From the IMG/VR virus record IMGVR_UViG_3300028186_000155: DNA of 64,000 nucleotides. The stretch is one strand, 5' to 3'. The notes beneath the pieces are model-generated. The model did not search any database. It was not told the origin of the DNA and saw only the letters and a program-made list of their open reading frames with translations. The position numbers were made by a program, and so were the translations under genes. This stretch comes from a virus (lineage: Duplodnaviria > Caudoviricetes). Below are positions 1 through 64,000 of the stretch, one piece after another. Position 1 is the stretch's first letter. Each line of letters opens with the position of its first letter.

Positions 1-206
1 CCTCCGTTAATTTTCATCATCAGGCGATCCCACAGATCGCGTGGCCGGTCGTGGCTGCTGAATTCAACATAGCGCACTTCGTCCAGCCCGAATTTTGCCA
101 CGGTGCCAACTTCCACGTCTTCGATTGCGTGGGTCATTGCGGTGGCGATGTTTTGGCCGATTTTTGGTTCAAATCGACCGTCGCGAATTTCGTATGCTCG
201 TTCCAT
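1..206 (-). CDS. hypothetical protein, runs off the window's left edge (MERAYEIRDGRFEPKIGQNIATAM...)
   Basis: ATG at 206 with GAGGAAA RBS upstream; open to window edge; not in ORF track. Confidence 0.7.
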   Translation of the reverse strand, partial: MERAYEIRDGRFEPKIGQNIATAMTHAIEDVEVGTVAKFGLDEVRYVEFSSHDRPRDLWDRLMMKING

Positions 207-237
207 CTTTATTTCCTCGGTTTTCCTCAACTTACGG

Positions 238-972
238 TCAAGGGTGTTGCAGATGTAGTTCGTGTTTTTCCATAGGGCAGGCAAGGCCGGGATGGATCGA
301 TCCCATCATGTTCAGCATTTGCCCAGCGTAAAACGCACGGTAAATTTGTTGGTGCTCGATAGCGTTCAGCAGTTCAAAATCGTGGCCGAGATATTCGTTT
401 TCTTTGTAGCCAACGCTTTCCATCGCGGTGCGTACCCGGTCGGCGTGGTTCGTGATGCCCACCAAATCGGCGCCGTCGATGTAAATCAGGAATTGTTGGA
501 ACAGATCAGCAGCCAACGGCCCGTGTGGTTGCACCACGCTTTTCGGATTGGTCGCCCAGTCGTTAGGCAAGCTGCCAACGTCGGTTAACCACTGCGCGCA
601 TAGGCCCTCGATCTTGTTTACAGTTTCGTCCAGCTGCCTTTGCTTATCGACAGCACGGCGGGCGGATTCGGCTTCGCGTGCTGCGTACTCAGGCGATGCC
701 ACCCATTCGGCACGGCGTTTATCACTCATTTCCTGATACCGGGCGCACGCCTGTTCGACGGTATCCCCTCCGATCAAGGGCACGGACAAATCGTTGAATT
801 TGAGGAAGCCGCACGTGTTACCGTGGCCATGCAGTTTGGTTTTATACACCAGCTGCCCCAAAGCCGACGAAATAGCGTTGGAAATGTGCGAACCTGCATG
901 TGCAGCGAAGTAGTAAACGGATTTGCTGTTTTCTATCGCGTGGCGTTCGATGTATGCGTCTTGGCCCATCAT
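238..972 (-). CDS. hypothetical phage protein
   Basis: 244-aa ORF in a tightly packed minus-strand array. Confidence 0.8.
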   Translation of the reverse strand: MMGQDAYIERHAIENSKSVYYFAAHAGSHISNAISSALGQLVYKTKLHGHGNTCGFLKFNDLSVPLIGGDTVEQACARYQEMSDKRRAEWVASPEYAAREAESARRAVDKQRQLDETVNKIEGLCAQWLTDVGSLPNDWATNPKSVVQPHGPLAADLFQQFLIYIDGADLVGITNHADRVRTAMESVGYKENEYLGHDFELLNAIEHQQIYRAFYAGQMLNMMGSIHPGLACPMEKHELHLQHP

Positions 973-1169
973 CTGATTGGATTCCGTTGAAGGTCTATAC
1001 GAAGCGCTGCGTTTTTGCGGCGCTCTTCGAAGATTTCAAAACCGTGCTTCTCGCGGTGGTCGCCCAGCGGGAACCGAGAACCAGTTCGCTGCATGCGCAC
1101 TTCAGCCGCCTGCAAAATGGCTTTGACCACCGTGTCGTAAAATTCGTAATCTGCTTCGGCGCCGGTCAT
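969..1169 (-). CDS. hypothetical protein
   Basis: stop/start overlaps with both neighbours. Confidence 0.65.
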   Translation of the reverse strand: MTGAEADYEFYDTVVKAILQAAEVRMQRTGSRFPLGDHREKHGFEIFEERRKNAALRIDLQRNPIR

Positions 1170-1669
1170 TAATCCTCCACCGGAATTTCCATGATTTCGA
1201 AGTTGCGCAAATGGCCGTCAACCCCACGCTGTTTGTGGTAAACCTTGGCAGCGTAGGCCGTGACTTCATCCGGGCGCAAATACACAGGCAACCACGTGTG
1301 GAATTCTTCGGTTACGTCTTCAGGCCTTTGGTTCAGCCAGTCGCGGAAACTGCCTGCATCGACCCCCGGTTGGCGTTGCGGATATGCCACCAGAAAACCG
1401 CGATATTGCACATGCGGATCAGACGGGCAAAAACCATCAGCCTCACACGAAAGCAGCCACGCATATTCCCAATACTTGCGACGGTCTGCCGAGAACTTTT
1501 TGTGGGCCGGATCGTGCACCGTCATATCCAGCAAATAGCCTTCCGCCTGTTGCGCCAGTTCGATAAGTTCATCGACCGTCATTTCGCCCAGTTCACGGCG
1601 CAGCATTTTGAGGCGCAGCGGTTCCAGCGTGGTGATAAAACCTTTCTCTGCAATTGGCATTATTTCCAC
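1169..1669 (-). CDS. hypothetical protein
   Basis: coupled 166-aa ORF. Confidence 0.75.
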   Translation of the reverse strand: MEIMPIAEKGFITTLEPLRLKMLRRELGEMTVDELIELAQQAEGYLLDMTVHDPAHKKFSADRRKYWEYAWLLSCEADGFCPSDPHVQYRGFLVAYPQRQPGVDAGSFRDWLNQRPEDVTEEFHTWLPVYLRPDEVTAYAAKVYHKQRGVDGHLRNFEIMEIPVED

Positions 1670-2058
1670 CCGTATACTGCTGGATAAGAACCGCTGGTGA
1701 TGCGGCCCATTTCGTTGGCGTAATACAGAACAACCAGATCAGAACCCCATGAGGCTTCGAGGGCGTGAATCAGATTTACCAACGGCTCTTTCAGATGCTC
1801 ACGCAGCGCCCCGTTAGCATCAAACAGGAAATGGGCTACACGAATATGCTCTTCGGTTCCGCGCTGGCCTTCGGTGCCAATATCTTCCAGCCGGTAATCG
1901 GTGTAATACGGATCGAATTTCGTGGTGAACATGCCTTTGTGATCGAACAGGCTACAGAAATGACGCACCGTGTGACCACGCATTTCCTCAAGGCAGCTAC
2001 GGTCGCGCCGGTAATCGTCAAAATACGCAACAATTTCTTGTGGTGTTGGGACACTCAT
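1660..2058 (-). CDS. hypothetical protein
   Basis: coupled 132-aa ORF. Confidence 0.75.
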   Translation of the reverse strand: MSVPTPQEIVAYFDDYRRDRSCLEEMRGHTVRHFCSLFDHKGMFTTKFDPYYTDYRLEDIGTEGQRGTEEHIRVAHFLFDANGALREHLKEPLVNLIHALEASWGSDLVVLYYANEMGRITSGSYPAVYGWK

Positions 2059-2441
2059 TTGCGATTCCTTTTCGGCAAGATGCCGATGCTAAACGAAAAC
2101 GTCAGGCAGGTTATATTCCAGCAGCACGCTTTGACCACTGAATGTTCGATAAAACCGATTGCGAAAAGCTGGTTGTTGCGATTGCCTTTCGGGTCCGTGA
2201 TGTAGATCCACGTATGCGAGATTTTGAATCGCAAATAAAGCCTGCCGACCGCACCTTCAAGCGCCGGGTGATCAAGCGTGTGGCTGGCACAGGCAAACAT
2301 CATGTTTAGGCCCATAAACCCCATGAACACAACCCACCACCAGCTTTCCAGATGCTCATTCACAATCGAATAGGCGACAACGTGAATCAGCGTGATTGTC
2401 AGCCCGATTAAGATCAGCAAATTTCGAAACGTGCGATCCAT
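2055..2441 (-). CDS. putative membrane protein
   Basis: two N-terminal hydrophobic segments. Confidence 0.7.
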   Translation of the reverse strand: MDRTFRNLLILIGLTITLIHVVAYSIVNEHLESWWWVVFMGFMGLNMMFACASHTLDHPALEGAVGRLYLRFKISHTWIYITDPKGNRNNQLFAIGFIEHSVVKACCWNITCLTFSFSIGILPKRNRK

Positions 2442-2442
2442 T

Positions 2443-3324
2443 TTAGTCCTTGAGCGAAACCAGCTGAATTGCCAACGGATAACGATGGCCGTTAGTCACG
2501 TCAACAATGTGGCCATGCTTGATGTTTTCCAGCGCTTCGTCGTTGGCCAACAAAACGTCGCCGCAACTAATGGCTAGTGCGTGCATGTCGATGTTATTGC
2601 AATCGAGTACGCGCCGATCATCAGGCAGCAACAGCATAGCGGTAGTGAGCGCCGATTGTTCGTTCTCGCCAGTTACCGCGTTGAGCATCAGCGCATGCGT
2701 AAAGCCCCTGCGCCAGCTTACACGACGCCCCGACAGCGCAACCGGCAGGAAGCTACGGCCTGTCATCAGTCGGATGCGTGGGCCGGGCCGCTGTTCGTCT
2801 ACGGGCCGTTTGCCTTTGCGTGGTTTGGTGCCGACTGGGCGCATATCCACGCTGTTGACGTGAAACGACAGGGTGTAACCGAGGGCCAACATGCGGTCAA
2901 TAACCATCTGGTTAAACGCCATGTGATCGGCTGGCCACACAGTTGCAATGTTGCGGAATTGTGCGGGCCAAATCTTCAGGTAAGGCTCGCCCTTTTCGGC
3001 GTAGATTTGAACAAGGCGCGTTGCCAGATTTTCTACCAGCTTCGGCCATTGGTCTTCGGGAACATTCGTCACCGGAATTTTCGAGACGTAGACAGCAGCG
3101 GCCCCGATGTGGATTTTGTAGCCACGCTCGGTCAGGAATTCGCGCAAGGCCTGCTTGCCGGTATTCTTTACAATGTCGATCCCGAAATCGGTTGCCATTG
3201 CGTTCAGCTGCTGGCGCATGATGCGCAGCTTGGGATTTTCTGCTGCAACAAATTTGGCAATGACCGTCTCAGCGAAGTTGGTGAATTTCTCGCTGAATTC
3301 TACACGTGGCTTGTTAGTACGCAT
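2443..3324 (-). CDS. hypothetical basic multidomain protein
   Basis: start refined to MRTNK (ATG 3324, AGGA RBS upstream). Confidence 0.75.
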   Translation of the reverse strand: MRTNKPRVEFSEKFTNFAETVIAKFVAAENPKLRIMRQQLNAMATDFGIDIVKNTGKQALREFLTERGYKIHIGAAAVYVSKIPVTNVPEDQWPKLVENLATRLVQIYAEKGEPYLKIWPAQFRNIATVWPADHMAFNQMVIDRMLALGYTLSFHVNSVDMRPVGTKPRKGKRPVDEQRPGPRIRLMTGRSFLPVALSGRRVSWRRGFTHALMLNAVTGENEQSALTTAMLLLPDDRRVLDCNNIDMHALAISCGDVLLANDEALENIKHGHIVDVTNGHRYPLAIQLVSLKD

Positions 3325-3604
3325 CTTGCGTTTCCTTTCCTCGGTTTTTCTCGTAGATTTTAGTGTGCAGCCAACTTGCTGCAACTATGGCGATGGCGGC
3401 GCTGGTTCCAGAAATGAACGAATACCACCAATCCCCTTTAATGAAAATCATTGCGTAGTTGCCGACCGCCAGCACCTCAAACACGTTCATCATGTACGAC
3501 GTGGCGGCCATGCTAATCCAGTTGTTGTGCAGCACGTTTTTGTACTGGAACCCTTTCAGGAAAACTGAAATGAACGTGATGCAGAAAGCGGTGACATAAA
3601 TCAA
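3314..3604 (-). CDS. small 3-TM membrane protein
   Basis: hydrophobic helices; TTG start overlapping the upstream stop is inferred. Confidence 0.65.
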   Translation of the reverse strand: MIYVTAFCITFISVFLKGFQYKNVLHNNWISMAATSYMMNVFEVLAVGNYAMIFIKGDWWYSFISGTSAAIAIVAASWLHTKIYEKNRGKETQDAY

Positions 3605-3921
3605 GATTTCCGTTTCCTTTTCTTGGGCAATGGCAGCCCGTGCGCCCGGCAAATAATCTGCATCAGCGAGTCACCGGGTTTCACCAAACCAGCTTCTGCA
3701 AACTGGTCGTAATTGTCGAGCAAACGATGCTTGAAAACGTTAATGGCCTTGCTGCGCGCATTTTCGCGATCCTGCTTCAAGTTCCACAGGTCGTCTTCGG
3801 TTTCCTGTTCGACGCGCTGCGCCCAGCTTTTACGCTTTGGCTTGGTCGGTGCGTAATGCGTGCAACCCATGCCAAGGCTGTTTGCAACGCGCATCATCAT
3901 GCCACCAAATGCGCCGCCCAT
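3601..3921 (-). CDS. hypothetical protein
   Basis: coupled ORF. Confidence 0.7.
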   Translation of the reverse strand: MGGAFGGMMMRVANSLGMGCTHYAPTKPKRKSWAQRVEQETEDDLWNLKQDRENARSKAINVFKHRLLDNYDQFAEAGLVKPGDSLMQIICRAHGLPLPKKRKRKS

Positions 3922-4346
3922 TACAGCATGCCTTCGGGCAGTTTGATCGGGTAGGTTGCGCAGTGGTCATACGGCGCAGGAAACTCGATAGCCGGGTGCC
4001 AGTAGCCTCTGCCGTCAATGCCCGGCTGGCGGTTCGCGTTGAGCCATTCCAGCGCCCTTGTTTCCATGTGGTGCACGTTGGTGCTGATGATGCCCACGTT
4101 AACCGACTCATGGCCCCCTTCGGTCAGAACACAAACCGAGAAAATACCGACACAAACCAGCCCGCCGTATTGGCACATTTGCCAACTCAAATCGGGGTCA
4201 GCAAACAGCACAGGTTCCGGGCAATAGTTCTGGCGGAATTCGTGCAGAAAATCTTCCAGCTTTTCACCATCCGGGCCAAAGCCCTTTTTGATCGGCAGCC
4301 GGTGGATATCGTAAGTCAGGCTAAACGAATCAATTACAGTCGGCAT
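3921..4346 (-). CDS. hypothetical protein
   Basis: coupled ORF. Confidence 0.75.
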   Translation of the reverse strand: MPTVIDSFSLTYDIHRLPIKKGFGPDGEKLEDFLHEFRQNYCPEPVLFADPDLSWQMCQYGGLVCVGIFSVCVLTEGGHESVNVGIISTNVHHMETRALEWLNANRQPGIDGRGYWHPAIEFPAPYDHCATYPIKLPEGML

Positions 4347-4748
4347 TTATTCATCCTCGCCAGTGCCGGGGATATCGCCGCATTCCTCTTCGGCGCAATC
4401 CTCACATTCGATTTGATCGACGCGCACACCGTGTTTACAGGTTTGTTCCTCGGCACAGTCGTCGCAGTCGCGAGGATCACGCAGGTGGCCGCACAGTTCC
4501 GATTCAGGGCCGACAGGGTGCCAGTGGTTGAAATCGCGCTGGGCTTCAGCCTGTTCGATCAGGCGGTCAGCGCGGGCGCCACATTCGTGACATTCCGATT
4601 CGTAGACGCCGTGCTCGCAATGGCTATCGTCATCGCATTCGGCGCGCATTTTCTGCTCTTCGATTTCGTCGCAGGTTTCGCAGTAATCGTCATCGTTTTT
4701 GAGGACGACGCCATGTTTGCAGGTGTAGGTATTTTGGTCAGCAGACAT
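4347..4748 (-). CDS. acidic Cys/His-repeat protein (4x CxH...CxxC)
   Basis: CKHG..CETC, CEHG..CHEC, CGH..CDDC, CKHG..CEDC; very D/E rich. Confidence 0.75.
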   Translation of the reverse strand: MSADQNTYTCKHGVVLKNDDDYCETCDEIEEQKMRAECDDDSHCEHGVYESECHECGARADRLIEQAEAQRDFNHWHPVGPESELCGHLRDPRDCDDCAEEQTCKHGVRVDQIECEDCAEEECGDIPGTGEDE

Positions 4749-4776
4749 TGTAGATTCTCACACCGGTTTCATTTCC

Positions 4777-4800
4777 AATGGGCACCGCCTGATGCCCATT
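4777..4800 (-). promoter_or_regulatory. intercistronic hairpin family copy H0
   Basis: AAUGGGCAUC-AGGC-GGUGCCCAUU followed by UGAAAC. Confidence 0.55.
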
Positions 4801-4805
4801 AAAAA

Positions 4806-5009
4806 CTAGCTGGGGAGAATGTCTGTGTTTTCTTTTCGGAAGGCCTTCACATGCTGCTTGAAGGTTTTATTGACACGCCGTTCCAGTTCAGCGATTTCGT
4901 TGAACTCTTCGGCACCGTTGGCAAGATCGAAACTGCTACTGACCACATCGCGGGCGCCTTGCACCGCTTGGCCATTAAAGCTCGACAGATGATTGCGGAG
5001 ATTGTTCAT
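4806..5009 (-). CDS. hypothetical protein
   Basis: GAGGAAA RBS; 67 aa. Confidence 0.7.
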   Translation of the reverse strand: MNNLRNHLSSFNGQAVQGARDVVSSSFDLANGAEEFNEIAELERRVNKTFKQHVKAFRKENTDILPS

Positions 5010-5037
5010 AATTTCCTCGGTTTTTCCTCAGTGTTTC

Positions 5038-5481
5038 TCATTTGGTGTAGGTGCCGGTTCCGTATCGGCTTTCCCACCGGGTTTTCTTGCGGTTTTCCTC
5101 GGCCTCGGCAAAACGTGTTTCTGCCTCAGCAATGCGCTTGCGTTCCAGCGCCGTGTAACAACCCCGTTCCATCCGATTGCAGTAGCGCTGTGCCTGCCTC
5201 GCGGTGCGGAACATCCGGTGAAAGCTGATGGTCAGCATATCGTCGCTGATTAGGCTTTCAATCCACACCACGCGTTCACGCAGATTGTTTATGCCGCCCT
5301 CGGCACACTCAAAGCCCCATTGCGGTTTGTTGAAATACGGCGAATAGAACGGCTTAGGTCGGTTCAGGATGTTTACAGTATCGCACCACGCCACGTTTTT
5401 GCTCGGGTCCGAGTGTGGGAACACGAATGCATGGTAGACCGTTTTGCCCTGCCGGAAATCCTTTAAGCGAAGCTTGGCCAT
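5038..5481 (-). CDS. hypothetical protein, paralog family A
   Basis: DFRQGKTVY / FRTARQAQRYCNRM..GC motifs shared with 5485 and 6559 ORFs. Confidence 0.8.
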   Translation of the reverse strand: MAKLRLKDFRQGKTVYHAFVFPHSDPSKNVAWCDTVNILNRPKPFYSPYFNKPQWGFECAEGGINNLRERVVWIESLISDDMLTISFHRMFRTARQAQRYCNRMERGCYTALERKRIAEAETRFAEAEENRKKTRWESRYGTGTYTK

Positions 5482-5484
5482 TGT

Positions 5485-5904
5485 TCAATATCCGTATTGT
5501 TGCATGCGTTTGCGCATGATTTGTTCGAAGGTGCGTTGCTCGAAATGGGTCAGCTGGTGATTGTCCATTCGCGCCTTGTAGATTTCCGCATCTTCCCGAT
5601 TGGTAAAAGTGCGGCACAGGTTGTAGGTGTTCGGGATGATACCGGCGTCACGCAATGACATGTCGGTCACGACTTTGTTTCGCTTGCCGTCCCGGCGCAC
5701 GCCTACATGGTGCGCATACCAACGGTCGTTATTGAACAGCTTGGGCAGGCTGCGCACTTCGACCGTGGAAATTCGCGTGGGTTGTAGGCGGTCAAACGAC
5801 ACGCCCACGATGAACAGAATGGCGCCCGGCACAACATCCACCATGGTGGCCCTTGGGCCTTCCATATGGCGCGGCTGCTGGTAGAAACCGACGATATTAT
5901 TCAT
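5485..5904 (-). CDS. hypothetical protein, paralog family A
   Basis: DVVPGAILF / FTNREDAEIYKARM. Confidence 0.8.
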   Translation of the reverse strand: MNNIVGFYQQPRHMEGPRATMVDVVPGAILFIVGVSFDRLQPTRISTVEVRSLPKLFNNDRWYAHHVGVRRDGKRNKVVTDMSLRDAGIIPNTYNLCRTFTNREDAEIYKARMDNHQLTHFEQRTFEQIMRKRMQQYGY

Positions 5905-6562
5905 TTACAGTTTCCCCTACTTGCAGATGGCGCGGGAATTCGCGATTGCGCTTCACGGCCTCGGGGCTGAAATGTGTGTCGTACAGCGACGGCTTGCGCT
6001 CCAGCACCATATACAGATCAGCAATGTAATGCTCCAATTGATGATCAGGATATTTCGTTTTGTTCACCATCAGCTTACCGTTGATTTGGTAGGCCTTCGA
6101 AGCGAAACGCCACGTATGCGGCAGGGTATCGCCACCGCACAGCATTGCGTTGAATCCTACGGCCATCAGCAGCGGCCTTTGACCTTTGTCTGGATCTACG
6201 GGCAAGTTGGTTTCAACGTGCGTGAATTGCATGTCGAAGCGCTTGGCGTGATCTTCCATGATCGGCAGGGCTTCAGGCGGTGCCAAGAAGATAACGCGGT
6301 CAGTGCCTTCTGCGCTTTGGTGGAATGTGCGGCCCCGGTTGTCTAAGTATTCCTGTCCGTGATCAGGGCCATCCACGTTCGGAATGAAACCGCCGATGGA
6401 AATATACAGCTTTTGTTCTGCACCTTTGAACGGAACCAGCTTTTGCAGTTCAAGGCGCATCAGCTGATATGCCAGCACGTTGGCGTCGTGCAGTGTGTCG
6501 AGGTAGAAATTCAGCAGACGCTCGCCTTCGACTTCGTGAGTCAGCAAAAATGTTTTTCTCAT
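5897..6562 (-). CDS. hypothetical protein
   Basis: coupled 221-aa ORF. Confidence 0.8.
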   Translation of the reverse strand: MRKTFLLTHEVEGERLLNFYLDTLHDANVLAYQLMRLELQKLVPFKGAEQKLYISIGGFIPNVDGPDHGQEYLDNRGRTFHQSAEGTDRVIFLAPPEALPIMEDHAKRFDMQFTHVETNLPVDPDKGQRPLLMAVGFNAMLCGGDTLPHTWRFASKAYQINGKLMVNKTKYPDHQLEHYIADLYMVLERKPSLYDTHFSPEAVKRNREFPRHLQVGETVNE

Positions 6563-7050
6563 TGCGCATTCTCCACAGCGTTTTCAACTTCGTCGTAATA
6601 GGCAGCGGCTGCCTCTTCGTATTCCTGATCGCCATACATGCTATCAGATTCGTCCATCATTTCGCGCATGGCGCGGTAACGTGCGGCGCGTTCGTGCTCA
6701 ACCTTTGTCATGCACCCGCTGGCAATGCGGTCCATATGACGCTTGGCTGCGCTGTAGGAATTGAAGCAACCGTGATTGGTTTGCGGCCACAGTTTGTCAC
6801 CCGGCGCCTTAACGCCGAATGTGGTCAAAAAGAATTTATCCGGTTCCCAATTACCCCAAATCGTATTGCGGGTCATGGTAGGAACTACCACGCCGATATC
6901 GGTGTGCATGTAGGGTTTGCCGGTCACGAAATGTTTGGTGATCCAGCCTGCCCATTGTTCGCCTGCAACCGATTTGCACGACGGGTCAAAGGCGTGCACC
7001 GTGTAAACCGTGGCACCTTGGCGCAGATCGGAAAACTTCGTTTTACTCAT
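6559..7050 (-). CDS. hypothetical protein, paralog family A
   Basis: DLRQGATVY / FNSYSAAKRHMDRI..GC. Confidence 0.8.
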   Translation of the reverse strand: MSKTKFSDLRQGATVYTVHAFDPSCKSVAGEQWAGWITKHFVTGKPYMHTDIGVVVPTMTRNTIWGNWEPDKFFLTTFGVKAPGDKLWPQTNHGCFNSYSAAKRHMDRIASGCMTKVEHERAARYRAMREMMDESDSMYGDQEYEEAAAAYYDEVENAVENAQ

Positions 7051-7484
7051 TTCAAAATCCTTTGATTGGGCAGGTGAATTATCGCGCTGCTGTTTTCTTG
7101 CAGTAGCTCTTCAATGATTAGCCATTCGTCCCGGCGTTCGCGGTCGCCTTCGCATTCACTGTGCAGCGTAAACATGTAGGTGCCGCTCGGGTAATCGGGC
7201 CGGTACACTTGGATTTTCGTGATCCAGTAATCCCATACCACCAGCCCAACCTGAAACCCGGCGAACGGCAACAGAAATTCGGTTTTCCATGTCTCGTTGG
7301 CAAAGCGTACCGAACCATTTTTGGCTACGATGCGCTGGCCGTAATAAACGATACCGTCAGGCGATTTCGCGTCGGGGTCGCGCTTGGTGTTACGCACGTC
7401 GCGGATGTGGCCCCACTCTTTCAGCTGTTTGCACTTTTCCACTTCTTTGTCGTAATCAAGCGAAAAACCCGACGTGAAATTCAT
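7047..7484 (-). CDS. protein resembling the Mu-transposase C-terminal beta-barrel (no catalytic core)
   Basis: RIVAKNGSVRFANETW..LLPFAGFQVGLVVWDYWITKIQVY pattern. Confidence 0.5.
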   Translation of the reverse strand: MNFTSGFSLDYDKEVEKCKQLKEWGHIRDVRNTKRDPDAKSPDGIVYYGQRIVAKNGSVRFANETWKTEFLLPFAGFQVGLVVWDYWITKIQVYRPDYPSGTYMFTLHSECEGDRERRDEWLIIEELLQENSSAIIHLPNQRILK

Positions 7485-7486
7485 GA

Positions 7487-8194
7487 CTAGCCCTGCGGAT
7501 AATATTGCGGATTATTTGCCATGCACTCGGCAAACCATTCGAGGATCGCGCTGTACCGCTGCGCCGTGGTTTCCACACACTGCATCAGGCGTTCACGATC
7601 TTCAGCCACTGGCGCGTAAATGCCCGGCCAGTCGAAGCCTATTTCAGAGTACCGAATGGATCGGGAAAACCCGTTCAGGTGCACAACCGCAATCCGGTCT
7701 TTTTCCACGCGGAAAGATTCGACTTCCCACAGGCAATAGACGCGGAACTGGTCGCGCTCTGATCCAAGGTGGCCATGCGAGAAACGGTCTTCATGGGAAA
7801 GCACCTGTGCGGCCCGTGCAAGCGTTACAGACTCTTTGAGTTCTGGCGGGTAGCGGTCGGGCCATACGTGCCTGTAACAGCGCACAATCGGCTCACAGCG
7901 CGTCACAGCAGCCATGATGCTTTGCACTTCACGCAGCGTCGATTCTTCGTCGTACTCTTCGACAAACGCGCCAAAGAACTTTTGCAGTTCGCTAGGCGTA
8001 CCCTCGATAAACGATGCGCCGTAGAAGTTGAACGGGCTACCGGTGAAACCCGGTGCTTGGGCCAGCAGGTCTTTACGGTATTCGTACATGTGACCAACGT
8101 TCGAACTGAAAAAGCTGTGAGGCACACCGTCTTTGATCCAACCGCCCGCCGACAAATCGACAATGATTTTAGAGGTCATTCCACAGCCTCCCAC
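7487..8194 (-). CDS. hypothetical protein
   Basis: 235-aa ORF; start may be 8179. Confidence 0.75.
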   Translation of the reverse strand: MGGCGMTSKIIVDLSAGGWIKDGVPHSFFSSNVGHMYEYRKDLLAQAPGFTGSPFNFYGASFIEGTPSELQKFFGAFVEEYDEESTLREVQSIMAAVTRCEPIVRCYRHVWPDRYPPELKESVTLARAAQVLSHEDRFSHGHLGSERDQFRVYCLWEVESFRVEKDRIAVVHLNGFSRSIRYSEIGFDWPGIYAPVAEDRERLMQCVETTAQRYSAILEWFAECMANNPQYYPQG

Positions 8195-8496
8195 ACCATC
8201 ATATAACCCGGCAGGATATTCGCATAGCTGATGGCCGTCACGAATTCCAACAGCTTGACCACCGCTTGATGCACAGCCAATTTGCTGTCATAGCGGCTGT
8301 GCTGCGTGGCCTCGAAAACTAGCTGGTCGTAAAGCTGCTTGAACAGGTCTTGAAACATGCTCATAGGCATTTCGATTTTCTGGCCGGGCTGGATTTTGAA
8401 AGCCGCGTGGCCGGTGAATTTCGAAATCAGTTCGACTTCGGACGACGACAGCAGATTGCTGAATTTTTCTTGCGGGCATTGCAGTTGAAACATCAT
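8176..8496 (-). CDS. hypothetical protein
   Basis: GAGGAAA RBS. Confidence 0.75.
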   Translation of the reverse strand: MMFQLQCPQEKFSNLLSSSEVELISKFTGHAAFKIQPGQKIEMPMSMFQDLFKQLYDQLVFEATQHSRYDSKLAVHQAVVKLLEFVTAISYANILPGYMMVWEAVE

Positions 8497-8526
8497 GGCG
8501 ATTTCCTCAGTTTTTCCGTCGGTTGC

Positions 8527-8886
8527 TCAGTATGTCGCGTGGCGGGGCAACTCTTCAACTTTCCACACCAGCGGTTTCCATGGAACGAAATTCGCCCGCT
8601 CCATTTTATCCAGCAAGATCATTACCAGCAGCCCGGCCTGATAAATCTGTATCTTGTCAGCGGTTGTAACTGTTTTGCTGTCCAGCATGACGGCAAAGCC
8701 GTCGTGGGCATCGCGCAGCCAATGCATAAAGCTGGCGGCGGTGCAGGTCATTTGCTCGCCGGAATCAAGCGTAAACGGAGTTTTCACAGGCTGGTTTTTC
8801 GGAGGCCGTGCGAACTTGCAAACCTGCGCGTATTGCTCGGCGGTCCAGATGGAAAGTACCTTGCCGTCTGCGTCTACCAATTGCAT
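8527..8886 (-). CDS. hypothetical protein
   Basis: coupled ORF. Confidence 0.7.
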   Translation of the reverse strand: MQLVDADGKVLSIWTAEQYAQVCKFARPPKNQPVKTPFTLDSGEQMTCTAASFMHWLRDAHDGFAVMLDSKTVTTADKIQIYQAGLLVMILLDKMERANFVPWKPLVWKVEELPRHATY

Positions 8887-9236
8887 TATTCAACCCCGTC
8901 AAATTGTCGTGCTGCACTCGACAGCAGTTCTTTGATTTCCGCAGCTGGGCGCGTGTAGTCCAGCGGCACGAATTCTTCGCCTTTCAACACGGTGCATTCA
9001 ACTGTGACTTTTACGCCTACTTCCATGCGCTCCAGTTCGCGCTTGTAATGCCCTTGGCCCCGGATGAATTCGGCGGCATGCCAAACGTTGCCATTGGTGG
9101 TCATACCCGAAGGCATCACCACACCGTAGCCGGGCCAGTACAGAATGTTTACAGTTCTGTCTTTGACCTGCCCAACCTTGACGGTGACGGTGCCGATCAG
9201 GTGTTCCCGCGTTTTGTCGATTGGTTTATTTGCCAT
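8886..9236 (-). CDS. hypothetical protein
   Basis: start refined to MANKPID. Confidence 0.7.
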   Translation of the reverse strand: MANKPIDKTREHLIGTVTVKVGQVKDRTVNILYWPGYGVVMPSGMTTNGNVWHAAEFIRGQGHYKRELERMEVGVKVTVECTVLKGEEFVPLDYTRPAAEIKELLSSAARQFDGVE

Positions 9237-9696
9237 CGGGAACCGCCCTGATTTCGTCAGGCGTGTAAACCACACCGAATTTTTCTTGAACGTGCAACAT
9301 TGCGCAGGCCATGATTGCCGCCTGAATCGCAGTGGCGGCCCCGGTGTGGTGTTCTGACTTCTGCACCTGCACCCGCACACTATGTTCGTCATTCGACGCA
9401 GCCACATAACGTTGGCCACCAATCGTTTCGAATTTCGTGCTGATATTCAGCAGCGATTGCACAGCCATGGTATCCACGCCAGTGCGGAATGGATCGAACG
9501 TGGTTGGGCAGCGGTTATCGAACTTCACGTGTGGCAGCGGTTTAATCGGGCGATACATACAGCCGATTTCCGTGTCGTTCTCATAACGCCATTCACCATC
9601 GGGGAAAGGCTCGTAACCCAGCATCTTTGCCAGTTGAACCGAAACCGGATTGGTCGTTTGGGTTTTGATGAACGTAAAGGAGGTGAATTTTTTCAC
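9226..9696 (-). CDS. hypothetical protein, possible phage ABA-sandwich-like domain
   Basis: LAKMLGY..FDP...DTMAV...AIQAAIM pattern. Confidence 0.55.
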   Translation of the reverse strand: MKKFTSFTFIKTQTTNPVSVQLAKMLGYEPFPDGEWRYENDTEIGCMYRPIKPLPHVKFDNRCPTTFDPFRTGVDTMAVQSLLNISTKFETIGGQRYVAASNDEHSVRVQVQKSEHHTGAATAIQAAIMACAMLHVQEKFGVVYTPDEIRAVPDGK

Positions 9697-10670
9697 GGCA
9701 TGGTTCCATATGCGGCTTTGTATTTATCGGCGGTTTCTTCGTAGGTGTATTGCATCACCAGCACAGCATAGGCCGCCGACACGCGTTGTACGTCGATGCC
9801 TTCGGGCGTCAGCGCAATATATTGCTTCGTGTGGCCCATCATTTTTTCCTGCACTAGTCCGCAATTCATCATGCGGCGCAGGCAGCGGTTTGCGTTCACC
9901 CGCGACATGCCCACATTGCCAACCAAAATGCGGCGGCACGTCACACCGTTTTTGACAAGGTGCTGATGCAGCGTTTGGTGGCGGGTGTCGGAAACCGTGG
10001 CGTTCTTGTCCAGCGCTTCCAGCAGCTTTTCGATCAAGCGTTGGTTGCTTTGGCCGAACTCCAACGCATTTGCCAATTGCGCCACTGGCGGCACGTTTGG
10101 GGCCTCTTCGCGGGCGTCTTGTCGGGCGATCCGGTCGTCAACGGTTTCGGCTGCACGCTGCACCTTGTGTTGGTGCATGGGGTCCATTTCCGCGTCAATC
10201 TCGCGCTGCAAACGATTGTTGAGCACACGCCCATAGGCGGTCAGTTTTTTGAACTGTTCACGGGTAGCGCCGCCCCCGGTGTTCCCCGCCATCAGGTGGA
10301 TGAAAACGCGCAGGATTTCGAGCGCTTCTTTGAAATCCTGCTCCTGAATTTTATTCCACTCGTTTTTGATCGTGCGGTCGCCCAGTTCCTTGCGGCCCGC
10401 TTGGCGACGTTCGGCCTGTGCCGCTTTGTGGTGGTCGGCTTCGTATTCGTAGGTTTTTACGTGTGCCACGGTTTTGTGATCGGGCTTGCCGATAACTTTC
10501 TTGCTGGTGTACAGCCACACGATGGCCCCCGAATGGGCAGCATAAACAACACTAGCGATCCGCTGGCCGGTCGCAAGGTCCAGCAGGTCTACGCCAGTGT
10601 CATCGATGCACACCATTTGATTGGGGAACATTTGGCGAATGTCACGGCGATTCATGTTTGCCATTTTCAT
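9693..10670 (-). CDS. putative DNA-binding protein with C-terminal winged HTH
   Basis: GMSRVNANRCLRRMMNCGLV..YIALTPEG. Confidence 0.6.
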   Translation of the reverse strand: MKMANMNRRDIRQMFPNQMVCIDDTGVDLLDLATGQRIASVVYAAHSGAIVWLYTSKKVIGKPDHKTVAHVKTYEYEADHHKAAQAERRQAGRKELGDRTIKNEWNKIQEQDFKEALEILRVFIHLMAGNTGGGATREQFKKLTAYGRVLNNRLQREIDAEMDPMHQHKVQRAAETVDDRIARQDAREEAPNVPPVAQLANALEFGQSNQRLIEKLLEALDKNATVSDTRHQTLHQHLVKNGVTCRRILVGNVGMSRVNANRCLRRMMNCGLVQEKMMGHTKQYIALTPEGIDVQRVSAAYAVLVMQYTYEETADKYKAAYGTMP

Positions 10671-11092
10671 GCTGTGATTTCCTTTCGAGTGCGAGGTTTA
10701 GGCCAGACCATTTCAGGCAGGTCTTCCTCTAGCGGGCCGTCATAGATTGGGTTGGTTGCCTTGAGACTTTGGAGCTTGGCGAGCAATACGCGATTGGTGG
10801 TAAAGCGCATGCCTAGCGAGCGATACAAGGCGATTGCTGGCGCGTTGTCCGGGTAGACCAGCAAACGCATTTGTTGCTGTTCCCACATGCGCACGTGGCG
10901 CAGCAGGCGGCGCATAATCCCCTTGCGCCGATAGTTGTCGAAAGTCGAGACGCCGTGAATTGCGACGTAGCCGTCAAACTGCACGACTTCCAAATACGCG
11001 GCATAGGCGCCGTTGTACATCAGCCGGTACTCTTGAATCTGCGCAGATTCCTTACTCGGTATGCGCTCGATTTTGATTACGCAATTTTCCAT
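10667..11092 (-). CDS. GNAT-family acetyltransferase
   Basis: IHGVST..YRRKGIMRRLL (motif A), DNAPAIALYRSLGM (motif B); start refined to MENCV. Confidence 0.85.
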   Translation of the reverse strand: MENCVIKIERIPSKESAQIQEYRLMYNGAYAAYLEVVQFDGYVAIHGVSTFDNYRRKGIMRRLLRHVRMWEQQQMRLLVYPDNAPAIALYRSLGMRFTTNRVLLAKLQSLKATNPIYDGPLEEDLPEMVWPKPRTRKEITA

Positions 11093-11116
11093 TTTATTGC
11101 TCGCTGGTTTCACTCG

Positions 11117-11142
11117 GATACGCACCATTCTAGATGCGTATC
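11117..11142 (-). promoter_or_regulatory. intercistronic hairpin family copy H1
   Basis: GAUACGCAUC-UAGAAU-GGUGCGUAUC + UGAAAC. Confidence 0.7.
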
Positions 11143-11150
11143 GAAGTTAA

Positions 11151-11702
11151 TCAGCTTTCAGTTTTTACCATGACGATTGGCGTTGCGGGTTTCGGCACGA
11201 TACGGAAATCATGCGCGAATTGCTCACTGTGCATTTGGCCCAAGTAGAAGGCAGCGTGCAGCATGTTGCGCCCGTGGGTTTGGATATCGCCAGTGCGTGC
11301 CTCGGGCGTATCCGGGTCGAATGTGATTTCGAAACGGTAATCGGCGCCCGGATCATTCGGGTCATGGTCGTGGTTGATTTCGACCATTTCACGTACCGCA
11401 TTTTCCTGCTGTTCTGCCCAGCTATGAATGTCGTTCCAGCCCAGTTGCAGCAGCAGATAAACAGGCTCCACGAATTCAGCAGGCACCACGCTTTCTACGG
11501 CTTGACGCATGGTCAGCCGGTAGAACTGTTTGTGGTCAACCACGTTGAGGTAATAGTAGGGCTTGCCTTCCTCTTTTTCGCGCTCCCAATCGGCATCGCA
11601 TTTGGCTTGCGCTTTCTCGCTGGCTGCACGGTCGAAAGAGTCTTCGTGTGCTTTGGCAGCGGCACGGATGAATGCAGCGAATTGCAGTGCTTGAAGTTCC
11701 AT
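11151..11702 (-). CDS. hypothetical protein
   Basis: GAGGAAAAA RBS before MELQAL. Confidence 0.75.
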   Translation of the reverse strand: MELQALQFAAFIRAAAKAHEDSFDRAASEKAQAKCDADWEREKEEGKPYYYLNVVDHKQFYRLTMRQAVESVVPAEFVEPVYLLLQLGWNDIHSWAEQQENAVREMVEINHDHDPNDPGADYRFEITFDPDTPEARTGDIQTHGRNMLHAAFYLGQMHSEQFAHDFRIVPKPATPIVMVKTES

Positions 11703-11757
11703 CGTTTTTCCTCGGTTTTTCAAAATGGGTTAGGGCGCACTAGGCGCCCCACAGGTT

Positions 11758-12216
11758 TCAACGGTTAATGAAATGGCCGTTGGCATCGCACCGGCTGAAG
11801 ATGCTGGTTTTCTTGCCGTCGATTTCCACTTTCTGTTCCCGCATGACTTTGTGCGGGTCCAGTCCGTAAATGAAATTGTCTACGCGGAATTCGATACGCG
11901 ACCATGGCCGGGTGTTGTGTTCCTCCCACGCCACGATTGCATCCCGCAGGCTGGCGAAGTCATCGCTGTATTTGCAATTTTCTTCGTCGCCGTCCCAGTT
12001 GCCAGCTACAACGCCGTAGGGGAATGCACCTTTCGCGAATTCCTCCAGCGATTCTTTTGGAACCGCGTTCGCACGGTTCGCAAGATCGATCACACCTTTC
12101 AGGAATTCCGTCTCGGTCAAAACGCCCGATGCGTACTGCACCGACAATTCAGAAACTGCGTTGTTGGTTTCGCGGTTGAAAGTCAGGATGGTGATCAGCG
12201 CTTGTTTGTGGTCCAT
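11758..12216 (-). CDS. hypothetical early protein
   Basis: GAGGA RBS before MDHKQAL; first gene after promoter P1. Confidence 0.75.
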   Translation of the reverse strand: MDHKQALITILTFNRETNNAVSELSVQYASGVLTETEFLKGVIDLANRANAVPKESLEEFAKGAFPYGVVAGNWDGDEENCKYSDDFASLRDAIVAWEEHNTRPWSRIEFRVDNFIYGLDPHKVMREQKVEIDGKKTSIFSRCDANGHFINR

Positions 12217-12253
12217 GGTTCGATCCTCGTTGGGTCCAGAAAAGGGAAGCGTC

Positions 12254-12340
12254 AAACTTCCCTAAAAGTGTGAGCGTCTAACTTGCAGGCACAGTTGCCC
12301 GAAGAGGTTTCATTGTACCTATGGGCCGACGAACGGTCAA
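12254..12340 (-). promoter_or_regulatory. sigma70 promoter P1 with conserved leader
   Basis: TTGACC-17-TACAAT, hairpin, GACGCTCAC..TTAGGGAAGTTT. Confidence 0.85.
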
Positions 12341-12345
12341 CCGTC

Positions 12346-12786
12346 CTACAGCGGCCTCTTACAGCACGGGCAGCGCTCCACGCCCTTTACGGTGGTCCCT
12401 ATAGGCTTACGGCCTTTGTGCAGGAACAGGCCCACGCGGTGCGCCCCTGAATAGTCCACAGGCATGCCCGACACATAGGGAGCGCGCAGGGCAGCCAATG
12501 ACGCACGGGTGTTCGGTGTGGCGCCAAGGCCGGGGCCTAGTACCCGTGCTGAATCTTTATCAAGGCACAACGGGCCACGCGGTTTTTCTTCGTCTGGTTT
12601 CTTGCGGTGCCAGATTCCGCCTGCACGTTGTTTTGCGTCGTCGCGCAATTCTCGCAGAATGGTAGCGGCGCCGGGATAACCATCGCGCTCAAGTTCCTTA
12701 ATGCACACGGCCAAACGGCCTACAGTGATTTCTGAAACCAGTTCGTAGCCACCTTCGACCACGCGTTGAAAGAAATAACGGTCCAT
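12346..12786 (-). CDS. hypothetical protein, C-terminal CPCC
   Basis: start refined to MDRYFF. Confidence 0.7.
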   Translation of the reverse strand: MDRYFFQRVVEGGYELVSEITVGRLAVCIKELERDGYPGAATILRELRDDAKQRAGGIWHRKKPDEEKPRGPLCLDKDSARVLGPGLGATPNTRASLAALRAPYVSGMPVDYSGAHRVGLFLHKGRKPIGTTVKGVERCPCCKRPL

Positions 12787-12793
12787 ATATTTC

Positions 12794-13462
12794 CTATGCA
12801 GTTTTGAAAGCCAGATGATCTTTATCAACCCACACCCCGTGACGGGCAGCCAGATATTCAATCGTGTTGTGTTTGCCGTCGATCATCGACCGGGGATCTA
12901 CCACGACCACCGAATCAATCTCCGGTGCGTAGAATTCCACGGTTTTCAGCAGACGCGCCAGATCAAAACCGATCACCATTTCAGCGGCAGGCGTGCGCGG
13001 GTGCAGGAACAGAACCTGCTGGCGTGCCTGCCCAACCAGATACAGGCCGCGCAAATTACCGACCGTGATTTCCATGTCCTCGTTTATTTTCAGGTCGGGT
13101 TCATTTTTCACCATGGGCACCACACCCACGGTACGTCCATTGCGCAGGAACGCCGCCACGTAATCTAGCCAGCGCACATTATTGGTAATGTGGTTTTTGA
13201 TTCCGTGCCGGTAATTGAAACTGATATCAGGGTCGCGCAGCATCACGCCGTAATCCAGACGGTTTTTGAACGCGCCCCAAATCAGGGCTGGTGCATACAG
13301 CCAAATTCGCCAGCGTGGCAGGTGGTAAATCTTGGCGGCCTTGAGGTGGTAGTAAAAGCCGACCATGGCACCGAGGAACCACGGGATCTTTTTTGCCACC
13401 AGCAACAAACAGAAAAGGGCACACAACACCAACGGCGTGAGCACCCAAAAATTAATTGCCAT
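12794..13462 (-). CDS. putative membrane protein
   Basis: N-terminal TM segments; AGGAG RBS. Confidence 0.75.
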   Translation of the reverse strand: MAINFWVLTPLVLCALFCLLLVAKKIPWFLGAMVGFYYHLKAAKIYHLPRWRIWLYAPALIWGAFKNRLDYGVMLRDPDISFNYRHGIKNHITNNVRWLDYVAAFLRNGRTVGVVPMVKNEPDLKINEDMEITVGNLRGLYLVGQARQQVLFLHPRTPAAEMVIGFDLARLLKTVEFYAPEIDSVVVVDPRSMIDGKHNTIEYLAARHGVWVDKDHLAFKTA

Positions 13463-13473
13463 GGTTTTCTCCT

Positions 13474-13821
13474 TTAGGCCAAAACGTACACGCCGCTTTT
13501 GAGGATTTCGATAATGTGGCGGCGCTCCATTAGCGCAACGCCATTTTCGGTTTTTCGCAGGTGGTGGATGTACTGCTGATAAATCAGGTCAGGCACAGCC
13601 TTGACCACGAAATCGTCTGCACCGTCTTCCTCCAGTTCCTTGCACAGGCGCCGCACTTCCTCTTCGTACTCAAACTGGCGGCTGCTCAGAGTTTGCAGGT
13701 GCACTAGACTGGAACCGCTCTGGTAGTCGTGCACGAACACACATTCCACGCCGCCGACCAGCACGTGCTGCTGATCTACTAAATCATTTACAGTTTCGGG
13801 ATGGTCCAGAAGTTCGATCAT
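13474..13821 (-). CDS. hypothetical protein
   Basis: coupled ORF. Confidence 0.75.
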   Translation of the reverse strand: MIELLDHPETVNDLVDQQHVLVGGVECVFVHDYQSGSSLVHLQTLSSRQFEYEEEVRRLCKELEEDGADDFVVKAVPDLIYQQYIHHLRKTENGVALMERRHIIEILKSGVYVLA

Positions 13822-14003
13822 TTCTTAGGCCTCAGTTCACGCGCACGCTGCAAAAACGTATCGCGATCAATTTTGTATTCGTTGGCCGCCATGATGAACC
13901 CGTGACGGCGTGTGCGCAGGTAATGCCGGTGTGAATAAACGGCCCAGTGAATGCAGCCGTAATAATTGTGTTCCCTTACCCACTCAGGATCAGTTTTGTA
14001 CAT
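13818..14003 (-). CDS. hypothetical protein
   Basis: coupled small ORF. Confidence 0.65.
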
Positions 14004-14241
14004 CGGTCGCCTTCCTTTTGAAGGGCCGTTCGTTATCCTGATTTTTGAACCAATCCATTAATTGCGATTTCGGGTAGCGATTGGCTCGCATGTTGGAGCC
14101 GAACCGCGATGTGATATTCGAGGCGCCCGGATCACGAATAGTCACCGGGCTTTTCGCCATGCGTTCGCGCAACGCCTTCACCGAGACGCCTGCATGTTCC
14201 GCCAGTTCCGCCAGACTCCAAATTGGTTCACGTGCTTTCAT
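13990..14241 (-). CDS. small HTH DNA-binding protein (excisionase/MerR-like)
   Basis: [32 protein letters not shown]; start refined to MKARE. Confidence 0.7.
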
Positions 14242-14245
14242 CTGC

Positions 14246-14614
14246 TTAGCCCTTCGTTGCTTGCTTGCGCGTCGAGTTTGCGCGGGTGAATTCTTTTTTG
14301 AAGCTCCAGCCGAAAACGCCCCACCAGTAGGCGCCACCAATCGACTCATTATCAAGGGTGCTGTTAATCAGGTGCCAGAACCACAGGTCAAACCAGAACG
14401 CACGCAGCAGCCTTTTGAAAGTTTTCCAGATCGGCACGCCAGCTTTCCAGTAGACGACGGTTTCCCACAGGCCATGCGACAACCCACGCGCCAGCGGCCT
14501 AGCTGCCAGCGCCAGCATGATAGGGAACACCACAAAGCCCGTGATGAAACAGGCAGCGATATACCAGTAGGGGAACAGGCCGAAAAAGTATTCTACAGTG
14601 AGATATTTTTCCAT
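14246..14614 (-). CDS. putative membrane protein
   Basis: hydrophobic, Trp-rich; GAGGA RBS before MEKYL. Confidence 0.7.
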
Positions 14615-14625
14615 GCGGGTAGTCC

Positions 14626-14841
14626 TCAGTAGGAAAGTTCGGTTTCGCCGTCGTCGGGGAAATACAGGTTGCGGGTGTGGTTGTAGCAGCAGGCACGCGC
14701 CCAAACATTTTCTTCGGGGAAGTCGCGGGCCTCCGGGTCGTCTTGGAAATTGATATCGTAGGACAGCGTATAATCGCCGTCCACCATTTCGAGGCTGGCA
14801 TAGGTGCTGCCAGTAATTTCGATTACCTTGAAGTCGAACAT
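14626..14841 (-). CDS. small acidic hypothetical protein
   Basis: GGAG RBS before MFDFKV. Confidence 0.65.
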   Translation of the reverse strand: MFDFKVIEITGSTYASLEMVDGDYTLSYDINFQDDPEARDFPEENVWARACCYNHTRNLYFPDDGETELSY

Positions 14842-14843
14842 AT

Positions 14844-15047
14844 TCACTCCGTCAGTGCTTGACACACAATGCAGCGTTGCGCCGTGGGGTGCGCCTTCAG
14901 CCGGGCGGCCCCTATAGGTTCGTCGCAGTCGATACAATCGGTGCGTGGTGGTCCTGCGAGCGATTTACGCGCCCGGTAAATTTCCAGCGCTATGGAATTT
15001 TCCATTTCCTTTTCCATGTCGCCGTCACGTGCCCAACCTACAGCCAT
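14844..15047 (-). CDS. TraR/DksA C4 zinc-finger protein
   Basis: MAVGWA.DG...CIDCDEPIGAARLKAHPTAQRCIVCQ. Confidence 0.9.
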   Translation of the reverse strand: MAVGWARDGDMEKEMENSIALEIYRARKSLAGPPRTDCIDCDEPIGAARLKAHPTAQRCIVCQALTE

Positions 15048-15070
15048 AATTTGTACTCCGGTGTTTCATC

Positions 15071-15100
15071 CTGTTGCGCACTCAAGAGAATGCGCAGCAG
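15071..15100 (-). promoter_or_regulatory. intercistronic hairpin family copy H2
   Basis: UGCGCAUUC-UCUU-GAGUGCGCA + UGAAAC. Confidence 0.65.
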
Positions 15101-15103
15101 TGA

Positions 15104-15415
15104 TTATTCCACAGCGGGCAAAGGATCAGGTTCGCGGTCGATGATGTACCAGCTAACTTCGTTGGCGGTCCATACAGTGCCGTCTTCAGAAGCCTGCAAT
15201 TTATTGTGCATTACCTCAGTCACCCAGCACGGGCGTGGCTCAGCCCCATTGGTGCGGCTGAATTCATCGCCTTGTTGGCTGTTGATTTCGGCGGCACGTT
15301 TGTAAAACGACGCTTCGTCTTTCGCCACCAGATAGCCGTCCGGGCGGTCGCCCCAGCCGCGTTCGAATTCGGTCACGCCGCGAAAGAACGCCGGGAATTT
15401 AACTTGCTCGGTCAT
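15104..15415 (-). CDS. hypothetical phage protein (EFERGWG.RPDG motif)
   Basis: AGGAG RBS. Confidence 0.8.
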   Translation of the reverse strand: MTEQVKFPAFFRGVTEFERGWGDRPDGYLVAKDEASFYKRAAEINSQQGDEFSRTNGAEPRPCWVTEVMHNKLQASEDGTVWTANEVSWYIIDREPDPLPAVE

Positions 15416-15424
15416 AATGTCTCC

Positions 15425-15748
15425 TTAATTTGGCCGGGCTTTGTTTTTTAGGTACTGCGCCATTTGCTGCGGATCGTTGTCGAGCAAAGCAGCGGTTTCA
15501 TCAAATTCCGCGTCCGACACGATAATGCCGCCTTCGGCTTCGAATTCAGCGCGGTTGCAAACGCCGTATTCATTACCACGGAATTTCAACAGGAACAGGC
15601 CGTGCGGCTTCAGCATGTCACGCAGCTTGGCGGCCACGTCTTCGACGGTTTCACCGCTAAGCATCGCGTCGTCAAAAGCGATGATGTATTTCCCCTGCTG
15701 GTCGTGCAGGTCTACCAGTTGATGCAGCAAATCTTCGCGGTCGATCAT
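15425..15748 (-). CDS. hypothetical protein
   Basis: GGAG RBS. Confidence 0.75.
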   Translation of the reverse strand: MIDREDLLHQLVDLHDQQGKYIIAFDDAMLSGETVEDVAAKLRDMLKPHGLFLLKFRGNEYGVCNRAEFEAEGGIIVSDAEFDETAALLDNDPQQMAQYLKNKARPN

Positions 15749-15752
15749 GTCG

Positions 15753-16088
15753 TTACTCCACTTTTACCCATGGGCGCAAAACGTAGCGCTCTTTCAAATA
15801 TTTCAGCCAGTCTTTAGCCGTGTCGCCACTGGCCAGAACCTCGCCGTTTTTCTCCAGCTTGAAACCAATGGTCGTGGTTCCAAGTTTGTGCGTGAATGAG
15901 GCGTGCCCAAACACTTCGGAATTTTGATACAGCAGGAAAACGACGGTCGTTGCATCCTGCTCGGTGTCGTAGTGGCTTTCGAGTGCCGCACCGTGCAATT
16001 TCGATACGTCGATAAAGTGGTTGCGCACCACCTGCGTCAGGTTGGCTATGCGTGATGCACGGGGGTGTTGCCGGTCGTGAATTTCCAT
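15753..16088 (-). CDS. hypothetical protein
   Basis: start refined to MEIHDR. Confidence 0.7.
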   Translation of the reverse strand: MEIHDRQHPRASRIANLTQVVRNHFIDVSKLHGAALESHYDTEQDATTVVFLLYQNSEVFGHASFTHKLGTTTIGFKLEKNGEVLASGDTAKDWLKYLKERYVLRPWVKVE

Positions 16089-16672
16089 CACTTCGCCTTT
16101 TTCTTTTTCCGTTTGCGGTTGCCGTGGCAATCCACAAGGCCCGCCAGTTGATCGTCGGCGTCCCGTGTATCGATGTTGAACGCTTCGAGCATTGCGCGGT
16201 TCATCACCTCGGGATAACCATCGACGTTTATTTCCATCGTCGGCTCTTCCGAGAACAGCGCAGATGCCACGATGGCTGAAACCTGATCCATCAGGAAATC
16301 AATCATGCCGTCGTTTTCGTCGTAGAGGACAGTGGCGCGTTGCTCTTCGTTCAATTCCGCGAACGTCGCCGGGAACTCAGGATAAAAGAATGGCGTATAG
16401 TTTTTCGCCACGTGATCTTGAGCCTGTTCAGGCGTCCATTTACTTTCGTAGAACGGCTGCCATGTGTTGTTGTGCAGCACCTGCACCGTGACGCCCACCG
16501 ATGCCACGATATCCACCGAAATGCGGACGTGTGGCTGGCCACCTTTCAGCAGGATAACGGCTAGGTCGCCATCACGTTTTACTTTGGTGCCGCACTCGCT
16601 GCGCAGGCCGCCGATGCAGGCCTCTGGAAATTTGTAAGGTTTCATTTGTTGTTCCTCGGGTGTCAGTTTCAT
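16088..16672 (-). CDS. hypothetical protein with basic C-terminal tail
   Basis: 194 aa; start may be MKPYK. Confidence 0.75.
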   Translation of the reverse strand: MKLTPEEQQMKPYKFPEACIGGLRSECGTKVKRDGDLAVILLKGGQPHVRISVDIVASVGVTVQVLHNNTWQPFYESKWTPEQAQDHVAKNYTPFFYPEFPATFAELNEEQRATVLYDENDGMIDFLMDQVSAIVASALFSEEPTMEINVDGYPEVMNRAMLEAFNIDTRDADDQLAGLVDCHGNRKRKKKKAK

Positions 16673-16677
16673 TGTGC

Positions 16678-16700
16678 CTGCGCACCAGCTAGATGCGCAG
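16678..16700 (-). promoter_or_regulatory. intercistronic hairpin family copy H3
   Basis: CUGCGCAUC-UAGCU-GGUGCGCAG + UGAAAC. Confidence 0.7.
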
Positions 16701-16713
16701 AACCAATTAGCTG

Positions 16714-16989
16714 TCAGTCTTCGACCGTTTCATCCGGGTGCAACAAGCCCTGCGATTTCAGAGCCTTTTTGAATTCGAGGAAGCCGATGCCATTCACGCA
16801 CTTGTCGCCGTGCACCATGGTGACGACGAAATAATCGCCTTCGTCCACGGTGAAAGTGCAGACCAGCTGATTTTTACCAGCGCGGCGCTCTTCTACGCTG
16901 TATAGTTGCACGTTCCCGAAGCTGTTGATCAGTGCCACGTGATTTACGTCAGCGAAAAGCGATTTAACGGTGTTTGTCATTTTCCACAT
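16714..16989 (-). CDS. hypothetical protein
   Basis: GAGGA RBS. Confidence 0.75.
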   Translation of the reverse strand: MWKMTNTVKSLFADVNHVALINSFGNVQLYSVEERRAGKNQLVCTFTVDEGDYFVVTMVHGDKCVNGIGFLEFKKALKSQGLLHPDETVED

Positions 16990-17025
16990 TTTTGAATCCT
17001 CGTTGGGTCGTCAGTTTTACCGTGC

Positions 17026-17049
17026 CTGCACACTCCTTAGAATGTGCAG
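17026..17049 (-). promoter_or_regulatory. intercistronic hairpin family copy H4
   Basis: CUGCACAUUC-UAAG-GAGUGUGCAG (compensatory change relative to H3). Confidence 0.7.
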
Positions 17050-17062
17050 AACCGATTAGCTG

Positions 17063-17491
17063 TTATTCGGAAATTACGCGCATGCCGTAATGGTCGCTGT
17101 TGCCTTTGCGGTAGAACTCAACGACGCGGCCATGCATGCGGATTTTCTGGCCGGGTTTCAGCAGCACCATTTCCCAGCGTGCGCGATTGTGGCCGACGAT
17201 GGAAGATGCGCAATTGTTCACCCAGTACAGTTCGTGCTTGCGCTCGGTGCATTGCGCTTCAGCCGCTACCGGGTCTTCGTTGTACTCCATCGCGTAATAG
17301 GCGCTGCAATTCGGCGCGACTTCAGGATACAGCGTGCCGTGGCGCATGGATTCTTTAGCCACGCAGAAACGCAGGCCGGGCTGGCCGATACCGTCACCCA
17401 TCGAACCGAAAGGCAGGTCGAGGATTTCTTGGTTCAGGTCTACAACGTCGAAAGCTGGAACGGATTTTACGAGGGTTTTGGTAGCGGTCAT
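17063..17491 (-). CDS. hypothetical protein
   Basis: AGGAG RBS. Confidence 0.8.
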   Translation of the reverse strand: MTATKTLVKSVPAFDVVDLNQEILDLPFGSMGDGIGQPGLRFCVAKESMRHGTLYPEVAPNCSAYYAMEYNEDPVAAEAQCTERKHELYWVNNCASSIVGHNRARWEMVLLKPGQKIRMHGRVVEFYRKGNSDHYGMRVISE

Positions 17492-17542
17492 TTTGTGGCT
17501 CCTGATAAGGATCGTTTTGGTTTGGTACAGCTTCGTTTCATA

Positions 17543-17564
17543 TGCGCACCGTTCTAGATGCGCA
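17543..17564 (-). promoter_or_regulatory. intercistronic hairpin family copy H5
   Basis: UGCGCAUC-UAGAAC-GGUGCGCA + UGAAAC. Confidence 0.7.
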
Positions 17565-17572
17565 GAAAAAAC

Positions 17573-17722
17573 TCACTGGTCAATCTTTGTGGCACCGCGT
17601 GGCTTCGGGGCGTTTTTCTTGCGGCGCCATTCAACGTAAACGAAGGCGCCCATGATTGCGAGAACCGAGGCCAGCACGGCGATTTCTTTAACGTGGCCGA
17701 TGGTAGTAGTTGCGTATTCCAT
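17573..17722 (-). CDS. 49-aa single-TM protein (MEYATTTIGHVKEIAVLASVLAIMGAFVYVEWRRKK...)
   Basis: hand-translated; AAGGA RBS; below ORF-track cutoff. Confidence 0.65.
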   Translation of the reverse strand: MEYATTTIGHVKEIAVLASVLAIMGAFVYVEWRRKKNAPKPRGATKIDQ

Positions 17723-17734
17723 TGTAGCGGTTCC

Positions 17735-17965
17735 TTATTTGGCGTTGGCGGTGATGTTGGACAGGGTAGCGGTGATGTTGTGCTGGTGCTGCTGGGGAAT
17801 GAAGGTTGCGATGATGCGGCCAATCTGGAAATCAGACTGCGCGCTGGCAATTGCTGCTGCCTCGCTTACTTCGATCACCGGGAAGGTCACGCGCTTGTTT
17901 GCAGTGGCCTTGGTTTCGGTGTTGGTGAAAGTGGCGGTGGCCGAGATTTCGAAAACGCGTTTCAT
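17735..17965 (-). CDS. hypothetical protein
   Basis: AGGAG RBS before MKRVFE. Confidence 0.7.
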   Translation of the reverse strand: MKRVFEISATATFTNTETKATANKRVTFPVIEVSEAAAIASAQSDFQIGRIIATFIPQQHQHNITATLSNITANAK

Positions 17966-18177
17966 TGTTGTTGCTCCTGAATTTTGTTGAGTAGGGTTTT
18001 GCCTTCGCTGATCCACTGATCCAGCGTCAGGTCGGTTAAGCGGCACACGGCGTCAACGCTGTGCGTCTCATAAACGTTGTTGGCCGGGTCGTCATACGTG
18101 AAATAGAAGTAACCCGAACCTTTGTACAGCGTCAGTTTATCCGAACCCAGCGCTTTAATGATTGTGGTGGTTCTCAT
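17962..18177 (-). CDS. hypothetical protein
   Basis: coupled ORF. Confidence 0.75.
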   Translation of the reverse strand: MRTTTIIKALGSDKLTLYKGSGYFYFTYDDPANNVYETHSVDAVCRLTDLTLDQWISEGKTLLNKIQEQQQ

Positions 18178-18326
18178 TTGCTGATCCCTTTGCGGAAGCG
18201 GCGGGCTGCGTCAGAAACCAGTTGTTCGCGTTCGGCTTCGGCTTTGCGGATATCGGAATCCCAATTCCAAGTGGCGGCTTTGGGGGCGTAAGCGGATTTG
18301 CGTTTGGCAGTCGATGCGTAGGCCAT
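18174..18326 (-). CDS. 50-aa early protein (MAYASTAKRKSAYAPKAATWNWDS...)
   Basis: hand-translated; directly after the P2 leader; ATGA overlap with next gene. Confidence 0.7.
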   Translation of the reverse strand: MAYASTAKRKSAYAPKAATWNWDSDIRKAEAEREQLVSDAARRFRKGISK

Positions 18327-18330
18327 TTTT

Positions 18331-18417
18331 AAACTTCCCTAATTGCGTGAGTGGGAGATTAGCGGGCAGCCAATCTCTAGGTGGCCCAAAGGTATCAAAG
18401 GCCTGTTAGGGAGTCAA
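18331..18417 (-). promoter_or_regulatory. sigma70 promoter P2 with conserved leader
   Basis: TTGACT-17-TACCTT (TGn extended), hairpin, CACTCACGCAATTAGGGAAGTTT. Confidence 0.8.
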
Positions 18418-18448
18418 CACCTTTCGTTTGGGCCAGTGGCTATGCCTC

Positions 18449-18478
18449 TGTACGCGCATACGCGCACGCATGCGTATA
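18449..18478. repeat. 30-bp perfect alternating purine-pyrimidine tract
   Basis: tgtacgcgcatacgcgcacgcatgcgtata. Confidence 0.85.
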
Positions 18479-18510
18479 AAGAAGCAGTGGCCAGCCCACC
18501 GGGCGCCAGA

Positions 18511-18550
18511 AACGCAAAAGGCCCCGCCAGCGCGAACTGGGGAGCCTTTA
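18511..18550 (-). terminator. intrinsic terminator
   Basis: AAGGCUCC..GGGGCCUUUU downstream of the paralog B cluster. Confidence 0.7.
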
Positions 18551-18553
18551 GGG

Positions 18554-18976
18554 TCAATCGGGATATGTGATGGTCCAGCGCCCAGCCTTGGAATCGAATT
18601 CAACCACACCCAGTCTCGGGGCAACGGTCGGTTTCGGCTCCTTACGTGGTTTCGGTATGTCCCACTCGTTGCGAATCTTCCCGTACTGGATTCGCGTGGC
18701 ATCGGGCTTAGCGCGGCTGCTTTCCAAAACGCGCACGTAATCTTTCAGGCGCATGTTTTCTGCCTTGAGGGAATACGCGTTCTGCTTGAATCCGCGCAGT
18801 GTCTCTTGTTGCTTGTGGTTGGCAATCTCCAGCTGTGAAACCCGGACGCTGTATTTGTGGCCCTCCTTTTCCGCTTCCAGAAATTTGCGGCGCCACACAA
18901 ACGACGACCACACCATAATGCCCAGCGCCACCAGCAGAATAATTACCGGCCATTGCCCATTCATGTTATGTGCCAC
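18554..18976 (-). CDS. TM + coiled-coil protein, paralog family B
   Basis: WSSFVWRRKF..GVVEFDSKAGRWTIT. Confidence 0.8.
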   Translation of the reverse strand: MAHNMNGQWPVIILLVALGIMVWSSFVWRRKFLEAEKEGHKYSVRVSQLEIANHKQQETLRGFKQNAYSLKAENMRLKDYVRVLESSRAKPDATRIQYGKIRNEWDIPKPRKEPKPTVAPRLGVVEFDSKAGRWTITYPD

Positions 18977-19338
18977 CTGCCAGACTTGATATCAAATGTG
19001 ACCATTCCCAAATGCGGCCCATCGCAAGGTTGATCAGGCACGCCATAAATACCTGCCTTGTGATCTAGCCGGTCATCGGTCTTTACGCGGCTGCCCTCTA
19101 GCGTGCGTACATATTGACGTAGCAAAATGTTTTGCGCTTTGAATTCCCTGTTACTCTGTTTGAATTCGTCCACTTCATTTTTGAGCCTGTGCCAATTGCC
19201 CCGAACGTGAGCAAGATCAGTGCGCAATCCATCAGCCTCATTAGATACGCGCATAAACTTGCGGCGCCAAACAAAAGAAGACCACATCATAACGCCGAGC
19301 ATCACCAGCGTAAGAATTAACGGCCAATCAGCATTCAT
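18961..19338 (-). CDS. TM + coiled-coil protein, paralog family B
   Basis: WSSFVWRRKF..GMVTFDIKSGRWHIT. Confidence 0.8.
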   Translation of the reverse strand: MNADWPLILTLVMLGVMMWSSFVWRRKFMRVSNEADGLRTDLAHVRGNWHRLKNEVDEFKQSNREFKAQNILLRQYVRTLEGSRVKTDDRLDHKAGIYGVPDQPCDGPHLGMVTFDIKSGRWHIT

Positions 19339-19607
19339 GTTACGCGCCAGCCTCCAGTCTTTTTGCACAGTTCGAAAGTAGCGCCCACCTGTTCCTGTTC
19401 CTTGGGCGTATCGTACTTGGAGCGGAATTTGTGCAGGTGACGCAATTGCAGGTTTTCTACTTCCAGCAGCATTGCTTTCGCTTCGGCTGCCTGCACACGG
19501 CGGCGCATGGCGGTTATGCGTTCGTATTGTTTCACCGACAGCATAACCATGAACATGCAGGCGCCAATTAAAAACACGGTGCCGATTTGTGACCCGGTAA
19601 TGGTCAT
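19335..19607 (-). CDS. TM + coiled-coil protein, paralog family B (divergent)
   Basis: GGAGG RBS; GATFELCKKTGGWRVT. Confidence 0.75.
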   Translation of the reverse strand: MTITGSQIGTVFLIGACMFMVMLSVKQYERITAMRRRVQAAEAKAMLLEVENLQLRHLHKFRSKYDTPKEQEQVGATFELCKKTGGWRVT

Positions 19608-19615
19608 GGTGCCTC

Positions 19616-20008
19616 CTACGAATGGCAGTCGATTTTTACGCGGGCGTTGGTGGCTGCTGCGGCCTGTTCCATCGCCGGGCGCATATGGTCGGCATTCTTG
19701 GCACACGCAGGCTCGGCGTATTCTTTGCCGTAGAACTGCGCCAGTGCGAAACCGTCGCACTGTTCGTTCTCCGTGCCCTGCGCCGCGCACACTTTGAAAT
19801 TCAGTGTGGCCAGCACGGGCAACTTACTTTCGGGCATGCCGCTTTTGCAGCTAAAGGTTCCTGTGCGCTTTTCTTTAAGCGCAGATTCCTGCATGCCGTC
19901 ACGATTGTAATTGCACATGAAAGCAGCTTGCGCCGTGAAGAAATCTGCGACACGCACTTCCTTGCACGGTTGACCAGCCAGACAAATATTCAGCATCAGC
20001 GAAAGCAT
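19616..20008 (-). CDS. Cys-rich protein with two internal repeats (YebW/DUF1482-like)
   Basis: LNICL..PC...FF..C repeated as LNFKVC..C..FY..C. Confidence 0.6.
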   Translation of the reverse strand: MLSLMLNICLAGQPCKEVRVADFFTAQAAFMCNYNRDGMQESALKEKRTGTFSCKSGMPESKLPVLATLNFKVCAAQGTENEQCDGFALAQFYGKEYAEPACAKNADHMRPAMEQAAAATNARVKIDCHS

Positions 20009-20026
20009 TTTATGTTCCTTAGACCA

Positions 20027-20599
20027 TTAGGCCAGTGTGATTACTTTTTTGTTGTCGCTGCCACGTGTGTCGTTCAGCCATTTGACTGCGCGCTTCACGT
20101 AGCGTTTGAAGTCACCGACGTTTTCACAGTCGATATAGTCGTGGTCGTTTTCCGGGGTGGCGATGCGCTGAAGTTTGAAACGGCTTTTCGGATAACGCAC
20201 TTTCCATTGGAACGACAACGGCAGGTCGTAGGCATCAGGTTCCATACCGCGACCATAACTGAAGTCGATTTCGTGGCCTGCGTTGGTTTTAAACGTGAAG
20301 CACCAGCCATATTGCACCGGCCCGAAAACGCCTTCATGTTCCACACTGGAAACGATGGCGCCCAGTTGTTCGGCTGCGGCTTTTAGTCGCGCAATGATTT
20401 TTTCTTGGCGTTTGAATTCTGCGTCGATACGGACAATCAGTTCGGCCAAGGAAATTTCCCGATGCTGCGCCGCCTGCAACATGCGCAAATGGTTATGTGC
20501 CGCTTGGAAAACTTCTTCGGCGTTGGCCAGCATTTGATCGTGTTGCGCGTCCCATGCGAAGCCGGTGGCAGGGATTTCAATTTTCTTTGCGCGTGCCAT
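20027..20599 (-). CDS. hypothetical protein
   Basis: GAGGA RBS; N-terminal coiled coil. Confidence 0.8.
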   Translation of the reverse strand: MARAKKIEIPATGFAWDAQHDQMLANAEEVFQAAHNHLRMLQAAQHREISLAELIVRIDAEFKRQEKIIARLKAAAEQLGAIVSSVEHEGVFGPVQYGWCFTFKTNAGHEIDFSYGRGMEPDAYDLPLSFQWKVRYPKSRFKLQRIATPENDHDYIDCENVGDFKRYVKRAVKWLNDTRGSDNKKVITLA

Positions 20600-20601
20600 G
20601 T

Positions 20602-21126
20602 TTATTCCTCTTCCGCTGGTTCGTAGCGGTAAATGGTAATCAGGTGGTGAGTGACGCCGTTGCGCACTTCGGTTTTCTTACCGTAGCCACCGCTGTACAT
20701 CCAGCCGTCAGCAACACGATTTGGCGGCAGCTTCGGTTCCTCGTCCCAAGCTTTTTTCGGCTGCGCCCTGATCCAAATTTCTTTGGTCACTTTACCCAAG
20801 CCGAAATATTCCGCGCTCTGTTCGAATTCCCACTGGGCGCGAATTTCTGCGCGGTTGCCCATTGCAGCCATCAGGCCACCGGCAGGAATGGTGATGGTGC
20901 CGAACGAACGCGACGACCGATCACAGATAACACGAATTTCGAGATTGAAATCTATGTCGCTGTTGTGGTCAGGGCGGTGCAGCGCGTAATCAATTTCACG
21001 CCGGTTAATATTGATGCGCACCGGGTAAAGCTTTTTGATTTCGGCAGGCACCGTGATTTCATTTTCAGGTTTACGCATACAATCCTCACAGGTAAGCGTA
21101 AGCGTCGAGTTCCGGCAATTTTTCAT
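20602..21126 (-). CDS. hypothetical protein
   Basis: start may be MRKPE (~21078). Confidence 0.7.
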   Translation of the reverse strand: MKNCRNSTLTLTCEDCMRKPENEITVPAEIKKLYPVRININRREIDYALHRPDHNSDIDFNLEIRVICDRSSRSFGTITIPAGGLMAAMGNRAEIRAQWEFEQSAEYFGLGKVTKEIWIRAQPKKAWDEEPKLPPNRVADGWMYSGGYGKKTEVRNGVTHHLITIYRYEPAEEE

Positions 21127-21709
21127 CGCGCTTGAATCGGCGCATGGTCCACAAAGCGGTTTGAATTCGCCCCTCGTCGTGCAGCAAATTCACCGGGTAG
21201 ATTTCCAGCGGTGGCCGGTAGGTGCGGCGCAGCGCGTCCATTGGATCGCGCACAGCAGGCCCCGAATAAACCACCATCACTTCTTTGCTCGCCATGATGA
21301 ACCGGATAACGAAACCGTGAGTCATCATCGCCAGCGAGAAATCATCAAACGTTTTACCTTCGCACGGGAAACCATCCACGTTCGGATAATCGAACCGGGG
21401 TTTCTCTGTATTTACAGTTTCGACCTCAACCACGGTTTCAATTTCACCCGCCGTTTCAGTTTCACGCATACGGGCCAACGCCCGCTCTTCAGCAGTGAAC
21501 GGGATATCCCGCACAGGCGTTTGATTTGCAGCGTTCCAGAAACCGCCCGGCTCTTCGTCGGTGGTGATTTCCGAAATATCCAGATCGGGCAAGGCGCGTT
21601 CAACGCTATCAGCCTTTTCCAGTTTGGTAATGCGCCACAAAGCATAAACGCACAGCACCACCAAAATGCCCAGCACCGCAAAGAACAATTTGATATGCAG
21701 CGTATCCAT
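21086..21709 (-). CDS. N-terminally anchored membrane protein
   Basis: single TM helix; GGGAG RBS. Confidence 0.75.
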   Translation of the reverse strand: MDTLHIKLFFAVLGILVVLCVYALWRITKLEKADSVERALPDLDISEITTDEEPGGFWNAANQTPVRDIPFTAEERALARMRETETAGEIETVVEVETVNTEKPRFDYPNVDGFPCEGKTFDDFSLAMMTHGFVIRFIMASKEVMVVYSGPAVRDPMDALRRTYRPPLEIYPVNLLHDEGRIQTALWTMRRFKRDEKLPELDAYAYL

Positions 21710-21740
21710 TTGCTACTCCCATCGACTTTTTCAAGGTCGA

Positions 21741-21778
21741 AAAATAACCCCCTTTGAACTGGTCGCCGGGGGTTTATT
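21741..21778 (-). terminator. intrinsic terminator
   Basis: AACCCCC..GGGGGUUAUUUUU after the 508-aa gene. Confidence 0.65.
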
Positions 21779-21796
21779 GGTTTGGGTACTGCCGAG

Positions 21797-23323
21797 TTAC
21801 AGCGCGTTGAACTCGGCAATGGTCATGGTGTTGGCGTAGGTCGGTTGGCCGTCGTTCATGTAGATCAGATCGAGAGGCAAACCGGCGTGACCTTCGGCGG
21901 CAGATACTGCGGTCGAAACACCGTCACGTTTCACGATACGCAGCACCGAAACGATTTTCGATTTTGCGCCCTTCGTTACGCGTACCCCCAGTTCCTTGAT
22001 TTCGTCGCGGGTAGGCTTAACGGTGGTGCCTTTCTTTGCAGTGCCCTTGCCTTCAGCGGCTGCGAAATTCAGGCGTGGAGCCTTGCCGTTTACTTCCTGT
22101 GCCGCTTGCTTGGCTGGGGCCTTGCGGGTGTTCTCGGCAGACTTTGCACCGGCTTTAGCGTTGGTCGAAGCTACACCGGCCTTTTCCATGGCGCCGGAAA
22201 TCAGGGCCAAATCAGAAACGCGGAACTTGCCTTTCACTTCGATGATTGCGGCCAGTGGTACACGCTTGCCGCTGGTGGTGATTACCACGCGTTCGTCGGT
22301 TTCTTTGACGCGCATGATTTTCTCAACCTGTTCCAGCTTGCGGCCATCCATGAAACCTTTGGCGCGCAATTCGGTGGTGCTGATTGCCTTGTGGGCAGGT
22401 GCTGCATTTACTACGGCCTTGGTGGTCGGGGCCTTTGGCGCAGGCTGCGAAGTTTCTTTGTGCTGTGCAGCCGATTTTTCGAGGCCGTGGTTTTTGACCA
22501 TGCGACCTTTGCGAGTGGTGGAAATCTTGGTGGTGAGGTGCTTCCAAGGCTGTGCGGATTCCTCGAATGCGCGCACGTCTTTCAGCGACATATCATCGTA
22601 GGCCCACACTGCTTTGTCCTTCATGGTGACAAACAGCGTTTTGGTGTTGCGGTCGTACTGGGCGCCAGTCAACTGGGTGCTGGTTTTGACTTTCAGGTCG
22701 CGGATTGGGAACACGCGGCCTTCGGTGGCGCTGGCAGCGGCCTTACCGGCGTTTTTGGTGCTGGCCGGGGTTTCGGTCGGGAAATCTTCCTGCTCGACTG
22801 CTGGGGCCTTCGCTGGGGCTTTGGAACCACCTTTTACTGGGGCAGCAGGGGCAGCGGTGTATTTGTCCACCAGATCCAGCTTAACGCGCAGGTTGCCGCG
22901 ATTGTTGAATTCCAGATCGGCAGCGGCGATTTTGCTGCCCTTGTCGGTAACGACAGTGCGCACGCCAGCGATGTTCGAAATACGCAGCACCTTTTCTTTG
23001 CTGCGACCGATCATCAGTTCACCAGCTTCGCGGATGGCGCCGGATTTCAGTTCTACCGCGTCAGCTTTCGGCGCTGGGGCAGCTTTGCCAGCCGGGGCCT
23101 TGGTTTCGGTCGCTTTCGGCGCTGGGGTGCCAGCAGCGGCTTGCTTGGCTTTGAAATCCTTCAGCCAGCTGTTCAGTTCGCGATAGGTAACGCCGTTACC
23201 GATATCGTCACCGAGTTTGTACAGCGGGGCGCCGGTTTCTTTTTTGTGTTGCTTGTTACGCTCGATCAGCGATTCAGCAGCAGCAACCAGCAGGGCAGTT
23301 TGAGTGTGGATTACGTTGGTCAT
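21797..23323 (-). CDS. Lys/Ala-rich multidomain nucleic-acid-binding protein with KTSC domain
   Basis: STQLTGAQYDRNTKTLFVTMKDKAVWAYDDM..F.ES; three related basic modules; KAPA linkers. Confidence 0.75.
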   Translation of the reverse strand: MTNVIHTQTALLVAAAESLIERNKQHKKETGAPLYKLGDDIGNGVTYRELNSWLKDFKAKQAAAGTPAPKATETKAPAGKAAPAPKADAVELKSGAIREAGELMIGRSKEKVLRISNIAGVRTVVTDKGSKIAAADLEFNNRGNLRVKLDLVDKYTAAPAAPVKGGSKAPAKAPAVEQEDFPTETPASTKNAGKAAASATEGRVFPIRDLKVKTSTQLTGAQYDRNTKTLFVTMKDKAVWAYDDMSLKDVRAFEESAQPWKHLTTKISTTRKGRMVKNHGLEKSAAQHKETSQPAPKAPTTKAVVNAAPAHKAISTTELRAKGFMDGRKLEQVEKIMRVKETDERVVITTSGKRVPLAAIIEVKGKFRVSDLALISGAMEKAGVASTNAKAGAKSAENTRKAPAKQAAQEVNGKAPRLNFAAAEGKGTAKKGTTVKPTRDEIKELGVRVTKGAKSKIVSVLRIVKRDGVSTAVSAAEGHAGLPLDLIYMNDGQPTYANTMTIAEFNAL

Positions 23324-23328
23324 GATCT

Positions 23329-23415
23329 AACTTCCTATAAAGTGTGAGTGTCAAACTTAGTCGGCGTGGTTGCCGATTGGATTTCAGAATGCCATTAGAG
23401 GCGCGTGCGTGTCAA
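23329..23415 (-). promoter_or_regulatory. sigma70 promoter P3 with conserved leader
   Basis: TTGACA-18-CATTCT (TGn), hairpin, GACACTCACACTTTATAGGAAGTT. Confidence 0.7.
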
Positions 23416-23702
23416 CGGCTTTTGCGTCGGGTTTCGTTTAGGACCGGGCGAATCTGCAATGCCGGGTCGTTGTTGTACAGGATTCCGTCCGCACCAATGT
23501 AGGTTCCGGGCGCAACGTGCCAAACCTGCATGTGCGGTTCCAGCTTCCTGCGCGGGCCGCCCTCAACTTTCGAAAGCGCTTCCTTGATGGTTTCGCCCCG
23601 GCCCCACTCCCCGAAATCCACGACGATGAATTGTGTTAGCGCCGGGTCGAGGTTGGCGGGGGTTTCGATTTCCGTTTTCGAGACGGCAGCTTTGCGTGCC
23701 AT
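23412..23702 (-). CDS. hypothetical protein
   Basis: GGAG RBS. Confidence 0.75.
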   Translation of the reverse strand: MARKAAVSKTEIETPANLDPALTQFIVVDFGEWGRGETIKEALSKVEGGPRRKLEPHMQVWHVAPGTYIGADGILYNNDPALQIRPVLNETRRKSR

Positions 23703-23744
23703 GGTTCGTACTCCATTTGGGTTTGTGGTTTCAGTGCAGCCAGC

Positions 23745-23768
23745 TTGCGCACCATTCTAGATGCGCAA
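23745..23768 (-). promoter_or_regulatory. intercistronic hairpin family copy H6
   Basis: UUGCGCAUC-UAGAAU-GGUGCGCAA + UGAAAC. Confidence 0.7.
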
Positions 23769-23781
23769 ACGGGTTTACCTG

Positions 23782-24183
23782 TCAGGCGATGTTTCTGGTG
23801 GTGCGTGGTTCAATGTGCGGCACCACTTCACGTTCCAGCACCGTGGATAGAAGTTCAGCGGCTGCGTTTGCTGCGTGAACGTAAACCGCGTCACCTTTTG
23901 TACGCGTGGCAAAATACGTGCAGCCTTCCAAACATTCCGCCAGCGCTTCGGCCTGTTCCGGCGTCTGAATGCAAACGGCAATCAAGTGGCCGTTGCTGCT
24001 GGTAAACAGCGTGTCGAAAAACTCGATAGCCTTTTCCAGCGCCTCAACGTCTAGAGGATGTTCGCGCCCTTCGTTGAAAAGGGCGTCCAGTTCATCAAGC
24101 GCCATTTCCGCCAGAATAGAAAGGCGATGAATGAAAATTACGCGCTGGTGTAGCGTCAGGATCAGTTTCTGCGGGTAAGCCAT
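23782..24183 (-). CDS. hypothetical protein
   Basis: GGAG RBS. Confidence 0.75.
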   Translation of the reverse strand: MAYPQKLILTLHQRVIFIHRLSILAEMALDELDALFNEGREHPLDVEALEKAIEFFDTLFTSSNGHLIAVCIQTPEQAEALAECLEGCTYFATRTKGDAVYVHAANAAAELLSTVLEREVVPHIEPRTTRNIA

Positions 24184-24185
24184 TA

Positions 24186-24536
24186 TTAGTGCTCCGATTG
24201 TGGAATGTGGCTAAAGATGCCGGGGCCTTGTGCGCTGGGTTCCATGCGCAGGTTATTCAGACGGGCATAATCCACTTCGCGGGCGCAATAGGTACGCTCT
24301 TCAGAATCCTGCCCGAACGCAATGCTTTTGCGAACGGTGACAGTGCCGTCTTCGTTTACGGTGAAAGCCTGTTTGCCGAAAACCGGAAAGCCAATCACTG
24401 CGCGTTGGGTTTTGGCGTCGAGGCGAATTTCCTTACCTTCCAAATCTGACAGGCAGATGGTTTCAAAGAACGACAGCACGCCTGCGCTTTTTGGTACTGC
24501 CCAACTTTCGATTGCGGTGAATGCGATCCGGCTCAT
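24186..24536 (-). CDS. hypothetical early protein
   Basis: start refined to MSRIAF after the P4 leader. Confidence 0.75.
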   Translation of the reverse strand: MSRIAFTAIESWAVPKSAGVLSFFETICLSDLEGKEIRLDAKTQRAVIGFPVFGKQAFTVNEDGTVTVRKSIAFGQDSEERTYCAREVDYARLNNLRMEPSAQGPGIFSHIPQSEH

Positions 24537-24542
24537 GTTCCT

Positions 24543-24627
24543 AAACTTCCCTAATTCCGTGAGTGTCATTTTTGCAGGCACAGTTTGCCCGAGGCCCAAA
24601 CTTCTCAAATTCGGTTCCGGCTGTCAA
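24543..24627 (-). promoter_or_regulatory. promoter P4 (degenerate -10) with conserved leader
   Basis: TTGACA-17-GAAGTT, hairpin, GACACTCACGGAATTAGGGAAGTTT. Confidence 0.65.
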
Positions 24628-24849
24628 GCGGCCAATGCAAAAACGGCGGCACCTCTTATACGCGTGTACGCGTGCGAGCGCGTTCCCGTTCCTGAAGTTC
24701 TGCCGTGTGCGCTTCGATTTGGCGGGCCGTGCGTTCGTAGATGCTGCCATGTACGCGGTCGCGCCAGATTTCAAAACAGATGCCGAGCGCACACACAAAC
24801 CAAAGTGCGATTGGTAGGCATTCGGGTGTGCTCAGTATGGTTTCGAGGA

Positions 24850-25056
24850 TCATGGTTTTGGTTCCCCATCAGGTTTTTGGTGCAGGTGCGCTTTCAACTG
24901 CGCTTCGTGTTCGGCAATCTGCCGTTCCTCTTCTGCCTGCCTTCTTTTCATCGCTGCGTACTCGTTGCGCATGTAAATGCCGAACAGGATAAGCAGTGTC
25001 ACCGCCAGAAAAATAATGCCAGCGAATACTATGTTGCGGATCGTCTCCAGTTCCAT
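24850..25056 (-). CDS. small single-TM protein
   Basis: AGGAGG RBS before MELETIR. Confidence 0.75.
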   Translation of the reverse strand: MELETIRNIVFAGIIFLAVTLLILFGIYMRNEYAAMKRRQAEEERQIAEHEAQLKAHLHQKPDGEPKP

Positions 25057-25069
25057 ATGCCCTCCTATG

Positions 25070-25093
25070 AAAAAGCCGGGACGTGCCCGGCTC
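25070..25093 (-). terminator. intrinsic terminator
   Basis: GAGCCGGG-CACGU-CCCGGCUUUUU. Confidence 0.75.
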
Positions 25094-25110
25094 ATTTATT
25101 ACCGCTGGAA

Positions 25111-25569
25111 TTATTCTGTACCCAGCGGATATTTTGCGGTGTCGCGATTGGCCAGCCAGAATTTCAGCAGGGCCTCGGTATTTTCTACAACCGAGTTGCA
25201 CAGCGAATCGGGCTGAATGCGCGAACCCATCTGGTGATGAATAATGTGCGGGTCGAAAAGGTCGCATTGCGAGTTGTACACGTCTTCGAAAATCGAAGAG
25301 GCTGTGCAGTCGCTGCTGGTCCCCGGTTTGATGTTCATCAGGAACGGCAATTGCGTTTTGTAGGCCGTAATCTGCTGGCGCAATTCGTGGAGCGCCTGCA
25401 CCGTGATTTCTTCGCCGCCGTCCTTGATGAATGTGGCGGTGTCCAGAAATTCTGCAACGGCCATCAGGGCAGGCAGCTTTTCGCGGAACTTGGCGCTTTG
25501 CATGAATGCACGCACGCGGCCTTGCGCGCTGTCATAAATGCGCTGGGTGTCACCGATTGGTTTAGTCAT
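25111..25569 (-). CDS. hypothetical protein
   Basis: coupled ORF. Confidence 0.75.
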   Translation of the reverse strand: MTKPIGDTQRIYDSAQGRVRAFMQSAKFREKLPALMAVAEFLDTATFIKDGGEEITVQALHELRQQITAYKTQLPFLMNIKPGTSSDCTASSIFEDVYNSQCDLFDPHIIHHQMGSRIQPDSLCNSVVENTEALLKFWLANRDTAKYPLGTE

Positions 25570-25813
25570 GGGGCTGGTCCTTTAGATAATCGTTAGCTTC
25601 GTGGAATTTTGCGAGCGGACGCCCGCACATTGCGCAGTAGTTGGAGCGGTAGCAAAAGCCGGGGTGCGGAACGGCAATCCGTTTGGTCTTTTCGTTCCAG
25701 TCCGCAATCACCTTCTGAAACGCGGTAGCCTTTTTCATCCAGTCGCGTTCGCAGATGGCGACGTTTTGAATTTCACCAACAATGCAGGTTCCGGGCTTAC
25801 ACTGTTTTGTCAT
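25562..25813 (-). CDS. small Zn-finger-like protein
   Basis: CKPGTC / YCAMCG. Confidence 0.7.
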   Translation of the reverse strand: MTKQCKPGTCIVGEIQNVAICERDWMKKATAFQKVIADWNEKTKRIAVPHPGFCYRSNYCAMCGRPLAKFHEANDYLKDQPHD

Positions 25814-25997
25814 CGTCAGATTTTCCTGCGTGCTTGAGCACAGTCAAAATTAATTGGTGCTCGAAATCCATCTGCTGTTTGCGTGCCTTGTAGTGCATGT
25901 GCATTTTCCAGCAGCGCAGCGCTTCAGGGCCTACGACCAGCAGCACGACCAGCACAGGCACCGCGAACAGCAACCACTTGATTAATTCAGGCGTCAT
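25797..25997 (-). CDS. small TM protein
   Basis: N-terminal hydrophobic helix. Confidence 0.65.
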   Translation of the reverse strand: MTPELIKWLLFAVPVLVVLLVVGPEALRCWKMHMHYKARKQQMDFEHQLILTVLKHAGKSDDDKTV

Positions 25998-26580
25998 AAG
26001 CTACAGGTTCCTCGTAATCCAGCCCTTGGTTTCTGCAAAACTCTTTGTGTGTGATGGTCAGACGCAAAAGCTCGACAGGCTTATTTGTACCGGCGCCAAA
26101 ACTATTTGCCGTTTTAAGCATGTGGTCGCGATCAATCCGGCGCCTCAATTTCTGCGCCAGACGATCCCCAAATTCCGTTGCGTCTGGCAAACGTTCCAAC
26201 CACATATCAACGTACTCGGCGCCGCTTACATTATGCACCTGTTCGTAAATCGGTTCGTCATTGGCGCTGAAACCACTGGGCCACAAACGATTGGTCAGCA
26301 GTGCCCAGCGCAGGCGGTAGCCTTTCGGCACGTCGTGGGTGCGGTTGTCAGGGTCCATATAAATATGCGCCTCGATAAATTTCGGCGGCACGCTTTGCAT
26401 GTGGTCAGGTATCGCCAACACTTTCAGCGATTCGCGGCTTTTGCTTGCGTGGTCGAGTTCAGCCCACAACTTTTCCAGCAGCGTATCGACGTTGCAATTT
26501 TTGTCGCTCTGAATGTCGATGATGGCCTGCGCCAGTTTAATCACGACATTGTTTTTGTAGCCCATGATTTGGTCCTTCAA
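25987..26580 (-). CDS. hypothetical protein
   Basis: coupled ORF. Confidence 0.75.
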   Translation of the reverse strand: MKDQIMGYKNNVVIKLAQAIIDIQSDKNCNVDTLLEKLWAELDHASKSRESLKVLAIPDHMQSVPPKFIEAHIYMDPDNRTHDVPKGYRLRWALLTNRLWPSGFSANDEPIYEQVHNVSGAEYVDMWLERLPDATEFGDRLAQKLRRRIDRDHMLKTANSFGAGTNKPVELLRLTITHKEFCRNQGLDYEEPVAYDA

Positions 26581-27059
26581 ACGGTGGTGAAGTGCTGGCG
26601 TGAGCCAAGGGCAAACGCGTTGTTAAATTCGGTCACGTCAATGTCATGGAACCGGTAAATGGCATTGCCGCCAGTGGTCAGTCCGAGTTGAACCGTGCTC
26701 CACTGCGAATCGCCCATGAGGCGATTTACAGCCTCTTCAATTTCAGGCTGGCGGAACTGGAATTTGGCGCCGGTTTCTTCCACCGGGCGTTGCACGTCAT
26801 GCTCAGGATTCATAATCGCAATGACGTTCATTTTGTCGTAGGTGAATTCCTGCCCTTCGTGGGTCAGGCGTACACATGCGACGTAAGGGCGGAAGCGCAG
26901 GTCTGCGAATTTGTCAGAAGAGCGCAGGTCGATTTTGGTATGGCACGTTTCGCCGCCGAACTCGAAAATGCGTTTCTGCAATTCGTCGTCATGCGCGATT
27001 AGCCACAAAATCATTTCGGTCGTTGGTTGGGTTTCAGACAGCACGGCGACGAAAAACAT
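26577..27059 (-). CDS. hypothetical protein
   Basis: GAGGA RBS. Confidence 0.75.
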   Translation of the reverse strand: MFFVAVLSETQPTTEMILWLIAHDDELQKRIFEFGGETCHTKIDLRSSDKFADLRFRPYVACVRLTHEGQEFTYDKMNVIAIMNPEHDVQRPVEETGAKFQFRQPEIEEAVNRLMGDSQWSTVQLGLTTGGNAIYRFHDIDVTEFNNAFALGSRQHFTTV

Positions 27060-27087
27060 TGGTTGATCCTCAAATTAGTTTCCTACT

Positions 27088-27114
27088 GACAAAGCCCGCA
27101 CAGGGCGGGCTAAG
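27088..27114 (-). terminator. repeated terminator-like hairpin T1
   Basis: CUUAGCCCGCCCUGUGCGGGCUUUGUC. Confidence 0.75.
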
Positions 27115-27120
27115 TTTGGG

Positions 27121-27354
27121 TCAGTGGGCGCGCTTACGGATGGTTTCCAGCAGCGGCATTTCATGCTCAACGAAAGTGTTTTGTTTGCGGTCCAGTGCGG
27201 CCACCACGTGGCCCCGTTCCGATTCGTCCACTGCCCACTCTAAGGTCGCGGTGGCGTAGGACATTAATTCCTGCGTGGTTTTGATTCCGCACCGCTCCAT
27301 CAGTTTCAGCAGGCGTGCGGCGGTGGCTTCGTCGGTGATGATTTCGTGTCGCAT
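27121..27354 (-). CDS. ribbon-helix-helix-like DNA-binding protein
   Basis: MRHEIITDEATAARLLKLMERCGIKTTQELMSYA; GGAG RBS. Confidence 0.65.
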   Translation of the reverse strand: MRHEIITDEATAARLLKLMERCGIKTTQELMSYATATLEWAVDESERGHVVAALDRKQNTFVEHEMPLLETIRKRAH

Positions 27355-27367
27355 TTTATTTCTCCGG

Positions 27368-27565
27368 TCAGTGCTGTTTGATTTTCTTGATTCGCCACGT
27401 GTCGCACTTGGGGCAATGCGTGGTGTATTTGCGGTGATGAATATCGCCGCGCTTGCCCCGGTCGATTGCGGTAAAAGAACCATCGACCGCGCTAGACCAC
27501 AGCACGTCTTCGACCTTCACCAATTTGAAATTGTGACGGCACAGCAATTGGCGCAGCCAAATCAT
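27368..27565 (-). CDS. small Zn-ribbon protein
   Basis: CRH..CPKC. Confidence 0.65.
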   Translation of the reverse strand: MIWLRQLLCRHNFKLVKVEDVLWSSAVDGSFTAIDRGKRGDIHHRKYTTHCPKCDTWRIKKIKQH

Positions 27566-27975
27566 TTTGCGTTCTCCAGAACGGCCACGCGCTTAGGAAT
27601 GCGGCGCGCTTTAGTTCCATCGGGCATGCGTACCCACACGTATTCAGAAAGGGCCGTAACGATCCCACAAAAGAGCGTAGAGCCGTTATTCAGGCCCACG
27701 GCCACAGTATCACCGAGCCTTATCAATTTACCGCGCACGTCGAGTGGAATAGGCGGTGTGTAATCCGGGTTCGCGTAACGCGTAACCAACGCCACCAATT
27801 GCTTTGTGTCGAGGTCGTTAACCAGCAGGCTAGAAATGAAACGGCCACGCTCGCCATTTACGAAAACGAACCAGCACCATTTTTTGCCGTCCTGATCCTT
27901 TTTCAACTTCAGGCCTTTCCGGTCCAGCAGCTTGTTCGCGTCAACAATTTTTGTGTGGCGTTCTTGGACGATCAT
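27562..27975 (-). CDS. hypothetical protein with C-terminal SH3/KOW-like domain
   Basis: DVRGKLIRLGDTVAV. Confidence 0.7.
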   Translation of the reverse strand: MIVQERHTKIVDANKLLDRKGLKLKKDQDGKKWCWFVFVNGERGRFISSLLVNDLDTKQLVALVTRYANPDYTPPIPLDVRGKLIRLGDTVAVGLNNGSTLFCGIVTALSEYVWVRMPDGTKARRIPKRVAVLENAK

Positions 27976-27982
27976 GCGAGCC

Positions 27983-28264
27983 TCAATTCTTTTTCAGGAT
28001 TTCTTCGATTTCGCCGCCCCACAAACCAATGTCGGGGATGCGTTGGCTATCGTGCGGCCAGCCTTCGCGCTGCGGCCCGTATTCTGTATCAGGGTCCATT
28101 TCTGCGCAGATCGTCGGCGGGCAATTTGCCCAGTACAGGATGCAAGTCACGGTGCCTTGGCCGGTCGATCCGTCGCGGCTTTTAATTCGGATGCGCGTGC
28201 CGGGCACAATATCTTGATCGCACCAGTTGAACGAAGGCAATTTGTTAGGGCGGTTATTGCTCAT
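27983..28264 (-). CDS. hypothetical protein
   Basis: AGGA RBS. Confidence 0.7.
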   Translation of the reverse strand: MSNNRPNKLPSFNWCDQDIVPGTRIRIKSRDGSTGQGTVTCILYWANCPPTICAEMDPDTEYGPQREGWPHDSQRIPDIGLWGGEIEEILKKN

Positions 28265-28293
28265 GCTGCAATTCCTTTGTCTGGTTTACTACT

Positions 28294-28320
28294 GACAAAG
28301 CCCGCACAGGGCGGGCTAAG
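28294..28320 (-). terminator. repeated terminator-like hairpin T2
   Basis: 27-mer identical to T1. Confidence 0.75.
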
Positions 28321-28329
28321 TTTTCGGGT

Positions 28330-28497
28330 TTAGACTTCTGATCCGTCTTCGGCTTCGCGTGGGGTCACGGATTTAATCGGCCCCATATGAGAAAACGAAC
28401 GTTGGATAAATTCGCGCACGTCCTGTTGATCGGTGCCGTACTCTTCCATTACTTCACCGCTTTCGAAAACCACGTCCCACAAAATCGACTGGCTCAT
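28330..28497 (-). CDS. 55-aa acidic protein (MSQSILWDVVFESGEVMEEYG...)
   Basis: hand-translated; AGGAGG RBS; fills a gap in the ORF track. Confidence 0.7.
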   Translation of the reverse strand: MSQSILWDVVFESGEVMEEYGTDQQDVREFIQRSFSHMGPIKSVTPREAEDGSEV

Positions 28498-29078
28498 TAG
28501 TTGGCCTCCTTATCAGCCGGGAATTCGTCTGCGCTGTCCGTGTCGTCTAGCAATTCGTCCTCGGCGCTTTCTGCGCTGGCCTCTGTGACGTTTTCAGGGC
28601 CTACCGCGATGTATGTAAGGGCCTCGGTGATCGAACGCGTAACGGCCTTGTCGCCGCCTACGTGATACGGCGTCAGGCTCGCCACGTTATCCAGATACGC
28701 CACCTCTTCGTAACCTGCCCAACCAGAATGGCGCCCGTCACTGCAAACCACGCGGTGACGGAAACCGGAGTCGTTCCAGTTTTGTGAGCCTTCTTTGGTT
28801 TCCACGTCGTAACGAATATCGTCAGACTCTTCGTCAGGGGCCAGACTGCGCTCGACCGCAATGGCTTCAGCAGCAGGGGCCAGAGCCACAATTTCATCCA
28901 CCGACAATTCCCAAAAAGATTTGGCAGTCAGTTCACGGAGGAAAACACGCTCGCCAACGTGGCGGAAGCAATAGCCGCGCCCGATAGGGGTGAATTGCAT
29001 TCCTTTGTAGTGCTCGGTTTTTTGCAGCGCTTCGCTAACTGCGTTGAGTTTGGTGTGGCGGTCTGCTTGAGTGCTCAT
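28497..29078 (-). CDS. hypothetical protein with acidic tail
   Basis: GAGGA RBS. Confidence 0.8.
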   Translation of the reverse strand: MSTQADRHTKLNAVSEALQKTEHYKGMQFTPIGRGYCFRHVGERVFLRELTAKSFWELSVDEIVALAPAAEAIAVERSLAPDEESDDIRYDVETKEGSQNWNDSGFRHRVVCSDGRHSGWAGYEEVAYLDNVASLTPYHVGGDKAVTRSITEALTYIAVGPENVTEASAESAEDELLDDTDSADEFPADKEAN

Positions 29079-29113
29079 GTGTTCCTCGGTTTTCCGTTGG
29101 TTGGTTTACTACC

Positions 29114-29139
29114 GACAAACCCCGCACTAGGCGGGGTTA
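29114..29139 (-). terminator. repeated terminator-like hairpin T3 (compensatory variant)
   Basis: AACCCCGC-CUAGU-GCGGGGUUUGUC. Confidence 0.7.
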
Positions 29140-29143
29140 TTTG

Positions 29144-29341
29144 TCATTCTGGAATGCGTTTCCATTCACGATAAAATTCGGCTTCGGGAATCACTATGCG
29201 CTGACCGCTACGCACGTAATAAATGGCATCACCACACGCACCAACGCGCTGGCCTTTGTGGATGTTCACCTGCTGGCTAGTGGCGCTGCATTCGTAGCGC
29301 CCCAGCTTGCGTATACGGGTCAGTTTCATTTTGCCCCTCAC
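29144..29341 (-). CDS. hypothetical protein
   Basis: coupled small ORF. Confidence 0.7.
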   Translation of the reverse strand: MRGKMKLTRIRKLGRYECSATSQQVNIHKGQRVGACGDAIYYVRSGQRIVIPEAEFYREWKRIPE

Positions 29342-29538
29342 TCAAAATTGATTGCTGATACGCCGTTTACGCCAACCTGATACCGGTACGCCGGGCGACC
29401 GCCACGCGTATCGTACACGGTGTAAACCTCGCCTTCCTTTTCGACCACCTTGTGTTGGAGGTTGCTAAACGGGGCGCTGCTACCGTCCGCGAAGTCGATG
29501 ATCATGAATTGCGCTTTGATGATTTCTGCTTGGGCCAT
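29338..29538 (-). CDS. hypothetical protein
   Basis: AGGAG RBS. Confidence 0.75.
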   Translation of the reverse strand: MAQAEIIKAQFMIIDFADGSSAPFSNLQHKVVEKEGEVYTVYDTRGGRPAYRYQVGVNGVSAINFE

Positions 29539-29550
29539 TTGTGATGCTCC

Positions 29551-29778
29551 TTATTTCGAACGGCGGTCAAAAAGTTTTTTGGCGGCTTCCAGCGTCAGGT
29601 CTTTTTCGACGTAGCGCCAAGTCGAGACGTATTTGCCACGTACATAGTTAGTGCACAGCTTCCAAACGCCAAACGGTGCGTCGGGGTTTGCCAGCGAACC
29701 GTTGTCGCATTGCAGCGAGTAGGTAACGCCCTTGCTGTTTGTTTTGCGGTACACGATTTGCGCGCTGTGCAGTGCCAT
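29551..29778 (-). CDS. hypothetical early protein
   Basis: directly after the P5 leader. Confidence 0.8.
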   Translation of the reverse strand: MALHSAQIVYRKTNSKGVTYSLQCDNGSLANPDAPFGVWKLCTNYVRGKYVSTWRYVEKDLTLEAAKKLFDRRSK

Positions 29779-29783
29779 GGCTC

Positions 29784-29871
29784 AAACTTCCCTAATTGCG
29801 TGAGTGTCTGTTTTGCGGGCAGCAGCTGCCCAACTGGCCCCAAAGGTATCAAAGCCCCCGCCAAAGGTCAA
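29784..29871 (-). promoter_or_regulatory. sigma70 promoter P5 with conserved leader
   Basis: TTGACC-17-TACCTT (TGn), hairpin, GACACTCACGCAATTAGGGAAGTTT. Confidence 0.8.
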
Positions 29872-29938
29872 CCATTGGCCGCGATGCCTTATCTACGCGG
29901 GCGTGTACACGCGTATAAGCAACGCAGGCGCCAGAAAC

Positions 29939-29965
29939 GACAAAGCCCGCACAGGGCGGGCTAAG
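29939..29965 (-). terminator. repeated terminator-like hairpin T4
   Basis: 27-mer identical to T1/T2. Confidence 0.75.
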
Positions 29966-29969
29966 GGAT

Positions 29970-30470
29970 TCAAAGGGCAACGACTTCTGTTATCACCGGG
30001 TGGCGGTTGTAGTGCTGGCTCACATGCTCAGCCAATTTGAAGTGGCGTCCATAAATGTCGAGGTGGCGTCCACGTTCAAATTTGACCTTGAACAGAGATT
30101 CATTGGCTAACGGCCCTTTTACAAACTTGAGGCCGTCCACAATTCTGACCCGTGCTTTTGCCTGCTCGACTTTCGCCCGGTAGAAATCAATGGTCGTATC
30201 GGCGTCCGTCACCGTTTGCAGCCCGGCAATAAATCCGGTGGTGTTGTGCATGAGGCGGCGCGCATTAATCGCCAGATCATAAATCGGCGTGTGCTCGAAT
30301 TCGCGCAGGGCCTTCAAAGCGGCATCCTGCAAAAACTCGGAATCGGCAACAGGCTTGCGATTTTCGATTGCCTGTAGAACCTGCGTCGGGATGCACAGCA
30401 GGTGTGCCAAATCCGATTGCTTGATGCGCAGGCGCTGGCGCCATTGCTGAATTTTTCGTCCGTCGTGCAT
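29970..30470 (-). CDS. XRE/Cro-like HTH protein
   Basis: IQQWRQRLRIKQSDLAHLLCIPTQVLQAIEN. Confidence 0.75.
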   Translation of the reverse strand: MHDGRKIQQWRQRLRIKQSDLAHLLCIPTQVLQAIENRKPVADSEFLQDAALKALREFEHTPIYDLAINARRLMHNTTGFIAGLQTVTDADTTIDFYRAKVEQAKARVRIVDGLKFVKGPLANESLFKVKFERGRHLDIYGRHFKLAEHVSQHYNRHPVITEVVAL

Positions 30471-30498
30471 TTTTCTTGTTCCGTGTGGCCTAGACGTG

Positions 30499-30525
30499 AA
30501 AAAGCCCCAGCTAGGCCGGGGCTTC
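30499..30525 (-). terminator. intrinsic terminator
   Basis: AAGCCCCGG-CCUAG-CUGGGGCUUUUU. Confidence 0.75.
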
Positions 30526-30535
30526 TGTCAGTGGG

Positions 30536-30982
30536 TTACTCGGCTTTTGGCATACGGTGCAGATTCGCAACGCGTACCGCTTCTTTCGCTTCGTCTGCGG
30601 TCATACCCTCGGGCAATTGCAGCTTAACGATTTGTGGGCGGCGTTCGTTGGTTACAGGTGCACCCTCAATCAGGAAATTGTGATAAACGTCGTCATCTTC
30701 CCAAAAGTTGCCCTTCTGCCCCAATTTGACCAACACATAAATGTTGTCGCCGTACTCGCCAATCATCCAGTTGCCGAACTTGCGGTAGTACGGCTGGCCA
30801 TTCGGAATGTCGCAAACCTGCTCAGGGAACGCAGAACGACGCATGCGCGACAGCTTCAGCGATTTGAACAATTGGTTAATGTTGAAAACCGCACGTTCTT
30901 TGCCAGCAGCAATGGTTGCCTGCGTGATGGCGAAAACGGCTTCTTCGATTTTGTTCAGGTCTGCTTGATCGTGAGTGGACAT
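30536..30982 (-). CDS. hypothetical protein
   Basis: GGAG RBS. Confidence 0.8.
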   Translation of the reverse strand: MSTHDQADLNKIEEAVFAITQATIAAGKERAVFNINQLFKSLKLSRMRRSAFPEQVCDIPNGQPYYRKFGNWMIGEYGDNIYVLVKLGQKGNFWEDDDVYHNFLIEGAPVTNERRPQIVKLQLPEGMTADEAKEAVRVANLHRMPKAE

Positions 30983-31078
30983 TTTGATTCTCCACTAGCC
31001 TTTAGGATTCACCGGGCGTTAGCGGGCTAGTATCACCGACGCCTAGTGTCTTGCTCTGTAGTGTTTACAGTTTTTCCG

Positions 31079-31282
31079 TCACTGCTTGACGTAGACCGTA
31101 ATGTCGTCGTCTTGCATAACGTATTCGTCACGAACTTGGCGAATGTAATCCGCATCATTGTCCGTTTCGATAATGATTTCCTCGGCACCGCCATTGGGCA
31201 GCTTGCGTAGCACAGCGGCGCTGATGCCATTCAAAACGGCAGGTGCCAATTGCACCAAACCGCGCAGGATTTCATTGCTCAT
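31079..31282 (-). CDS. small hypothetical early protein
   Basis: MSNEILRG directly after the P6 leader. Confidence 0.75.
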   Translation of the reverse strand: MSNEILRGLVQLAPAVLNGISAAVLRKLPNGGAEEIIIETDNDADYIRQVRDEYVMQDDDITVYVKQ

Positions 31283-31369
31283 AAACTTCCTAAATTTCGT
31301 GAGTGTCGGGGCTGCGGCCACACTGCGCCACAAGCCCCGGAGTATACCGCTTTAAGCCGCTTCGGTCAA
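31283..31369 (-). promoter_or_regulatory. sigma70 promoter P6 with conserved leader
   Basis: TTGACC-17-TATACT, long hairpin, ACACTCACGAAATTTAGGAAGTTT. Confidence 0.85.
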
Positions 31370-31761
31370 ACCACCGGGCGCTCCCGCAACATGCGCCGTA
31401 GAGCGGCCCCGTAGCGGCGGGATACCGGGAACGTCTGGCCCCCGGTCAGGTGGGCGGTGAACAGGCCAGATGCAGGCAGACGGCGCACCTCGATCAGGTC
31501 GCTAAGACGGACGATGGTCGAACGGTGAATCTGCACGAATTCATCCGCGTATTCAGGTTTGGCGTGCAGAGCCATCAACGATTCATCCAGAATTGGCTGG
31601 CGGTCGGGTTCCCCGCGCAAATGCGCAATCACGTATTTTTGCGAAGCCTGAAACGCGATGATATCCGCATCATCGTATTCGATAACGGTCATGCCTATTT
31701 TGAAAACGTGTTGCTTTTTCACAGGCACCACATCAAACGGTACGTCGTCTTGCAGCTGCAT
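31366..31761 (-). CDS. stand-alone LytTR DNA-binding domain protein (AlgR C-terminal-like)
   Basis: IIAFQASQKYV..ILDESL..FVQIHRSTIV..FPVSRRY; no receiver domain. Confidence 0.88.
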   Translation of the reverse strand: MQLQDDVPFDVVPVKKQHVFKIGMTVIEYDDADIIAFQASQKYVIAHLRGEPDRQPILDESLMALHAKPEYADEFVQIHRSTIVRLSDLIEVRRLPASGLFTAHLTGGQTFPVSRRYGAALRRMLRERPVV

Positions 31762-31771
31762 GGTCAGTCCT

Positions 31772-32377
31772 TTAGGTTTTCAACAGCGCCAGCAAATCTT
31801 TGAGTTCGTTGGCAGCACGATCCGCCACGCCCTTTTGAACTGCCTTGCTGCTGGATTTGAAGTAAACGCCGACCGAACTGGCGCGATAATTCTGCACCTT
31901 TTCGATGAATTCACGGTCGGTGCCTTTGAAGTTTGGCCCCAGCGCCTTGATGATGAAACTGGTGTTAGGGCCGTATTGAACGGACACGCTGAATACGCAT
32001 TCGCGCACCGCGACATGGCGATCATCCACAAAGATATAGTTGGCTGCGAGTTTTGCTGCCTGCGGGTCGTAGTGGGTTTGGCCAATGTACATGAATTGCG
32101 CTGTTTCGAATTCTTCCGGCGATTCGTCTGCAATCTGTTTGTAAATTGCAGAAAATTCTTTGGTGCCCGGAACGGTTTGACCAAAGCGTGCCGCGTAGGG
32201 TTTGCCGAAACTGGATTTCAGGAAGGCGGCCATGGTGCCGGTGTTCGATGCCAGTTGGTGCTTGCCATAGCTCACACCGCCCTTGTCACCTTTGCCGGTG
32301 CTCACGGTTTTTACACCGAGGCCACCAGATTCGTATTTACCGGAAATCGAACCGGTAATTTCACGACGTACAGACAT
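31772..32377 (-). CDS. lysozyme-fold peptidoglycan hydrolase (VgrG3-C-like), candidate endolysin
   Basis: ISGKYESGG.G..TVSTGKGDKGGVSYGKHQL..SVQYGP; same domain as in 52139..55723. Confidence 0.8.
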   Translation of the reverse strand: MSVRREITGSISGKYESGGLGVKTVSTGKGDKGGVSYGKHQLASNTGTMAAFLKSSFGKPYAARFGQTVPGTKEFSAIYKQIADESPEEFETAQFMYIGQTHYDPQAAKLAANYIFVDDRHVAVRECVFSVSVQYGPNTSFIIKALGPNFKGTDREFIEKVQNYRASSVGVYFKSSSKAVQKGVADRAANELKDLLALLKT

Positions 32378-32424
32378 AGCATATTCCTCTTTTTGAATGC
32401 TATGTCTAAATTACTGCTTTCCTG

Positions 32425-32811
32425 TTATTTCAGCCCGGCTTTTGCGCAAGCTTCGCGCCACGCTGCCCGACGTTTTTCATCACGCCGCAATTGGTTCATG
32501 ATTCGCACCTGCCTCAGCAGTTTTGTGCGTCGTTTGGATCGTGGCTGCGCGGCGTCTGATTTGCGTTTTAACCACCAACGCCCACGACCTTCAATCAAGG
32601 TTCGCACATAGCCGGGTTGGTTGGCTGCCCAGTGGATGTTTAGGGCGATTGCGGCCCCTAGTTTTTGCCATGGATCATAGGCCAAACTTTCCTGTTGCTC
32701 AGGATGCGATTCCGCCGGGGTAAATTCCATCAACTTTTTGATTTCGTCAATCAGTTTGGTTCGGTTGCTGTGGGTATTAAGGGCATCCATATCAGTTCCT
32801 TCGGCAGCCAC
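32425..32811 (-). CDS. hypothetical basic protein
   Basis: start uncertain. Confidence 0.6.
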   Translation of the reverse strand: MAAEGTDMDALNTHSNRTKLIDEIKKLMEFTPAESHPEQQESLAYDPWQKLGAAIALNIHWAANQPGYVRTLIEGRGRWWLKRKSDAAQPRSKRRTKLLRQVRIMNQLRRDEKRRAAWREACAKAGLK

Positions 32812-33464
32812 TGCAAAGAATCCATCACCAGCTTACCATCGGCAGAAGAATGCATTTCTACCTGATGCTCGATGAAATTGAAGGTTTGATAGCCTGCGCA
32901 CTCACGTTCTGGATACTTGACCGAGTGGTACACGTTCACCCAACCATCTTCAGAAACTTCGCCATGACGCAAACTGTAGGTCACAGTGCGTGGCATTAAG
33001 CGGCTCAAAATATCCAGCAGACGCCCAACACGCTCCGTCGTCTGTTTTTGGATATTGAAAATGTGCTGCTTTTCGAATTCCTCATACCACGGTTCAGAAT
33101 TCAGCAGTTCGTAAGTCGCTTTGCTCAGATAGCTTTCACAGAGCAAACCAAAAATATCGACCTGATCATTCCATTCCCAGTTGGTCGGTTTGCGCTCGGC
33201 GTCGATCAGGCCCGGATACTTTTGCGCGTCTGCATCGGTGGCACGGCCAATGCCACCCAGCGGCTCCAAACAATCCATCAATTCTTTATGGTAAATGCCG
33301 GTACGCATGCCACGAAAACGATTACGCAACACCGATTGCACATAGCGCAGGGTCAGCGCCTCGGCCCTGTCTTTGTTGAGTGGTAGGGCATTCAGCGCCA
33401 GCACAATTCCGGGGCTGGAAAGTCGCGACGAATACAGCTGGCCATTAACGAGAAATTGCATCAA
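32751..33464 (-). CDS. hypothetical protein
   Basis: 237-aa ORF. Confidence 0.75.
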   Translation of the reverse strand: MMQFLVNGQLYSSRLSSPGIVLALNALPLNKDRAEALTLRYVQSVLRNRFRGMRTGIYHKELMDCLEPLGGIGRATDADAQKYPGLIDAERKPTNWEWNDQVDIFGLLCESYLSKATYELLNSEPWYEEFEKQHIFNIQKQTTERVGRLLDILSRLMPRTVTYSLRHGEVSEDGWVNVYHSVKYPERECAGYQTFNFIEHQVEMHSSADGKLVMDSLQWLPKELIWMPLIPTATEPN

Positions 33465-34005
33465 TCGATTCCTTCGTCATCAGCGGGAGTGGAACCGGCA
33501 AACCTTCCACGATTTGCCAAACTGCACCGTGGTTACAGGCGGCACATACGTGATCGAAACGGCGCTGATCTTGGTACAGGTTCATTTTCAATTGCTGTTC
33601 CGGGTAATCCGACAGGAATTTTCCACATTTCGGATTCGGACATTGCAGGTCGAGTGCACTGCGTGAAAAACCATCACGGCCCGTGTCACCTTTGGCACCG
33701 CGTGGACCCTGCGGGCCGGGCATGCCTGCGTAACCTTGCGGCCCTACTGGTCCCTGAAATACTTTGAACAAACGGGAACCCAACGGCAACCAATTTACGC
33801 AACCGATAAAATCACGTTTGTTGCCGACAGCACGGCGGGCACAGGCTTCTGCAACTTCGGACGGAGTGAGTTCGGTGTCGTAGCAGTCGAGATTTTCCGA
33901 TTCCTGATCGAATTGTTCGTCAGAAATGTTGTACCAGAACGGGCTCAACATGTGCCGCACTTGTGGGATGTAGCAGCCGTCTTTATAGAGCACACGACTT
34001 TTCAT
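33445..34005 (-). CDS. protein with short collagen-like (G-X-Y) repeat and C-terminal Zn ribbon
   Basis: GPVGPQGYAGMPGPQGPRGAKGDTGRDG; CPNPKC..CAAC. Confidence 0.75.
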   Translation of the reverse strand: MKSRVLYKDGCYIPQVRHMLSPFWYNISDEQFDQESENLDCYDTELTPSEVAEACARRAVGNKRDFIGCVNWLPLGSRLFKVFQGPVGPQGYAGMPGPQGPRGAKGDTGRDGFSRSALDLQCPNPKCGKFLSDYPEQQLKMNLYQDQRRFDHVCAACNHGAVWQIVEGLPVPLPLMTKESIDAISR

Positions 34006-34207
34006 ATCGACCCCTCGAAAAACAATGTGAAATTGCGCCCGCGTGGAAAGATTTTTGCGCTGATTTTCTTGCTGGCTTTCCAGTAGGCTTTACGCTTGTC
34101 ATCTGCCACTTTGCCCGTGGCCAGAATGTTGCCCATGCAGCGCATCATTCGGCTAATTTCTGCATCACGTTGCTGGCGGTAAGCTTCCGCCAAATCATAA
34201 GATCGAG

Positions 34208-34417
34208 TCACAGGCGGCCCCACGTTTGATAATCGGCTTCGGTCATACGCTGGTCGGCGCGTGCGTCTTCCACTTCTTTTTTGTGCAGGTCTTCACGATG
34301 TTTTTCACAGGCCCACGAACCACCGTGTGCACGTTCGCGCCAGATGGCTTGCACTTTTTCGCCCGCTTTCTTACACCACGTGCAGCCGTGTTTTTGGTTT
34401 TCTTTCAAGCGTTTCAT
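34208..34417 (-). CDS. small Zn-finger-like protein
   Basis: CTWC..ACEKH. Confidence 0.7.
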   Translation of the reverse strand: MKRLKENQKHGCTWCKKAGEKVQAIWRERAHGGSWACEKHREDLHKKEVEDARADQRMTEADYQTWGRL

Positions 34418-34719
34418 TGGCGGTGTTGCTCCGCCAGATAATTGGTCACATCGTAAATGTGCCAGATCAGTTGGCCGCTTTCGGTGCTCACGGTGCCGAT
34501 GAAACGGCCAGTATGTGGTTCGTCCATCGTATGGCCCGTGCCATAGATACGCAGCTGGCGTTTGAGGGCTGGCGCGTCTTTTTCCATTTCCGCATACAGC
34601 ACGACGTTTTCATTGCCGAAAATATCGGGCTGCATGATCACTGACAGGATGTTGGCAGGTGCCGGGATTTCCAGTTCTTGCCAGTCACTGACCATAACGT
34701 GAAATTTACCGATGATCAT
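34414..34719 (-). CDS. hypothetical phage protein
   Basis: ILSV..Q..LYA..GTGH..FIGTV..LIWHIY; start MIIGKF. Confidence 0.75.
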   Translation of the reverse strand: MIIGKFHVMVSDWQELEIPAPANILSVIMQPDIFGNENVVLYAEMEKDAPALKRQLRIYGTGHTMDEPHTGRFIGTVSTESGQLIWHIYDVTNYLAEQHRQ

Positions 34720-34721
34720 TT

Positions 34722-35165
34722 TCAGAATCCTTTGAGATTTATGATGGAATTGTGTGGGCGAATCGGGATGCCAAAGTCTCTCATATCGACAAATCCGCGC
34801 TGCGTGTCTGCCGAGGGCATCCACCAGTTATAGCCGGGATCAGCACGCATGCCCATAGAAACATTAGGCAATTGTGGTTCTTTTAGCGCAGATTCCAGCG
34901 AACCCAACTGGCGGCGAATTTCATTGGCCATTGCGGGGTGCATGATCAGCTTATCACCCATGCGGATCACGGTGCGCGAAGGTTTCGTGGTGGTCGTGAT
35001 GTTGAAACGCTTTTCAGGCTTATGGCGTTTTCGGTGTGCCCACTTGCGTTCGCGCAGATGGTGCACCAATTCTACTTGCGTCGAGTCTTCGACAACCTGC
35101 AACCCATTAAAACCAATCAGACCAGCTAAATTTCGGGACGTATCTTCGGAGTGGCCCAGCGACAT
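34722..35165 (-). CDS. hypothetical protein
   Basis: GAGGTG RBS. Confidence 0.7.
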   Translation of the reverse strand: MSLGHSEDTSRNLAGLIGFNGLQVVEDSTQVELVHHLRERKWAHRKRHKPEKRFNITTTTKPSRTVIRMGDKLIMHPAMANEIRRQLGSLESALKEPQLPNVSMGMRADPGYNWWMPSADTQRGFVDMRDFGIPIRPHNSIINLKGF

Positions 35166-35541
35166 TGTTCACCTCGGTAAATAATCCAACTAGGCGCCGA
35201 CGTGCTTTTTTCTCACCCTCTTCAGGAAGAATCCGGGCATAAGCATGATTACGCAGGCGGTGCCAGTTGTTCAGATAGTGGCGGCGCACGAAGGTTTGGC
35301 GCAGCAGCGAAAGCGTGCAGCTAACGTTCTGCATCTGATGCCCGGCCAACAAAAGTTCGTCCAGATAACGCAGGTCTTCATGGCGACAACGCATCATGGT
35401 GAAATCGAAAGTAATGTCGCAAAGTTCACGGCAATATTCGCGATGGCTTTCGGTGTTTGCAATTTCCAGCAACTGGCTGGCTGTAAGCAGAAAGGTCGGT
35501 TCCTGCAAACGTCCGGGGTGCCGGTGCATAAAAATCAACAT
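35107..35541 (-). CDS. hypothetical protein
   Basis: coupled ORF. Confidence 0.65.
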   Translation of the reverse strand: MLIFMHRHPGRLQEPTFLLTASQLLEIANTESHREYCRELCDITFDFTMMRCRHEDLRYLDELLLAGHQMQNVSCTLSLLRQTFVRRHYLNNWHRLRNHAYARILPEEGEKKARRRLVGLFTEVNNVAGPLRRYVPKFSWSDWF

Positions 35542-35822
35542 GAGTTAACCTTCCGAATAATGTTGGACAGCTGGCCTAGCGACAGAAAACCTAGCTGTTC
35601 CTTGGTTTCAATTCCAAACGGTTCACGGTCGCGCAGCTTGTAGCGGTCCTGTTCGGTTCGCCACATGTTGCACAGCCTTTTCGATTCCTTGATCGGATCG
35701 GCTACGTCTGAAACTTCGCGAGGTACGAGGCCAGCAAAGCGCCAGCCATGGCGGGGGCCGATATAAACCCAGTGCTCGATAAAGGCGACAACAGAGACGC
35801 CTTGCTGTTTGAAAGTTTTCAT
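35535..35822 (-). CDS. hypothetical protein
   Basis: GAGGGA RBS. Confidence 0.7.
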   Translation of the reverse strand: MKTFKQQGVSVVAFIEHWVYIGPRHGWRFAGLVPREVSDVADPIKESKRLCNMWRTEQDRYKLRDREPFGIETKEQLGFLSLGQLSNIIRKVNSC

Positions 35823-35867
35823 GATTCCCTCACAAAAACGAAAGGGCCTTCCTTGGCCCCAATCGTC

Positions 35868-36902
35868 TTATTCCGCAGCGTCTTTTTCGATATCTTCCAT
35901 GTACACGGTTTGCGGCTCATTGGTATTGCAACCAGATACCTCGCCACGGCTTCCAGTCTGGAATTCTTCCGGGTACATCACGCATGTTTCAATCACGTTT
36001 TCGAACATTTTCCACGCGATGTAATCATCGAGGCAGACCATGCGCGCCTGCTTGTGCTTGTCGTCTTCTGCGCAGAGCAAACTAACGCCATAGGGCGACA
36101 GGTCATCGATAATTTCGCGCAGGTACGACAGGCGCACATGGCGGAAATCGCGACCGATACGCACCGGGTGCAGGTTGTTGGTATCGAAACATTTGGTACG
36201 GTCGAGGAAAGCCACATAGGTTTTCACCGGGTCCAATTCGTGCGGTCCCATGAATTCCAACGGGTCATGCTCGGAGGCATCATCGGGCAGTTTCTTCGGA
36301 GCTACGTCACGCGCCATAGTGCGCTGGCGGATCAGGAAATCGTCGGCCTTGGGCCAGTATTTGATGAAACGGTGCTCAGCATTTTCGATCAGGATATTGC
36401 GATGTGAACCGAACTGTTTGAATTTCCAGTTATCGAACATTGCCCACAGCAGATCGTTTTCGACACTGGTGTTTGGAATCAGGGTGTGGAAATCGCGGTT
36501 GTAGCGACCTTTGCGATAGTCCATATCATAGCCAACGATATTCAACATGCAGGCCAGATGGTAATACACATGGTCACGGGCGTGCTCGACTTCCGGGCAG
36601 ATAATCACGTGACCATTGAAACGGTTTTTGTCGAGGGCGGCGCGCAGGTCGTCCAGTTCGGTATCGGAACCAACGCAACGAATGTTCACGTAGTTGGTGC
36701 CCTTGAACGTGTCGCTGGCGCGGATCTTGGCGGATGCCTCGGTAACTCCGTACAAAATCACGTTGGTATCAAACTGCGAACCGTTTAATGCGTCTTCAGA
36801 CAGCCGGGTTACGTTCTTAGCATAACCGATCAGCATGGTGTGAATCACCGTGTCGTAGACGCGTGGATTGTTGAAAACAGAACGTTCGAATTTGTATTGC
36901 AT
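35868..36902 (-). CDS. hypothetical 344-aa protein
   Basis: GAGGA RBS; ACTGTAAAT motif upstream and terminator-like hairpin downstream. Confidence 0.85.
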   Translation of the reverse strand: MQYKFERSVFNNPRVYDTVIHTMLIGYAKNVTRLSEDALNGSQFDTNVILYGVTEASAKIRASDTFKGTNYVNIRCVGSDTELDDLRAALDKNRFNGHVIICPEVEHARDHVYYHLACMLNIVGYDMDYRKGRYNRDFHTLIPNTSVENDLLWAMFDNWKFKQFGSHRNILIENAEHRFIKYWPKADDFLIRQRTMARDVAPKKLPDDASEHDPLEFMGPHELDPVKTYVAFLDRTKCFDTNNLHPVRIGRDFRHVRLSYLREIIDDLSPYGVSLLCAEDDKHKQARMVCLDDYIAWKMFENVIETCVMYPEEFQTGSRGEVSGCNTNEPQTVYMEDIEKDAAE

Positions 36903-37008
36903 AAAGTCCTCTGCGCTTACCGCGCAACAGTCTCAGTTTAGTGGGTTGGCGATGCTTACCACACCGCCGGTATTTCGGTGAATCTACAGCGGTCCTACAA
37001 TGAGATAT

Positions 37009-37347
37009 TTACAGTTTCTCTTCTGTTGCTTCATCGACCAGCTGATCCACAATCGAGTTGGGAATTCCGATGGTCGCGTGAATGATTACCTTGCGAATTT
37101 CTGCAATGCGCGCCAGCAGGAAACGTTCGAAAGCTTCCTCGGTCAAATACTGGCTATCGCCCGCAGTGTTCCAGATGCCGAAGCCGCAATACTCTACGCC
37201 GTATTCGTCGGCGCAGTAGTGGAACTGCACAAGGGGCACGAAATGTTCCAGTCGGGCGGGCAAGCCTTCGTAGACAAAGTGGCTATTGATACGATCAACA
37301 ATTTTGATCGCAATGTCGGGAGTAATCGGGTCCGGGTCCATTTCCAT
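37009..37347 (-). CDS. hypothetical protein
   Basis: GAGG RBS. Confidence 0.75.
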   Translation of the reverse strand: MEMDPDPITPDIAIKIVDRINSHFVYEGLPARLEHFVPLVQFHYCADEYGVEYCGFGIWNTAGDSQYLTEEAFERFLLARIAEIRKVIIHATIGIPNSIVDQLVDEATEEKL

Positions 37348-37356
37348 GATATTACC

Positions 37357-37785
37357 TCAAAGGTTTTTTGTTTGCCGCTCAAGACGTTTGATCGCCAAGA
37401 GCAATTTTCCCATAGGTAGCCGGGAAAAATCTGTAATGTCCGGTGGCCGATTTGGCTTGGCACTGGCGGCCAATGCGAGATTGTAGCGGGCCTGTGCATC
37501 TTCTGCCCGCTGCCGCACGTCGGTGTAAATACCGGAAATGTATGGCTGCACAATCCGCAGGAAAACCCAGCTGATACCATCAGGCTTTTGCAGGTATTCC
37601 GAAATGCCGCTGCAACGACCACAGCGGAAAATGTGCGTGCCTTTTGCGAAGCTTGGGATCAGCTGGCAACGGCGCTGTTGTTTGCGGCTAAAGTCTTCGC
37701 GGATCGCGCGATTGCAGCGCGGGCACACTTGGATATTGTGCTTGAGAATTTCCGGGTACAACCACGACCGTATCCACTTGATCAT
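37357..37785 (-). CDS. Zn-ribbon hypothetical protein
   Basis: CPRC..CGRC; start refined to MIKWIR. Confidence 0.7.
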   Translation of the reverse strand: MIKWIRSWLYPEILKHNIQVCPRCNRAIREDFSRKQQRRCQLIPSFAKGTHIFRCGRCSGISEYLQKPDGISWVFLRIVQPYISGIYTDVRQRAEDAQARYNLALAASAKPNRPPDITDFSRLPMGKLLLAIKRLERQTKNL

Positions 37786-37795
37786 GTTGGAATTC

Positions 37796-38353
37796 TCACA
37801 AGGGCAGGTATTCGTCGGTTTCCAGACTGAAGTTGCCGCGCTGTTCATGCAGGTGCATCTTGCGCTCTTTTTGCTGCATGTAGTCTTCGAAGTTTTTGGA
37901 GACGTTTTCGCCTTCACCCTCGGTGCGCATCATGCGCCACGCAATGACTGTCAGGGCCTCGATAACCTTGCTCACTTCCACGCGGAAATTCATTGGTTCC
38001 ATGTGGTCGGTGGCTTCCGCGATTTTGCAGAATTGCCCGGCCTGAATGATCAGGTCAACACTGGTCAGCATATGGTCGATGCCGTCCGGGTATGCCAGCA
38101 CGTTTTCTTCCATGGTTGCGAAGCCGTCAATTTCCTTATTCATGAAATTGGCGAACATGGTGTTGTAGTAGAACAGATCGAAGCCGTGGTTGGCGAACAT
38201 GCCCGGCCCTTCGATGCGATAGTCGGTGCTAATGCGCGACGTAACCAGCGCGAAATGCTTGATCTTTTCCGCCTGCGTCAGCACGCCGATATCGTTGAAG
38301 TAGCGGGCGGCATGCTGCGAGAGTTTCCACTGAATGTCGTTGACGTAAATCAT
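37796..38353 (-). CDS. hypothetical protein
   Basis: coupled ORF. Confidence 0.75.
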   Translation of the reverse strand: MIYVNDIQWKLSQHAARYFNDIGVLTQAEKIKHFALVTSRISTDYRIEGPGMFANHGFDLFYYNTMFANFMNKEIDGFATMEENVLAYPDGIDHMLTSVDLIIQAGQFCKIAEATDHMEPMNFRVEVSKVIEALTVIAWRMMRTEGEGENVSKNFEDYMQQKERKMHLHEQRGNFSLETDEYLPL

Positions 38354-38937
38354 CCGTATAATCCTTCGGCCATCAGGCGCTGTTTGTAGGGAACAATATC
38401 GTGTCCGAAATCTTCGAGTCTTTGCAGCAGCTTTTTCATGTGCGGCTTCAGACGAAGGTTCCAGATTTCAACGTCGAATTCCCATGCAATCATGATCGCA
38501 ATTCCGGTGCCCCCGGTGCGACCACGCATGTACTCTGATGGCTTGGTGCAGCCGTCAGGCGTCCAGCACATCAGGAATTCTGAAGGGTCGGAATCTTCCA
38601 CGCAGGTTGATAGGCCGACTACCTGAAAAGCATTGCGGCGAAACATTTTCATGTGCTGGCGGTTTTGAATCACAATCGGATAAACTTTCTGCGCCAGATA
38701 TTCGCCCCACGCTGTTTGTTCGGGGGTGTACTGCCAGATGCCAGTTTGGTGCCCACGGAACCCACGATCAGGCAGGTAAATCTCCGCGTGTTTAGCACCT
38801 AACTCAAATGCTTCATCGGAACCTTTTGCGGCCCCTGATCGCAGGATGGAATTGGGCTTTGTCTTGGCGAACAAAGTTTGCAATTCGCAAACCACTTTCG
38901 GGGTCTTCTGCGAGCCGACGCCAGTCCACTTTTTCAG
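38350..38937 (-). CDS. SLOG/DprA-like nucleotide-binding protein
   Basis: WTGVGSQKTP, LRSGAAKGSDEAFE, RNAFQVVG, CWTPDG, GGTGIAI; N-terminus extends upstream of GTG 38895 (see findings). Confidence 0.75.
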   Translation of the reverse strand: MKKWTGVGSQKTPKVVCELQTLFAKTKPNSILRSGAAKGSDEAFELGAKHAEIYLPDRGFRGHQTGIWQYTPEQTAWGEYLAQKVYPIVIQNRQHMKMFRRNAFQVVGLSTCVEDSDPSEFLMCWTPDGCTKPSEYMRGRTGGTGIAIMIAWEFDVEIWNLRLKPHMKKLLQRLEDFGHDIVPYKQRLMAEGLYG

Positions 38938-39287
38938 CGATATTCGCCGTTAGCTTGGGCTTCGACGGTCAGCTTAATAAGCAGGTCTTCCCGCTGAAAA
39001 AAGTCGCGCAATTCTGCATGGCGCTCTTTGTCCATGTATGCCAGAATTTTGCGGTTGAGTTCTGCGCGAATATCGCGTTCTTGTAAGATCAGATCGAACC
39101 ATTTGGCCTCGCTGTAATAGCGAGTAATGCCACTCCCCGGTACACCTTTCAAACCATCACGACCGAGAAGTCGATCCAGCGACATGCCTTCAGGCACATC
39201 GTATTCAAGGGTTTCCAATTGACGGCGCAGGCGCGTGTTCTGGTCTTTGAGAGTATTGTAAATTTCTTCAAGCTTTGCCTTGTCCAT
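38934..39287 (-). CDS. hypothetical protein
   Basis: GGAGGA RBS before MDKAKL. Confidence 0.75.
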   Translation of the reverse strand: MDKAKLEEIYNTLKDQNTRLRRQLETLEYDVPEGMSLDRLLGRDGLKGVPGSGITRYYSEAKWFDLILQERDIRAELNRKILAYMDKERHAELRDFFQREDLLIKLTVEAQANGEYR

Positions 39288-39613
39288 CAGTCCTCCAAAT
39301 CGTTTGGTGGAATTGCGTGTGCCTCGAAATCGGTCGAACCTGTATCGACGTGCTCCAGATTGCCCCGGTCGTTGGTCTTCCACTTCCCTTTCTCAAGGAA
39401 AATTCGTGGGAATTCACCGTGCCACTTGCCGTACTCGGTTGGCTTGCCACTACGGTAGTTGGTAGGGCCGCAGGCGCTGCACAGTTCAAGGCCTTCACGC
39501 TCAGGCGCATAAGCCCAGCTGAAAATGTTCATGAACAGCATTTTCTTGAAACCTTGCGCGGCCAGCGCAGTATTCTCACAGCAGCCGCAAACTTCACACT
39601 GAAACAAACTCAT
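39287..39613 (-). CDS. Cys-rich hypothetical phage protein
   Basis: FQCEVCGCCENTAL..LCSAC..GKWHG. Confidence 0.8.
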   Translation of the reverse strand: MSLFQCEVCGCCENTALAAQGFKKMLFMNIFSWAYAPEREGLELCSACGPTNYRSGKPTEYGKWHGEFPRIFLEKGKWKTNDRGNLEHVDTGSTDFEAHAIPPNDLED

Positions 39614-39654
39614 GAAATTTCCTCAATGGTTGGGCCGTCCTTGGCCCGCAGGAA

Positions 39655-39960
39655 TTAGGCAGCTGGGTCCATGTCTGGTTCCAGTTCCTCTTCTTCCTCT
39701 TCTTCCTCTTCCAAGTCGTCGTCAATGCGATTGTTGAAGGCTTCGTGGAAGGCGCCGCCCTCGAAAATCAGGCTGTCACCGAAACCGATAAACGCGTCCA
39801 GATTTCCGTAGGCGTGTTGCAGCAGGGAACCAACGAAGTATTGGCAGGCAACACTGACAATTTCGCCGGTTTCTTCGCTACGGATAACGTCGCTCACAGT
39901 CATGGCCACTGGGCTGTTGTTGTAGGCAGTCAGGGCACCAACGTATGGGGTAGAGGACAT
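39655..39960 (-). CDS. small protein, possibly YodC/DUF2158-like, with poly-Glu tail
   Basis: SPVAMTV..VACQYF; AGGAG RBS. Confidence 0.6.
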   Translation of the reverse strand: MSSTPYVGALTAYNNSPVAMTVSDVIRSEETGEIVSVACQYFVGSLLQHAYGNLDAFIGFGDSLIFEGGAFHEAFNNRIDDDLEEEEEEEEELEPDMDPAA

Positions 39961-39973
39961 GCAAAAACTCCTG

Positions 39974-40603
39974 TTAACGTTTCGATTTTTTCTTGCGGTT
40001 TTGCTTCTGCTTCTTACGCCGTTCGGCAGCGTCGAGGGCAGACAGCATGGCGGCGCTGTAGACCGGTGCACGGCCCGCAGCTACCAGTTGCTCATTGAGG
40101 TATTGGGCTTCGGATTCTTTGTCGAACAAATCCAGTGCACCAGATTCCTCAAGTTCATCCAACGCCTTGTCTGCGTCGAATTCGGTTTCGCCACTTTCCA
40201 CATATTCCACACGCTTTTCTGCTTCGCGCATGGCGCCAGCCAGTTCCTGCAAACCGGCGATTTTCTCGGCGGGGAAAGTTGCGTAATACGCCTTGGTTTT
40301 TTCGTCCAGTGGTTCGCCACCCCACTTGGAATCAGCCATGTAGCCAATATCTTCTAAGGTTGCGAAATGTTGGGTGCGACCGCGCATGACACGCGATTTG
40401 ATTTGGTCGGGATGCGCACTGAAAAACTTTGCGGCGTTTTCTTCGTGATTGGAAGTAACGACGTGACCATCAGGCACCACAGGATCGGTCGAATAGTGCG
40501 CTTTGATTTCTGCGATTTGTTCGCCGTAACCTTTGACGGCCTTCGGGTCTTCATCGCTCCAGTTGATGATACCCGGTGTTTGTACTTCGCCGTGTTCGTT
40601 CAT
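39974..40603 (-). CDS. hypothetical protein
   Basis: start refined to MNEHG. Confidence 0.75.
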   Translation of the reverse strand: MNEHGEVQTPGIINWSDEDPKAVKGYGEQIAEIKAHYSTDPVVPDGHVVTSNHEENAAKFFSAHPDQIKSRVMRGRTQHFATLEDIGYMADSKWGGEPLDEKTKAYYATFPAEKIAGLQELAGAMREAEKRVEYVESGETEFDADKALDELEESGALDLFDKESEAQYLNEQLVAAGRAPVYSAAMLSALDAAERRKKQKQNRKKKSKR

Positions 40604-40953
40604 TTGAATTCCTTGGCGGCCTGTGTGGAAAGGCCCTGTAATTTTGCGATGTACCAATACCCGTGCTCAGTGTCGCGCAGCTTTTCGTAGCGAATAACGT
40701 CCATCAGCAGGAAAACGTCTTCGTCGTATTGCGGCACAACTTGCAGCACGGTCGGCAGTTCAAGGTTTCGGGCCGTAGAAAAAATTTCCACAACCAACAT
40801 CAAATCCGCGTCACCGTCTTGCGATTTGCGATCACGGTGCGTCACGTATTCCGCCTGCATAAATCCACGCTTGTGACTCAGGCGGAACAGGCCGTGTTCG
40901 TTCTGGCGGTAATGTTCCAGTGCGGACCACAGGCGGGTTTGAGAATTAGCCAT
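40600..40953 (-). CDS. hypothetical protein
   Basis: coupled ORF. Confidence 0.75.
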   Translation of the reverse strand: MANSQTRLWSALEHYRQNEHGLFRLSHKRGFMQAEYVTHRDRKSQDGDADLMLVVEIFSTARNLELPTVLQVVPQYDEDVFLLMDVIRYEKLRDTEHGYWYIAKLQGLSTQAAKEFK

Positions 40954-41548
40954 TGCACAGGCCTTGCAGCGCAGCGCGCCAGCCCAGCTTCTGCCGAACG
41001 TAATTGAACGAACGTCGGCGGTCGAATTCCTCGAAAATTTCTTCCAAGGGAATCGGGCGCATGTTGGTATGCTCCAATCCGCAATTGAAATAACGTGGAT
41101 CTTTCACCAAATCGCCGTGCAGGTGGCCATGCAGGTTGCGTTTGCCGCGCAGGTGCGCCGGGTGCATTGGCGCATGGGTCAACCACATGCCTTTGTAACT
41201 CAGCATGCTATGCACATTGTTTACAGTTTTTAACGACGCAATTTTCTCGATATGCGTGCGTTCGGTGCAGTGGTTGCCGAGGATCACGACCTTGCGACCG
41301 GGTAGCGAATCCAGCAGATCCCACGCTTCCGGGGTGAATGCCAAATCGCCCATCAAATAGATGGTATCGCGCTTGGTTTTAAAACCCATTTCCAACCAAC
41401 GATCAACCACGCACTGATCGTGCTCGGCGCTGTCCGCGAAGTTGGTGAACATTGCGGTTTGATCCAGCGCCCAGCCATCGGGTTTGTTGCGGTATTTGTG
41501 GATGTTGCGATGGCCCAAATGCAGATCAGCGCAAGCGTATGCTGCCAT
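40946..41548 (-). CDS. calcineurin-like metallophosphoesterase
   Basis: ADLHLGH, GDL, GNH, THAP, HGHLH motifs. Confidence 0.9.
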   Translation of the reverse strand: MAAYACADLHLGHRNIHKYRNKPDGWALDQTAMFTNFADSAEHDQCVVDRWLEMGFKTKRDTIYLMGDLAFTPEAWDLLDSLPGRKVVILGNHCTERTHIEKIASLKTVNNVHSMLSYKGMWLTHAPMHPAHLRGKRNLHGHLHGDLVKDPRYFNCGLEHTNMRPIPLEEIFEEFDRRRSFNYVRQKLGWRAALQGLCNG

Positions 41549-41892
41549 TATGCGATCCCTACCCAAAACGTGAGATACGAGTCGTATTTTTCGACTTCCC
41601 AATGCTCCAGCCCGGATTCGTTATCGTCCGGGTAAAACTCTGCACCCTGCTGCATTTCGATGCCTTGCCAGATGCAGGTCAGCACACCCTGATCCGCTTG
41701 GTGGCGGATGTGTGCCGAAGGTTCCGGGTTATTCAATCCCAGCACGATTTCGAAACGCTTGTTTTTGAAATCTTCGGTGGCACAAACCATGTGGCAGATT
41801 ACACCGTCCATCCCGATTTGAATTTGTGCGGGCAGCGCCATCATGCGGCCTGCTTCGTTGGCCAGCTGTGCGGATTGTTGACGGGTGATCAT
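41548..41892 (-). CDS. hypothetical protein
   Basis: AGGA RBS. Confidence 0.7.
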   Translation of the reverse strand: MITRQQSAQLANEAGRMMALPAQIQIGMDGVICHMVCATEDFKNKRFEIVLGLNNPEPSAHIRHQADQGVLTCIWQGIEMQQGAEFYPDDNESGLEHWEVEKYDSYLTFWVGIA

Positions 41893-41901
41893 AAAAGTCC
41901 T

Positions 41902-42354
41902 TTACGCGACAAGCACGTCGGTGAAATAAGTTGGATCGTTCGCAGCTTTCTTCTGATCAGCACGGTCGATACCGGTGGTGATTGCATAGGCGCGAACGGC
42001 GCAGAACATTGACCATTTCTGCCAAGCTGGAACGTTGAGCACGCCCATAGCTTCGAGGAAAATCAGGTCGCCTTGCTTACGGGTGACATACACGTTTGTT
42101 CCATTCATGTTTACAGTTCTGTATGAACAGATGTAATCGTGAATGACGGCGGCTTTGCCGTACTTGCCGTTAGGTGGCAGCAGCCAACGAATCCACCACG
42201 GAACCGAGGCCAGATCGGTTCTGTAGCCAACCGGCACATTGACCATCACACCGGAACCCAGCGCACCGATCATGTAGGTAAACATTTGCCAAATGACGTA
42301 ATGAATCCCGTCATCTTCAAACTCGGCAACCAGTTTGGTGGTAAAGCTACTCAC
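41902..42354 (-). CDS. DUF1353 domain protein
   Basis: VPVGYRTDLASVP..AAVIHDY..DLIFLEAM..AVR. Confidence 0.88.
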   Translation of the reverse strand: MSSFTTKLVAEFEDDGIHYVIWQMFTYMIGALGSGVMVNVPVGYRTDLASVPWWIRWLLPPNGKYGKAAVIHDYICSYRTVNMNGTNVYVTRKQGDLIFLEAMGVLNVPAWQKWSMFCAVRAYAITTGIDRADQKKAANDPTYFTDVLVA

Positions 42355-42759
42355 TTAGAAAAACTCCAGTTCAAATACCCATTCCACCCGGTCATCCGAG
42401 GAATAGGCAGTGCTAATCGACCGCCCAAAATTGAATTGGTCAAATCCTAATTTTGGTTCGCTAAAAGTTCGGTGGTGTGCAATGTCGTCGTACATGCCTT
42501 GCATCGCGTAATGCATCACGTGCACTGTCTTAACCCAAGGCAACGTCGCTTGCATGCGCAGGCGTACATGGTCACGACCTGTTGAGGTCAGGTCTTCCAC
42601 GTGCGTTACACGCAGGGTTTTTGCATCAAACGTAGTGCCACCAAACGACAGTTTGATCGTTTTACTTTTGAGTTTTTCAAACTCTTCGCGCAGATCAGAC
42701 AGGCTCATACGCTGCGTGCGGTCGAAGGCTTCCAGCTGCTGCTCGGTCGGTGCATTCAC
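42355..42759 (-). CDS. hypothetical protein
   Basis: coupled ORF. Confidence 0.7.
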   Translation of the reverse strand: MNAPTEQQLEAFDRTQRMSLSDLREEFEKLKSKTIKLSFGGTTFDAKTLRVTHVEDLTSTGRDHVRLRMQATLPWVKTVHVMHYAMQGMYDDIAHHRTFSEPKLGFDQFNFGRSISTAYSSDDRVEWVFELEFF

Positions 42760-43115
42760 AAGAAAATCCTCGCGTTAATCTGCCACGTGAAATCGCCCTG
42801 CTCGGTTTGTAGCAATTCGATTGTGTCTTGCAGATACCAGCTGCTTTTGGTTTGCGCCAGAACCACGACGCAGCAATACTTTTCGATCAGCAGGCTATCG
42901 ATTGCCTCTTCCTGCATGCGGATCAATTCGTCTTGCGTGCTACGCAGGCGCAAACCTGCTTGGAGAATGCCGGGGTTTGGGTTCTTACCGTCGTTAAACG
43001 GTTCACGGATCATTGTCGTTTCGAGAACGTCGGCGTTTACCGTGTAGTTGCCGATGGTGACGCGCACAGTGCCTTTGTGGTTGCGCACTGTTTCCAGTTG
43101 GGTTTGTAGTTCCAT
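42756..43115 (-). CDS. hypothetical protein
   Basis: start refined to MELQTQ. Confidence 0.7.
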   Translation of the reverse strand: MELQTQLETVRNHKGTVRVTIGNYTVNADVLETTMIREPFNDGKNPNPGILQAGLRLRSTQDELIRMQEEAIDSLLIEKYCCVVVLAQTKSSWYLQDTIELLQTEQGDFTWQINARIFL

Positions 43116-43117
43116 GT

Positions 43118-43825
43118 TTATTCTCTTTCGGACAATGCGAGCCAAATATTCATTTCGTTGGCCCAGTGCTCTTGGAAGACTTTGCGGATTTTACGTTGCT
43201 GCTGGCGCTGGTCTTGGTGCACACCTTCGAGGTGGCTAGGCATCATTTCGAAAACCACCTGTGATTCCATGCCGTGGAAATCGGGTTGGTTGCCTGTGTA
43301 TGTCAGACTGCTGATCACGAAAGGCATGCCGCAAATGTTGACGTAAACGACAGGCGTCTCATAATATTTCTTCATCAGATTTTGGAATTTATCGTGGACG
43401 TGACCCGGCGACAAATCGTAGAGGCCGCACGTTATCTTGAACGTCGAGGGGCCAGAACTGATCTTAACTTGCTGCCCGTACATTTCCATCATTTGCGGGG
43501 GCGACATTTCATATCCGGCTTGGGTTGGCAGGAACCGGAAGAATTCGCCGCCAACGTACACGCACAAAAGCTTGCGCTTGTGCGCCTTCGGATCACCAAA
43601 GGGACGTAGCAGCATGCGGCTGAAATCGGCTGTAAACTTTTGCAGTTTCTTGTGGTACTTGTAGGCCTTCAATCGATCCGCCAGCACCATAGGCTGCTCG
43701 GCCTTCAGGTAACGAGGCTTTCGCTTAGGCGGCATAAAGTCGGAAAAGTCCAGACTGTACGTGCAGTAATCGCCGTCGTCATCTTCGTATTCTAGGTCGT
43801 CTTCTGCGAAAAATTCTTCACACAT
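43118..43825 (-). CDS. hypothetical protein
   Basis: start refined to MCEEFF. Confidence 0.75.
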   Translation of the reverse strand: MCEEFFAEDDLEYEDDDGDYCTYSLDFSDFMPPKRKPRYLKAEQPMVLADRLKAYKYHKKLQKFTADFSRMLLRPFGDPKAHKRKLLCVYVGGEFFRFLPTQAGYEMSPPQMMEMYGQQVKISSGPSTFKITCGLYDLSPGHVHDKFQNLMKKYYETPVVYVNICGMPFVISSLTYTGNQPDFHGMESQVVFEMMPSHLEGVHQDQRQQQRKIRKVFQEHWANEMNIWLALSERE

Positions 43826-44285
43826 TTTCCGGTTCCTTGATAAAGGTAGGCGCAATCCAAAAATCGATATGCAGGCCGGGATCGAAAGGCACGTCCTGAT
43901 AGCCAGTCATCACGAACTTTTGACCCAACAAACTCAGGTGCAAATGCTTTTCGACTTCGTAGCTGTTATGCATGTGGCCACGTGTGATTTCCAGAGCGAA
44001 TTTCGCCAGTCTTTTCTGCATTTCAGCCGCCAGTGGGTAGGCCAAAACAGCGTGCGGGGTTTCGTGATCTTTGACGGTCAGCAGGCGCAGGTGAATTGGA
44101 TGGAACGAAACGCGATTTGCATAACTCGCACCATTACGCACCAATGGCGGTGGATTGAGTCCTGCTCGCAGTTCGTCGCGGTTCTGCACCACGGCCAGCA
44201 CCGGATGGCCATAGACGATCCAATGGAACTGGAAATATTCTTTTTGTGTGAGGTGACGATACACATTGGCAAACAGGTCAGCCAT
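43818..44285 (-). CDS. hypothetical protein
   Basis: GGAG RBS before MADLF. Confidence 0.7.
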   Translation of the reverse strand: MADLFANVYRHLTQKEYFQFHWIVYGHPVLAVVQNRDELRAGLNPPPLVRNGASYANRVSFHPIHLRLLTVKDHETPHAVLAYPLAAEMQKRLAKFALEITRGHMHNSYEVEKHLHLSLLGQKFVMTGYQDVPFDPGLHIDFWIAPTFIKEPENV

Positions 44286-44375
44286 GGGGCAGGCTCCGTG
44301 ATGGTCTACCCTGTATTTACAGTATTGACCAAAATGAAAAAGCCCCCGATCCGCCATGGAACCGAGGGCCTTTGG

Positions 44376-45191
44376 TCAAGCGTAGAGCAAGGTCTTTGCC
44401 ACAAAGTTTTCGAATTGATGCAGCAGCACAAACTGGCTCCAATTCGTTGTGGTGTATACCGCGTTATGGGTCAGTACCGTGCCGTCATACAAAGCCACGG
44501 CAGGCGCATCGAGGTCAACAATGTTGAATGTCCAGCCGTTTTTGTACACACCAAAAATCGGTTGATCATCAAACACCGCGCTAACCACAGCGTACCCATT
44601 TCGAGCATCGTACCAGCAGCCCGTAACCACCAAACCGTCAAGGTCGGTCACGCCTTCAGAGGTCAATGCTGTGATTGGTCCCCGGAAAGTTTCCATGGTT
44701 TGTCCGCTGTGCAGAACTACCCGGAAATTGGTTGCTTGATCCGTGAGCCACACCCGGCCCGCACCTACCTCAATTTCTTGCCAATTAGGGCCAACCAAAA
44801 TTGATCCCTGATCGGTGCCGAATGCAGGTCCGTTCACATTGCGAGCGCAGACAAAATTGCCATCAAACTCATGAACCAGCGTCCAGTCTGAATCCAGTGC
44901 ATAGATCCCCACACCATCCACCGACGCGTAGAACGCACCGGCAGCAAAAACAATGTGAGAAAATACGAGATTTACATCGGTTGCGGTCCACTCGACTTTA
45001 TCGGTCGAGGTGTGAACCTGCTGCCCTATCGCGATGTACTGGCCTGCACCGAATGCAATGCCGTTGATAGAATCAGCAACCGACGCAGGTACGAAACCAT
45101 TAGACTGAACGAATAGACCGTTTCCATCTTGGGTCGTACCTGAACCACCGACAACAAGCGAACGTCGCGGAACAGGTTTTACGACTTTTTT
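44376..45191 (-). CDS. -1 frameshift extension of 45179..46111 (beta-propeller-like, ~271 codons)
   Basis: frame open from 45224 with no ATG/GTG/TTG until 44921; begins at an in-phase A_AAA_AAG. Confidence 0.8.
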   Translation of the reverse strand, partial: KKVVKPVPRRSLVVGGSGTTQDGNGLFVQSNGFVPASVADSINGIAFGAGQYIAIGQQVHTSTDKVEWTATDVNLVFSHIVFAAGAFYASVDGVGIYALDSDWTLVHEFDGNFVCARNVNGPAFGTDQGSILVGPNWQEIEVGAGRVWLTDQATNFRVVLHSGQTMETFRGPITALTSEGVTDLDGLVVTGCWYDARNGYAVVSAVFDDQPIFGVYKNGWTFNIVDLDAPAVALYDGTVLTHNAVYTTTNWSQFVLLHQFENFVAKTLLYA

Positions 45192-55100: not shown

Positions 55101-55723
55101 TTTCGTTTAAAACGTCCGCGTTTATCACGTTCCTGTTTGCGTGCACGTTCGCGCTGGGCTTCGCGGCGACGTTCGCGCATTTCATCCATAACCGAGCGTT
55201 GACGTTCCTGCGCCGCGACCTGTTTGTCGTTGACGCGGGTGAATTCGCCTTCGTAGGTGTTGCCTTTGGATTCCTGAATTTTTGGCTCAGGTTTGGTCAT
55301 TTGTTTCTGGATGTAGGCGGCCAGACGATTCATCACGTCCGACATTTCCTGCGTAGCCTGCAATTGATCCTGCATCAGGCCAGATTGTTGTTGCAGCAAA
55401 TTCGATTGTTTCTGTGCCGCAACTACCTGCGTGCGGATAATCTGCGTTTGGCCCTCAATGGCCTCGGCATTCGAATCGTCACCGCGCTGGCCTTTCGCCT
55501 GCTGGGTTTTGACCGACACATCTTTTTCGTGCTGATTTTTCGGGCCAGATTTTGCGTACTGATGCTTTTTCTGGCCAGTCAGTTTTACATCGTCGTCACG
55601 TTGCATGTGGGCGTGCTGCATGAGGCGTGGCGCAGTCTCATTACGGGACCGGCGTTGCGGTTCATGCTTGGCTTCTGCGCCATGCTTATCGACAATTTCG
55701 TTAAGTGCCTCAAGAGACGCCAT
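52139..55723 (-). CDS. tape-measure/hub protein with lysozyme (VgrG3-C-like) and M15 peptidase domains
   Basis: ISKKFESGG..GGVSYGAHQL; SAFRT..EQ..ARPGTSRHESGFAIDI..EPWHVE. Confidence 0.8.
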   Translation of the reverse strand: MASLEALNEIVDKHGAEAKHEPQRRSRNETAPRLMQHAHMQRDDDVKLTGQKKHQYAKSGPKNQHEKDVSVKTQQAKGQRGDDSNAEAIEGQTQIIRTQVVAAQKQSNLLQQQSGLMQDQLQATQEMSDVMNRLAAYIQKQMTKPEPKIQESKGNTYEGEFTRVNDKQVAAQERQRSVMDEMRERRREAQRERARKQERDKRGRFKRNTPRKLPRIQRVGAGTGGGALEGLGGRLGGGLGRMAGGALLPLLTLGVGLFGKQAIDAVREKYVFEKSDSNMFSRGWQNTKDWLDDHKPGDPNNTVLDQMTSKSKNTNVALGQEAIHKDFGAISKKFESGGRGVGTVSSGKGDPGGVSYGAHQLNSNKGGMTNFLRSAEGAKYYGELRGLTPGSEEFTKKYKDIVSRDGKGMEQAQTAFIKRENYDPVVKWFEKQYGVDINKRSRAVQEAFFSVATQYGPGKAKGVMGDAFGNRDISKMDDAEFITRIQETRASTVEERFRNSSDDTKNSIYKRAGEEKVALLAMLNEERQGPGSAAQVGSGIGSQYSQKMIGQFGGKPAGGAGQVGTGAASNGTVGVMAMPQGGGGGATGAGDEAGGGTAAAMLAPAGGALYSLGVKHTRPNDNSVNMAGLNDKFKQAFYTMVGDWVQNNQGTVCNVASAFRTRAEQEALWIKYGRNTKRVARPGTSRHESGFAIDIDRNSASAMEGCGLFKKYGFHRPLSNEPWHVEMIGAGKGGSATPAVAAANASPQLMQSAASQEMDKAAEATMNKAEENTKGLEKTWSQKLNEKGKPPTDSETGGTSKTAETNGAKAAKGVEEEEEEEEVGEPVDDIGENDTKIINKEVMPPTVDVMNGDANTRTPEQQALYEQYLKKAGGDPRGVPDSVANPRTEADRQRDRDELRNNPYGGVTTTPVTGQTGTWSQRNGQNPGVSANGSGTSGQYGQRARPWSQTQTGRAITGAATKIGGVYGMGSFGTMAPGAYGGLRKVDGKVNEVLNKTPGLCELMRLPGMPRIPTVSSGLPSFGKIFSTGADKVAGMFGGDEPAPAMVPASERPRIMNGQRVTYDGPAVTSTDQIGTTSLNAPVASMSPASPTYYNNDAPVTTRSAGAPVATMAAPSQATAMPVAEKVERNTFDGVQKVSIAASDVPMGSGGGDAAPAGGSPGASGAAKNDMPSIDDAPAIMDEYGLLFVNFGMV

Positions 55724-55725
55724 AT

Positions 55726-56688
55726 TTAATATTTCCTTCTGGTGCCCATCACCTTCTGCCCGTTAGCTTTCGCTTTTTGTTCCTGTTCGCGCCGGTCGGC
55801 AGCAAGCACCGAATGGCTGTACATGAACCACTGCACAGGCATATCAAGATCAACCATCACACCGAATTGCGACATGAGATTGTAGGCCATGTTGTAAATG
55901 TCTTTATCGGAATTATCCGCAAAGAAACTCAGCATGGACGGGCTGGATTCGTGGAACATCACGTGGTTGCACTGGCCACAACGCAGCCGCACTTTTTCAC
56001 CCACGCCGTGGTAATACCGGTTCTTGATCTTTTCGATTTCTTGGAAAAGTTTCATATCAGGCTGGGCCATCAGATAGCGCAGTTTAGATTTGAAATCCTT
56101 ACCCGGTTTTACCCAGCGTGCAATGTCACCGACGTATTTGAAACGCGGGAAGTCGTCCACGTACTCGTAATAGTCGGTCAGGGTGCCGACTCTCGGTAAC
56201 GAAATTTGCGGATGGATCAGCCGGTTATCGTCGTCAGGCAGCGTGTGCATCATGGTTTGCGTATGCGGCACGATTTCCGATTGTTCGTGGCCACACGGTT
56301 GCAGCGTGTAGCCCAAGCGTTTTGCATCTTTTGCACTCAACCCGAAACCGATGTTGTTTTTGCTGTTCACGTAAACCATGTTGGAACACGTGTACTGCGC
56401 ACGCACCGGAAATTCGGGGAAAGAACTTCTGCGCAGACGGGCCATCAAATACATGAAATCGCCGTCAGTCAGTTGATCAATATCTTCATTGCAGCACATC
56501 TGCACAGCGCGGATGATGTGCTGGTGCGGGCGGGTCTTCGCCGTCATACCGGTATGCAACAGCGGCAATTCACGCAGAGTAAATGGCCGCAGGTACAACC
56601 GGTTAAACGAATAGAAATCGTCCTTAGCGGGATTGCCCGTAAGCAAATCCCCGACCTCTACAAACGAAGCGTCAAGATCCGTTTTCAT
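55726..56688 (-). CDS. baseplate hub assembly protein (T4 gp26/gp51-like)
   Basis: RPFT, LTDGDFMYLMARLR, PRV, CGQC; paralog of next gene. Confidence 0.65.
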   Translation of the reverse strand: MKTDLDASFVEVGDLLTGNPAKDDFYSFNRLYLRPFTLRELPLLHTGMTAKTRPHQHIIRAVQMCCNEDIDQLTDGDFMYLMARLRRSSFPEFPVRAQYTCSNMVYVNSKNNIGFGLSAKDAKRLGYTLQPCGHEQSEIVPHTQTMMHTLPDDDNRLIHPQISLPRVGTLTDYYEYVDDFPRFKYVGDIARWVKPGKDFKSKLRYLMAQPDMKLFQEIEKIKNRYYHGVGEKVRLRCGQCNHVMFHESSPSMLSFFADNSDKDIYNMAYNLMSQFGVMVDLDMPVQWFMYSHSVLAADRREQEQKAKANGQKVMGTRRKY

Positions 56689-57473
56689 CAGACAAAGAAC
56701 GAATGCGCGTCAATGGAAACATCGAACGGATACGAGGTGCCGCACTTCTCGCATTTCTTGTGGATGCGTTGCAGGATGCCGTGGTTGTATTTGTGGGAAG
56801 CGCGGGCCGCTTTATCGTACAATTCCATGTCGATTTTTTCGATGTTGGCCCAGCGTTCGTGCATGGTGCGACCTTCCTTGATGAAACGCAGTGGCCCCAG
56901 CACTTTTTGGGTACGCACATCGGTCCCCAAATCTTTGGACGCCACCATGTCACGGACACGCGGATAATCCAGACGATCATCGCCCAAAGGTTCCGGGTCC
57001 ATTTGCATCATTTTGAAATCTCCCCACTGCGCGAATTGCTCGTTGTAGTGCTCGCAATCCTGTTCAATGAAAACGATTTCGAACGGGTTTTCCATGTGTT
57101 CCTGTGCTTCGGTATCCTTAGCCAGTTCCCACTGTTCGTGCATCAGGTCAATATCTGCAATCGTGTAGATTTTTCCCGATTCGTCACCTTCACGGGTGAA
57201 GACAACGCCGTCACATTCCCAGTTGGCAAAGATCGGCAGGTCACGCGAGTGGAAGCGCAGCCAAGTCAGAATGTGATAAAAATCACCTTCAGTCAGCTGG
57301 TTAACGTCGAAATCGATGACCATCCCCACCGCCTCGATCAGCGGCGCATCGTTCTTGGTCAAAATGGCCTCGGACAGATACGGCAGATGCATAGGCCGGA
57401 AAGGCTGTGCAGTGATAGATTTAACCGCGTATGGAATCAAGCGCGATGGCAGATTAGTTTCATCGAATTTCAT
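56688..57473 (-). CDS. baseplate hub assembly protein (T4 gp26-like)
   Basis: LPSR..PY, LTEGDFYHILTWLR, YPRV, CEKCG..SFF. Confidence 0.7.
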   Translation of the reverse strand: MKFDETNLPSRLIPYAVKSITAQPFRPMHLPYLSEAILTKNDAPLIEAVGMVIDFDVNQLTEGDFYHILTWLRFHSRDLPIFANWECDGVVFTREGDESGKIYTIADIDLMHEQWELAKDTEAQEHMENPFEIVFIEQDCEHYNEQFAQWGDFKMMQMDPEPLGDDRLDYPRVRDMVASKDLGTDVRTQKVLGPLRFIKEGRTMHERWANIEKIDMELYDKAARASHKYNHGILQRIHKKCEKCGTSYPFDVSIDAHSFFV

Positions 57474-57482
57474 AACGTCCCC

Positions 57483-57986
57483 TTAGCTGTAAGCAATATC
57501 GTCAATCGCAAAGTTTTGCTGGACCTTGATCGGTTGGCCACCTGCGTTTTGCAGTTCAATGGCGCTGGTCGTCGTGGGCCATACGTTGATCAGTTCAACA
57601 GTGACGATTGGCGTGTCAGTCGTGCGCCCATCGGTCAGTGCGAACTTCATATTTCGTTTGTAATTGCCGGGCAGGAAATAAGTGCCTGTCTCCGGGTCCA
57701 TAATCTTGTTTTGCCAATCGATTAGCCAGTTGCGCGTTCGCATCGCCACGTCTTCATAAAACGTGATATCGAACGCAGACAATTCACGGAAGCCCGGAAA
57801 CTGTCGAAATTTTGCACCCATGAAAACTGGTTTCATGTTGATGGATGGCATCGGCAAACTTACCGTCTCGACATACGACGGATCGAGGTCGAAAGGTAGT
57901 TCAAGGCAATACCAATAGAAATCGAGCATCGGGCTTCTGTCGCCCGAACGCTTTTCGTAAAATTCATCGAGCGTCAGAATAGGCAT
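57483..57986 (-). CDS. tail-tube-fold protein (T4 gp54-like tube initiator)
   Basis: ITFYED..W..DWQ..VWPT..IEL; GGAGG RBS. Confidence 0.7.
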   Translation of the reverse strand: MPILTLDEFYEKRSGDRSPMLDFYWYCLELPFDLDPSYVETVSLPMPSINMKPVFMGAKFRQFPGFRELSAFDITFYEDVAMRTRNWLIDWQNKIMDPETGTYFLPGNYKRNMKFALTDGRTTDTPIVTVELINVWPTTTSAIELQNAGGQPIKVQQNFAIDDIAYS

Positions 57987-58004
57987 TATGCCTCCACACA
58001 AGCG

Positions 58005-58040
58005 AAAAAAGCCCAATGCAAAAACTTGCACCGGGCTTCT
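58005..58040 (-). terminator. intrinsic terminator after tail tube gene
   Basis: AGCCCG..UGGGCUUUUUU. Confidence 0.7.
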
Positions 58041-58046
58041 TTTTCA

Positions 58047-58556
58047 TCAGAGGGTACGTTCGACGTAACCGTAAGCGAAAGTCGCGTCTTGACGCAGCGC
58101 TTGGCCACCGCCACCCTCGAACTGGTATTCGGAGATTTCGGTAGGGAACATCCGGTGAATGTTCCACTTCGCAGCATCCGCACCAGTTTGGTCGAATACG
58201 GTCAATTCCGCAGTGCGCATGTAATCCGCAGCGAAACCACCGGTTTGCGTTTGCGTTGCACGACCTACAGCCGCCCAATCTTTCAGCGCCTGATAGGTGC
58301 GTGCGTCGTAAACTTCGTGCAGCGCCACGTTCATGCTGTGGCTGAAAGTTTTACGAGCCGCGTAAATCAGTTTGTGGCCGAACAATTCGACCTCAACTGT
58401 TTGCAGACTGGCGCCGGGGAGCGAAGCACCCAAGCACTGAATCCGCAGTTGACGCCCATCGCCGCCGCCCGGAATGTCAGTGAACAAAAGTTCAAAGTTG
58501 TCATTCAGCATCGGGTCGAGCAGGCTATAGGTTTCTTCCAACGTTACTTTAGGCAT
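58047..58556 (-). CDS. tail tube protein (T4 gp19-like)
   Basis: ASLPG..GHKL.YA..W..FPTEISEYQF; follows sheath. Confidence 0.85.
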   Translation of the reverse strand: MPKVTLEETYSLLDPMLNDNFELLFTDIPGGGDGRQLRIQCLGASLPGASLQTVEVELFGHKLIYAARKTFSHSMNVALHEVYDARTYQALKDWAAVGRATQTQTGGFAADYMRTAELTVFDQTGADAAKWNIHRMFPTEISEYQFEGGGGQALRQDATFAYGYVERTL

Positions 58557-58581
58557 AAATCACCTGATTTCCTTGTTGGGG

Positions 58582-60174
58582 TTAAGCCGCGAGAGATTCG
58601 ACGGCGGTGCTCAATTGACCTGTAGCCGCAACAGTGGTCGTGAACTTGATCCGCTTGGCATAACGCGTCGGCTGGATAATGTAGACCAATGCAACGTCTC
58701 CGTTTGCAATCTGCGCCGGAGGGTTGGTATTTTTGTCGCAGTAGACTTTCGCGTAATACAAACCGCGTTTGCCTTTGATCGGGTTAACGATCCGCTCAAC
58801 AATACCGCGCAGCTGCGCCCACAAGAATTCGTCGTTAGGATCGAACAGGCCGACCAGAACGTCATATTTTGCGGTGGTTTCGATCAAGTTGATCAGACGG
58901 CGCACGTTGATATCCTGCAACGCCGATTTGGTCGATTGCAAGGTCTGTGCACCCCACACGCAATAACCGTAACCGGCTTGCTTGTGGATCATGTTGATCT
59001 GGTTTTGATCCAGAATATTTCGTTCCGGCAACGAATATTTGTGACGCACACCGTTGATTTCGGTAATGACGCCACGGATCACACCAGCCGGTGCCCAAAA
59101 CACATCGCGCATTTGGTCACTCTGTGCGAACACAGCGGCCACTGCGCCAGATGGCGGCACGTAGACTTCTTGGTTGTCGTCGGTAACTTCCAGAATATCC
59201 GAGCAATAAATCGCTGCGAAACTGGTGTTGGTGTTCAGCACGTTACGACGGTGATTTACCGCACGGGTAACGGTTTGCTGATCCGACGGAATGTCGAGGA
59301 TTGCGAAGCAGTCACGGCGGGCCTCGGCCAGCGCGATCATGGCTTGCTGCACCCCAGCATCGGAATAACCCGCGTTGATCAGAATACGAATTTCGTAATC
59401 GTCTTCGTTCGCGAATTCGTCCCAACCGCTGATGATATCGCCGTTGGTTGCGGCGCGGCCATTGTCACCGTAAGACAAATCAACCTGCACAATGGCGTTG
59501 ATCAGTCGTTTGGCACCTTTAGACGCCACGTATTCCGGGTGGTTTTCGTTGACCATGAAACGCACACGCGATTCCATGTTTTCCAACTGGTACGCGATGG
59601 ACAGTTGGCGGTTTTGACCGTCTACTTTTTCGCGCAAAGTGCCACGGTAAGTTTCTACCGGAACGCTCATGTTGGTTTCGAAAACTTGGAGAACGAAAAT
59701 CTCGTTTTCCACGTCGTTCGGATCGGGGTACATCAGCACGCGCAGCTGGTTGTTCCAGTCGCCGGGGTTCGATCCGTAGATAAACCCGATTTCGTCTGGC
59801 AGTTGGTTATGCTCGGTTGCCGGGTCCAAATAGCCTTGAGTTGCAGCTTTCGGAACCGAGAAACCGTTTTCAGTTTTGACCGCCGCGTTACCGTAATTCG
59901 CTCCGGTATCAACGCGAAGGGTCCACAAACGTTGTGCTTTTTTCAGGAAGCGTTCAGCCGCAAAGTGGCCGAAGGTAAGCGATGCATCCCGCAGGCCATA
60001 ATTGGCCCGGAATTCCGCAACGCTGGTGCTCAGTACAGGAACACCAACGCGACCGCGATTCGATTCACTTACCATTGCCCCTGTGGTTGGGTAAGTCGAG
60101 GAAGCCGATTGCGAATTATCGACTTCGCCGCCATACACACCCGCCGACGTGTTACTGCCGTTTTGAAGGGTCAT
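58582..60174 (-). CDS. tail sheath protein
   Basis: AGVYGGE.D, PPSG, FWAPAG, VWGAQTL, INVRRL, FDPND. Confidence 0.95.
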   Translation of the reverse strand: MTLQNGSNTSAGVYGGEVDNSQSASSTYPTTGAMVSESNRGRVGVPVLSTSVAEFRANYGLRDASLTFGHFAAERFLKKAQRLWTLRVDTGANYGNAAVKTENGFSVPKAATQGYLDPATEHNQLPDEIGFIYGSNPGDWNNQLRVLMYPDPNDVENEIFVLQVFETNMSVPVETYRGTLREKVDGQNRQLSIAYQLENMESRVRFMVNENHPEYVASKGAKRLINAIVQVDLSYGDNGRAATNGDIISGWDEFANEDDYEIRILINAGYSDAGVQQAMIALAEARRDCFAILDIPSDQQTVTRAVNHRRNVLNTNTSFAAIYCSDILEVTDDNQEVYVPPSGAVAAVFAQSDQMRDVFWAPAGVIRGVITEINGVRHKYSLPERNILDQNQINMIHKQAGYGYCVWGAQTLQSTKSALQDINVRRLINLIETTAKYDVLVGLFDPNDEFLWAQLRGIVERIVNPIKGKRGLYYAKVYCDKNTNPPAQIANGDVALVYIIQPTRYAKRIKFTTTVAATGQLSTAVESLAA

Positions 60175-60222
60175 TGGACAATCTCCAGTAATCTCCCAAA
60201 AGGTTTCGGGATTACTATTAAA

Positions 60223-61572
60223 TTACGCTTTTATCAAAGTAATGCGAGTCACTTTATCGGCCATCAGTTTAATGGTCCCGGCAAAGGAACCATTCAGCAT
60301 GAATTGACCGTTAACCCGGAAGCGTACAGGTGCGCTCTGTAGCTCTTCGTCCGGTGTTGGAACAATTACCGGAATTTCTGGTGCAGGAGGTGCCACCAAT
60401 TCCAGCTGTTTCGTTACGGTCTGCCCACCTGCCGTGTATTCAACGGTCACAGGCTGGCCGGGCAGTCCGTATTGATAGAACGATTCAAATTGCGCAGTGT
60501 ATTTGCCCGAATATGCGAAGGTCGCAGTCAACGGGAAATACAGCACGGCGCCGCTCACCTGATTGCGCAGAGTAAGACGCGGATTATCCGACATGTTTGG
60601 ATCAGTAACCGTGACCGTAAACGGTTCAACGATATTGACCTGCGTTTGCACATCGAGCGCAGGCACCACGTTGGAACGAACCGTGATTTCGTGCACGATA
60701 CTTTGCGGGTCGCCGTGGATATCTTTGCCAACCGTTACCAGCTGGAAAACATCACCATCGTCAGCAGCAAACGACGTTGGCGAATCCACATAACCAACTT
60801 CGATTGGCACCATTTGCGCATGGGTAACTTGCAGCGTGGAACCCGAACGCAGGTTGGTGATTTGCGTGTGCGGCGTGGATGGATTTTTCACCCGGAAATT
60901 GATGAATTTCCCGAACGGTACAGAAGCGGGTGCTTCAAACGAAGTGGGAACGAAATCGAGGGTAACAACCTGTTCTGCCGTCACGACCTGCGAGTGTCCC
61001 GAAGCGCCATAAGCCTCTTCGTATTTGAAACTCAAAATGTCGTTTTCTTGGCAGTACATCACCTGATCGAAATCTTCACCTTGGGCCACGTTGTTTTGCG
61101 TCACAAGGAAACCCGAATAGAGTCCTTGCGTAACGCGCTGCAACACCACCTCTTCAGTTTCCCCGGTGCGCATGTTCATTGCTTGAATGGTCAGCGGTGC
61201 CGAAGTGAAAATATCAAGGTCTTTCACCGTCACGGAAACGAAGCGACCGGCGTCTGCTTTGCCAATCTCGATTTCCGCGTCGTGGAAGATTTGTTCGGTG
61301 CGCACTTCCGGTTCTGGAATCGAACCAAAACTCACCAATTCCATTTCGATTTCGTGCGGACACTGGATCGAAACGATGTTGTGCACGTCTTTGATTGTGT
61401 ACGGATTATCCGGTCCAATCGTGATATCTTTTTGCTCCAGCGTACTCTCCGTTACCTTGGTGGCCACGCTGAAACTGTTGACGCCGGTTTTCCGGGTATT
61501 GTCCACCAGAAATTGCCGCACTTCGGTAACGATGGTGCGTTGTGGTGGCCGGTAAACATTGAAAGGTTTCAT
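60223..61572 (-). CDS. virion structural protein, beta-rich Ig-like repeats
   Basis: repeated VTV.D.D..GxYxx modules; within structural operon. Confidence 0.65.
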   Translation of the reverse strand: MKPFNVYRPPQRTIVTEVRQFLVDNTRKTGVNSFSVATKVTESTLEQKDITIGPDNPYTIKDVHNIVSIQCPHEIEMELVSFGSIPEPEVRTEQIFHDAEIEIGKADAGRFVSVTVKDLDIFTSAPLTIQAMNMRTGETEEVVLQRVTQGLYSGFLVTQNNVAQGEDFDQVMYCQENDILSFKYEEAYGASGHSQVVTAEQVVTLDFVPTSFEAPASVPFGKFINFRVKNPSTPHTQITNLRSGSTLQVTHAQMVPIEVGYVDSPTSFAADDGDVFQLVTVGKDIHGDPQSIVHEITVRSNVVPALDVQTQVNIVEPFTVTVTDPNMSDNPRLTLRNQVSGAVLYFPLTATFAYSGKYTAQFESFYQYGLPGQPVTVEYTAGGQTVTKQLELVAPPAPEIPVIVPTPDEELQSAPVRFRVNGQFMLNGSFAGTIKLMADKVTRITLIKA

Positions 61573-62291
61573 ACATCATCCGCCGTTTTGAGTGTTGTGG
61601 TTTCTTCGTCCACGACTTCACCGTCTGGATTGACGACAACGGCATGGAATTCCACGGCCCCAGCGTTGTTAACTTTCGAGATTTTCTTCTCGACGCCGGT
61701 CCACGTACTGCTGGTGCAAGAAATCACAAGGTCGAACGCTTCAGGATCGGCCTCATTATCTTTATCTGCACGCGGTATTGGGATTTCTGTCATGTCGGCC
61801 TTGATTTCAAGGAACGAACTTGCGTTGCCGGTTGTGATGCGCACGTTTAGCACCTTGGAATCGAAGAGGATCAGGGCCTCTCCAATAAACCGGATCGCAT
61901 CGAAATAATCGTTGGTCACGTAATGAAATTCGTATTTCAACGTGATCGGGAAATAGTGCAGCCGCGTTAGCGTACTGTTGGAACCATCGAGCACGTGACC
62001 AATGCCACGCCGTTTCAGCGTAGGGCCTAGCAGGTGCGCTTCAGCCTTTGCGATACTGGTCATGGAAACGTAAGCATAGGGATAGCTCGGCTCCATTTGG
62101 GCACGTAGCATTTGCTTTACGTCGTTGTTGTGCACGAATGGCAAATCTTTCAGCTTAAAAAAGCGTTTCAAGCTGGCGCGGATTGCAGCAAACGCAGTGA
62201 ACAAATGCGTCTGCTTGAAACTGGTGTTGCCGATCAGGTCGCGCTTCAGCATCGCTTCACGGATCTTTTCCCGTTGCTGCGTATCAGTCAT
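61569..62291 (-). CDS. tail completion/terminator protein (T4 gp15-like)
   Basis: PITLKYEFHYVTNDYFDAIRFIGE; start refined to MTDTQQ. Confidence 0.55.
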   Translation of the reverse strand: MTDTQQREKIREAMLKRDLIGNTSFKQTHLFTAFAAIRASLKRFFKLKDLPFVHNNDVKQMLRAQMEPSYPYAYVSMTSIAKAEAHLLGPTLKRRGIGHVLDGSNSTLTRLHYFPITLKYEFHYVTNDYFDAIRFIGEALILFDSKVLNVRITTGNASSFLEIKADMTEIPIPRADKDNEADPEAFDLVISCTSSTWTGVEKKISKVNNAGAVEFHAVVVNPDGEVVDEETTTLKTADDV

Positions 62292-62311
62292 GTTTTTCGT
62301 CTCCAGAAAAC

Positions 62312-62348
62312 AAAAAAGGCCGTCGTGATTTCTCACAGCGGCCTTTTC
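62312..62348 (-). terminator. intrinsic terminator
   Basis: AAAAGGCCG..CGGCCUUUUUUG. Confidence 0.75.
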
Positions 62349-62349
62349 G

Positions 62350-62895
62350 TTACAGCTTGATCCTGATACGGCCCGGAATTAGCGGTTCACTCGCCCCGGC
62401 AGGTTCACGGGAAACCAAAGATTCTTCATCAAGGGGTTCCAGATCAACCGAAGCAAAAGCCGATAGTTGTGGATCGACGATAATTGTTTCACCGTCTTCC
62501 AGATACTGCTTTTGTGCGTATACAGCGGAAGCCAAACCAACAATTTGTTGGAGGGCCACGCTATCAGTTCCATGCAATGAAGGATTCATGGAATTTTCCG
62601 AATTTGGAGCAGTACCAAACTTGGTGGTCGTTGGGGAAGTTGTTTCAACGTAACTGGTAAAACTATCCAGTCCGTCTACTTGCCCCTCGGTGCTACCTTC
62701 GGCGGTTCCCGCCTGACAACCATCAGCGCTCAGGATACCCGGAGCGCATGACAGAGTTGGCATCAGCGAACTGTTCAGAACCGAAGAAAACTCAGGGCAT
62801 GCGCAGGCCTGTTTAAGCACCTGCACCGCCAATTCGTCTCTTCCGTTTTTGCAACAAATTGCCGCAAGTGAAAGCAGAGCCTGAATGTCCATCAT
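62350..62895 (-). CDS. hypothetical structural-module protein
   Basis: GGAG RBS before MMDIQ. Confidence 0.7.
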   Translation of the reverse strand: MMDIQALLSLAAICCKNGRDELAVQVLKQACACPEFSSVLNSSLMPTLSCAPGILSADGCQAGTAEGSTEGQVDGLDSFTSYVETTSPTTTKFGTAPNSENSMNPSLHGTDSVALQQIVGLASAVYAQKQYLEDGETIIVDPQLSAFASVDLEPLDEESLVSREPAGASEPLIPGRIRIKL

Positions 62896-62970
62896 TAAAT
62901 CTCCAAAAGTTTCTAACACTAACCGGATTAAAAGGGGCGCTCCTTTCAACCCGGAAAGTGCGGAGATTTA

Positions 62971-64000
62971 TTAGCGAACCAGACGCTTACCTTTCACCAC
63001 GGAGCGGTTGTTGGCCAGAACGAACGAGAACGCTTCGGACAGCATCCAGCCTTTGGCGGTCGAACCTTCGTGCGCGTAGTCAACCGGGCGGGATTGGATA
63101 CCACCGCGAGTCGAGTAGGCAGCGTGGTGCTCAGGGCTGGCAACAACGTAAATTTCGCCGCGTTCCAGAACTTTCTGGTTCGGTGCACGGAAACCGTCGG
63201 TCAGCAGTTGCAGGCCGACCAGCGTACCGAGTTGACCATTCAGGGCCAGATCGTATTTGGTGATCGGGTCCAGCATGGTGGCGAAATCGTTGGAACCGAT
63301 GATATCGGCCCAGTAATCGTTGCTGATGATCGCGGTGGTGGCTGGCAGGTTCCAGTCGGTAACAGCGGTGCGCAGACGACCGAGGTTTTTGGTGGTCAGT
63401 TCGCCAGCGATGTATTCCAGTGGGTTCATCATGCCCACGGTGGCATCGGCAGCTTTTTTCCACAGGCGGTCTTCTTGAACCATGATGGATTGCAGCGCGT
63501 CGTTATACGCGTGCTCCAGCAGGTCGCCGGAAACCTGTTCCATGTCGAGTGCGTTCACGCGAACGTTCGCGATGATTTCGAACTCAGCTGGCAGGAATTG
63601 GCGAGCGCGAATGTTCTGGTAGCCCACGCCAGCAGGACCGGTGGCAACTACTGCCATCGAATCGTGCGGAGGCATTGGAACGCGCTGCACTTCGCCTTGA
63701 CGCAGGGTGTTACCTTGCGAAAGTTTGCGCAGGAAACCATCACGCTCGCTTTGCTCGTAAACCTGTTGGGCAATGTTGGCGCCCAGTGCTTTCCAGTTGT
63801 CATCGGAAGCCATGGCTTCGCGCATGATTTCGCGGCGATCATCGCTGGACGAAGCGATAGCCATCTGGCTTTGTTCTGGAACGATCAGGCCATTGCCCAC
63901 TGCTTCCATCAGACGGCCAATTTGCATGGCGAGGTCTTTGGTGGACGAAGCGTTAAATTCGCCGGTCGAACGGGACAGGGCCAGTTCACCACCTTTCGAA
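62971..64000 (-). CDS. major capsid protein (5' end outside window)
   Basis: HK97-like pattern (EFEIIAN..DLLEHAY..QEDR..GTLVGLQLLTD); frame open to window edge. Confidence 0.85.
   Translation of the reverse strand, partial: SKGGELALSRSTGEFNASSTKDLAMQIGRLMEAVGNGLIVPEQSQMAIASSSDDRREIMREAMASDDNWKALGANIAQQVYEQSERDGFLRKLSQGNTLRQGEVQRVPMPPHDSMAVVATGPAGVGYQNIRARQFLPAEFEIIANVRVNALDMEQVSGDLLEHAYNDALQSIMVQEDRLWKKAADATVGMMNPLEYIAGELTTKNLGRLRTAVTDWNLPATTAIISNDYWADIIGSNDFATMLDPITKYDLALNGQLGTLVGLQLLTDGFRAPNQKVLERGEIYVVASPEHHAAYSTRGGIQSRPVDYAHEGSTAKGWMLSEAFSFVLANNRSVVKGKRLVR

Follow-up and report, generated by a model that had tools for sequence, protein, structure and literature searches.

Seven intercistronic hairpins in a Lu11-like jumbo phage as putative RNase III processing signals of the T7 type

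RNase III sites and other repeated intergenic hairpins

The polycistronic early transcript of phage T7, made by the host RNA polymerase, carries five intercistronic hairpins that are cleaved by RNase III (R0.3, R0.5, R1, R1.1 and R1.3); R1.1 serves as the model substrate, and uR1.1 as the minimal one. In these hairpins, an upper stem of 10-11 bp is followed by an internal loop and an irregular lower stem, the whole covering about two helical turns; the apical loop is variable, and a G-C pair followed by A/U pairs lies close to the cut. The hairpin family described here, from early-type genes of a 314-kb Lu11-like jumbo phage of the myovirus type, shares this arrangement, although T7 sites are cleaved by RNase III while those of the family are predicted cuts only. 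The two systems also differ in phage (T7 being a 40-kb podovirus) and host (presumably Pseudomonas versus E. coli), and in the middle of the stem (UGCGCA versus GGUC/GGCC in T7). In the family the lower half is the shorter one (4 bp + 3 bp), and a conserved A-rich internal loop, GAAA, interrupts it where T7 has UAUGAU. A link to a kinase is known for T7, and none is known for the family.

Two other kinds of element invite comparison. The promoter-early stem-loop (PeSL) cassettes that Arbiol et al. reportedly described in 2010 in T4-type phages are, like the family, short structured intergenic elements repeated among small, fast-changing early ORFs, with copies bordering a gene block that varies between relatives. 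Unlike them, the elements described here contain no promoter, promoters forming a separate cassette family, and their conserved features are determinants of RNase III recognition at the RNA level. REP-type hairpins of enterobacteria and pseudomonads are likewise imperfect palindromes located after stop codons within operons and able to protect upstream mRNA. The family differs from these in lacking the GTAG motif and a RAYT/Y1 transposase, in being confined to one phage block, and in its specific U.G and proximal-box pattern and two-turn geometry.

The E. coli enzyme recognizes a distal box, U-A followed by U.G, in which the U.G is stringent: its change to A-U reduced reactivity >30-fold, and to G.U 50-fold, although distal-box preferences are perhaps species-dependent (PMC1540722). 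The proximal box has G-C at position 1, A-U or U-A at position 2 and A-U at position 3; C-G or G-C at position 2 blocks binding, and G-C or C-G at position 4 in uR1.1 is a catalytic antideterminant that uncouples binding from efficient cleavage (PMC1540722). The helix between loop and cut measures 11 bp, while the sequence and position of the apical loop are immaterial, a 4-bp insert being tolerated; RNase III also acts in regulation as a binding protein (PMC1540722). The ideal substrate is 22 bp long, i.e. two turns (PMC3867540). The processing of operons by RNase III is a known strategy, which had not been noted before in Lu11-type jumbo phages; a literature search found no paper on transcript ends or cleavage biochemistry in phages of this group.

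Seven three-helix elements in a block of early-type genes

The window analysed is a 64,000-nt stretch of viral record IMGVR_UViG_3300028186_000155. The seven hairpins proposed in the initial annotation were all found where it had placed them, on the minus (coding) strand, each in the gap that separates the stop codon of a minus-strand ORF from the start codon of the next. Their proposed size of 22-30 nt was not borne out. Folds of all seven revealed two further helices (P2 and P1) plus internal loops below the hairpin, and the real extent was about 50-60 nt (∼55 nt), with three helices; independent MFE folds gave this same architecture in every copy. The 3′ ends of the elements lie 11-25 nt upstream of start codons. 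The elements, with their covariance-model (CM) E values and kinds of evidence, are as follows:

23725..23785, minus strand: element s23745 (CM E 3.5e-10, fold, register); P1 CAG/CUG; upper stem UUUGCGCAUC...GGUGCGCAAG; U.G at 23761/23752; predicted 3′-side RNase III cut at 23742/23741, giving the next gene a 39-nt leader; orthologues in HRDY3, G002, L002, L007 and Lu11.
17527..17582, minus strand: element s17543 (CM E 3.2e-10, folds, register); P1 CAG/CUG, with compensatory CGG/CCG in orthologues; P2 UUUUU/GAAA(C); U.G at 17558/17549; predicted cut between 17539 and 17538, 47-nt leader.
17011..17066, minus strand: element s17026 (CM E 1.2e-11, folds); from the outside to the top, P1 CAG/CUG, internal loop CUA/AAAA, P2 AUCG/CGGU, 2x2 loop GU/CA and an 11-bp upper stem with tetraloop top CAUUC-UAAG-GAGUG, its positions 1-5 identical to T7 R1.1; U.G at 17042/17033; predicted cut between 17023 and 17022, 33-nt leader.
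16663..16717, minus strand: element s16678, the best match (CM E 1.4e-12, folds, register); from the outside to the top, P1 CAG/CUG, loop CUA/GAAA, P2 AUUG/CAAU, 2x2 loop GU/CA and a 10-bp upper stem; U.G at 16693/16685; predicted cut between 16675 and 16674, 29-nt leader.
15060..15114, minus strand: element s15071 (CM E 4.7e-9, folds, register); P1 GUG/CAC; tetraloop-type top CAUUC-UCUU-GAGUG; U.G at 15090/15081; G-C at proximal-box position 4, a possible catalytic antideterminant; predicted cut between 15071 and 15070, 23-nt leader on a DksA/TraR-type zinc-finger gene.
11104..11158, minus strand: element s11117 (CM E 1.1e-10, folds, register); P1 CUG/CAG, overlapping the upstream UGA stop; P2 ACUU/GAGU; stem GAUACGCAUC/GGUGCGUAUC; U.G at 11134/11125; predicted cut between 11115 and 11114, 22-nt leader on a GNAT acetyltransferase gene.
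4763..4816, minus strand: element s4777 (CM E 3.3e-10, folds, comparison with T7 R0.3); one continuous 15-16-bp helix UUUUUAAUGGGCAUC/GGUGCCCAUUGGAAA; top GGGCAUC...GGUGCCC, similar to T7 R0.3; U.G at 4792/4785; predicted cut between 4775 and 4774, 26-nt leader.

A strict pattern scan of the whole genome (314,224 bp) placed the family at these seven sites only. A covariance model search of the same 314,224 bp also recovered just the seven members (E 1e-12 to 5e-9, all on the sense strand), the best match outside the family having an E value of 0.6. An Rfam covariance-model search of window positions 4000-31000 (E <= 5) gave no relevant match. The covariation of the stems held as proposed (UGCGCA/UGCGCA, UACGCA/UGCGUA, UGCACA/UGUGCA and UGGGCA/UGCCCA), and the U.G pair was present in all seven copies and, counting those of relatives, in 31 of 31. 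This pair had been taken as a sign that the minus-strand transcript forms an RNA structure, a view that both the covariance model, which matches the sense strand only, and the covariation uphold. Two sequence motifs fared less well. Literal TGAAAC does occur after six of the seven copies, but the idea of an independent downstream motif came from misreading the lower stem: in five copies it comprises the last nucleotide of helix P2, the GAAA internal loop and the first nucleotide of helix P1. It is the P2 strand itself in s17543, and comes after P1 in s23745, whose orthologues read GGU-UGUA-CUG; in neither is the motif homologous to that of the other copies. UAGAAY loops were found in three of the seven elements, and the remaining ones have tops of the tetraloop type; in relatives, the apical loop accommodates inserts as long as 21 nt.

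The U-tract was indeed absent after all seven copies: no T-run follows any of them, and none was listed by a scan for rho-independent terminators. The elements lie inside operons of a separate family of sigma70-type promoter-leader cassettes, and no sigma70-like -35/-10 hexamer pair was found at them. Since those cassettes supply the promoters and the elements are operon-internal, the suggestion that these might be hairpin-type promoters was not supported. N4-type promoters carry, on the template strand, a stem of 5-7 bp capped by a 3-nt loop; this type was rejected for the family, whose structure is specific to the sense strand and has loops of 4-8 nt. The phage uses the host core RNA polymerase with a phage sigma factor, and its genome has neither an RNase III gene nor a dsRBD gene. 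The block comprises roughly 80 early-type genes, almost wholly unannotated and many of them coding for small proteins, and no Y1/HUH transposase partner is present. Homology to HRDY3 ends one base past s17026 and restarts just past s15071, while homology to G002 restarts at the start of s15071; these copies thus flank a swapped gene block. The Lu11 record includes a joined ‘putative middle/late promoter’ feature, a single span (107991-280538) that is uninformative on these sites.

The family was conserved in related phages, with five to seven copies each in HRDY3, Lu11 and uncultured relatives, in the matching block. Covariation was strong: over 32 distinct copies from relatives, 14 of the 17 pairs showed compensatory double changes, and 91.5% of cells were paired compared with 73% after shuffling. 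For the lower half, which is short and interrupted, cognate-specific pairing gave p = 7e-4 over 26 copies and p = 0.085 for the seven of the window alone. The U.G-containing core was also found, intergenic and on the sense strand, in at least eight unrelated viral lineages. These phages have no flanking proteins common to them or to the 314-kb genome, which speaks for a host factor. Of three control patterns without the U.G, none had a match in 2.9 million viral contigs, where hairpins of the UGCGCA-type stem occur with the wobble only.

Recognition features and register of the T7 sites

The rules applied to the 31 copies were those of E. coli RNase III, from which the enzyme of the presumed Pseudomonas host may differ. 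As in the distal box, U.G was invariant and the pair above it was U-A (15 copies) or C-G (16 copies), the latter also being found in T7 R1 and R0.3. Proximal-box position 1 (position 8 from the loop) was G-C in 26 copies and A-U in five; position 2 (position 9) was U-A in 26 and A-U in five, and never G-C or C-G. The fit was looser further down. At position 3 (position 10) A-U was commonest (12 copies), with three U-A, five C-G and eight mismatches, and at position 4 (position 11) weak pairs or mismatches were present in 23 of 31, the other eight, including s15071 and s11117, having G-C or C-G. Helix length agreed with the published requirement of at least 11 bp, positions 1-9 being always paired and 10-11 mostly so. 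Pairing then falls off: at positions 10-13 most copies show mismatches or internal loops (2x2 or 1x1), like the T7 target sites. Interruptions of this kind limit RNase III to one strand at its target site, and would do so here. The apical loop could be UAGAAY, one of assorted tetraloops or a 10-21 nt insert with the remainder unchanged. Beyond the predicted cut, P2 (4), the loop (4) and P1 (3) add 11 nt, which brings the element to the 22-bp length of a two-turn substrate.

The early intergenic gaps of T7 were folded for comparison of the upper stems. That of R1.1 was GGUCAUUC-GCAA-GAGUGGCC, with loop-proximal CAUUC-GCAA-GAGUG; those of R1 and R0.3 were CAUC-UGCG-GGUG and GGGUAUC-GCAA-GGUGCCC. 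Positions 1-5 of R1.1 (C-G, U-A, U.G, A-U, C-G) are identical to those of the tetraloop-type copies of the jumbo phage, and a loop-proximal core of C-G, U-A or C-G, U.G, A-U and C-G is common to the family and to R1.1, R1 and R0.3. When the register of the family was applied to T7, cuts were predicted after 890, 1468, 3138, 5887 and 6448, all five coinciding exactly with the R0.3-R1.3 cuts reportedly mapped by Dunn and Studier (1983), coordinates that are not annotated in the T7 records used. The register is also compatible with the geometry of the 28-nt product. Two of the five early sites, R0.5 and R1.3, have no U.G at the matching position; the wobble is thus not universal among true sites.

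The initial annotation had offered mRNA processing, with the T7 RNase III sites as the comparison, as one option, and the T7-like core and the published box rules, found in register, strongly support it. Judged from sequence, the seven elements are probably host RNase III processing signals of the T7 type, set in long polycistronic early-type transcripts. Since they share the T7 recognition features position for position, they most likely serve for the host enzyme to cut multi-gene messages into stable single ones. That a pseudomonad RNase III would cut here, at the predicted bond and on one strand only, with a stabilizing effect, we infer.

In the proposed mechanism, host RNA polymerase would make the early-type transcripts from sigma70-like phage promoters, and each element would fold in the mRNA as an irregular hairpin, roughly two helical turns long. 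Its upper stem of 10-11 bp would present the distal box (U-A or C-G, then U.G) and, as proximal box, G-C followed by U-A or A-U. Below this stem the helix would give way to a small internal loop. Here the cut is predicted to fall in the 3′ strand alone, following nucleotide 13 counted 3′ from the apical loop, i.e. 10 nt past the G of the U.G; some 11 positions of interrupted helix (P2, the A-rich internal loop and P1) would complete the two-turn substrate. The upstream message would then end in a protective hairpin, and the downstream one would begin with a leader of 22-47 nt, its Shine-Dalgarno sequence intact. Such products would uncouple the flanking genes in stability and expression.

Alternative readings and significance

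RNase III might bind the elements, or these might just fold, and leave them uncut, as operon-internal insulators, REP-like barriers to 3′-5′ exonucleases or regulators of the adjacent ribosome-binding site. The ends of the elements, 11-25 nt from start codons, would suit such a role, as would the eight of 31 copies with G-C or C-G at proximal-box position 4 and the known activity of RNase III as a regulatory binding protein in E. coli (PMC1540722). We nevertheless consider it quite unlikely: the weak pairs and mismatches at positions 10-13 of most copies are as in cleaved T7 sites, wobble-less variants are missing from viral contigs, and an exonuclease barrier would need neither the invariant U.G nor the proximal-box pattern.

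It also seems improbable that another factor, be it an RNA-binding protein or nuclease encoded by the phage or some other ribonuclease of the host, recognizes GCAU/GUGC plus the wobble, the likeness to RNase III sites being coincidental. The unrelated phages with the core share no flanking proteins, an irrelevant, insert-tolerant apical loop is usual for RNase III sites but not for proteins that bind hairpin loops, and the geometry recovers all five T7 cuts at their reported coordinates. Yet positions 4-9 (A-U, C-G, G-C, C-G, G-C, U-A) show more conservation than the RNase III rules by themselves demand, an identical UGCGCA stem is present in unrelated phages, and the block is rich in small unannotated proteins, observations that would all fit such a factor. 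The elements may also constitute a generic protein-binding RNA motif, a reading that nothing requires.

A role at the DNA level, whether as phage promoters (hairpin-type or otherwise), as terminators or, in the manner of the PeSL cassettes of T4-type phages, as sites of recombination for swapping gene cassettes, is very improbable, even though copies flank a swapped gene block (the HRDY3 and G002 homology breaks) and the Lu11 promoter feature spans the region: T.G turns into C.A on the opposite strand and the covariance model matches the sense strand only, the stems covary instead of holding one binding sequence, there is no sigma70-like hexamer pair, U-tract or Y1/HUH transposase partner, promoters form a separate family, the Lu11 feature is one span silent on these sites, and recombination at the repeats is possibly a by-product and not their function.

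With processing by host RNase III as the preferred reading, a broader and rather doubtful proposal is that the UGCGCAU/GUGCGCA hairpin with its U.G is a near-optimal processing module and a portable one, which numerous unrelated phages either took up or reached by convergence. If so, the RNase III code (distal box plus stem) would be far stricter, and more widespread across proteobacterial hosts, than its assumed weak specificity implies, and the dispersed repeat might be what causes jumbo phages to swap cassettes of early genes. Should cleavage be confirmed, these compact elements would be usable as operon-splitting parts in Pseudomonas engineering. For the jumbo phages of the Lu11 group, the elements provide a concrete model of how long early-block transcripts may be divided, and its seven predicted cuts are open to checking at the level of single nucleotides.

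Seven intergenic elements on the minus strand

The window corresponds to the reverse strand of positions 90118–154117 of a complete 314,224-bp virus record with terminal repeats, whose closest named relatives are the Pseudomonas phages HRDY3 (patches of about 70–85% identity) and Lu11; comparison with these confirmed it as a Lu11-like phage. Reading of the sequence confirmed the hairpins of the initial annotation at all seven sites (named s4777, s11117, s15071, s16678, s17026, s17543 and s23745), with the minus-strand form UGCGCAU-loop-GUGCGCA, each placed in a short gap separating the stop of a minus-strand ORF from the next start. A strict pattern (6-bp stem, U...G and complement) scanned over the whole genome found the hairpin family at these seven sites only. 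The covariance model built from the seven copies scored them at E-values of 1e-12 to 5e-9, the next best match having an E-value of 0.6; its true matches in the whole genome were all on the coding strand. No Rfam family was matched by the elements. The proteins encoded at their flanks (a GNAT acetyltransferase, a DksA/TraR zinc finger protein, ORFans) are mutually unrelated, which ruled out the elements being part of a duplicated gene.

Folding with flanking sequence showed the hairpin extent initially proposed to be too small. In each copy the element is a three-helix hairpin of ~55 nt (z-scores of −2.6 to −5.4 relative to shuffled sequences). The outer 3-bp helix, P1 (CAG/CUG, GUG/CAC or CUG/CAG), is followed by an internal loop with 3–5 nt on its 5′ side and usually GAAA on its 3′ side, by a 3–5-bp helix (P2), by a small 2×2 or 1×1 loop, and by the upper stem (P3) of 10–11 bp. 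The preceding gene always has its stop codon at or within P1 or the internal loop on the 5′ side. The sequence UGAAAC, earlier described as a downstream motif, is indeed present, but it corresponds to the end of P2, the GAAA loop and the first base of P1; in s17543 it is the P2 strand itself, and in s23745, whose orthologues read GGU-UGUA-CUG, it lies 3′ of P1.

In HRDY3, in Lu11 and in an uncultured relative of 308 kb (G002), the covariance model detected 5–7 copies per genome, always on the coding strand and clustered in a colinear block of small ORFs. The stem covariation originally reported was borne out by 32 distinct sequences: in an alignment that was fitted to the covariance model, 91.5% of the cells were paired (73.3% when shuffled), and compensatory double changes were found in 14 of the 17 pairs. 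Sliding the partner column by one lowered pairing to ~30%. Model-free MFE folds gave the same architecture in every copy, plus one extra class. Pairing in the lower half is weak but specific, with cognate flanks averaging −5.6 kcal/mol and non-cognate ones −4.5 kcal/mol (p = 7e-4, 26 copies), a difference not significant for the seven copies of the window alone.

Comparison with RNase III sites

The early intergenic gaps of phage T7 were folded in the same way as the elements.

Upper stems of T7 early RNase III sites, from the folds
R0.3: AAGGGUAUC-GCAA-GGUGCCCUU
R1: CAGGUCAUC-UGCG-GGUGGCCUG
R1.1: AAGGUCAUUC-GCAA-GAGUGGCCUU

Read from the loop, R1.1 (C-G, U-A, U·G, A-U, C-G) is identical to the tetraloop-type copies (CAUUC-NNNN-GAGUG), while the remaining copies (CAUC...GGUG) match R1 and R0.3. 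Two T7 early sites, however, lack the U·G wobble at the equivalent position.

According to the rules for the E. coli enzyme, an 11-bp helix separates the tetraloop from the cut, and the 2-bp distal box consists of U-A and then U·G; the need for the latter is stringent, its change to A-U costing >30-fold and to G·U 50-fold (PMC1540722). The 4-bp proximal box has G-C at position 1, A-U or U-A at position 2 (C-G or G-C blocks binding), A-U at position 3, and A-U or U-A at position 4 (G-C or C-G suppresses catalysis) (PMC1540722). Neither the sequence nor the position of the loop matters, and inserting 4 bp above the distal box does not alter the cut; distal-box preferences may, the authors warn, vary from one species to another (PMC1540722). 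Thirty-one copies were placed in register by anchoring the U·G at position 3 from the loop.

Base pairs by position from the loop (31 copies)
Position 2 (distal box 1): U-A in 15, C-G in 16
Position 3 (distal box 2): U·G in 31/31
Position 4: A-U in 31/31
Position 5: C-G in 31/31
Position 8 (proximal box 1): G-C in 26, A-U in 5
Position 9 (proximal box 2): U-A in 26, A-U in 5; never G-C or C-G
Position 10 (proximal box 3): A-U most frequent
Positions 11–13 (cut region): weak pairs and mismatches

The apical loops are freely variable, with inserts of up to 21 nt. Positions 3 and 4 of the proximal box fit the rules loosely, and eight of the 31 copies, s15071 and s11117 among them, have G-C or C-G at the position where these pairs are reported to suppress catalysis. 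Of the functions initially considered, that of T7-like RNase III processing sites fits both the T7 stems and the published rules and, at the level of sequence, is well supported. Conservation of the stem between the boxes (UGCGCA) exceeds what the known rules demand, which leaves room for another recognition factor.

Since the minimal substrate yields a 28-nt product, the 3′-side cut is expected after the 13th nt 3′ of the loop, 10 nt beyond the G in the U·G pair. Applied to T7, this gives 890, 1468, 3138, 5887 and 6448, which we take to be exactly the cut coordinates of R0.3, R0.5, R1, R1.1 and R1.3; these reportedly come from Dunn and Studier in 1983. RNase III sites were not among the features shown in the T7 GenBank records.

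Predicted cuts by the register rule (window positions, minus strand)
s23745: between 23742 and 23741
s17543: between 17539 and 17538
s17026: between 17023 and 17022
s16678: between 16675 and 16674, bond GGUGCGCAGGCA^CAAUGAAAC
s15071: between 15071 and 15070
s11117: between 11115 and 11114
s4777: between 4775 and 4774

Beyond the predicted cut lie the 4 nt of P2, 4 nt of loop and 3 nt of P1, i.e. 11 nt, so that the whole element would span the two helical turns of an ideal RNase III substrate (PMC3867540). When one strand only is cut at an internal loop, the upstream RNA keeps a protective 3′ hairpin (PMC3867540; PMC1540722), and T7 R1.1 is cut once (PMC4858673). The downstream RNAs would retain leaders of 22–47 nt that include the Shine-Dalgarno sequences.

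Transcription units, other element types and mosaicism of the gene block

The gene block has its own σ70-type promoter family, TTGAC(C/A/T)-N17-TAnnnT, followed by a conserved leader of ~60 nt, which contains a small hairpin (GGGCA...UGCCCGC) and, right before the start codon, a conserved ACACUCACGCAAUUAGGGAAGUUU. The block holds five or six of these cassettes, with paralogous copies in HRDY3 and G002; they probably define its transcription units.

Promoter-leader cassettes (minus strand)
Window 31369–31341; genome 122749
Window 29871–29843; genome 124247
Window ~24628; genome ~129490
Window 18417–18389; genome 135701
Window 12340–12312; genome 141778

The seven elements lie inside these units and lack σ70 hexamers, and with a separate promoter family present, the earlier suggestion of hairpin-type promoters was abandoned. 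The search for a T7-type RNAP gave no match, but its control was silent too; no Rpb2-type RNAP was found. The Lu11 'promoter' annotation, a single joined feature over 172 kb, is uninformative here. The phage has a gene for a σ70-family factor, and neither an RNase III nor a dsRBD partner protein was found among its genes; it therefore relies on the core RNA polymerase of the host and, to cut dsRNA, on host RNase III.

A CRISPR-repeat mimic (type I-C repeats end in ATTGAAAC) was rejected given the variable spacing to TGAAAC (from 2 to 12 nt) and the non-homology of the motif in some copies. Intrinsic terminators were ruled out since none of the seven elements has a U-tract, as first noted; hammerheads (GAAA lies 3′ of the stem, but CUGANGA is absent), kink-turns (no tandem G·A on both strands) and REP/RAYT or IS200-type ssDNA hairpins (no Y1 transposase) were likewise discarded.

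Other minus-strand features were seen in the window. Upstream of the seven elements lies another intergenic hairpin family, unlike them (27060–30535, e.g. 29962–29944, ~29110, ~28300 and ~27090). It has AGCCCGC-CCUGU-GCGGGCU, UUUGUC and then AGUAGUAAAC or AGUAGGAAAC, and resembles a series of leaky intrinsic terminators that share a conserved motif downstream. A strong intrinsic terminator, AACCCCCGG...CAAAGGGGGUUAUUUUU (~21710–21796), lies within the block directly 3′ of a 508-aa gene (21797–23323). A double Shine-Dalgarno-like leader, UGAGGAAAA(A)CCGAGGAAAU, directly precedes the start codons in three short gaps (5010–5037, 8497–8526 and just beyond position 1).

Across the relatives the block is mosaic despite its colinearity. 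Homology with HRDY3 stops one base after s17026 and restarts just after s15071, while that with G002 restarts at the start of s15071. The genes between these two elements (window 15048–17062) are swapped for unrelated ones in HRDY3 (L028:19380–21081) and G002 (L031); in HRDY3 an extra small gene also separates the s15071 orthologue from the DksA-like gene. Since homology breaks at the element edges, element copies flank the swapped genes. This suggests cassette exchange at the repeats, and in this single case the swapped block may have arisen by recombination between them.

Recurrence of the hairpin in unrelated viruses

The exact pattern TGCGCATTC-N4-GAGTGCGCA was found in 13 stretches among 2.9 million viral contigs, 11 of them outside the Lu11-like jumbo genomes (Lu11 and L005) and in at least eight unrelated lineages. 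The contigs outside this group measure 6–47 kb and include complete genomes of 40–47 kb that carry the hairpin once or twice near an end. In the unrelated contigs the hairpin is intergenic, on the same strand as the adjoining small ORFs, with lower stems of 5–9 bp; no flanking protein is shared with the present genome. With C-G in place of the pair above the U·G, the pattern occurred in 11 stretches. Six of these belong to a single homologous stretch within a ~555-aa ORF, lack a lower stem and are probably due to chance; another four appear to be true intergenic sites.

This ~555-aa ORF, common to several viral contigs of 15–85 kb (L056, L057, L062–L065; about 3139–4806 in L056), holds exactly TGCGCATCC-TGAC-GGGTGCGCA as a probably coincidental hairpin within the gene. 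In another unrelated viral contig, of 22 kb, IMGVR_UViG_3300020577_002448 (L040), the same U·G hairpin core occurs in two identical copies with the lower stem CUCCA/UGGAG, at 1964–1985 and 2419–2440; they occupy successive gaps between small ORFs on one strand and make up a small hairpin family of their own. The CUAGAAY core had one match in bacterial genomes, of the core only, in a Flavobacteriaceae MAG. No T7-type RNAP was matched in the small phages with the same core, the control again being silent, and nothing was found in the literature on HRDY3 or on RNase III sites in Pseudomonas phages.

When the wobble of the exact pattern was replaced by C-G, U-A or a reversed G·U, there were zero matches in the 2.9 million viral contigs. 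That the wobble form alone recurs agrees with the reported need for U·G but does not prove RNase III to be the factor involved. Judged from sequence, this recurrence in unrelated contigs suggests selection by a conserved host factor.

Follow-up and report, generated by a model that had tools for sequence, protein, structure and literature searches.

The T4 endoribonuclease RegB and translational repressor RegA, which act through a shared signature in the translation initiation regions of early mRNAs, illustrate how one factor can switch off many early messages together. Stabilizers of the ompA 5′ untranslated region (UTR) type depend on a stable stem-loop near the 5′ end, and the boxA element of the lambda nut and rrn signals has the consensus CGCUCUUA / GCUCUUUAACAA. 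The closest described elements are the promoter-early stem-loop (PeSL) cassettes of T4-type phages (Arbiol et al. 2010; PMC2839356; PMC4122927). These are repeated, modular units of ~100 bp in early, ORFan-rich regions in which a strong sigma70-type promoter is paired with a GC stem-loop and the unit ends in the Shine-Dalgarno (SD) sequence and ATG of the next gene; their stem-loops are terminators or attenuators whose position varies (5′ of the promoter, inside it, or 3′ of it).

A comparable cassette recurs in the window that we analyzed, a 64-kb stretch of the 314-kb genome of a Lu11/HRDY3-like jumbo phage (a Lu11-like Pseudomonas phage with its own sigma factor, in which no RNA polymerase was detected). 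This promoter-hairpin-leader cassette is real and previously undescribed. The initial annotation had reported six sites with sigma70-like −35 and −10 elements, and alignment placed all six on the minus strand where they had been reported. Every site has a sigma70-type promoter, TTGAC-N17/18-TAnnnT, often with a TG; the −35 is TTGAC(A/C/T), and 33 to 38 nt separate the end of the −10 from the box. Cassette 1 (P1) comprises a promoter (TTGACC-17-TACAAT, 12312 to 12340), a hairpin (12282 to 12304), and the box GCTCACACTTTTAGGGAAGTT (12255 to 12275). In cassette 2, the promoter (TTGACT-17-(TG)TACCTT, 18389 to 18417) is followed by a hairpin (18355 to 18377; z of −4.2) and a box (18332 to 18352) ahead of the ATG of a 50-amino-acid (aa) basic protein (pI 10.2) at 18326. 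Cassette 3 (TTGACA-18-(TG)CATTCT, 23386 to 23415) has a TCGGC/GCCGA hairpin (23361 to 23376) and a variant box, ACTCACACTTTATAGGAAGTT (23329 to 23349), before the ATG of a 508-aa KTSC-like protein at 23323. Cassette 4 (TTGACA-17-(TG)GAAGTT, 24599 to 24627) has a CGGGCA/TGCCTG hairpin containing a G-U pair (24575 to 24591) and a box (24544 to 24564) before the ATG of a 116-aa gene at 24536. The promoter of cassette 5 (TTGACC-17-(TG)TACCTT, 29843 to 29871) precedes a GGGCAGC/GCTGCCC hairpin (29816 to 29832), a box (29785 to 29805), and the ATG of a 75-aa basic protein at 29778, and that of cassette 6 (TTGACC-17-TATACT, 31341 to 31369) precedes a hairpin of −15.4 kcal/mol (31310 to 31336), the box ACTCACGAAATTTAGGAAGTT (31284 to 31304), and the ATG of a 67-aa gene at 31282. 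These promoters are probably early: the GenBank record of Lu11 annotates two cassette promoters as sigma70 type, one of them explicitly as early, and gives its middle/late label to a different motif.

The GC-rich hairpin begins at about +1 to +6 of the predicted transcript start at each of the six sites. There is one hairpin of 5 to 9 bp per cassette, with no U tract, and the sequence after it is unstructured; 8 to 12 unpaired, A/C-rich nt separate hairpin and box, and the stretch from the hairpin to the SD is A/C rich and G poor. Among 34 distinct leaders from four genomes, the 32 nt 5′ of the box folded better than shuffled sequences (mean z of −1.9). The earlier remark that several copies have G·U pairs only on the minus-strand transcript was supported weakly, with 40 G-U pairs among 263 and a sense-strand fold slightly more stable than the antisense one (Wilcoxon P = 0.048, marginal). 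Covariation on an ungapped alignment was not significant (114 of 500 shuffles reached the observed score), and RNAalifold returned no consensus structure for the leaders. Loops vary within the genome (CUG, AACUG, ACUG, AACCAC, AUUUG, and others); only a GGGCA/UGCCY stem recurs.

The box is a 21-nt element with the consensus GACACUCAC-N5-UAGGGAAGUUU. A search for ACTCAC-N5-TWGGGAAGTT with ≤3 mismatches returned exactly the six sites in 64 kb (0.57 expected), a number reached in none of 100 shuffles. Identity among nine canonical paralogues of this genome is 82% in the box, 43% in the leader, and 28% in the DNA after the box, and the box holds 1.59 bits per position versus 0.53 in the −10 region. 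In ~70% of copies, an ATG lies 3 to 9 nt 3′ of the box, which is itself the ribosome binding site (RBS) there. Its 3′ half is an SD of ordinary strength: pairing with the anti-SD (−6.4 kcal/mol) ranks at the 45th percentile among the genes of this phage. The purine-rich part never gains a C, except in one variant with a new SD directly behind it. That the box is more than an SD, as first proposed, is upheld, since copies that do not serve as a ribosome site still have the TCAC and AAGTT cores; four ortholog groups have a box without an adjacent start codon. At P1 (12254 to 12340), the box is indeed not the RBS, and a GAGGA-ATG was found 40 nt further on. There, GGGAAG of the box pairs with CTTCCC in a second hairpin followed by TTTTCT (12238 to 12262, minus strand), and the true SD (GAGGA) and ATG (12216) come after it. 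This hairpin is kept in HRDY3, G002, and one IMG/VR contig, the last of which has lost the T run.

A covariance model run across the genome, a check suggested in the initial annotation, identified 11 forward cassettes in the 314 kb, all co-oriented with genes. Genome-wide, 9 of 12 strong intergenic sigma70-like promoters have the box at the fixed distance. Nearly all host-polymerase transcripts of the phage, which are probably its early transcripts, would begin with the promoter, a start-of-message hairpin, and the 21-base leader. The cassette is kept before orthologous genes in Lu11, HRDY3, G002, and several IMG/VR contigs, and the box is invariant between Lu11 and this phage while their proteins share only 36 to 73% identity. 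Neither PaBG nor Erwinia phage Y3 has it (both genomes checked), a distribution that suggests a reader specific to the clade and not simply the ribosome. Besides the forward cassettes, the genome has two boxes in reverse orientation, at 268 kb and 303 kb, each immediately 5′ of the −35 of an early-type promoter.

The cassettes resemble PeSLs in their repetition as ~100-bp units in an early, ORFan-rich region and in their modular promoter-to-ATG layout. Unlike in PeSLs, the hairpin always lies in the first transcript nucleotides, 3′ of the −10, and is followed by an invariant box that PeSLs do not have. A PeSL-type terminator role for the hairpin was rejected on the grounds of its position downstream of the −10 and its missing U tract; separate terminators precede the promoters. 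The box recalls the shared signature of RegA/RegB targets, but it exceeds GGAG and RegA sites by far in both length and invariance, and some of its copies are not near a start codon. RegA (PF01818) had no match in the phage, and the best RegB match (PF10715; E = 0.04, 11.7 bits) was below the cutoff and sits in a reading frame that runs against the local genes; the control genomes have neither family. An arbitrary-sequence stem-loop within a few nucleotides of the predicted 5′ end is the arrangement of ompA-type stabilizers, and a stabilizing effect may be expected here too. The initial annotation had likened the element to nut and rrn sites, and a hairpin plus a conserved single-stranded box after early promoters, with terminators downstream in the operons, is indeed shared with lambda nut, rrn, and HK022 put. 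The analogy is not supported in detail. The box is unlike boxA (CGCUCAC occurs in only two ortholog groups), and the loops, where the N arginine-rich motif would bind, differ among copies in one genome, so that the hairpin cannot be a boxB-type protein site. HK022 put needs two stem-loops (~65 to 70 nt) after the promoter, compared with one short hairpin here. No N-like gene was recognized in the phage. Membership in the RfaH/ops (JUMPstart) class was also rejected: no Rfam family, JUMPstart included, matches the cassette, and no NusG/RfaH-like NGN domain was found in the 314-kb genome (11 of 14 controls positive), although a host factor could still act. Reading the box as a T7-like promoter fails as well, as CTCAC lies 3 nt farther from GGG than in the T7 promoter and the phage has no match to the T7-like RNA polymerase family PF00940, a search for which the control was uninformative.

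We tentatively favor, with less than even confidence, a modular early promoter/5′-UTR cassette in which a 5′-protecting hairpin accompanies a box that acts as an RNA-level handle for a predicted clade-specific factor, following RegA/RegB logic. Host sigma70-RNA polymerase would initiate at TTGAC-N17-TAnnnT, and the transcript would open with a short GC stem-loop, variable in sequence, that may shield the 5′ end from RppH and RNase E, as ompA-type hairpins do. After the unpaired A/C-rich stretch would come the box, (GAC)ACTCAC-N5-T(A/T)GGGAAGTT(T), its 3′ half serving as the SD of the first cistron. The invariance of TCAC and AAGTT, the merely average SD, and the retention of the cores in non-RBS copies suggest that the box provides a shared handle at the RNA level. 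A clade-specific factor reading it could coregulate the translation and/or decay of all early messages, the module from promoter through RBS being placed in front of unrelated genes. Counting against this reading are the failure to find an RNA-binding factor in the RegA and RegB searches, the two reversed boxes upstream of −35 elements (one conserved in three genomes), the four ortholog groups in which the box is not beside a start codon, and the marginal sense-strand preference together with nonsignificant covariation and no consensus fold. It is conceivable, if doubtful, that the box docks a clade-specific factor that handles all host-polymerase transcripts as one regulon, through either a new processive antitermination/anti-Rho signal or a global switch of early mRNAs (at translation or decay) in which “orphan” leaders at P1 and the 7-kb and 303-kb loci serve as decoys. 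Lu11-like jumbo phages use host RNA polymerase and their own sigma factor for ~460 genes, and one invariant leader on essentially every early transcript would be a defined handle for testing early boost, protection, and shut-off. The cassette (promoter, stabilizer hairpin, RBS) could also be used in Pseudomonas putida as a compact, portable expression unit. Should the box load an antitermination or mRNA control factor, it would represent a new regulatory system; if it is only RBS context, the finding shrinks to promoter annotation.

A sequence-specific RNA- or DNA-binding factor would be the natural reader, in keeping with the earlier proposal of a phage-encoded one, but the KTSC protein put forward for that role has no advantage over the LytTR and XRE proteins encoded beside cassettes, and its KTSC assignment is below threshold (22.6 bits versus a Pfam cutoff of 25). 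If the box were a double-stranded operator of such a regulator (for example, a stand-alone LytTR or XRE-like helix-turn-helix [HTH] protein), which we consider unlikely, binding at +27 to +47 would block elongation and close early promoters once middle genes were expressed; in reversed copies, the site would sit just upstream of the −35. Both reversed copies do abut a −35, and the one at 268 kb is conserved beyond its flanks in HRDY3 and G002. Candidate genes lie immediately upstream of two cassettes: the LytTR gene (31366 to 31761, minus strand) ends at cassette 6 and is syntenic in four genomes (this phage, HRDY3, G002, and Lu11), and the HTH_3 (XRE-like) gene (29970 to 30470, minus strand) directly precedes cassette 5 and belongs to a unit with a ACTGTAAACA middle/late-type promoter. 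PaBG and Y3 lack the LytTR protein as well as the box, and GAAGTTTRN loosely resembles the LytTR half-site consensus, which is GTT centered. However, the TCAC and AAGTT cores are not mutual reverse complements, nor does the box form a direct repeat. LytTR proteins recognize pairs of 9-bp direct repeats 11 to 13 bp apart, usually upstream of the −35 (PMC6193735); the box is single, with no repeat 21 bp away, and was rejected as a LytTR operator. In addition, 11 of 13 copies have one orientation within the transcribed leader, the box lies at SD distance from an ATG in most copies and has an SD-like G-rich part, and the palindrome TATACGCG..CGCGTATA is a more conventional operator candidate.

Processive antitermination, in which the hairpin and box, or the box alone, would load a host or phage factor on RNA polymerase or act on it directly so that early transcripts pass weak terminators, strikes us as improbable. 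The element does lie just downstream of essentially every early-type promoter, leaders in which the box is not the RBS still keep it, and at P1 a box-binding factor could prevent folding of the terminator-like hairpin, although its T run is lost in one relative. The many terminators reported for the early region were only partly recovered: a generic scan of 12 to 32 kb gave 33 terminator-like sites versus 32 in shuffles, whereas a repeated family of weak terminators (AGCCCGC..GCGGGCTTTGTC) is present. Within early units, terminator-like hairpins with short U tracts recur, and a terminator that looks strong precedes a 68-aa gene; no promoter follows it or the other internal terminators. The six promoters, however, are preceded by terminators of the same family as the internal ones and recur every 1.2 to 6 kb (median, ~5 kb; six in 19 kb), which argues against processive read-through and would suggest decay and reinitiation. 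The lack of boxA and of an NGN domain, the variable loops, and the single hairpin also weigh against it, and the box, usually the SD, would be occupied by ribosomes. We find it very doubtful that no dedicated trans factor is involved and that the box is simply an optimized unstructured ribosome landing site, kept uniform by selection on translation plus recombination or gene conversion of PeSL-like shuffling modules. The cassette spans exactly promoter to SD before unrelated ORFans, as PeSLs do (PMC2839356), and the G-poor stretch before the SD would suit such a site. Yet SD strength is merely average, and a sharply conserved box next to strongly diverged hairpins and spacers in the same cassettes argues against gene conversion. 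The box is also kept in reversed copies and in those without an adjacent start codon, and it has outlasted the protein divergence between Lu11 and this phage.

Upstream of the promoter at the 303-kb locus, the 3′ half of the box recurs in reverse orientation, and only transcripts that read through from upstream can form a stem between this copy and the forward box. This resembles the RBS-hiding stems with an internal promoter of T4 genes e and soc; unlike those, it occurs at one locus only, where, in this genome, 58 nt separate the box from the start codon. RNA-level reading accounts for this reversed copy, as a stem with the forward box, but not for the 268-kb copy. The palindrome mentioned above is separate from the box and lies upstream of several cassettes.

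The six early promoters that the initial annotation described as sharing a hairpin and a leader box align without gaps across the box, and a pattern search (ACTCAC-N5-TWGGGAAGTT, ≤3 mismatches) matched exactly these six sites in the window, against 0.57 matches expected. Upstream of each box lie TTGAC(A/C/T), a 17- to 18-nt spacer, and a TAnnnT-like −10, often with an extended −10 TG; 33 to 38 nt separate the end of the −10 from the box. The 32 nt preceding the box form a GC hairpin of 5 to 9 bp that starts no more than ~6 nt from the predicted transcription start. Compared with shuffled sequences, folding had a mean z score of −1.9 (34 distinct leaders, four genomes), and with G-U making up 40 of 263 hairpin pairs, folds were slightly more stable on the sense than on the antisense strand (P = 0.048; 34 leaders). 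On an ungapped alignment (A3), covariation for a fixed 6-bp helix was no better than in shuffles, and RNAalifold returned no consensus structure. These formal analyses fail because the hairpins shift register, and per-sequence folding was substituted. The stems move by a few nucleotides and vary in sequence (GGGCA/TGCCY, GGCCA/TGGCC, CGGC/GCCG), so the hairpin is a positional or structural feature rather than a sequence feature.

The window corresponds to positions 90118-154117, minus strand, of a virus record that is 314,224 bp long and has direct terminal repeats. A covariance model of the hairpin and box (R1), the search that the initial annotation had proposed, found 11 forward copies genome-wide: six in the window, three at 170.2, 190.5, and 303.3 kb, and two in tandem at 7.2 and 7.4 kb. 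Two boxes in reverse orientation were also found. Among strong sigma70-like promoters in noncoding DNA, 9 of 12 bear the box at a fixed distance; the box-leader is therefore near-universal on the host-type promoters of this phage.

In GenBank, the closest relative is Pseudomonas phage HRDY3 (313.7 kb, with patches of ~80% identity), and the Pseudomonas putida jumbo phage Lu11 is more distant. Extending the search to relatives, as had also been proposed, recovered the cassette in HRDY3 (10 copies), a 308-kb IMG/VR genome (12 copies), Lu11 (6 copies plus degenerate ones), and four further Lu11-like contigs of ~310 kb, with zero matches in read-backwards controls. HRDY3 and Lu11 were the only GenBank phages to match. 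Neither PaBG nor Erwinia phage Y3 has the box, and PaBG showed no obvious class of TTGAC promoters having a common leader. Two cassette promoters are annotated in the Lu11 GenBank record as sigma70 consensus, one of them explicitly as early. The hairpin and box are unannotated in the records, and our literature search found no paper describing them.

Among nine canonical paralogues of this genome, identity is 82% in the box versus 43% in the leader before it and 28% in the DNA after it, which reflects selection on the box and not recent duplication. Information per position in 30 canonical cassettes was 1.59 bits for the box, 1.77 for the −35 hexamer, and 0.53 for the −10 region. The 3′ half of the box (UAGGGAAGU) pairs with the 16S anti-Shine-Dalgarno (anti-SD) sequence at 8 of 9 positions, AGGAA is the SD that this phage uses most often, and an ATG follows the box by 3 to 9 nt in most copies. 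Pairing of the box with the anti-SD (−6.4 kcal/mol) ranks at the 45th percentile among the genes of this phage, so exceptional SD strength is not the reason for its invariance.

The proposal that the box does not serve solely as an SD was borne out, because its invariant cores, TCAC and AAGTT, outlast both loss of the SD and absence of a start codon. The cores are kept in the 7.2-kb variant TTCGCAAGTT, which has lost the G run and is followed by a new GGAG SD; in the Lu11 copy GATCAC..AGAGGAAGTT; and in four ortholog groups that have no adjoining start codon (P1, the first cassette of the window; the 7.4-kb copy; the 303-kb copy; and the reversed 268-kb copy). GGGAAG of the P1 box (window 12255-12275) pairs with CTTCCC, which is followed by a T run; the stem is present in three relatives, in one of them without the T run. 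The tandem cassettes (genome 7190-7500, minus strand) precede a gene for a 623-aa acidic protein, and this stretch is nearly invariant across three genomes. The first has no start codon after its box; the second, which carries the variant box and new SD, has a weaker promoter inside a long AGGGAAGCC/GGCTTTCCCT stem. A leader peptide downstream of the 7-kb box was rejected, as the short open reading frames there are not conserved between genomes.

Several other identities for the box were discarded. It resembles the T7-like promoter GACTCACTATAGGGAGA, but the geometry is off by 3 nt, a sigma70 promoter lies at a fixed distance upstream, and no T7-like RNA polymerase was found in the genome (the control for this search was uninformative). 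An opposite-strand ECF/AlgU-type promoter (AACTT-N17-GTC) would put the invariant GTGAGT in the spacer. As a dyad operator, the box is palindromic at its ends (ACT..AGT) but not in its invariant cores; the half-sites match at 4 of 6 positions (P of ~0.04, uncorrected for the spacings tried). Likeness to the middle/late motif ACTGTAAAYA is confined to ACT.

We tentatively favor a modular early promoter/5′ UTR unit in which the hairpin would shield the 5′ end of the early transcript and the box, combining an SD with a TCAC recognition element, would be a common RNA-level handle. A putative clade-specific factor reading it could then jointly control how all early messages are translated or degraded. 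The initial annotation had instead likened hairpin and box to lambda nut and rrn elements that let early transcripts pass terminators. In favor of this, the element is present at every early-type promoter, and early units hold repeated weak terminators plus a single strong-looking one, none of them with a promoter behind it. The weak ones, AGCCCGC..GCGGGCTTTGTC (AGCCCGC..GCGGGC-TTTGTC), form a near-identical family (AGCCCGCCCTGTGCGGGC-TTTGTC; window 27059-27121, 28264-28330, 29078-29144, and 29940-29970, minus strand) found inside and at the ends of the units. Directly behind the strong-looking terminator (GAGCCGGGCACGTCCCGGC-TTTTTC; window 25056-25111, minus strand) come the SD and start codon (ATG) of a gene for 68 aa; with no promoter between, this gene is expressible only by read-through. 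Other results speak against it. The cassette box is unlike boxA, and the hairpin loops vary among copies within one genome, which rules out boxB/N-type recognition. There is a single hairpin, unlike in the HK022 antiterminator RNA put, which has more than one; Rfam, JUMPstart/ops included, gave no match; and no NusG/RfaH NGN domain is encoded in the genome, although the same search was positive in 11 control genomes. Moreover, the element mostly coincides with the ribosome site itself. Six promoters are spread over 19 kb, and the terminator in front of each belongs to the family that also occurs inside the units. Such an arrangement suggests decay and reinitiation rather than processive read-through, and we consider antitermination improbable. 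A second hairpin family, CTGCGCA..TGCGCAG, lacks a U tract (window ~15050-17570 and 23710-23780).

Reading of the box as double-stranded DNA by a regulator is likewise unlikely, though some observations favor it. Each of the reversed boxes (genome 268226-268269 and 303387-303422) sits directly upstream of the −35 of an early-type promoter, with a terminator on its other side. At 268 kb, the promoter's own leader has no hairpin or box. This reversed copy is better conserved than its flanks in HRDY3 and in the relative G002, and an RNA-level reading fails to explain it. Genes for stand-alone LytTR and XRE-like HTH proteins lie immediately upstream of two cassettes, the LytTR position being syntenic in four genomes. 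However, the invariant cores repeat each other in neither inverted nor direct orientation, while LytTR sites are paired direct repeats 11 to 13 bp apart (PMC6193735); 11 of 13 copies share one orientation and lie in the transcribed leader at SD distance; and the purine-rich part acts like an SD. A more conventional operator candidate is a separate, ACGCGT-rich palindrome of alternating purines and pyrimidines, 25 to 45 nt upstream of the −35 of several cassettes (TATACGCG..CGCGTA(T/G)A, imperfect; window 29893-29915, 24658-24672, and 18450-18476, minus strand). It precedes 4 of 8 genome-plus-strand cassettes, occurs also in Lu11, G002, and other contigs, and may serve as an operator or be prone to forming Z-DNA. 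In read-through RNA, the reversed half-box at 303 kb and the forward box are able to base-pair, the same design as at T4 gene e.

By position and phyletic pattern, candidate readers of the box are the LytTR protein (window 31366-31761; Lu11_0024), the XRE-like protein (29970-30470; Lu11_0021), a KTSC-like protein (21797-23323; Lu11_0007), and two small basic first-cistron proteins of 50 and 75 aa. Pfam/PHROG scans of 21 proteins in or beside cassette-led units (11 first cistrons) detected no RNA-binding family and only a subthreshold KTSC match; no RegA homologue and only a subthreshold RegB match were found. That no trans factor stands behind the box seems to us more doubtful still than antitermination.

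The closest described kind of element is the promoter-early stem-loop (PeSL) cassette of T4-type phages, a modular combination of early promoter, stem-loop, and SD (PMC2839356). Composition and modularity are alike, but in PeSLs the stem-loop is a terminator whose position varies, and an invariant leader box is lacking.

Lu11 is grouped with jumbo phages that encode sigma factors and no RNA polymerase (PMC7412058). The present genome encodes one Sigma70_r2 protein, 89.6% identical to the HRDY3 "RNA polymerase sigma factor"; this sigma factor is common to PaBG and Erwinia phage Y3, both without the box. Its target is probably (A)AAACTGTAAA(C/T)A, since the Lu11 record labels this motif, given there as AAAACTGTAAATA, "putative middle/late promoter." The 37 copies genome-wide are always co-oriented with local genes, and 15 are intergenic by rough gene calls; those in the window are at 31071, 21418, 9155, 5379, 624, 37015, 41227, 42117, 44323, 49742, and 51086 (minus strand). 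One copy drives the XRE-like regulator unit within the early region. A further promoter type may be represented by a third class of intergenic motif, GTAATTTA(A/G) (8 copies genome-wide; window 32414, minus strand); one copy lies upstream of a VgrG3-C-like (endolysin-like) gene and the LytTR gene. The 201-aa protein encoded at window 31772-32377 (minus strand) strongly matches Pfam T6SS_VgrG3-like_C (E = 5e-56), and in Lu11 a gene annotated "putative endolysin" occupies the equivalent place beside the LytTR gene.

What the first reader, a model, noticed from the sequence alone, without database searches (positions are those of the whole stretch)
18449..29917. Z-DNA-prone alternating purine/pyrimidine tracts just upstream of three early promoters
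Seen: perfect RY alternation at 18449-18478 (30 bp) and 24657-24676 (20 bp), and 29894-29917 with one interruption. Each lies ~22-31 bp upstream of the -35 of P2, P4 or P5, and each ends in CGCGTA-N2-4-AGG on the minus strand. The P3 spacer also contains CACGCACGCGC. The sequences differ but the alternation is conserved. For P2 and P5 the module is terminator - TTTCTGGCGCC - RY tract - promoter. Established: CG-rich RY tracts adopt Z-DNA under the negative supercoiling generated behind RNA polymerase. Inference: a supercoiling sensor/sink or an activator site tuning early promoters; I know of no description of this architecture in phages.
Basis: partly seen in the sequence, partly recalled or inferred. 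Interest (0 to 1): 0.7.

Follow-up and report, generated by a model that had tools for sequence, protein, structure and literature searches.

The report
Conserved alternating-base boxes upstream of phage promoters
The alternating purine/pyrimidine tracts are real and are conserved in Lu11-like jumbo Pseudomonas phages, but they are built from a specific repeated motif (CGCGTATA) at a fixed distance from promoters, so they look more like protein-binding control sites than left-handed-DNA supercoil sensors.

Summary
The three tracts are the longest perfect purine/pyrimidine (RY) alternations in the window. With a fourth outside the window (genome 190361-190384), they are the four longest in the 314-kb genome, and each lies upstream of a sigma70-like promoter cassette.

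The same design recurs in HRDY3, several metagenomic relatives and the distant phage Lu11.

The tracts are not free-form alternation. They are arrays of an 8-12 bp motif, (CGCA)CGCGTATA followed by GAGG, in inverted or direct orientation. The promoter-proximal copy ends 31-33 bp (or 20-22 bp) from the -35 hexamer, although the DNA in between is not conserved. Lu11 carries three tandem 19-bp copies of the motif. One relative keeps the end motifs but breaks the alternation between them, and three lineages lack the tract altogether.

The tracts do rank first in a Z-DNA energy scan of all four genomes. The margin is small (critical sigma about -0.036 to -0.040), the costly TA steps are enriched, and no Z-alpha domain is encoded.

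Best reading (about 0.55): operator or activator sites for a sequence-specific protein. Z-DNA sink: about 0.15. Undescribed, moderately interesting. The scan has noted RY tracts in other phages, in different contexts.

The parts
18449..18478 (-). RY tract A (upstream of P2). On the gene strand it reads TATACGCA (inverted unit), a 6-bp gap, CGCGTATG, then CGCGTACA. The GAGGC flank lies at 18444-18448.
   Evidence: The HRDY3 ortholog is 32 bp and contains a perfect 22-bp palindrome.
24657..24676 (-). RY tract B (upstream of P4). Two direct units, CGCGTACA and CGCGTATA, followed by AGAGG. It overlaps the last codons and the stop codon of the upstream ORF 24656-24853.
29890..29917 (-). RY tract C (upstream of P5). 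Reads TATACGCG, TGTACACG, CC, CGCGTAGA, then TAAGG. The perfect run is 29901-29917.
   Evidence: The same design is found in Lu11 and in L229.
18389..18417 (-). P2 core promoter: TTGACT, 17-bp spacer, TACCTT, with a TG extension.
24599..24627 (-). P4 core promoter: TTGACA, 17-bp spacer, GAAGTT, with a TG extension.
29843..29871 (-). P5 core promoter: TTGACC, 17-bp spacer, TACCTT, with a TG extension.
18331..18353 (-). Conserved 23-bp leader/ribosome-binding-site motif CACTCACGCAATTAGGGAAGTTT. Further copies lie at 24543-24565, 29784-29806 and 31283-31305.
18502..18546 (-). Terminator hairpin plus the conserved tail TTTTGCGTTTCTGGCGCC, upstream of tract A.
29927..29962 (-). Terminator hairpin plus the conserved tail TTTGTCGTTTCTGGCGCC, upstream of tract C.
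   Evidence: The tail is identical in Lu11.
29970..30470 (-). Gene for a 166-aa protein with an XRE-type helix-turn-helix (P0001), immediately upstream of tract C. Candidate binder.
   Evidence: The synteny is conserved in Lu11 and in metagenomic relatives.
31366..31761 (-). Gene for a 131-aa stand-alone LytTR DNA-binding protein. Second candidate binder.
31341..31369 (-). Strong promoter without a tract (TTGACC, 17-bp spacer, TATACT). It drives the operon that ends with the HTH gene.

Best explanation
Each tract is a composite cis-regulatory site: an array of two or three copies of an 8-12 bp motif, (CGCA)CGCGTAYA flanked by GAGG(C). The copies are arranged as inverted and/or direct repeats, and the whole element is close to CCTC-TATACGCG-N(even)-CGCGTATA-GAGG.

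The array sits at a fixed distance upstream of sigma70-type promoters that have a good -35 hexamer, a TG extension and a weak -10 hexamer.

The most likely mechanism is that a sequence-specific DNA-binding protein occupies these boxes and tunes host-RNA-polymerase initiation at the delayed-early operons, probably by activation from about -60 to -95. That protein could be made from the first early operon, which has a strong promoter and no tract. The candidates are the 166-aa XRE-type HTH protein encoded just upstream of tract C and the LytTR protein.

The alternation is a property of the motif and of how its copies abut. It may also supply the deformable pyrimidine-purine steps that a DNA-bending protein needs.

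What is shown: the motif, its arrangement, its spacing and its conservation. What is inferred: protein binding, the direction of the effect and the identity of the binder.
For: 1. The exact 12-mer CGCACGCGTATA occurs 8 times in four genomes (own, HRDY3, G001, Lu11), and every copy is in a promoter-upstream tract. Allowing one mismatch, 15 of 20 hits lie 83-134 nt upstream of a leader motif, against 0 of 15 for the reversed control.
2. Lu11 shares only about 40% amino-acid identity and has no other megablast-level DNA similarity in this 14-kb region apart from one 56-nt stretch. It nevertheless has the same cassette with TATACGCG...CGCGTATAGAAGG. One Lu11 promoter carries three tandem 19-bp units, TGCGCACGCGTATAGAGGC, which include the non-alternating GAGGC.
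3. The distance from the proximal CGCGTA to TTGAC is 31-33 bp in ten cassettes from six lineages and 20-22 bp in the C group. The 23 nt next to the -35 hexamer are only 32% identical between non-orthologous cassettes.
4. In L228 the spacer GGCGCC breaks the alternation, yet the end motifs (TACGCACGCG and CGCGTATAGAGGC) and the 33-bp distance are kept. G001 tract A likewise keeps its ends but has interior breaks.
5. Promoters with a tract have weak -10 hexamers (TACCTT, GAAGTT, TAACCT). Most promoters without one have TATACT, TACAAT or TATAAT.
6. Synteny is conserved: LytTR gene, strong promoter, HTH regulator gene, terminator, tract, next promoter. This holds in the window's genome, HRDY3, Lu11 and metagenomic relatives.
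7. PaBG, a more distant relative, has neither a run of 17 or more nor a P0001 homolog.
Against: - No binding data exist, and the binder is not identified.
- Half-site spacings differ between cassettes: centre-to-centre 8, 10, 14, 18, 22 and 24 bp. This does not fit one rigid dimer.
- The D cassette has its site 46-47 bp from the -35 hexamer, which is not in helical phase with the others.
- Three lineages (L004/L005, L225, L226) lack tract C yet keep the same weak -10 promoter and both candidate regulators. The site is therefore dispensable there.
- The interiors between the end motifs are mostly alternating and always of even length. A pure two-half-site model does not require this.
- The residues at the start of the predicted recognition helix differ between P0001 (PTQV) and its Lu11 homolog (EPAR), although the DNA motif is the same.
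- P0001 has no structural homolog beyond its HTH domain.
Confidence: 0.55

Rival explanations
1. Z-DNA supercoil sink or sensor. Negative supercoils generated behind RNA polymerase at the downstream promoter flip the tract to left-handed DNA. This absorbs 3-6 turns and tunes or insulates the promoter. No specific protein is needed.
For: - In a Z-Hunt-style scan using the Table 1 energies of PMC3024258, the tracts rank 1, 2, 3 and 5 in the window's genome, 1-3 in Lu11, 1-4 in HRDY3, and 1, 2, 3 and 5 in G001.
- The interiors between the end motifs vary in sequence but stay mostly alternating and of even length. Variable tract columns show transitions only in 28 cases against 14 with transversions. 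In the flanks the figures are 91 against 149 (Fisher p = 6e-4). The genome-wide transition fraction is 0.47.
- The tracts lie upstream of promoters, where negative supercoils accumulate. This last point rests on established knowledge (Liu and Wang twin-domain model; Rahmouni and Wells), cited from memory.
Against: - The critical sigma is about -0.036 to -0.040. The best unrelated sites in the same genomes reach -0.0395 to -0.042, so the margin is small.
- TA steps, the costliest alternating step for Z-DNA, are enriched 2.3-fold. CA/TG steps are depleted more than 2-fold.
- Sequence is conserved position by position, including non-alternating flanks.
- The distance to the -35 hexamer is fixed.
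- Alternation is broken in L228 and in G001 tract A while the end motifs persist.
- The upstream operons are co-directional, so their positive supercoils would cancel the negative ones.
- No Z-alpha domain and no C5 cytosine methylase were found in the genome.
- The transition bias is partly circular, because two alternating sequences aligned in phase can differ only by transitions.
Confidence: 0.15
2. Preferred site for a type II topoisomerase (the phage's own enzyme or host gyrase). A highly deformable alternating segment between transcription units serves as the gate segment, so that transcription-driven supercoils are removed locally.
For: - The phage encodes a topoisomerase II/IV A-subunit homolog (PF00521, E = 2.8e-58).
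- Strong gyrase sites and captured G-segments are unusually deformable (PMC13284261). Alternating tracts maximise the flexible pyrimidine-purine steps.
- Tracts A and C lie directly after terminators.
Against: - Tracts B and D have no terminator upstream. The constant neighbour is the promoter, at a fixed distance.
- Topoisomerase motifs are degenerate, whereas here a 12-mer is shared exactly across distant phages.
- No cleavage-site model was tested here.
Confidence: 0.08
3. Cruciform, DNA hairpin or RNA hairpin formed by the inverted repeat, by analogy with the extruded hairpins of N4 early promoters.
For: - The element is roughly palindromic.
- HRDY3 tracts A and D contain a perfect 20-22 bp palindrome.
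Against: - Folded as single strands, the tracts are no more stable than dinucleotide-preserving shuffles (z from +0.57 to -1.22).
- Changes in the two arms are independent rather than compensatory.
- Tract B has direct repeats only.
- No single-subunit RNA polymerase was detected, although that search's control matched nothing, so it is inconclusive.
Confidence: 0.04
4. Inherited cassette sequence or recombination boundary with no regulatory role. The tract simply travels with a duplicated terminator-promoter cassette that marks module junctions in a mosaic early region.
For: - The cassettes are paralogous and flank different gene sets. L004/L005 have a different first gene downstream of cassette C.
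- The tract is absent in three lineages.
Against: - The motif and its spacing persist from this genome to Lu11, while the neighbouring intergenic DNA has randomised.
- The motif copy number is amplified in Lu11.
Confidence: 0.08

Closest known systems
Class I-type upstream activator sites: CRP sites centred at -61.5, -72.5 and so on, and phage phi29 protein p4, whose inverted repeat is centred near -82 of the late A3 promoter (from general knowledge)
   Same: Repeated or inverted sequence-specific boxes lie at a fixed distance upstream of a host-polymerase promoter with an imperfect core. The boxes sit in two distance classes about one helical turn apart (20-22 and 31-33 bp from the -35 hexamer).
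   Different: The motif (CGCGTATA units, perfectly alternating) matches no site known to me or found in the paper search. The units abut at 8-bp spacing or with gaps of 2, 6, 10 or 14 bp. The D cassette is out of helical phase. No binder has been shown.
Engineered Z-DNA tracts upstream of E. coli promoters (Rahmouni and Wells, in vivo Z-DNA probes) and predicted Z-forming regions upstream of eukaryotic transcription start sites (SIBZ, PMC3024258)
   Same: Alternating tracts upstream of promoters that are the most Z-prone sites in their genome.
   Different: The natural tracts here are short, rich in TA steps, sequence-specific and only marginally more Z-prone than background.
LytTR-regulator sites: two 9-bp direct repeats separated by about 12 bp (AgrA, AlgR, ComE)
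   Same: A stand-alone LytTR protein is encoded in the same early region, and direct repeats lie upstream of promoters.
   Different: The observed repeat periods (8 and 19 bp) and the motif do not match LytTR sites. Inverted copies are common.
Phage N4 early-promoter hairpins (Dai et al. 1998, as cited in PMC13463272)
   Same: A structure-prone, partly palindromic DNA element at phage early promoters.
   Different: There is no excess hairpin stability and no compensatory change. The element lies far upstream of a sigma70-like core promoter rather than at the start site.

Membership tests
Z-DNA-forming regulatory tract | Alternating purine/pyrimidine run long enough to flip (at least 8-12 bp) | tested here: met
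   Perfect runs of 30, 24, 20 and 17 bp
Z-DNA-forming regulatory tract | B-to-Z energy low enough to flip at superhelical densities reachable in vivo, and clearly lower than elsewhere in the genome | tested here: inconclusive
   Critical sigma is -0.036 to -0.040 against -0.0395 to -0.042 for the best background sites. TA steps are enriched 2.3-fold.
Z-DNA-forming regulatory tract | Alternation conserved while the sequence is free to vary | tested here: not met
   An exact 12-mer and the GAGG flank are conserved as far as Lu11. Alternation is broken in L228 and in G001 tract A while the end motifs are kept.
Z-DNA-forming regulatory tract | Demonstrated left-handed conformation under supercoiling | not testable with these tools
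   Needs 2D gels or chemical probing
Upstream activator/operator site | Sequence-specific repeated or inverted motif found only at the regulated promoters | tested here: met
   15 of 20 motif hits lie upstream of leader motifs, against 0 of 15 for the control. All 8 exact copies are in tracts.
Upstream activator/operator site | Fixed distance or helical phase relative to the core promoter | tested here: inconclusive
   31-33 bp in ten cassettes and 20-22 bp in five are consistent with one face of the helix. The D cassettes at 46-47 bp and Lu11 #4 at 57 bp are not.
Upstream activator/operator site | Regulated promoters depend on the site (defective core element) | tested here: inconclusive
   Weak -10 hexamers correlate with tracts, but three lineages keep the same core promoter without a tract.
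Upstream activator/operator site | A cognate protein binds the site | not testable with these tools
   The candidates are P0001 (HTH_3, E = 5e-4, below the Pfam cut-off) and the LytTR protein (E = 3e-13). No protein-DNA modelling tool was available.
N4-type promoter hairpin / cruciform | A stable hairpin maintained by compensatory changes | tested here: not met
   z from +0.57 to -1.22 against shuffles. The two arms change independently.
LytTR binding site | Two 9-bp direct repeats about 21 bp apart | tested here: not met
   Repeat periods are 8 bp (tracts B and A) and 19 bp (Lu11 #1). Inverted copies are common.

The most novel reading that the evidence does not exclude
The boxes are natural B-Z (or otherwise supercoil-responsive) switches. 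A variable, even-length alternating core is bracketed by conserved TATA/CGCG junction motifs. Its handedness or deformation under transcription-driven supercoiling would decide whether a regulator bound at the end motifs can act. That would make them the first natural Z-DNA-based promoter control element in a bacteriophage.
Probability: 0.12. Interest if true: 0.75.

Novelty: new variant of a known kind. Interest (0 to 1): 0.4.

Why it matters
Lu11-like jumbo phages are almost uncharacterised at the level of transcription. This element, together with the conserved terminator tail, promoter and leader cassette, defines a second class of host-polymerase promoters. That implies an immediate-early to delayed-early cascade that could be tested with simple reporter fusions.

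The element is also a compact natural test case for separating 'DNA structure' from 'DNA sequence' in promoter control. The same 20-30 bp are both the most Z-prone DNA in four genomes and a conserved motif array.

Tried and rejected
- **Cruciform or hairpin:** single-strand folds are no better than shuffles, and there is no compensatory change.
- **RNA element:** tracts A and C lie after a terminator and tract B is coding. No covariation was seen.
- **Z-alpha domain (PF02295):** none in the genome.
- **C5 cytosine methylase (PF00145), which could stabilise Z-DNA:** none.
- **Single-subunit RNA polymerase (PF00940):** none found, but the control search matched nothing, so this is inconclusive. 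A sigma70-family gene is present.
- **More relatives via the 16-mer terminator tail in IMG/VR:** 117 hits were examined, almost all chance matches in unrelated contigs. Only 5 were real cassettes.
- **IMG/VR scan for TATACGCG-(YR)3-CGCGTATA:** no hit.
- **Literature search for the motif strings:** nothing relevant. The Lu11 genome announcement is not held in the library.
- **Fold search with the P0001 model (pLDDT 86.5):** no significant PDB match, only weak HTH-level hits (Aca1/Aca2, a phage 186 regulator).
- **P3 spacer run:** chance level and not conserved.
- **Sigma54-like GG-N10-GC in TTTCTGGCGCC plus the following DNA:** present in 3 of 4 C-group cassettes by eye, but with inconsistent spacing in Lu11 and tract A. 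Not pursued.
- **Transition/transversion test:** significant, but partly circular for two alternating sequences aligned in phase, so it was given little weight.


Full report
**Context.** The window is the reverse complement of positions 90118-154117 of a 314,224-bp phage genome with direct terminal repeats. Its closest named relative is Pseudomonas phage HRDY3, at about 78-80% nucleotide identity over alignable parts. Pseudomonas phage Lu11 is a distant relative. It shares only one 56-nt megablast match in this region, and its orthologous proteins are about 35-42% identical. Genes between 16 and 32 kb lie on the minus strand as short operons of small unknown proteins.

**Observation.** The three tracts are at the stated coordinates.
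- They are the three longest perfect purine/pyrimidine alternations in the window.
- With a 24-bp run at genome 190361-190384, they are the four longest in the genome.
- In the real genome the number of runs roughly halves with each extra base. On that basis, runs of 20, 24 and 30 bp are unexpected.
- A first-order Markov null that keeps dinucleotide content is less generous. It expects 4.1 runs of 17 or more (4 observed) and 0.62 of 20 or more (3 observed). The longest simulated run in 60 genomes was 25.
- The strong evidence is therefore positional. All four lie 110-135 nt upstream of a 23-bp leader motif that has about 11 copies per genome.

The shared cassette layout is as follows:
1. a terminator hairpin;
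2. the tail TTTGTCGTTTCTGGCGCC (cassettes A and C only);
3. the tract;
4. about 20-33 bp of unconserved DNA;
5. TTGACN, a 17-bp spacer with a TG extension, then a weak -10 hexamer;
6. a small hairpin;
7. the leader motif CACTCACGCAATTAGGGAAGTTT, then the ATG.

The P3 spacer run is at chance level and is not conserved.

**Conservation.**
- HRDY3 has alternating tracts of 32, 23, 14 and 20 bp at the four orthologous positions.
- A 308-kb IMG/VR genome (G001) and three further metagenomic relatives also carry them, with lengths from 8+12 to 24 bp.
- Lu11 has the same cassette at three or four promoters.
- In a simple Z-Hunt-type scan with the published B-Z energies (PMC3024258, Table 1), the tracts rank 1, 2, 3 and 5 in this genome, 1-3 in Lu11, 1-4 in HRDY3, and 1, 2, 3 and 5 in G001.
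- PaBG, a still more distant member of the group described in PMC7412058, has no run of 17 or more.

**What the tracts are made of.** They are not free-form alternation.
- On the gene strand the promoter-proximal end reads CGCGTA(T/C)A followed by GAGG(C). The distal end is usually the inverse, (CCTC)TATACGCG.
- HRDY3 tract A contains the perfect 22-bp palindrome TATACGCGTGC/GCACGCGTATA, and HRDY3 tract D contains a 20-bp version of it.
- The exact 12-mer CGCACGCGTATA occurs eight times in the four complete genomes, always in these tracts. With one mismatch allowed, 15 of 20 hits lie 83-134 nt upstream of a leader motif. The reversed control gives 0 of 15.
- One Lu11 promoter carries three tandem 19-bp units, TGCGCACGCGTATAGAGGC. 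The repeated unit therefore includes five non-alternating bases.
- Each tract can be read as a tiling of 8-bp units in either orientation:
  - inverted unit, 6-bp gap, direct unit (D, and the core of A);
  - the same plus one extra direct unit (A);
  - two inverted units, 2-bp gap, one direct unit (C and Lu11 #3);
  - two direct units (B).

**Spacing.** The proximal CGCGTA ends 31-33 bp before TTGAC in ten cassettes: A and B in three or four lineages, Lu11 #1-3, and L228. In the C cassettes of five lineages the distance is 20-22 bp, about one helical turn less. The 23 bp next to the -35 hexamer are only 32% identical between non-orthologous cassettes. The D cassettes (46-47 bp) and Lu11 #4 (57 bp) do not fit this phase.

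**Sequence versus alternation.**
- *For alternation itself.* The interiors between the end motifs vary between orthologs yet remain mostly alternating and of even length (6, 10, 14 or 16 bp). Variable tract columns are transition-only twice as often as not (28 against 14). In the flanks the ratio is 91 against 149 (p = 6e-4), and the genome-wide transition fraction is 0.47. This is partly circular, because two alternating sequences aligned in phase can differ only by transitions.
- *Against alternation itself.*
  - In L228 the interior is GGCGCC, which is not alternating, while the end motifs and the 33-bp distance are intact.
  - G001 tract A has three interior transversions but keeps its ends.
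  - The C-type tracts share a conserved GC-C-CGCGTA phase slip from this genome to Lu11.
- *Composition.* TA makes up 28% of pyrimidine-purine steps in the tracts against 12% genome-wide. CA/TG steps are depleted more than 2-fold. This is the opposite of what optimisation for the B-Z transition would give (TA 2.5, CA/TG 1.3 and CG 0.7 kcal/mol).
- *Energetics.* Estimated critical superhelical densities are -0.036 to -0.040. The best unrelated sites in the same genomes reach -0.0395 to -0.042.
- *Supporting genes.* The genome encodes no Z-alpha domain and no C5 cytosine methylase.
- *Topology.* The upstream operons are co-directional, so their positive supercoils would oppose the negative ones from the downstream promoter (inference).

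**Other structures.** Folded as single strands, the tracts are no more stable than dinucleotide-preserving shuffles (z from +0.57 to -1.22). The two arms change independently in orthologs. Tract B has no inverted copy. A cruciform, an N4-type promoter hairpin or an RNA hairpin is therefore unlikely.

**Regulatory logic (inference).**
- The region reads the same way in this genome, HRDY3, Lu11 and four metagenomic lineages. The order is: an endolysin-like gene; a stand-alone LytTR gene; a near-consensus promoter without a tract (TTGACC, 17 bp, TATACT at 31341-31369); two or three small genes; the 166-aa XRE-type HTH protein; a terminator; tract C; and the next promoter.
- Promoters with tracts have weak -10 hexamers, and most promoters without tracts are near consensus.
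- The genome carries a sigma70-family gene, and no single-subunit polymerase was detected. This fits the use of host polymerase that PMC7412058 suggests for PaBG, which carries a sigma70 factor gene.
- This pattern suggests an immediate-early product acting at upstream boxes of delayed-early promoters.

**Weak points of this reading.**
- Three lineages lack tract C yet keep the same core promoter and both candidate regulators.
- The start of the predicted recognition helix differs between P0001 and its Lu11 homolog although the motif is the same.
- The varied unit spacings do not fit one rigid dimer.
- The P0001 family is small, with about eight representatives among 1.8 billion clusters. It models confidently (pLDDT 86.5) as an HTH domain, a long helical hairpin and a small alpha/beta domain. 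No solved relative was found beyond the HTH domain.

**A further rival.** The phage encodes a type II topoisomerase A-subunit homolog, and gyrase prefers deformable G-segments (PMC13284261). An alternating tract between transcription units could therefore be a topoisomerase site. The exact motif conservation and the anchoring to the promoter, rather than to the terminator, argue against this.

**Verdict.**
- The 'activator site' half is favoured: about 0.55 for a sequence-specific protein site, less for activation specifically, and less again for a named binder.
- I found no description of the element in the Lu11 or HRDY3 annotations or in the searched literature.
- It is a new variant of a familiar kind of element, with an unusual alternating, tiled motif architecture.

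Noticed in passing
window 18331-18353, 24543-24565, 29784-29806, 31283-31305, 12254-12276, 23336-23358: A 23-bp leader motif, CACTCACGCAATTAGGGAAGTTT, ends 3-7 nt before the start codon and follows a small hairpin. It has about 11 copies per genome and is conserved as far as Lu11 (CAGTCACGCCATTAGGGAAGTTT). It is far more conserved than a ribosome-binding site needs to be. It may be a site for a translational regulator, or a processing or antitermination signal.
   Followed up: partly
window 29092-29147 (minus strand); Lu11 9223-9279; L225 5278-5345; L229 5198-5272: A second intergenic cassette consists of the hairpin AACCCCGCCTAGTGCGGGGTT followed by TGTCGGTAGTAAACCAA and a ribosome-binding site. 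It is 89.5% identical between this phage and Lu11, whose surrounding DNA is otherwise dissimilar.
   Followed up: partly
Lu11 record JQ768459, positions 170-243 (L026): Three perfect tandem 19-bp repeats, TGCGCACGCGTATAGAGGC, plus a further alternating tract, lie at the very start of the deposited record. The promoter they serve reads across the record's origin, so the record's start point cuts through this cassette and its downstream gene.
   Followed up: partly
L004 and L005 (IMG/VR 3300042010, 3300046522), L225, L226: cassette C: In lineages that lack the tract, the DNA between TTTCTGGCCCC and TTGAC is instead rich in short T/A runs (for example GGTTTGGTTTCCGGGCCGTTTCCGAAACCG). It could be a curved or UP-like substitute for the missing box.
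   Followed up: no
window 31772-32377 (minus) and 31366-31761 (minus): A 201-aa protein matches the C-terminal domain of VgrG3-like type VI spike proteins (PF21277, E = 5e-56) and is annotated as an endolysin in Lu11. It is followed by a stand-alone LytTR DNA-binding protein. The pair is syntenic in all relatives examined.
   Followed up: partly
HRDY3 L001 15666-16157; L225 3785-4279; L228 898-1383: Several relatives carry an extra gene of about 160 aa between the HTH regulator and cassette C. It has a weak match to T4 endonuclease V (Pyr_excise, PF03013). This genome lacks it at that position.
   Followed up: no
genome G000:C1:11529-12839 (minus) and 307562-307693 (minus), outside the window: The phage encodes a type II topoisomerase A-subunit homolog (541-aa open frame) and a sigma70-family protein (343-aa open frame).
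   Followed up: no
window 29927-29950 and orthologs: TGGCGC-N5-TTGCT, directly after terminator C, resembles a sigma54 -24/-12 element (GG-N10-GC). The same spacing is seen in 3 of 4 C-group cassettes, but not in Lu11 or cassette A.
   Followed up: no
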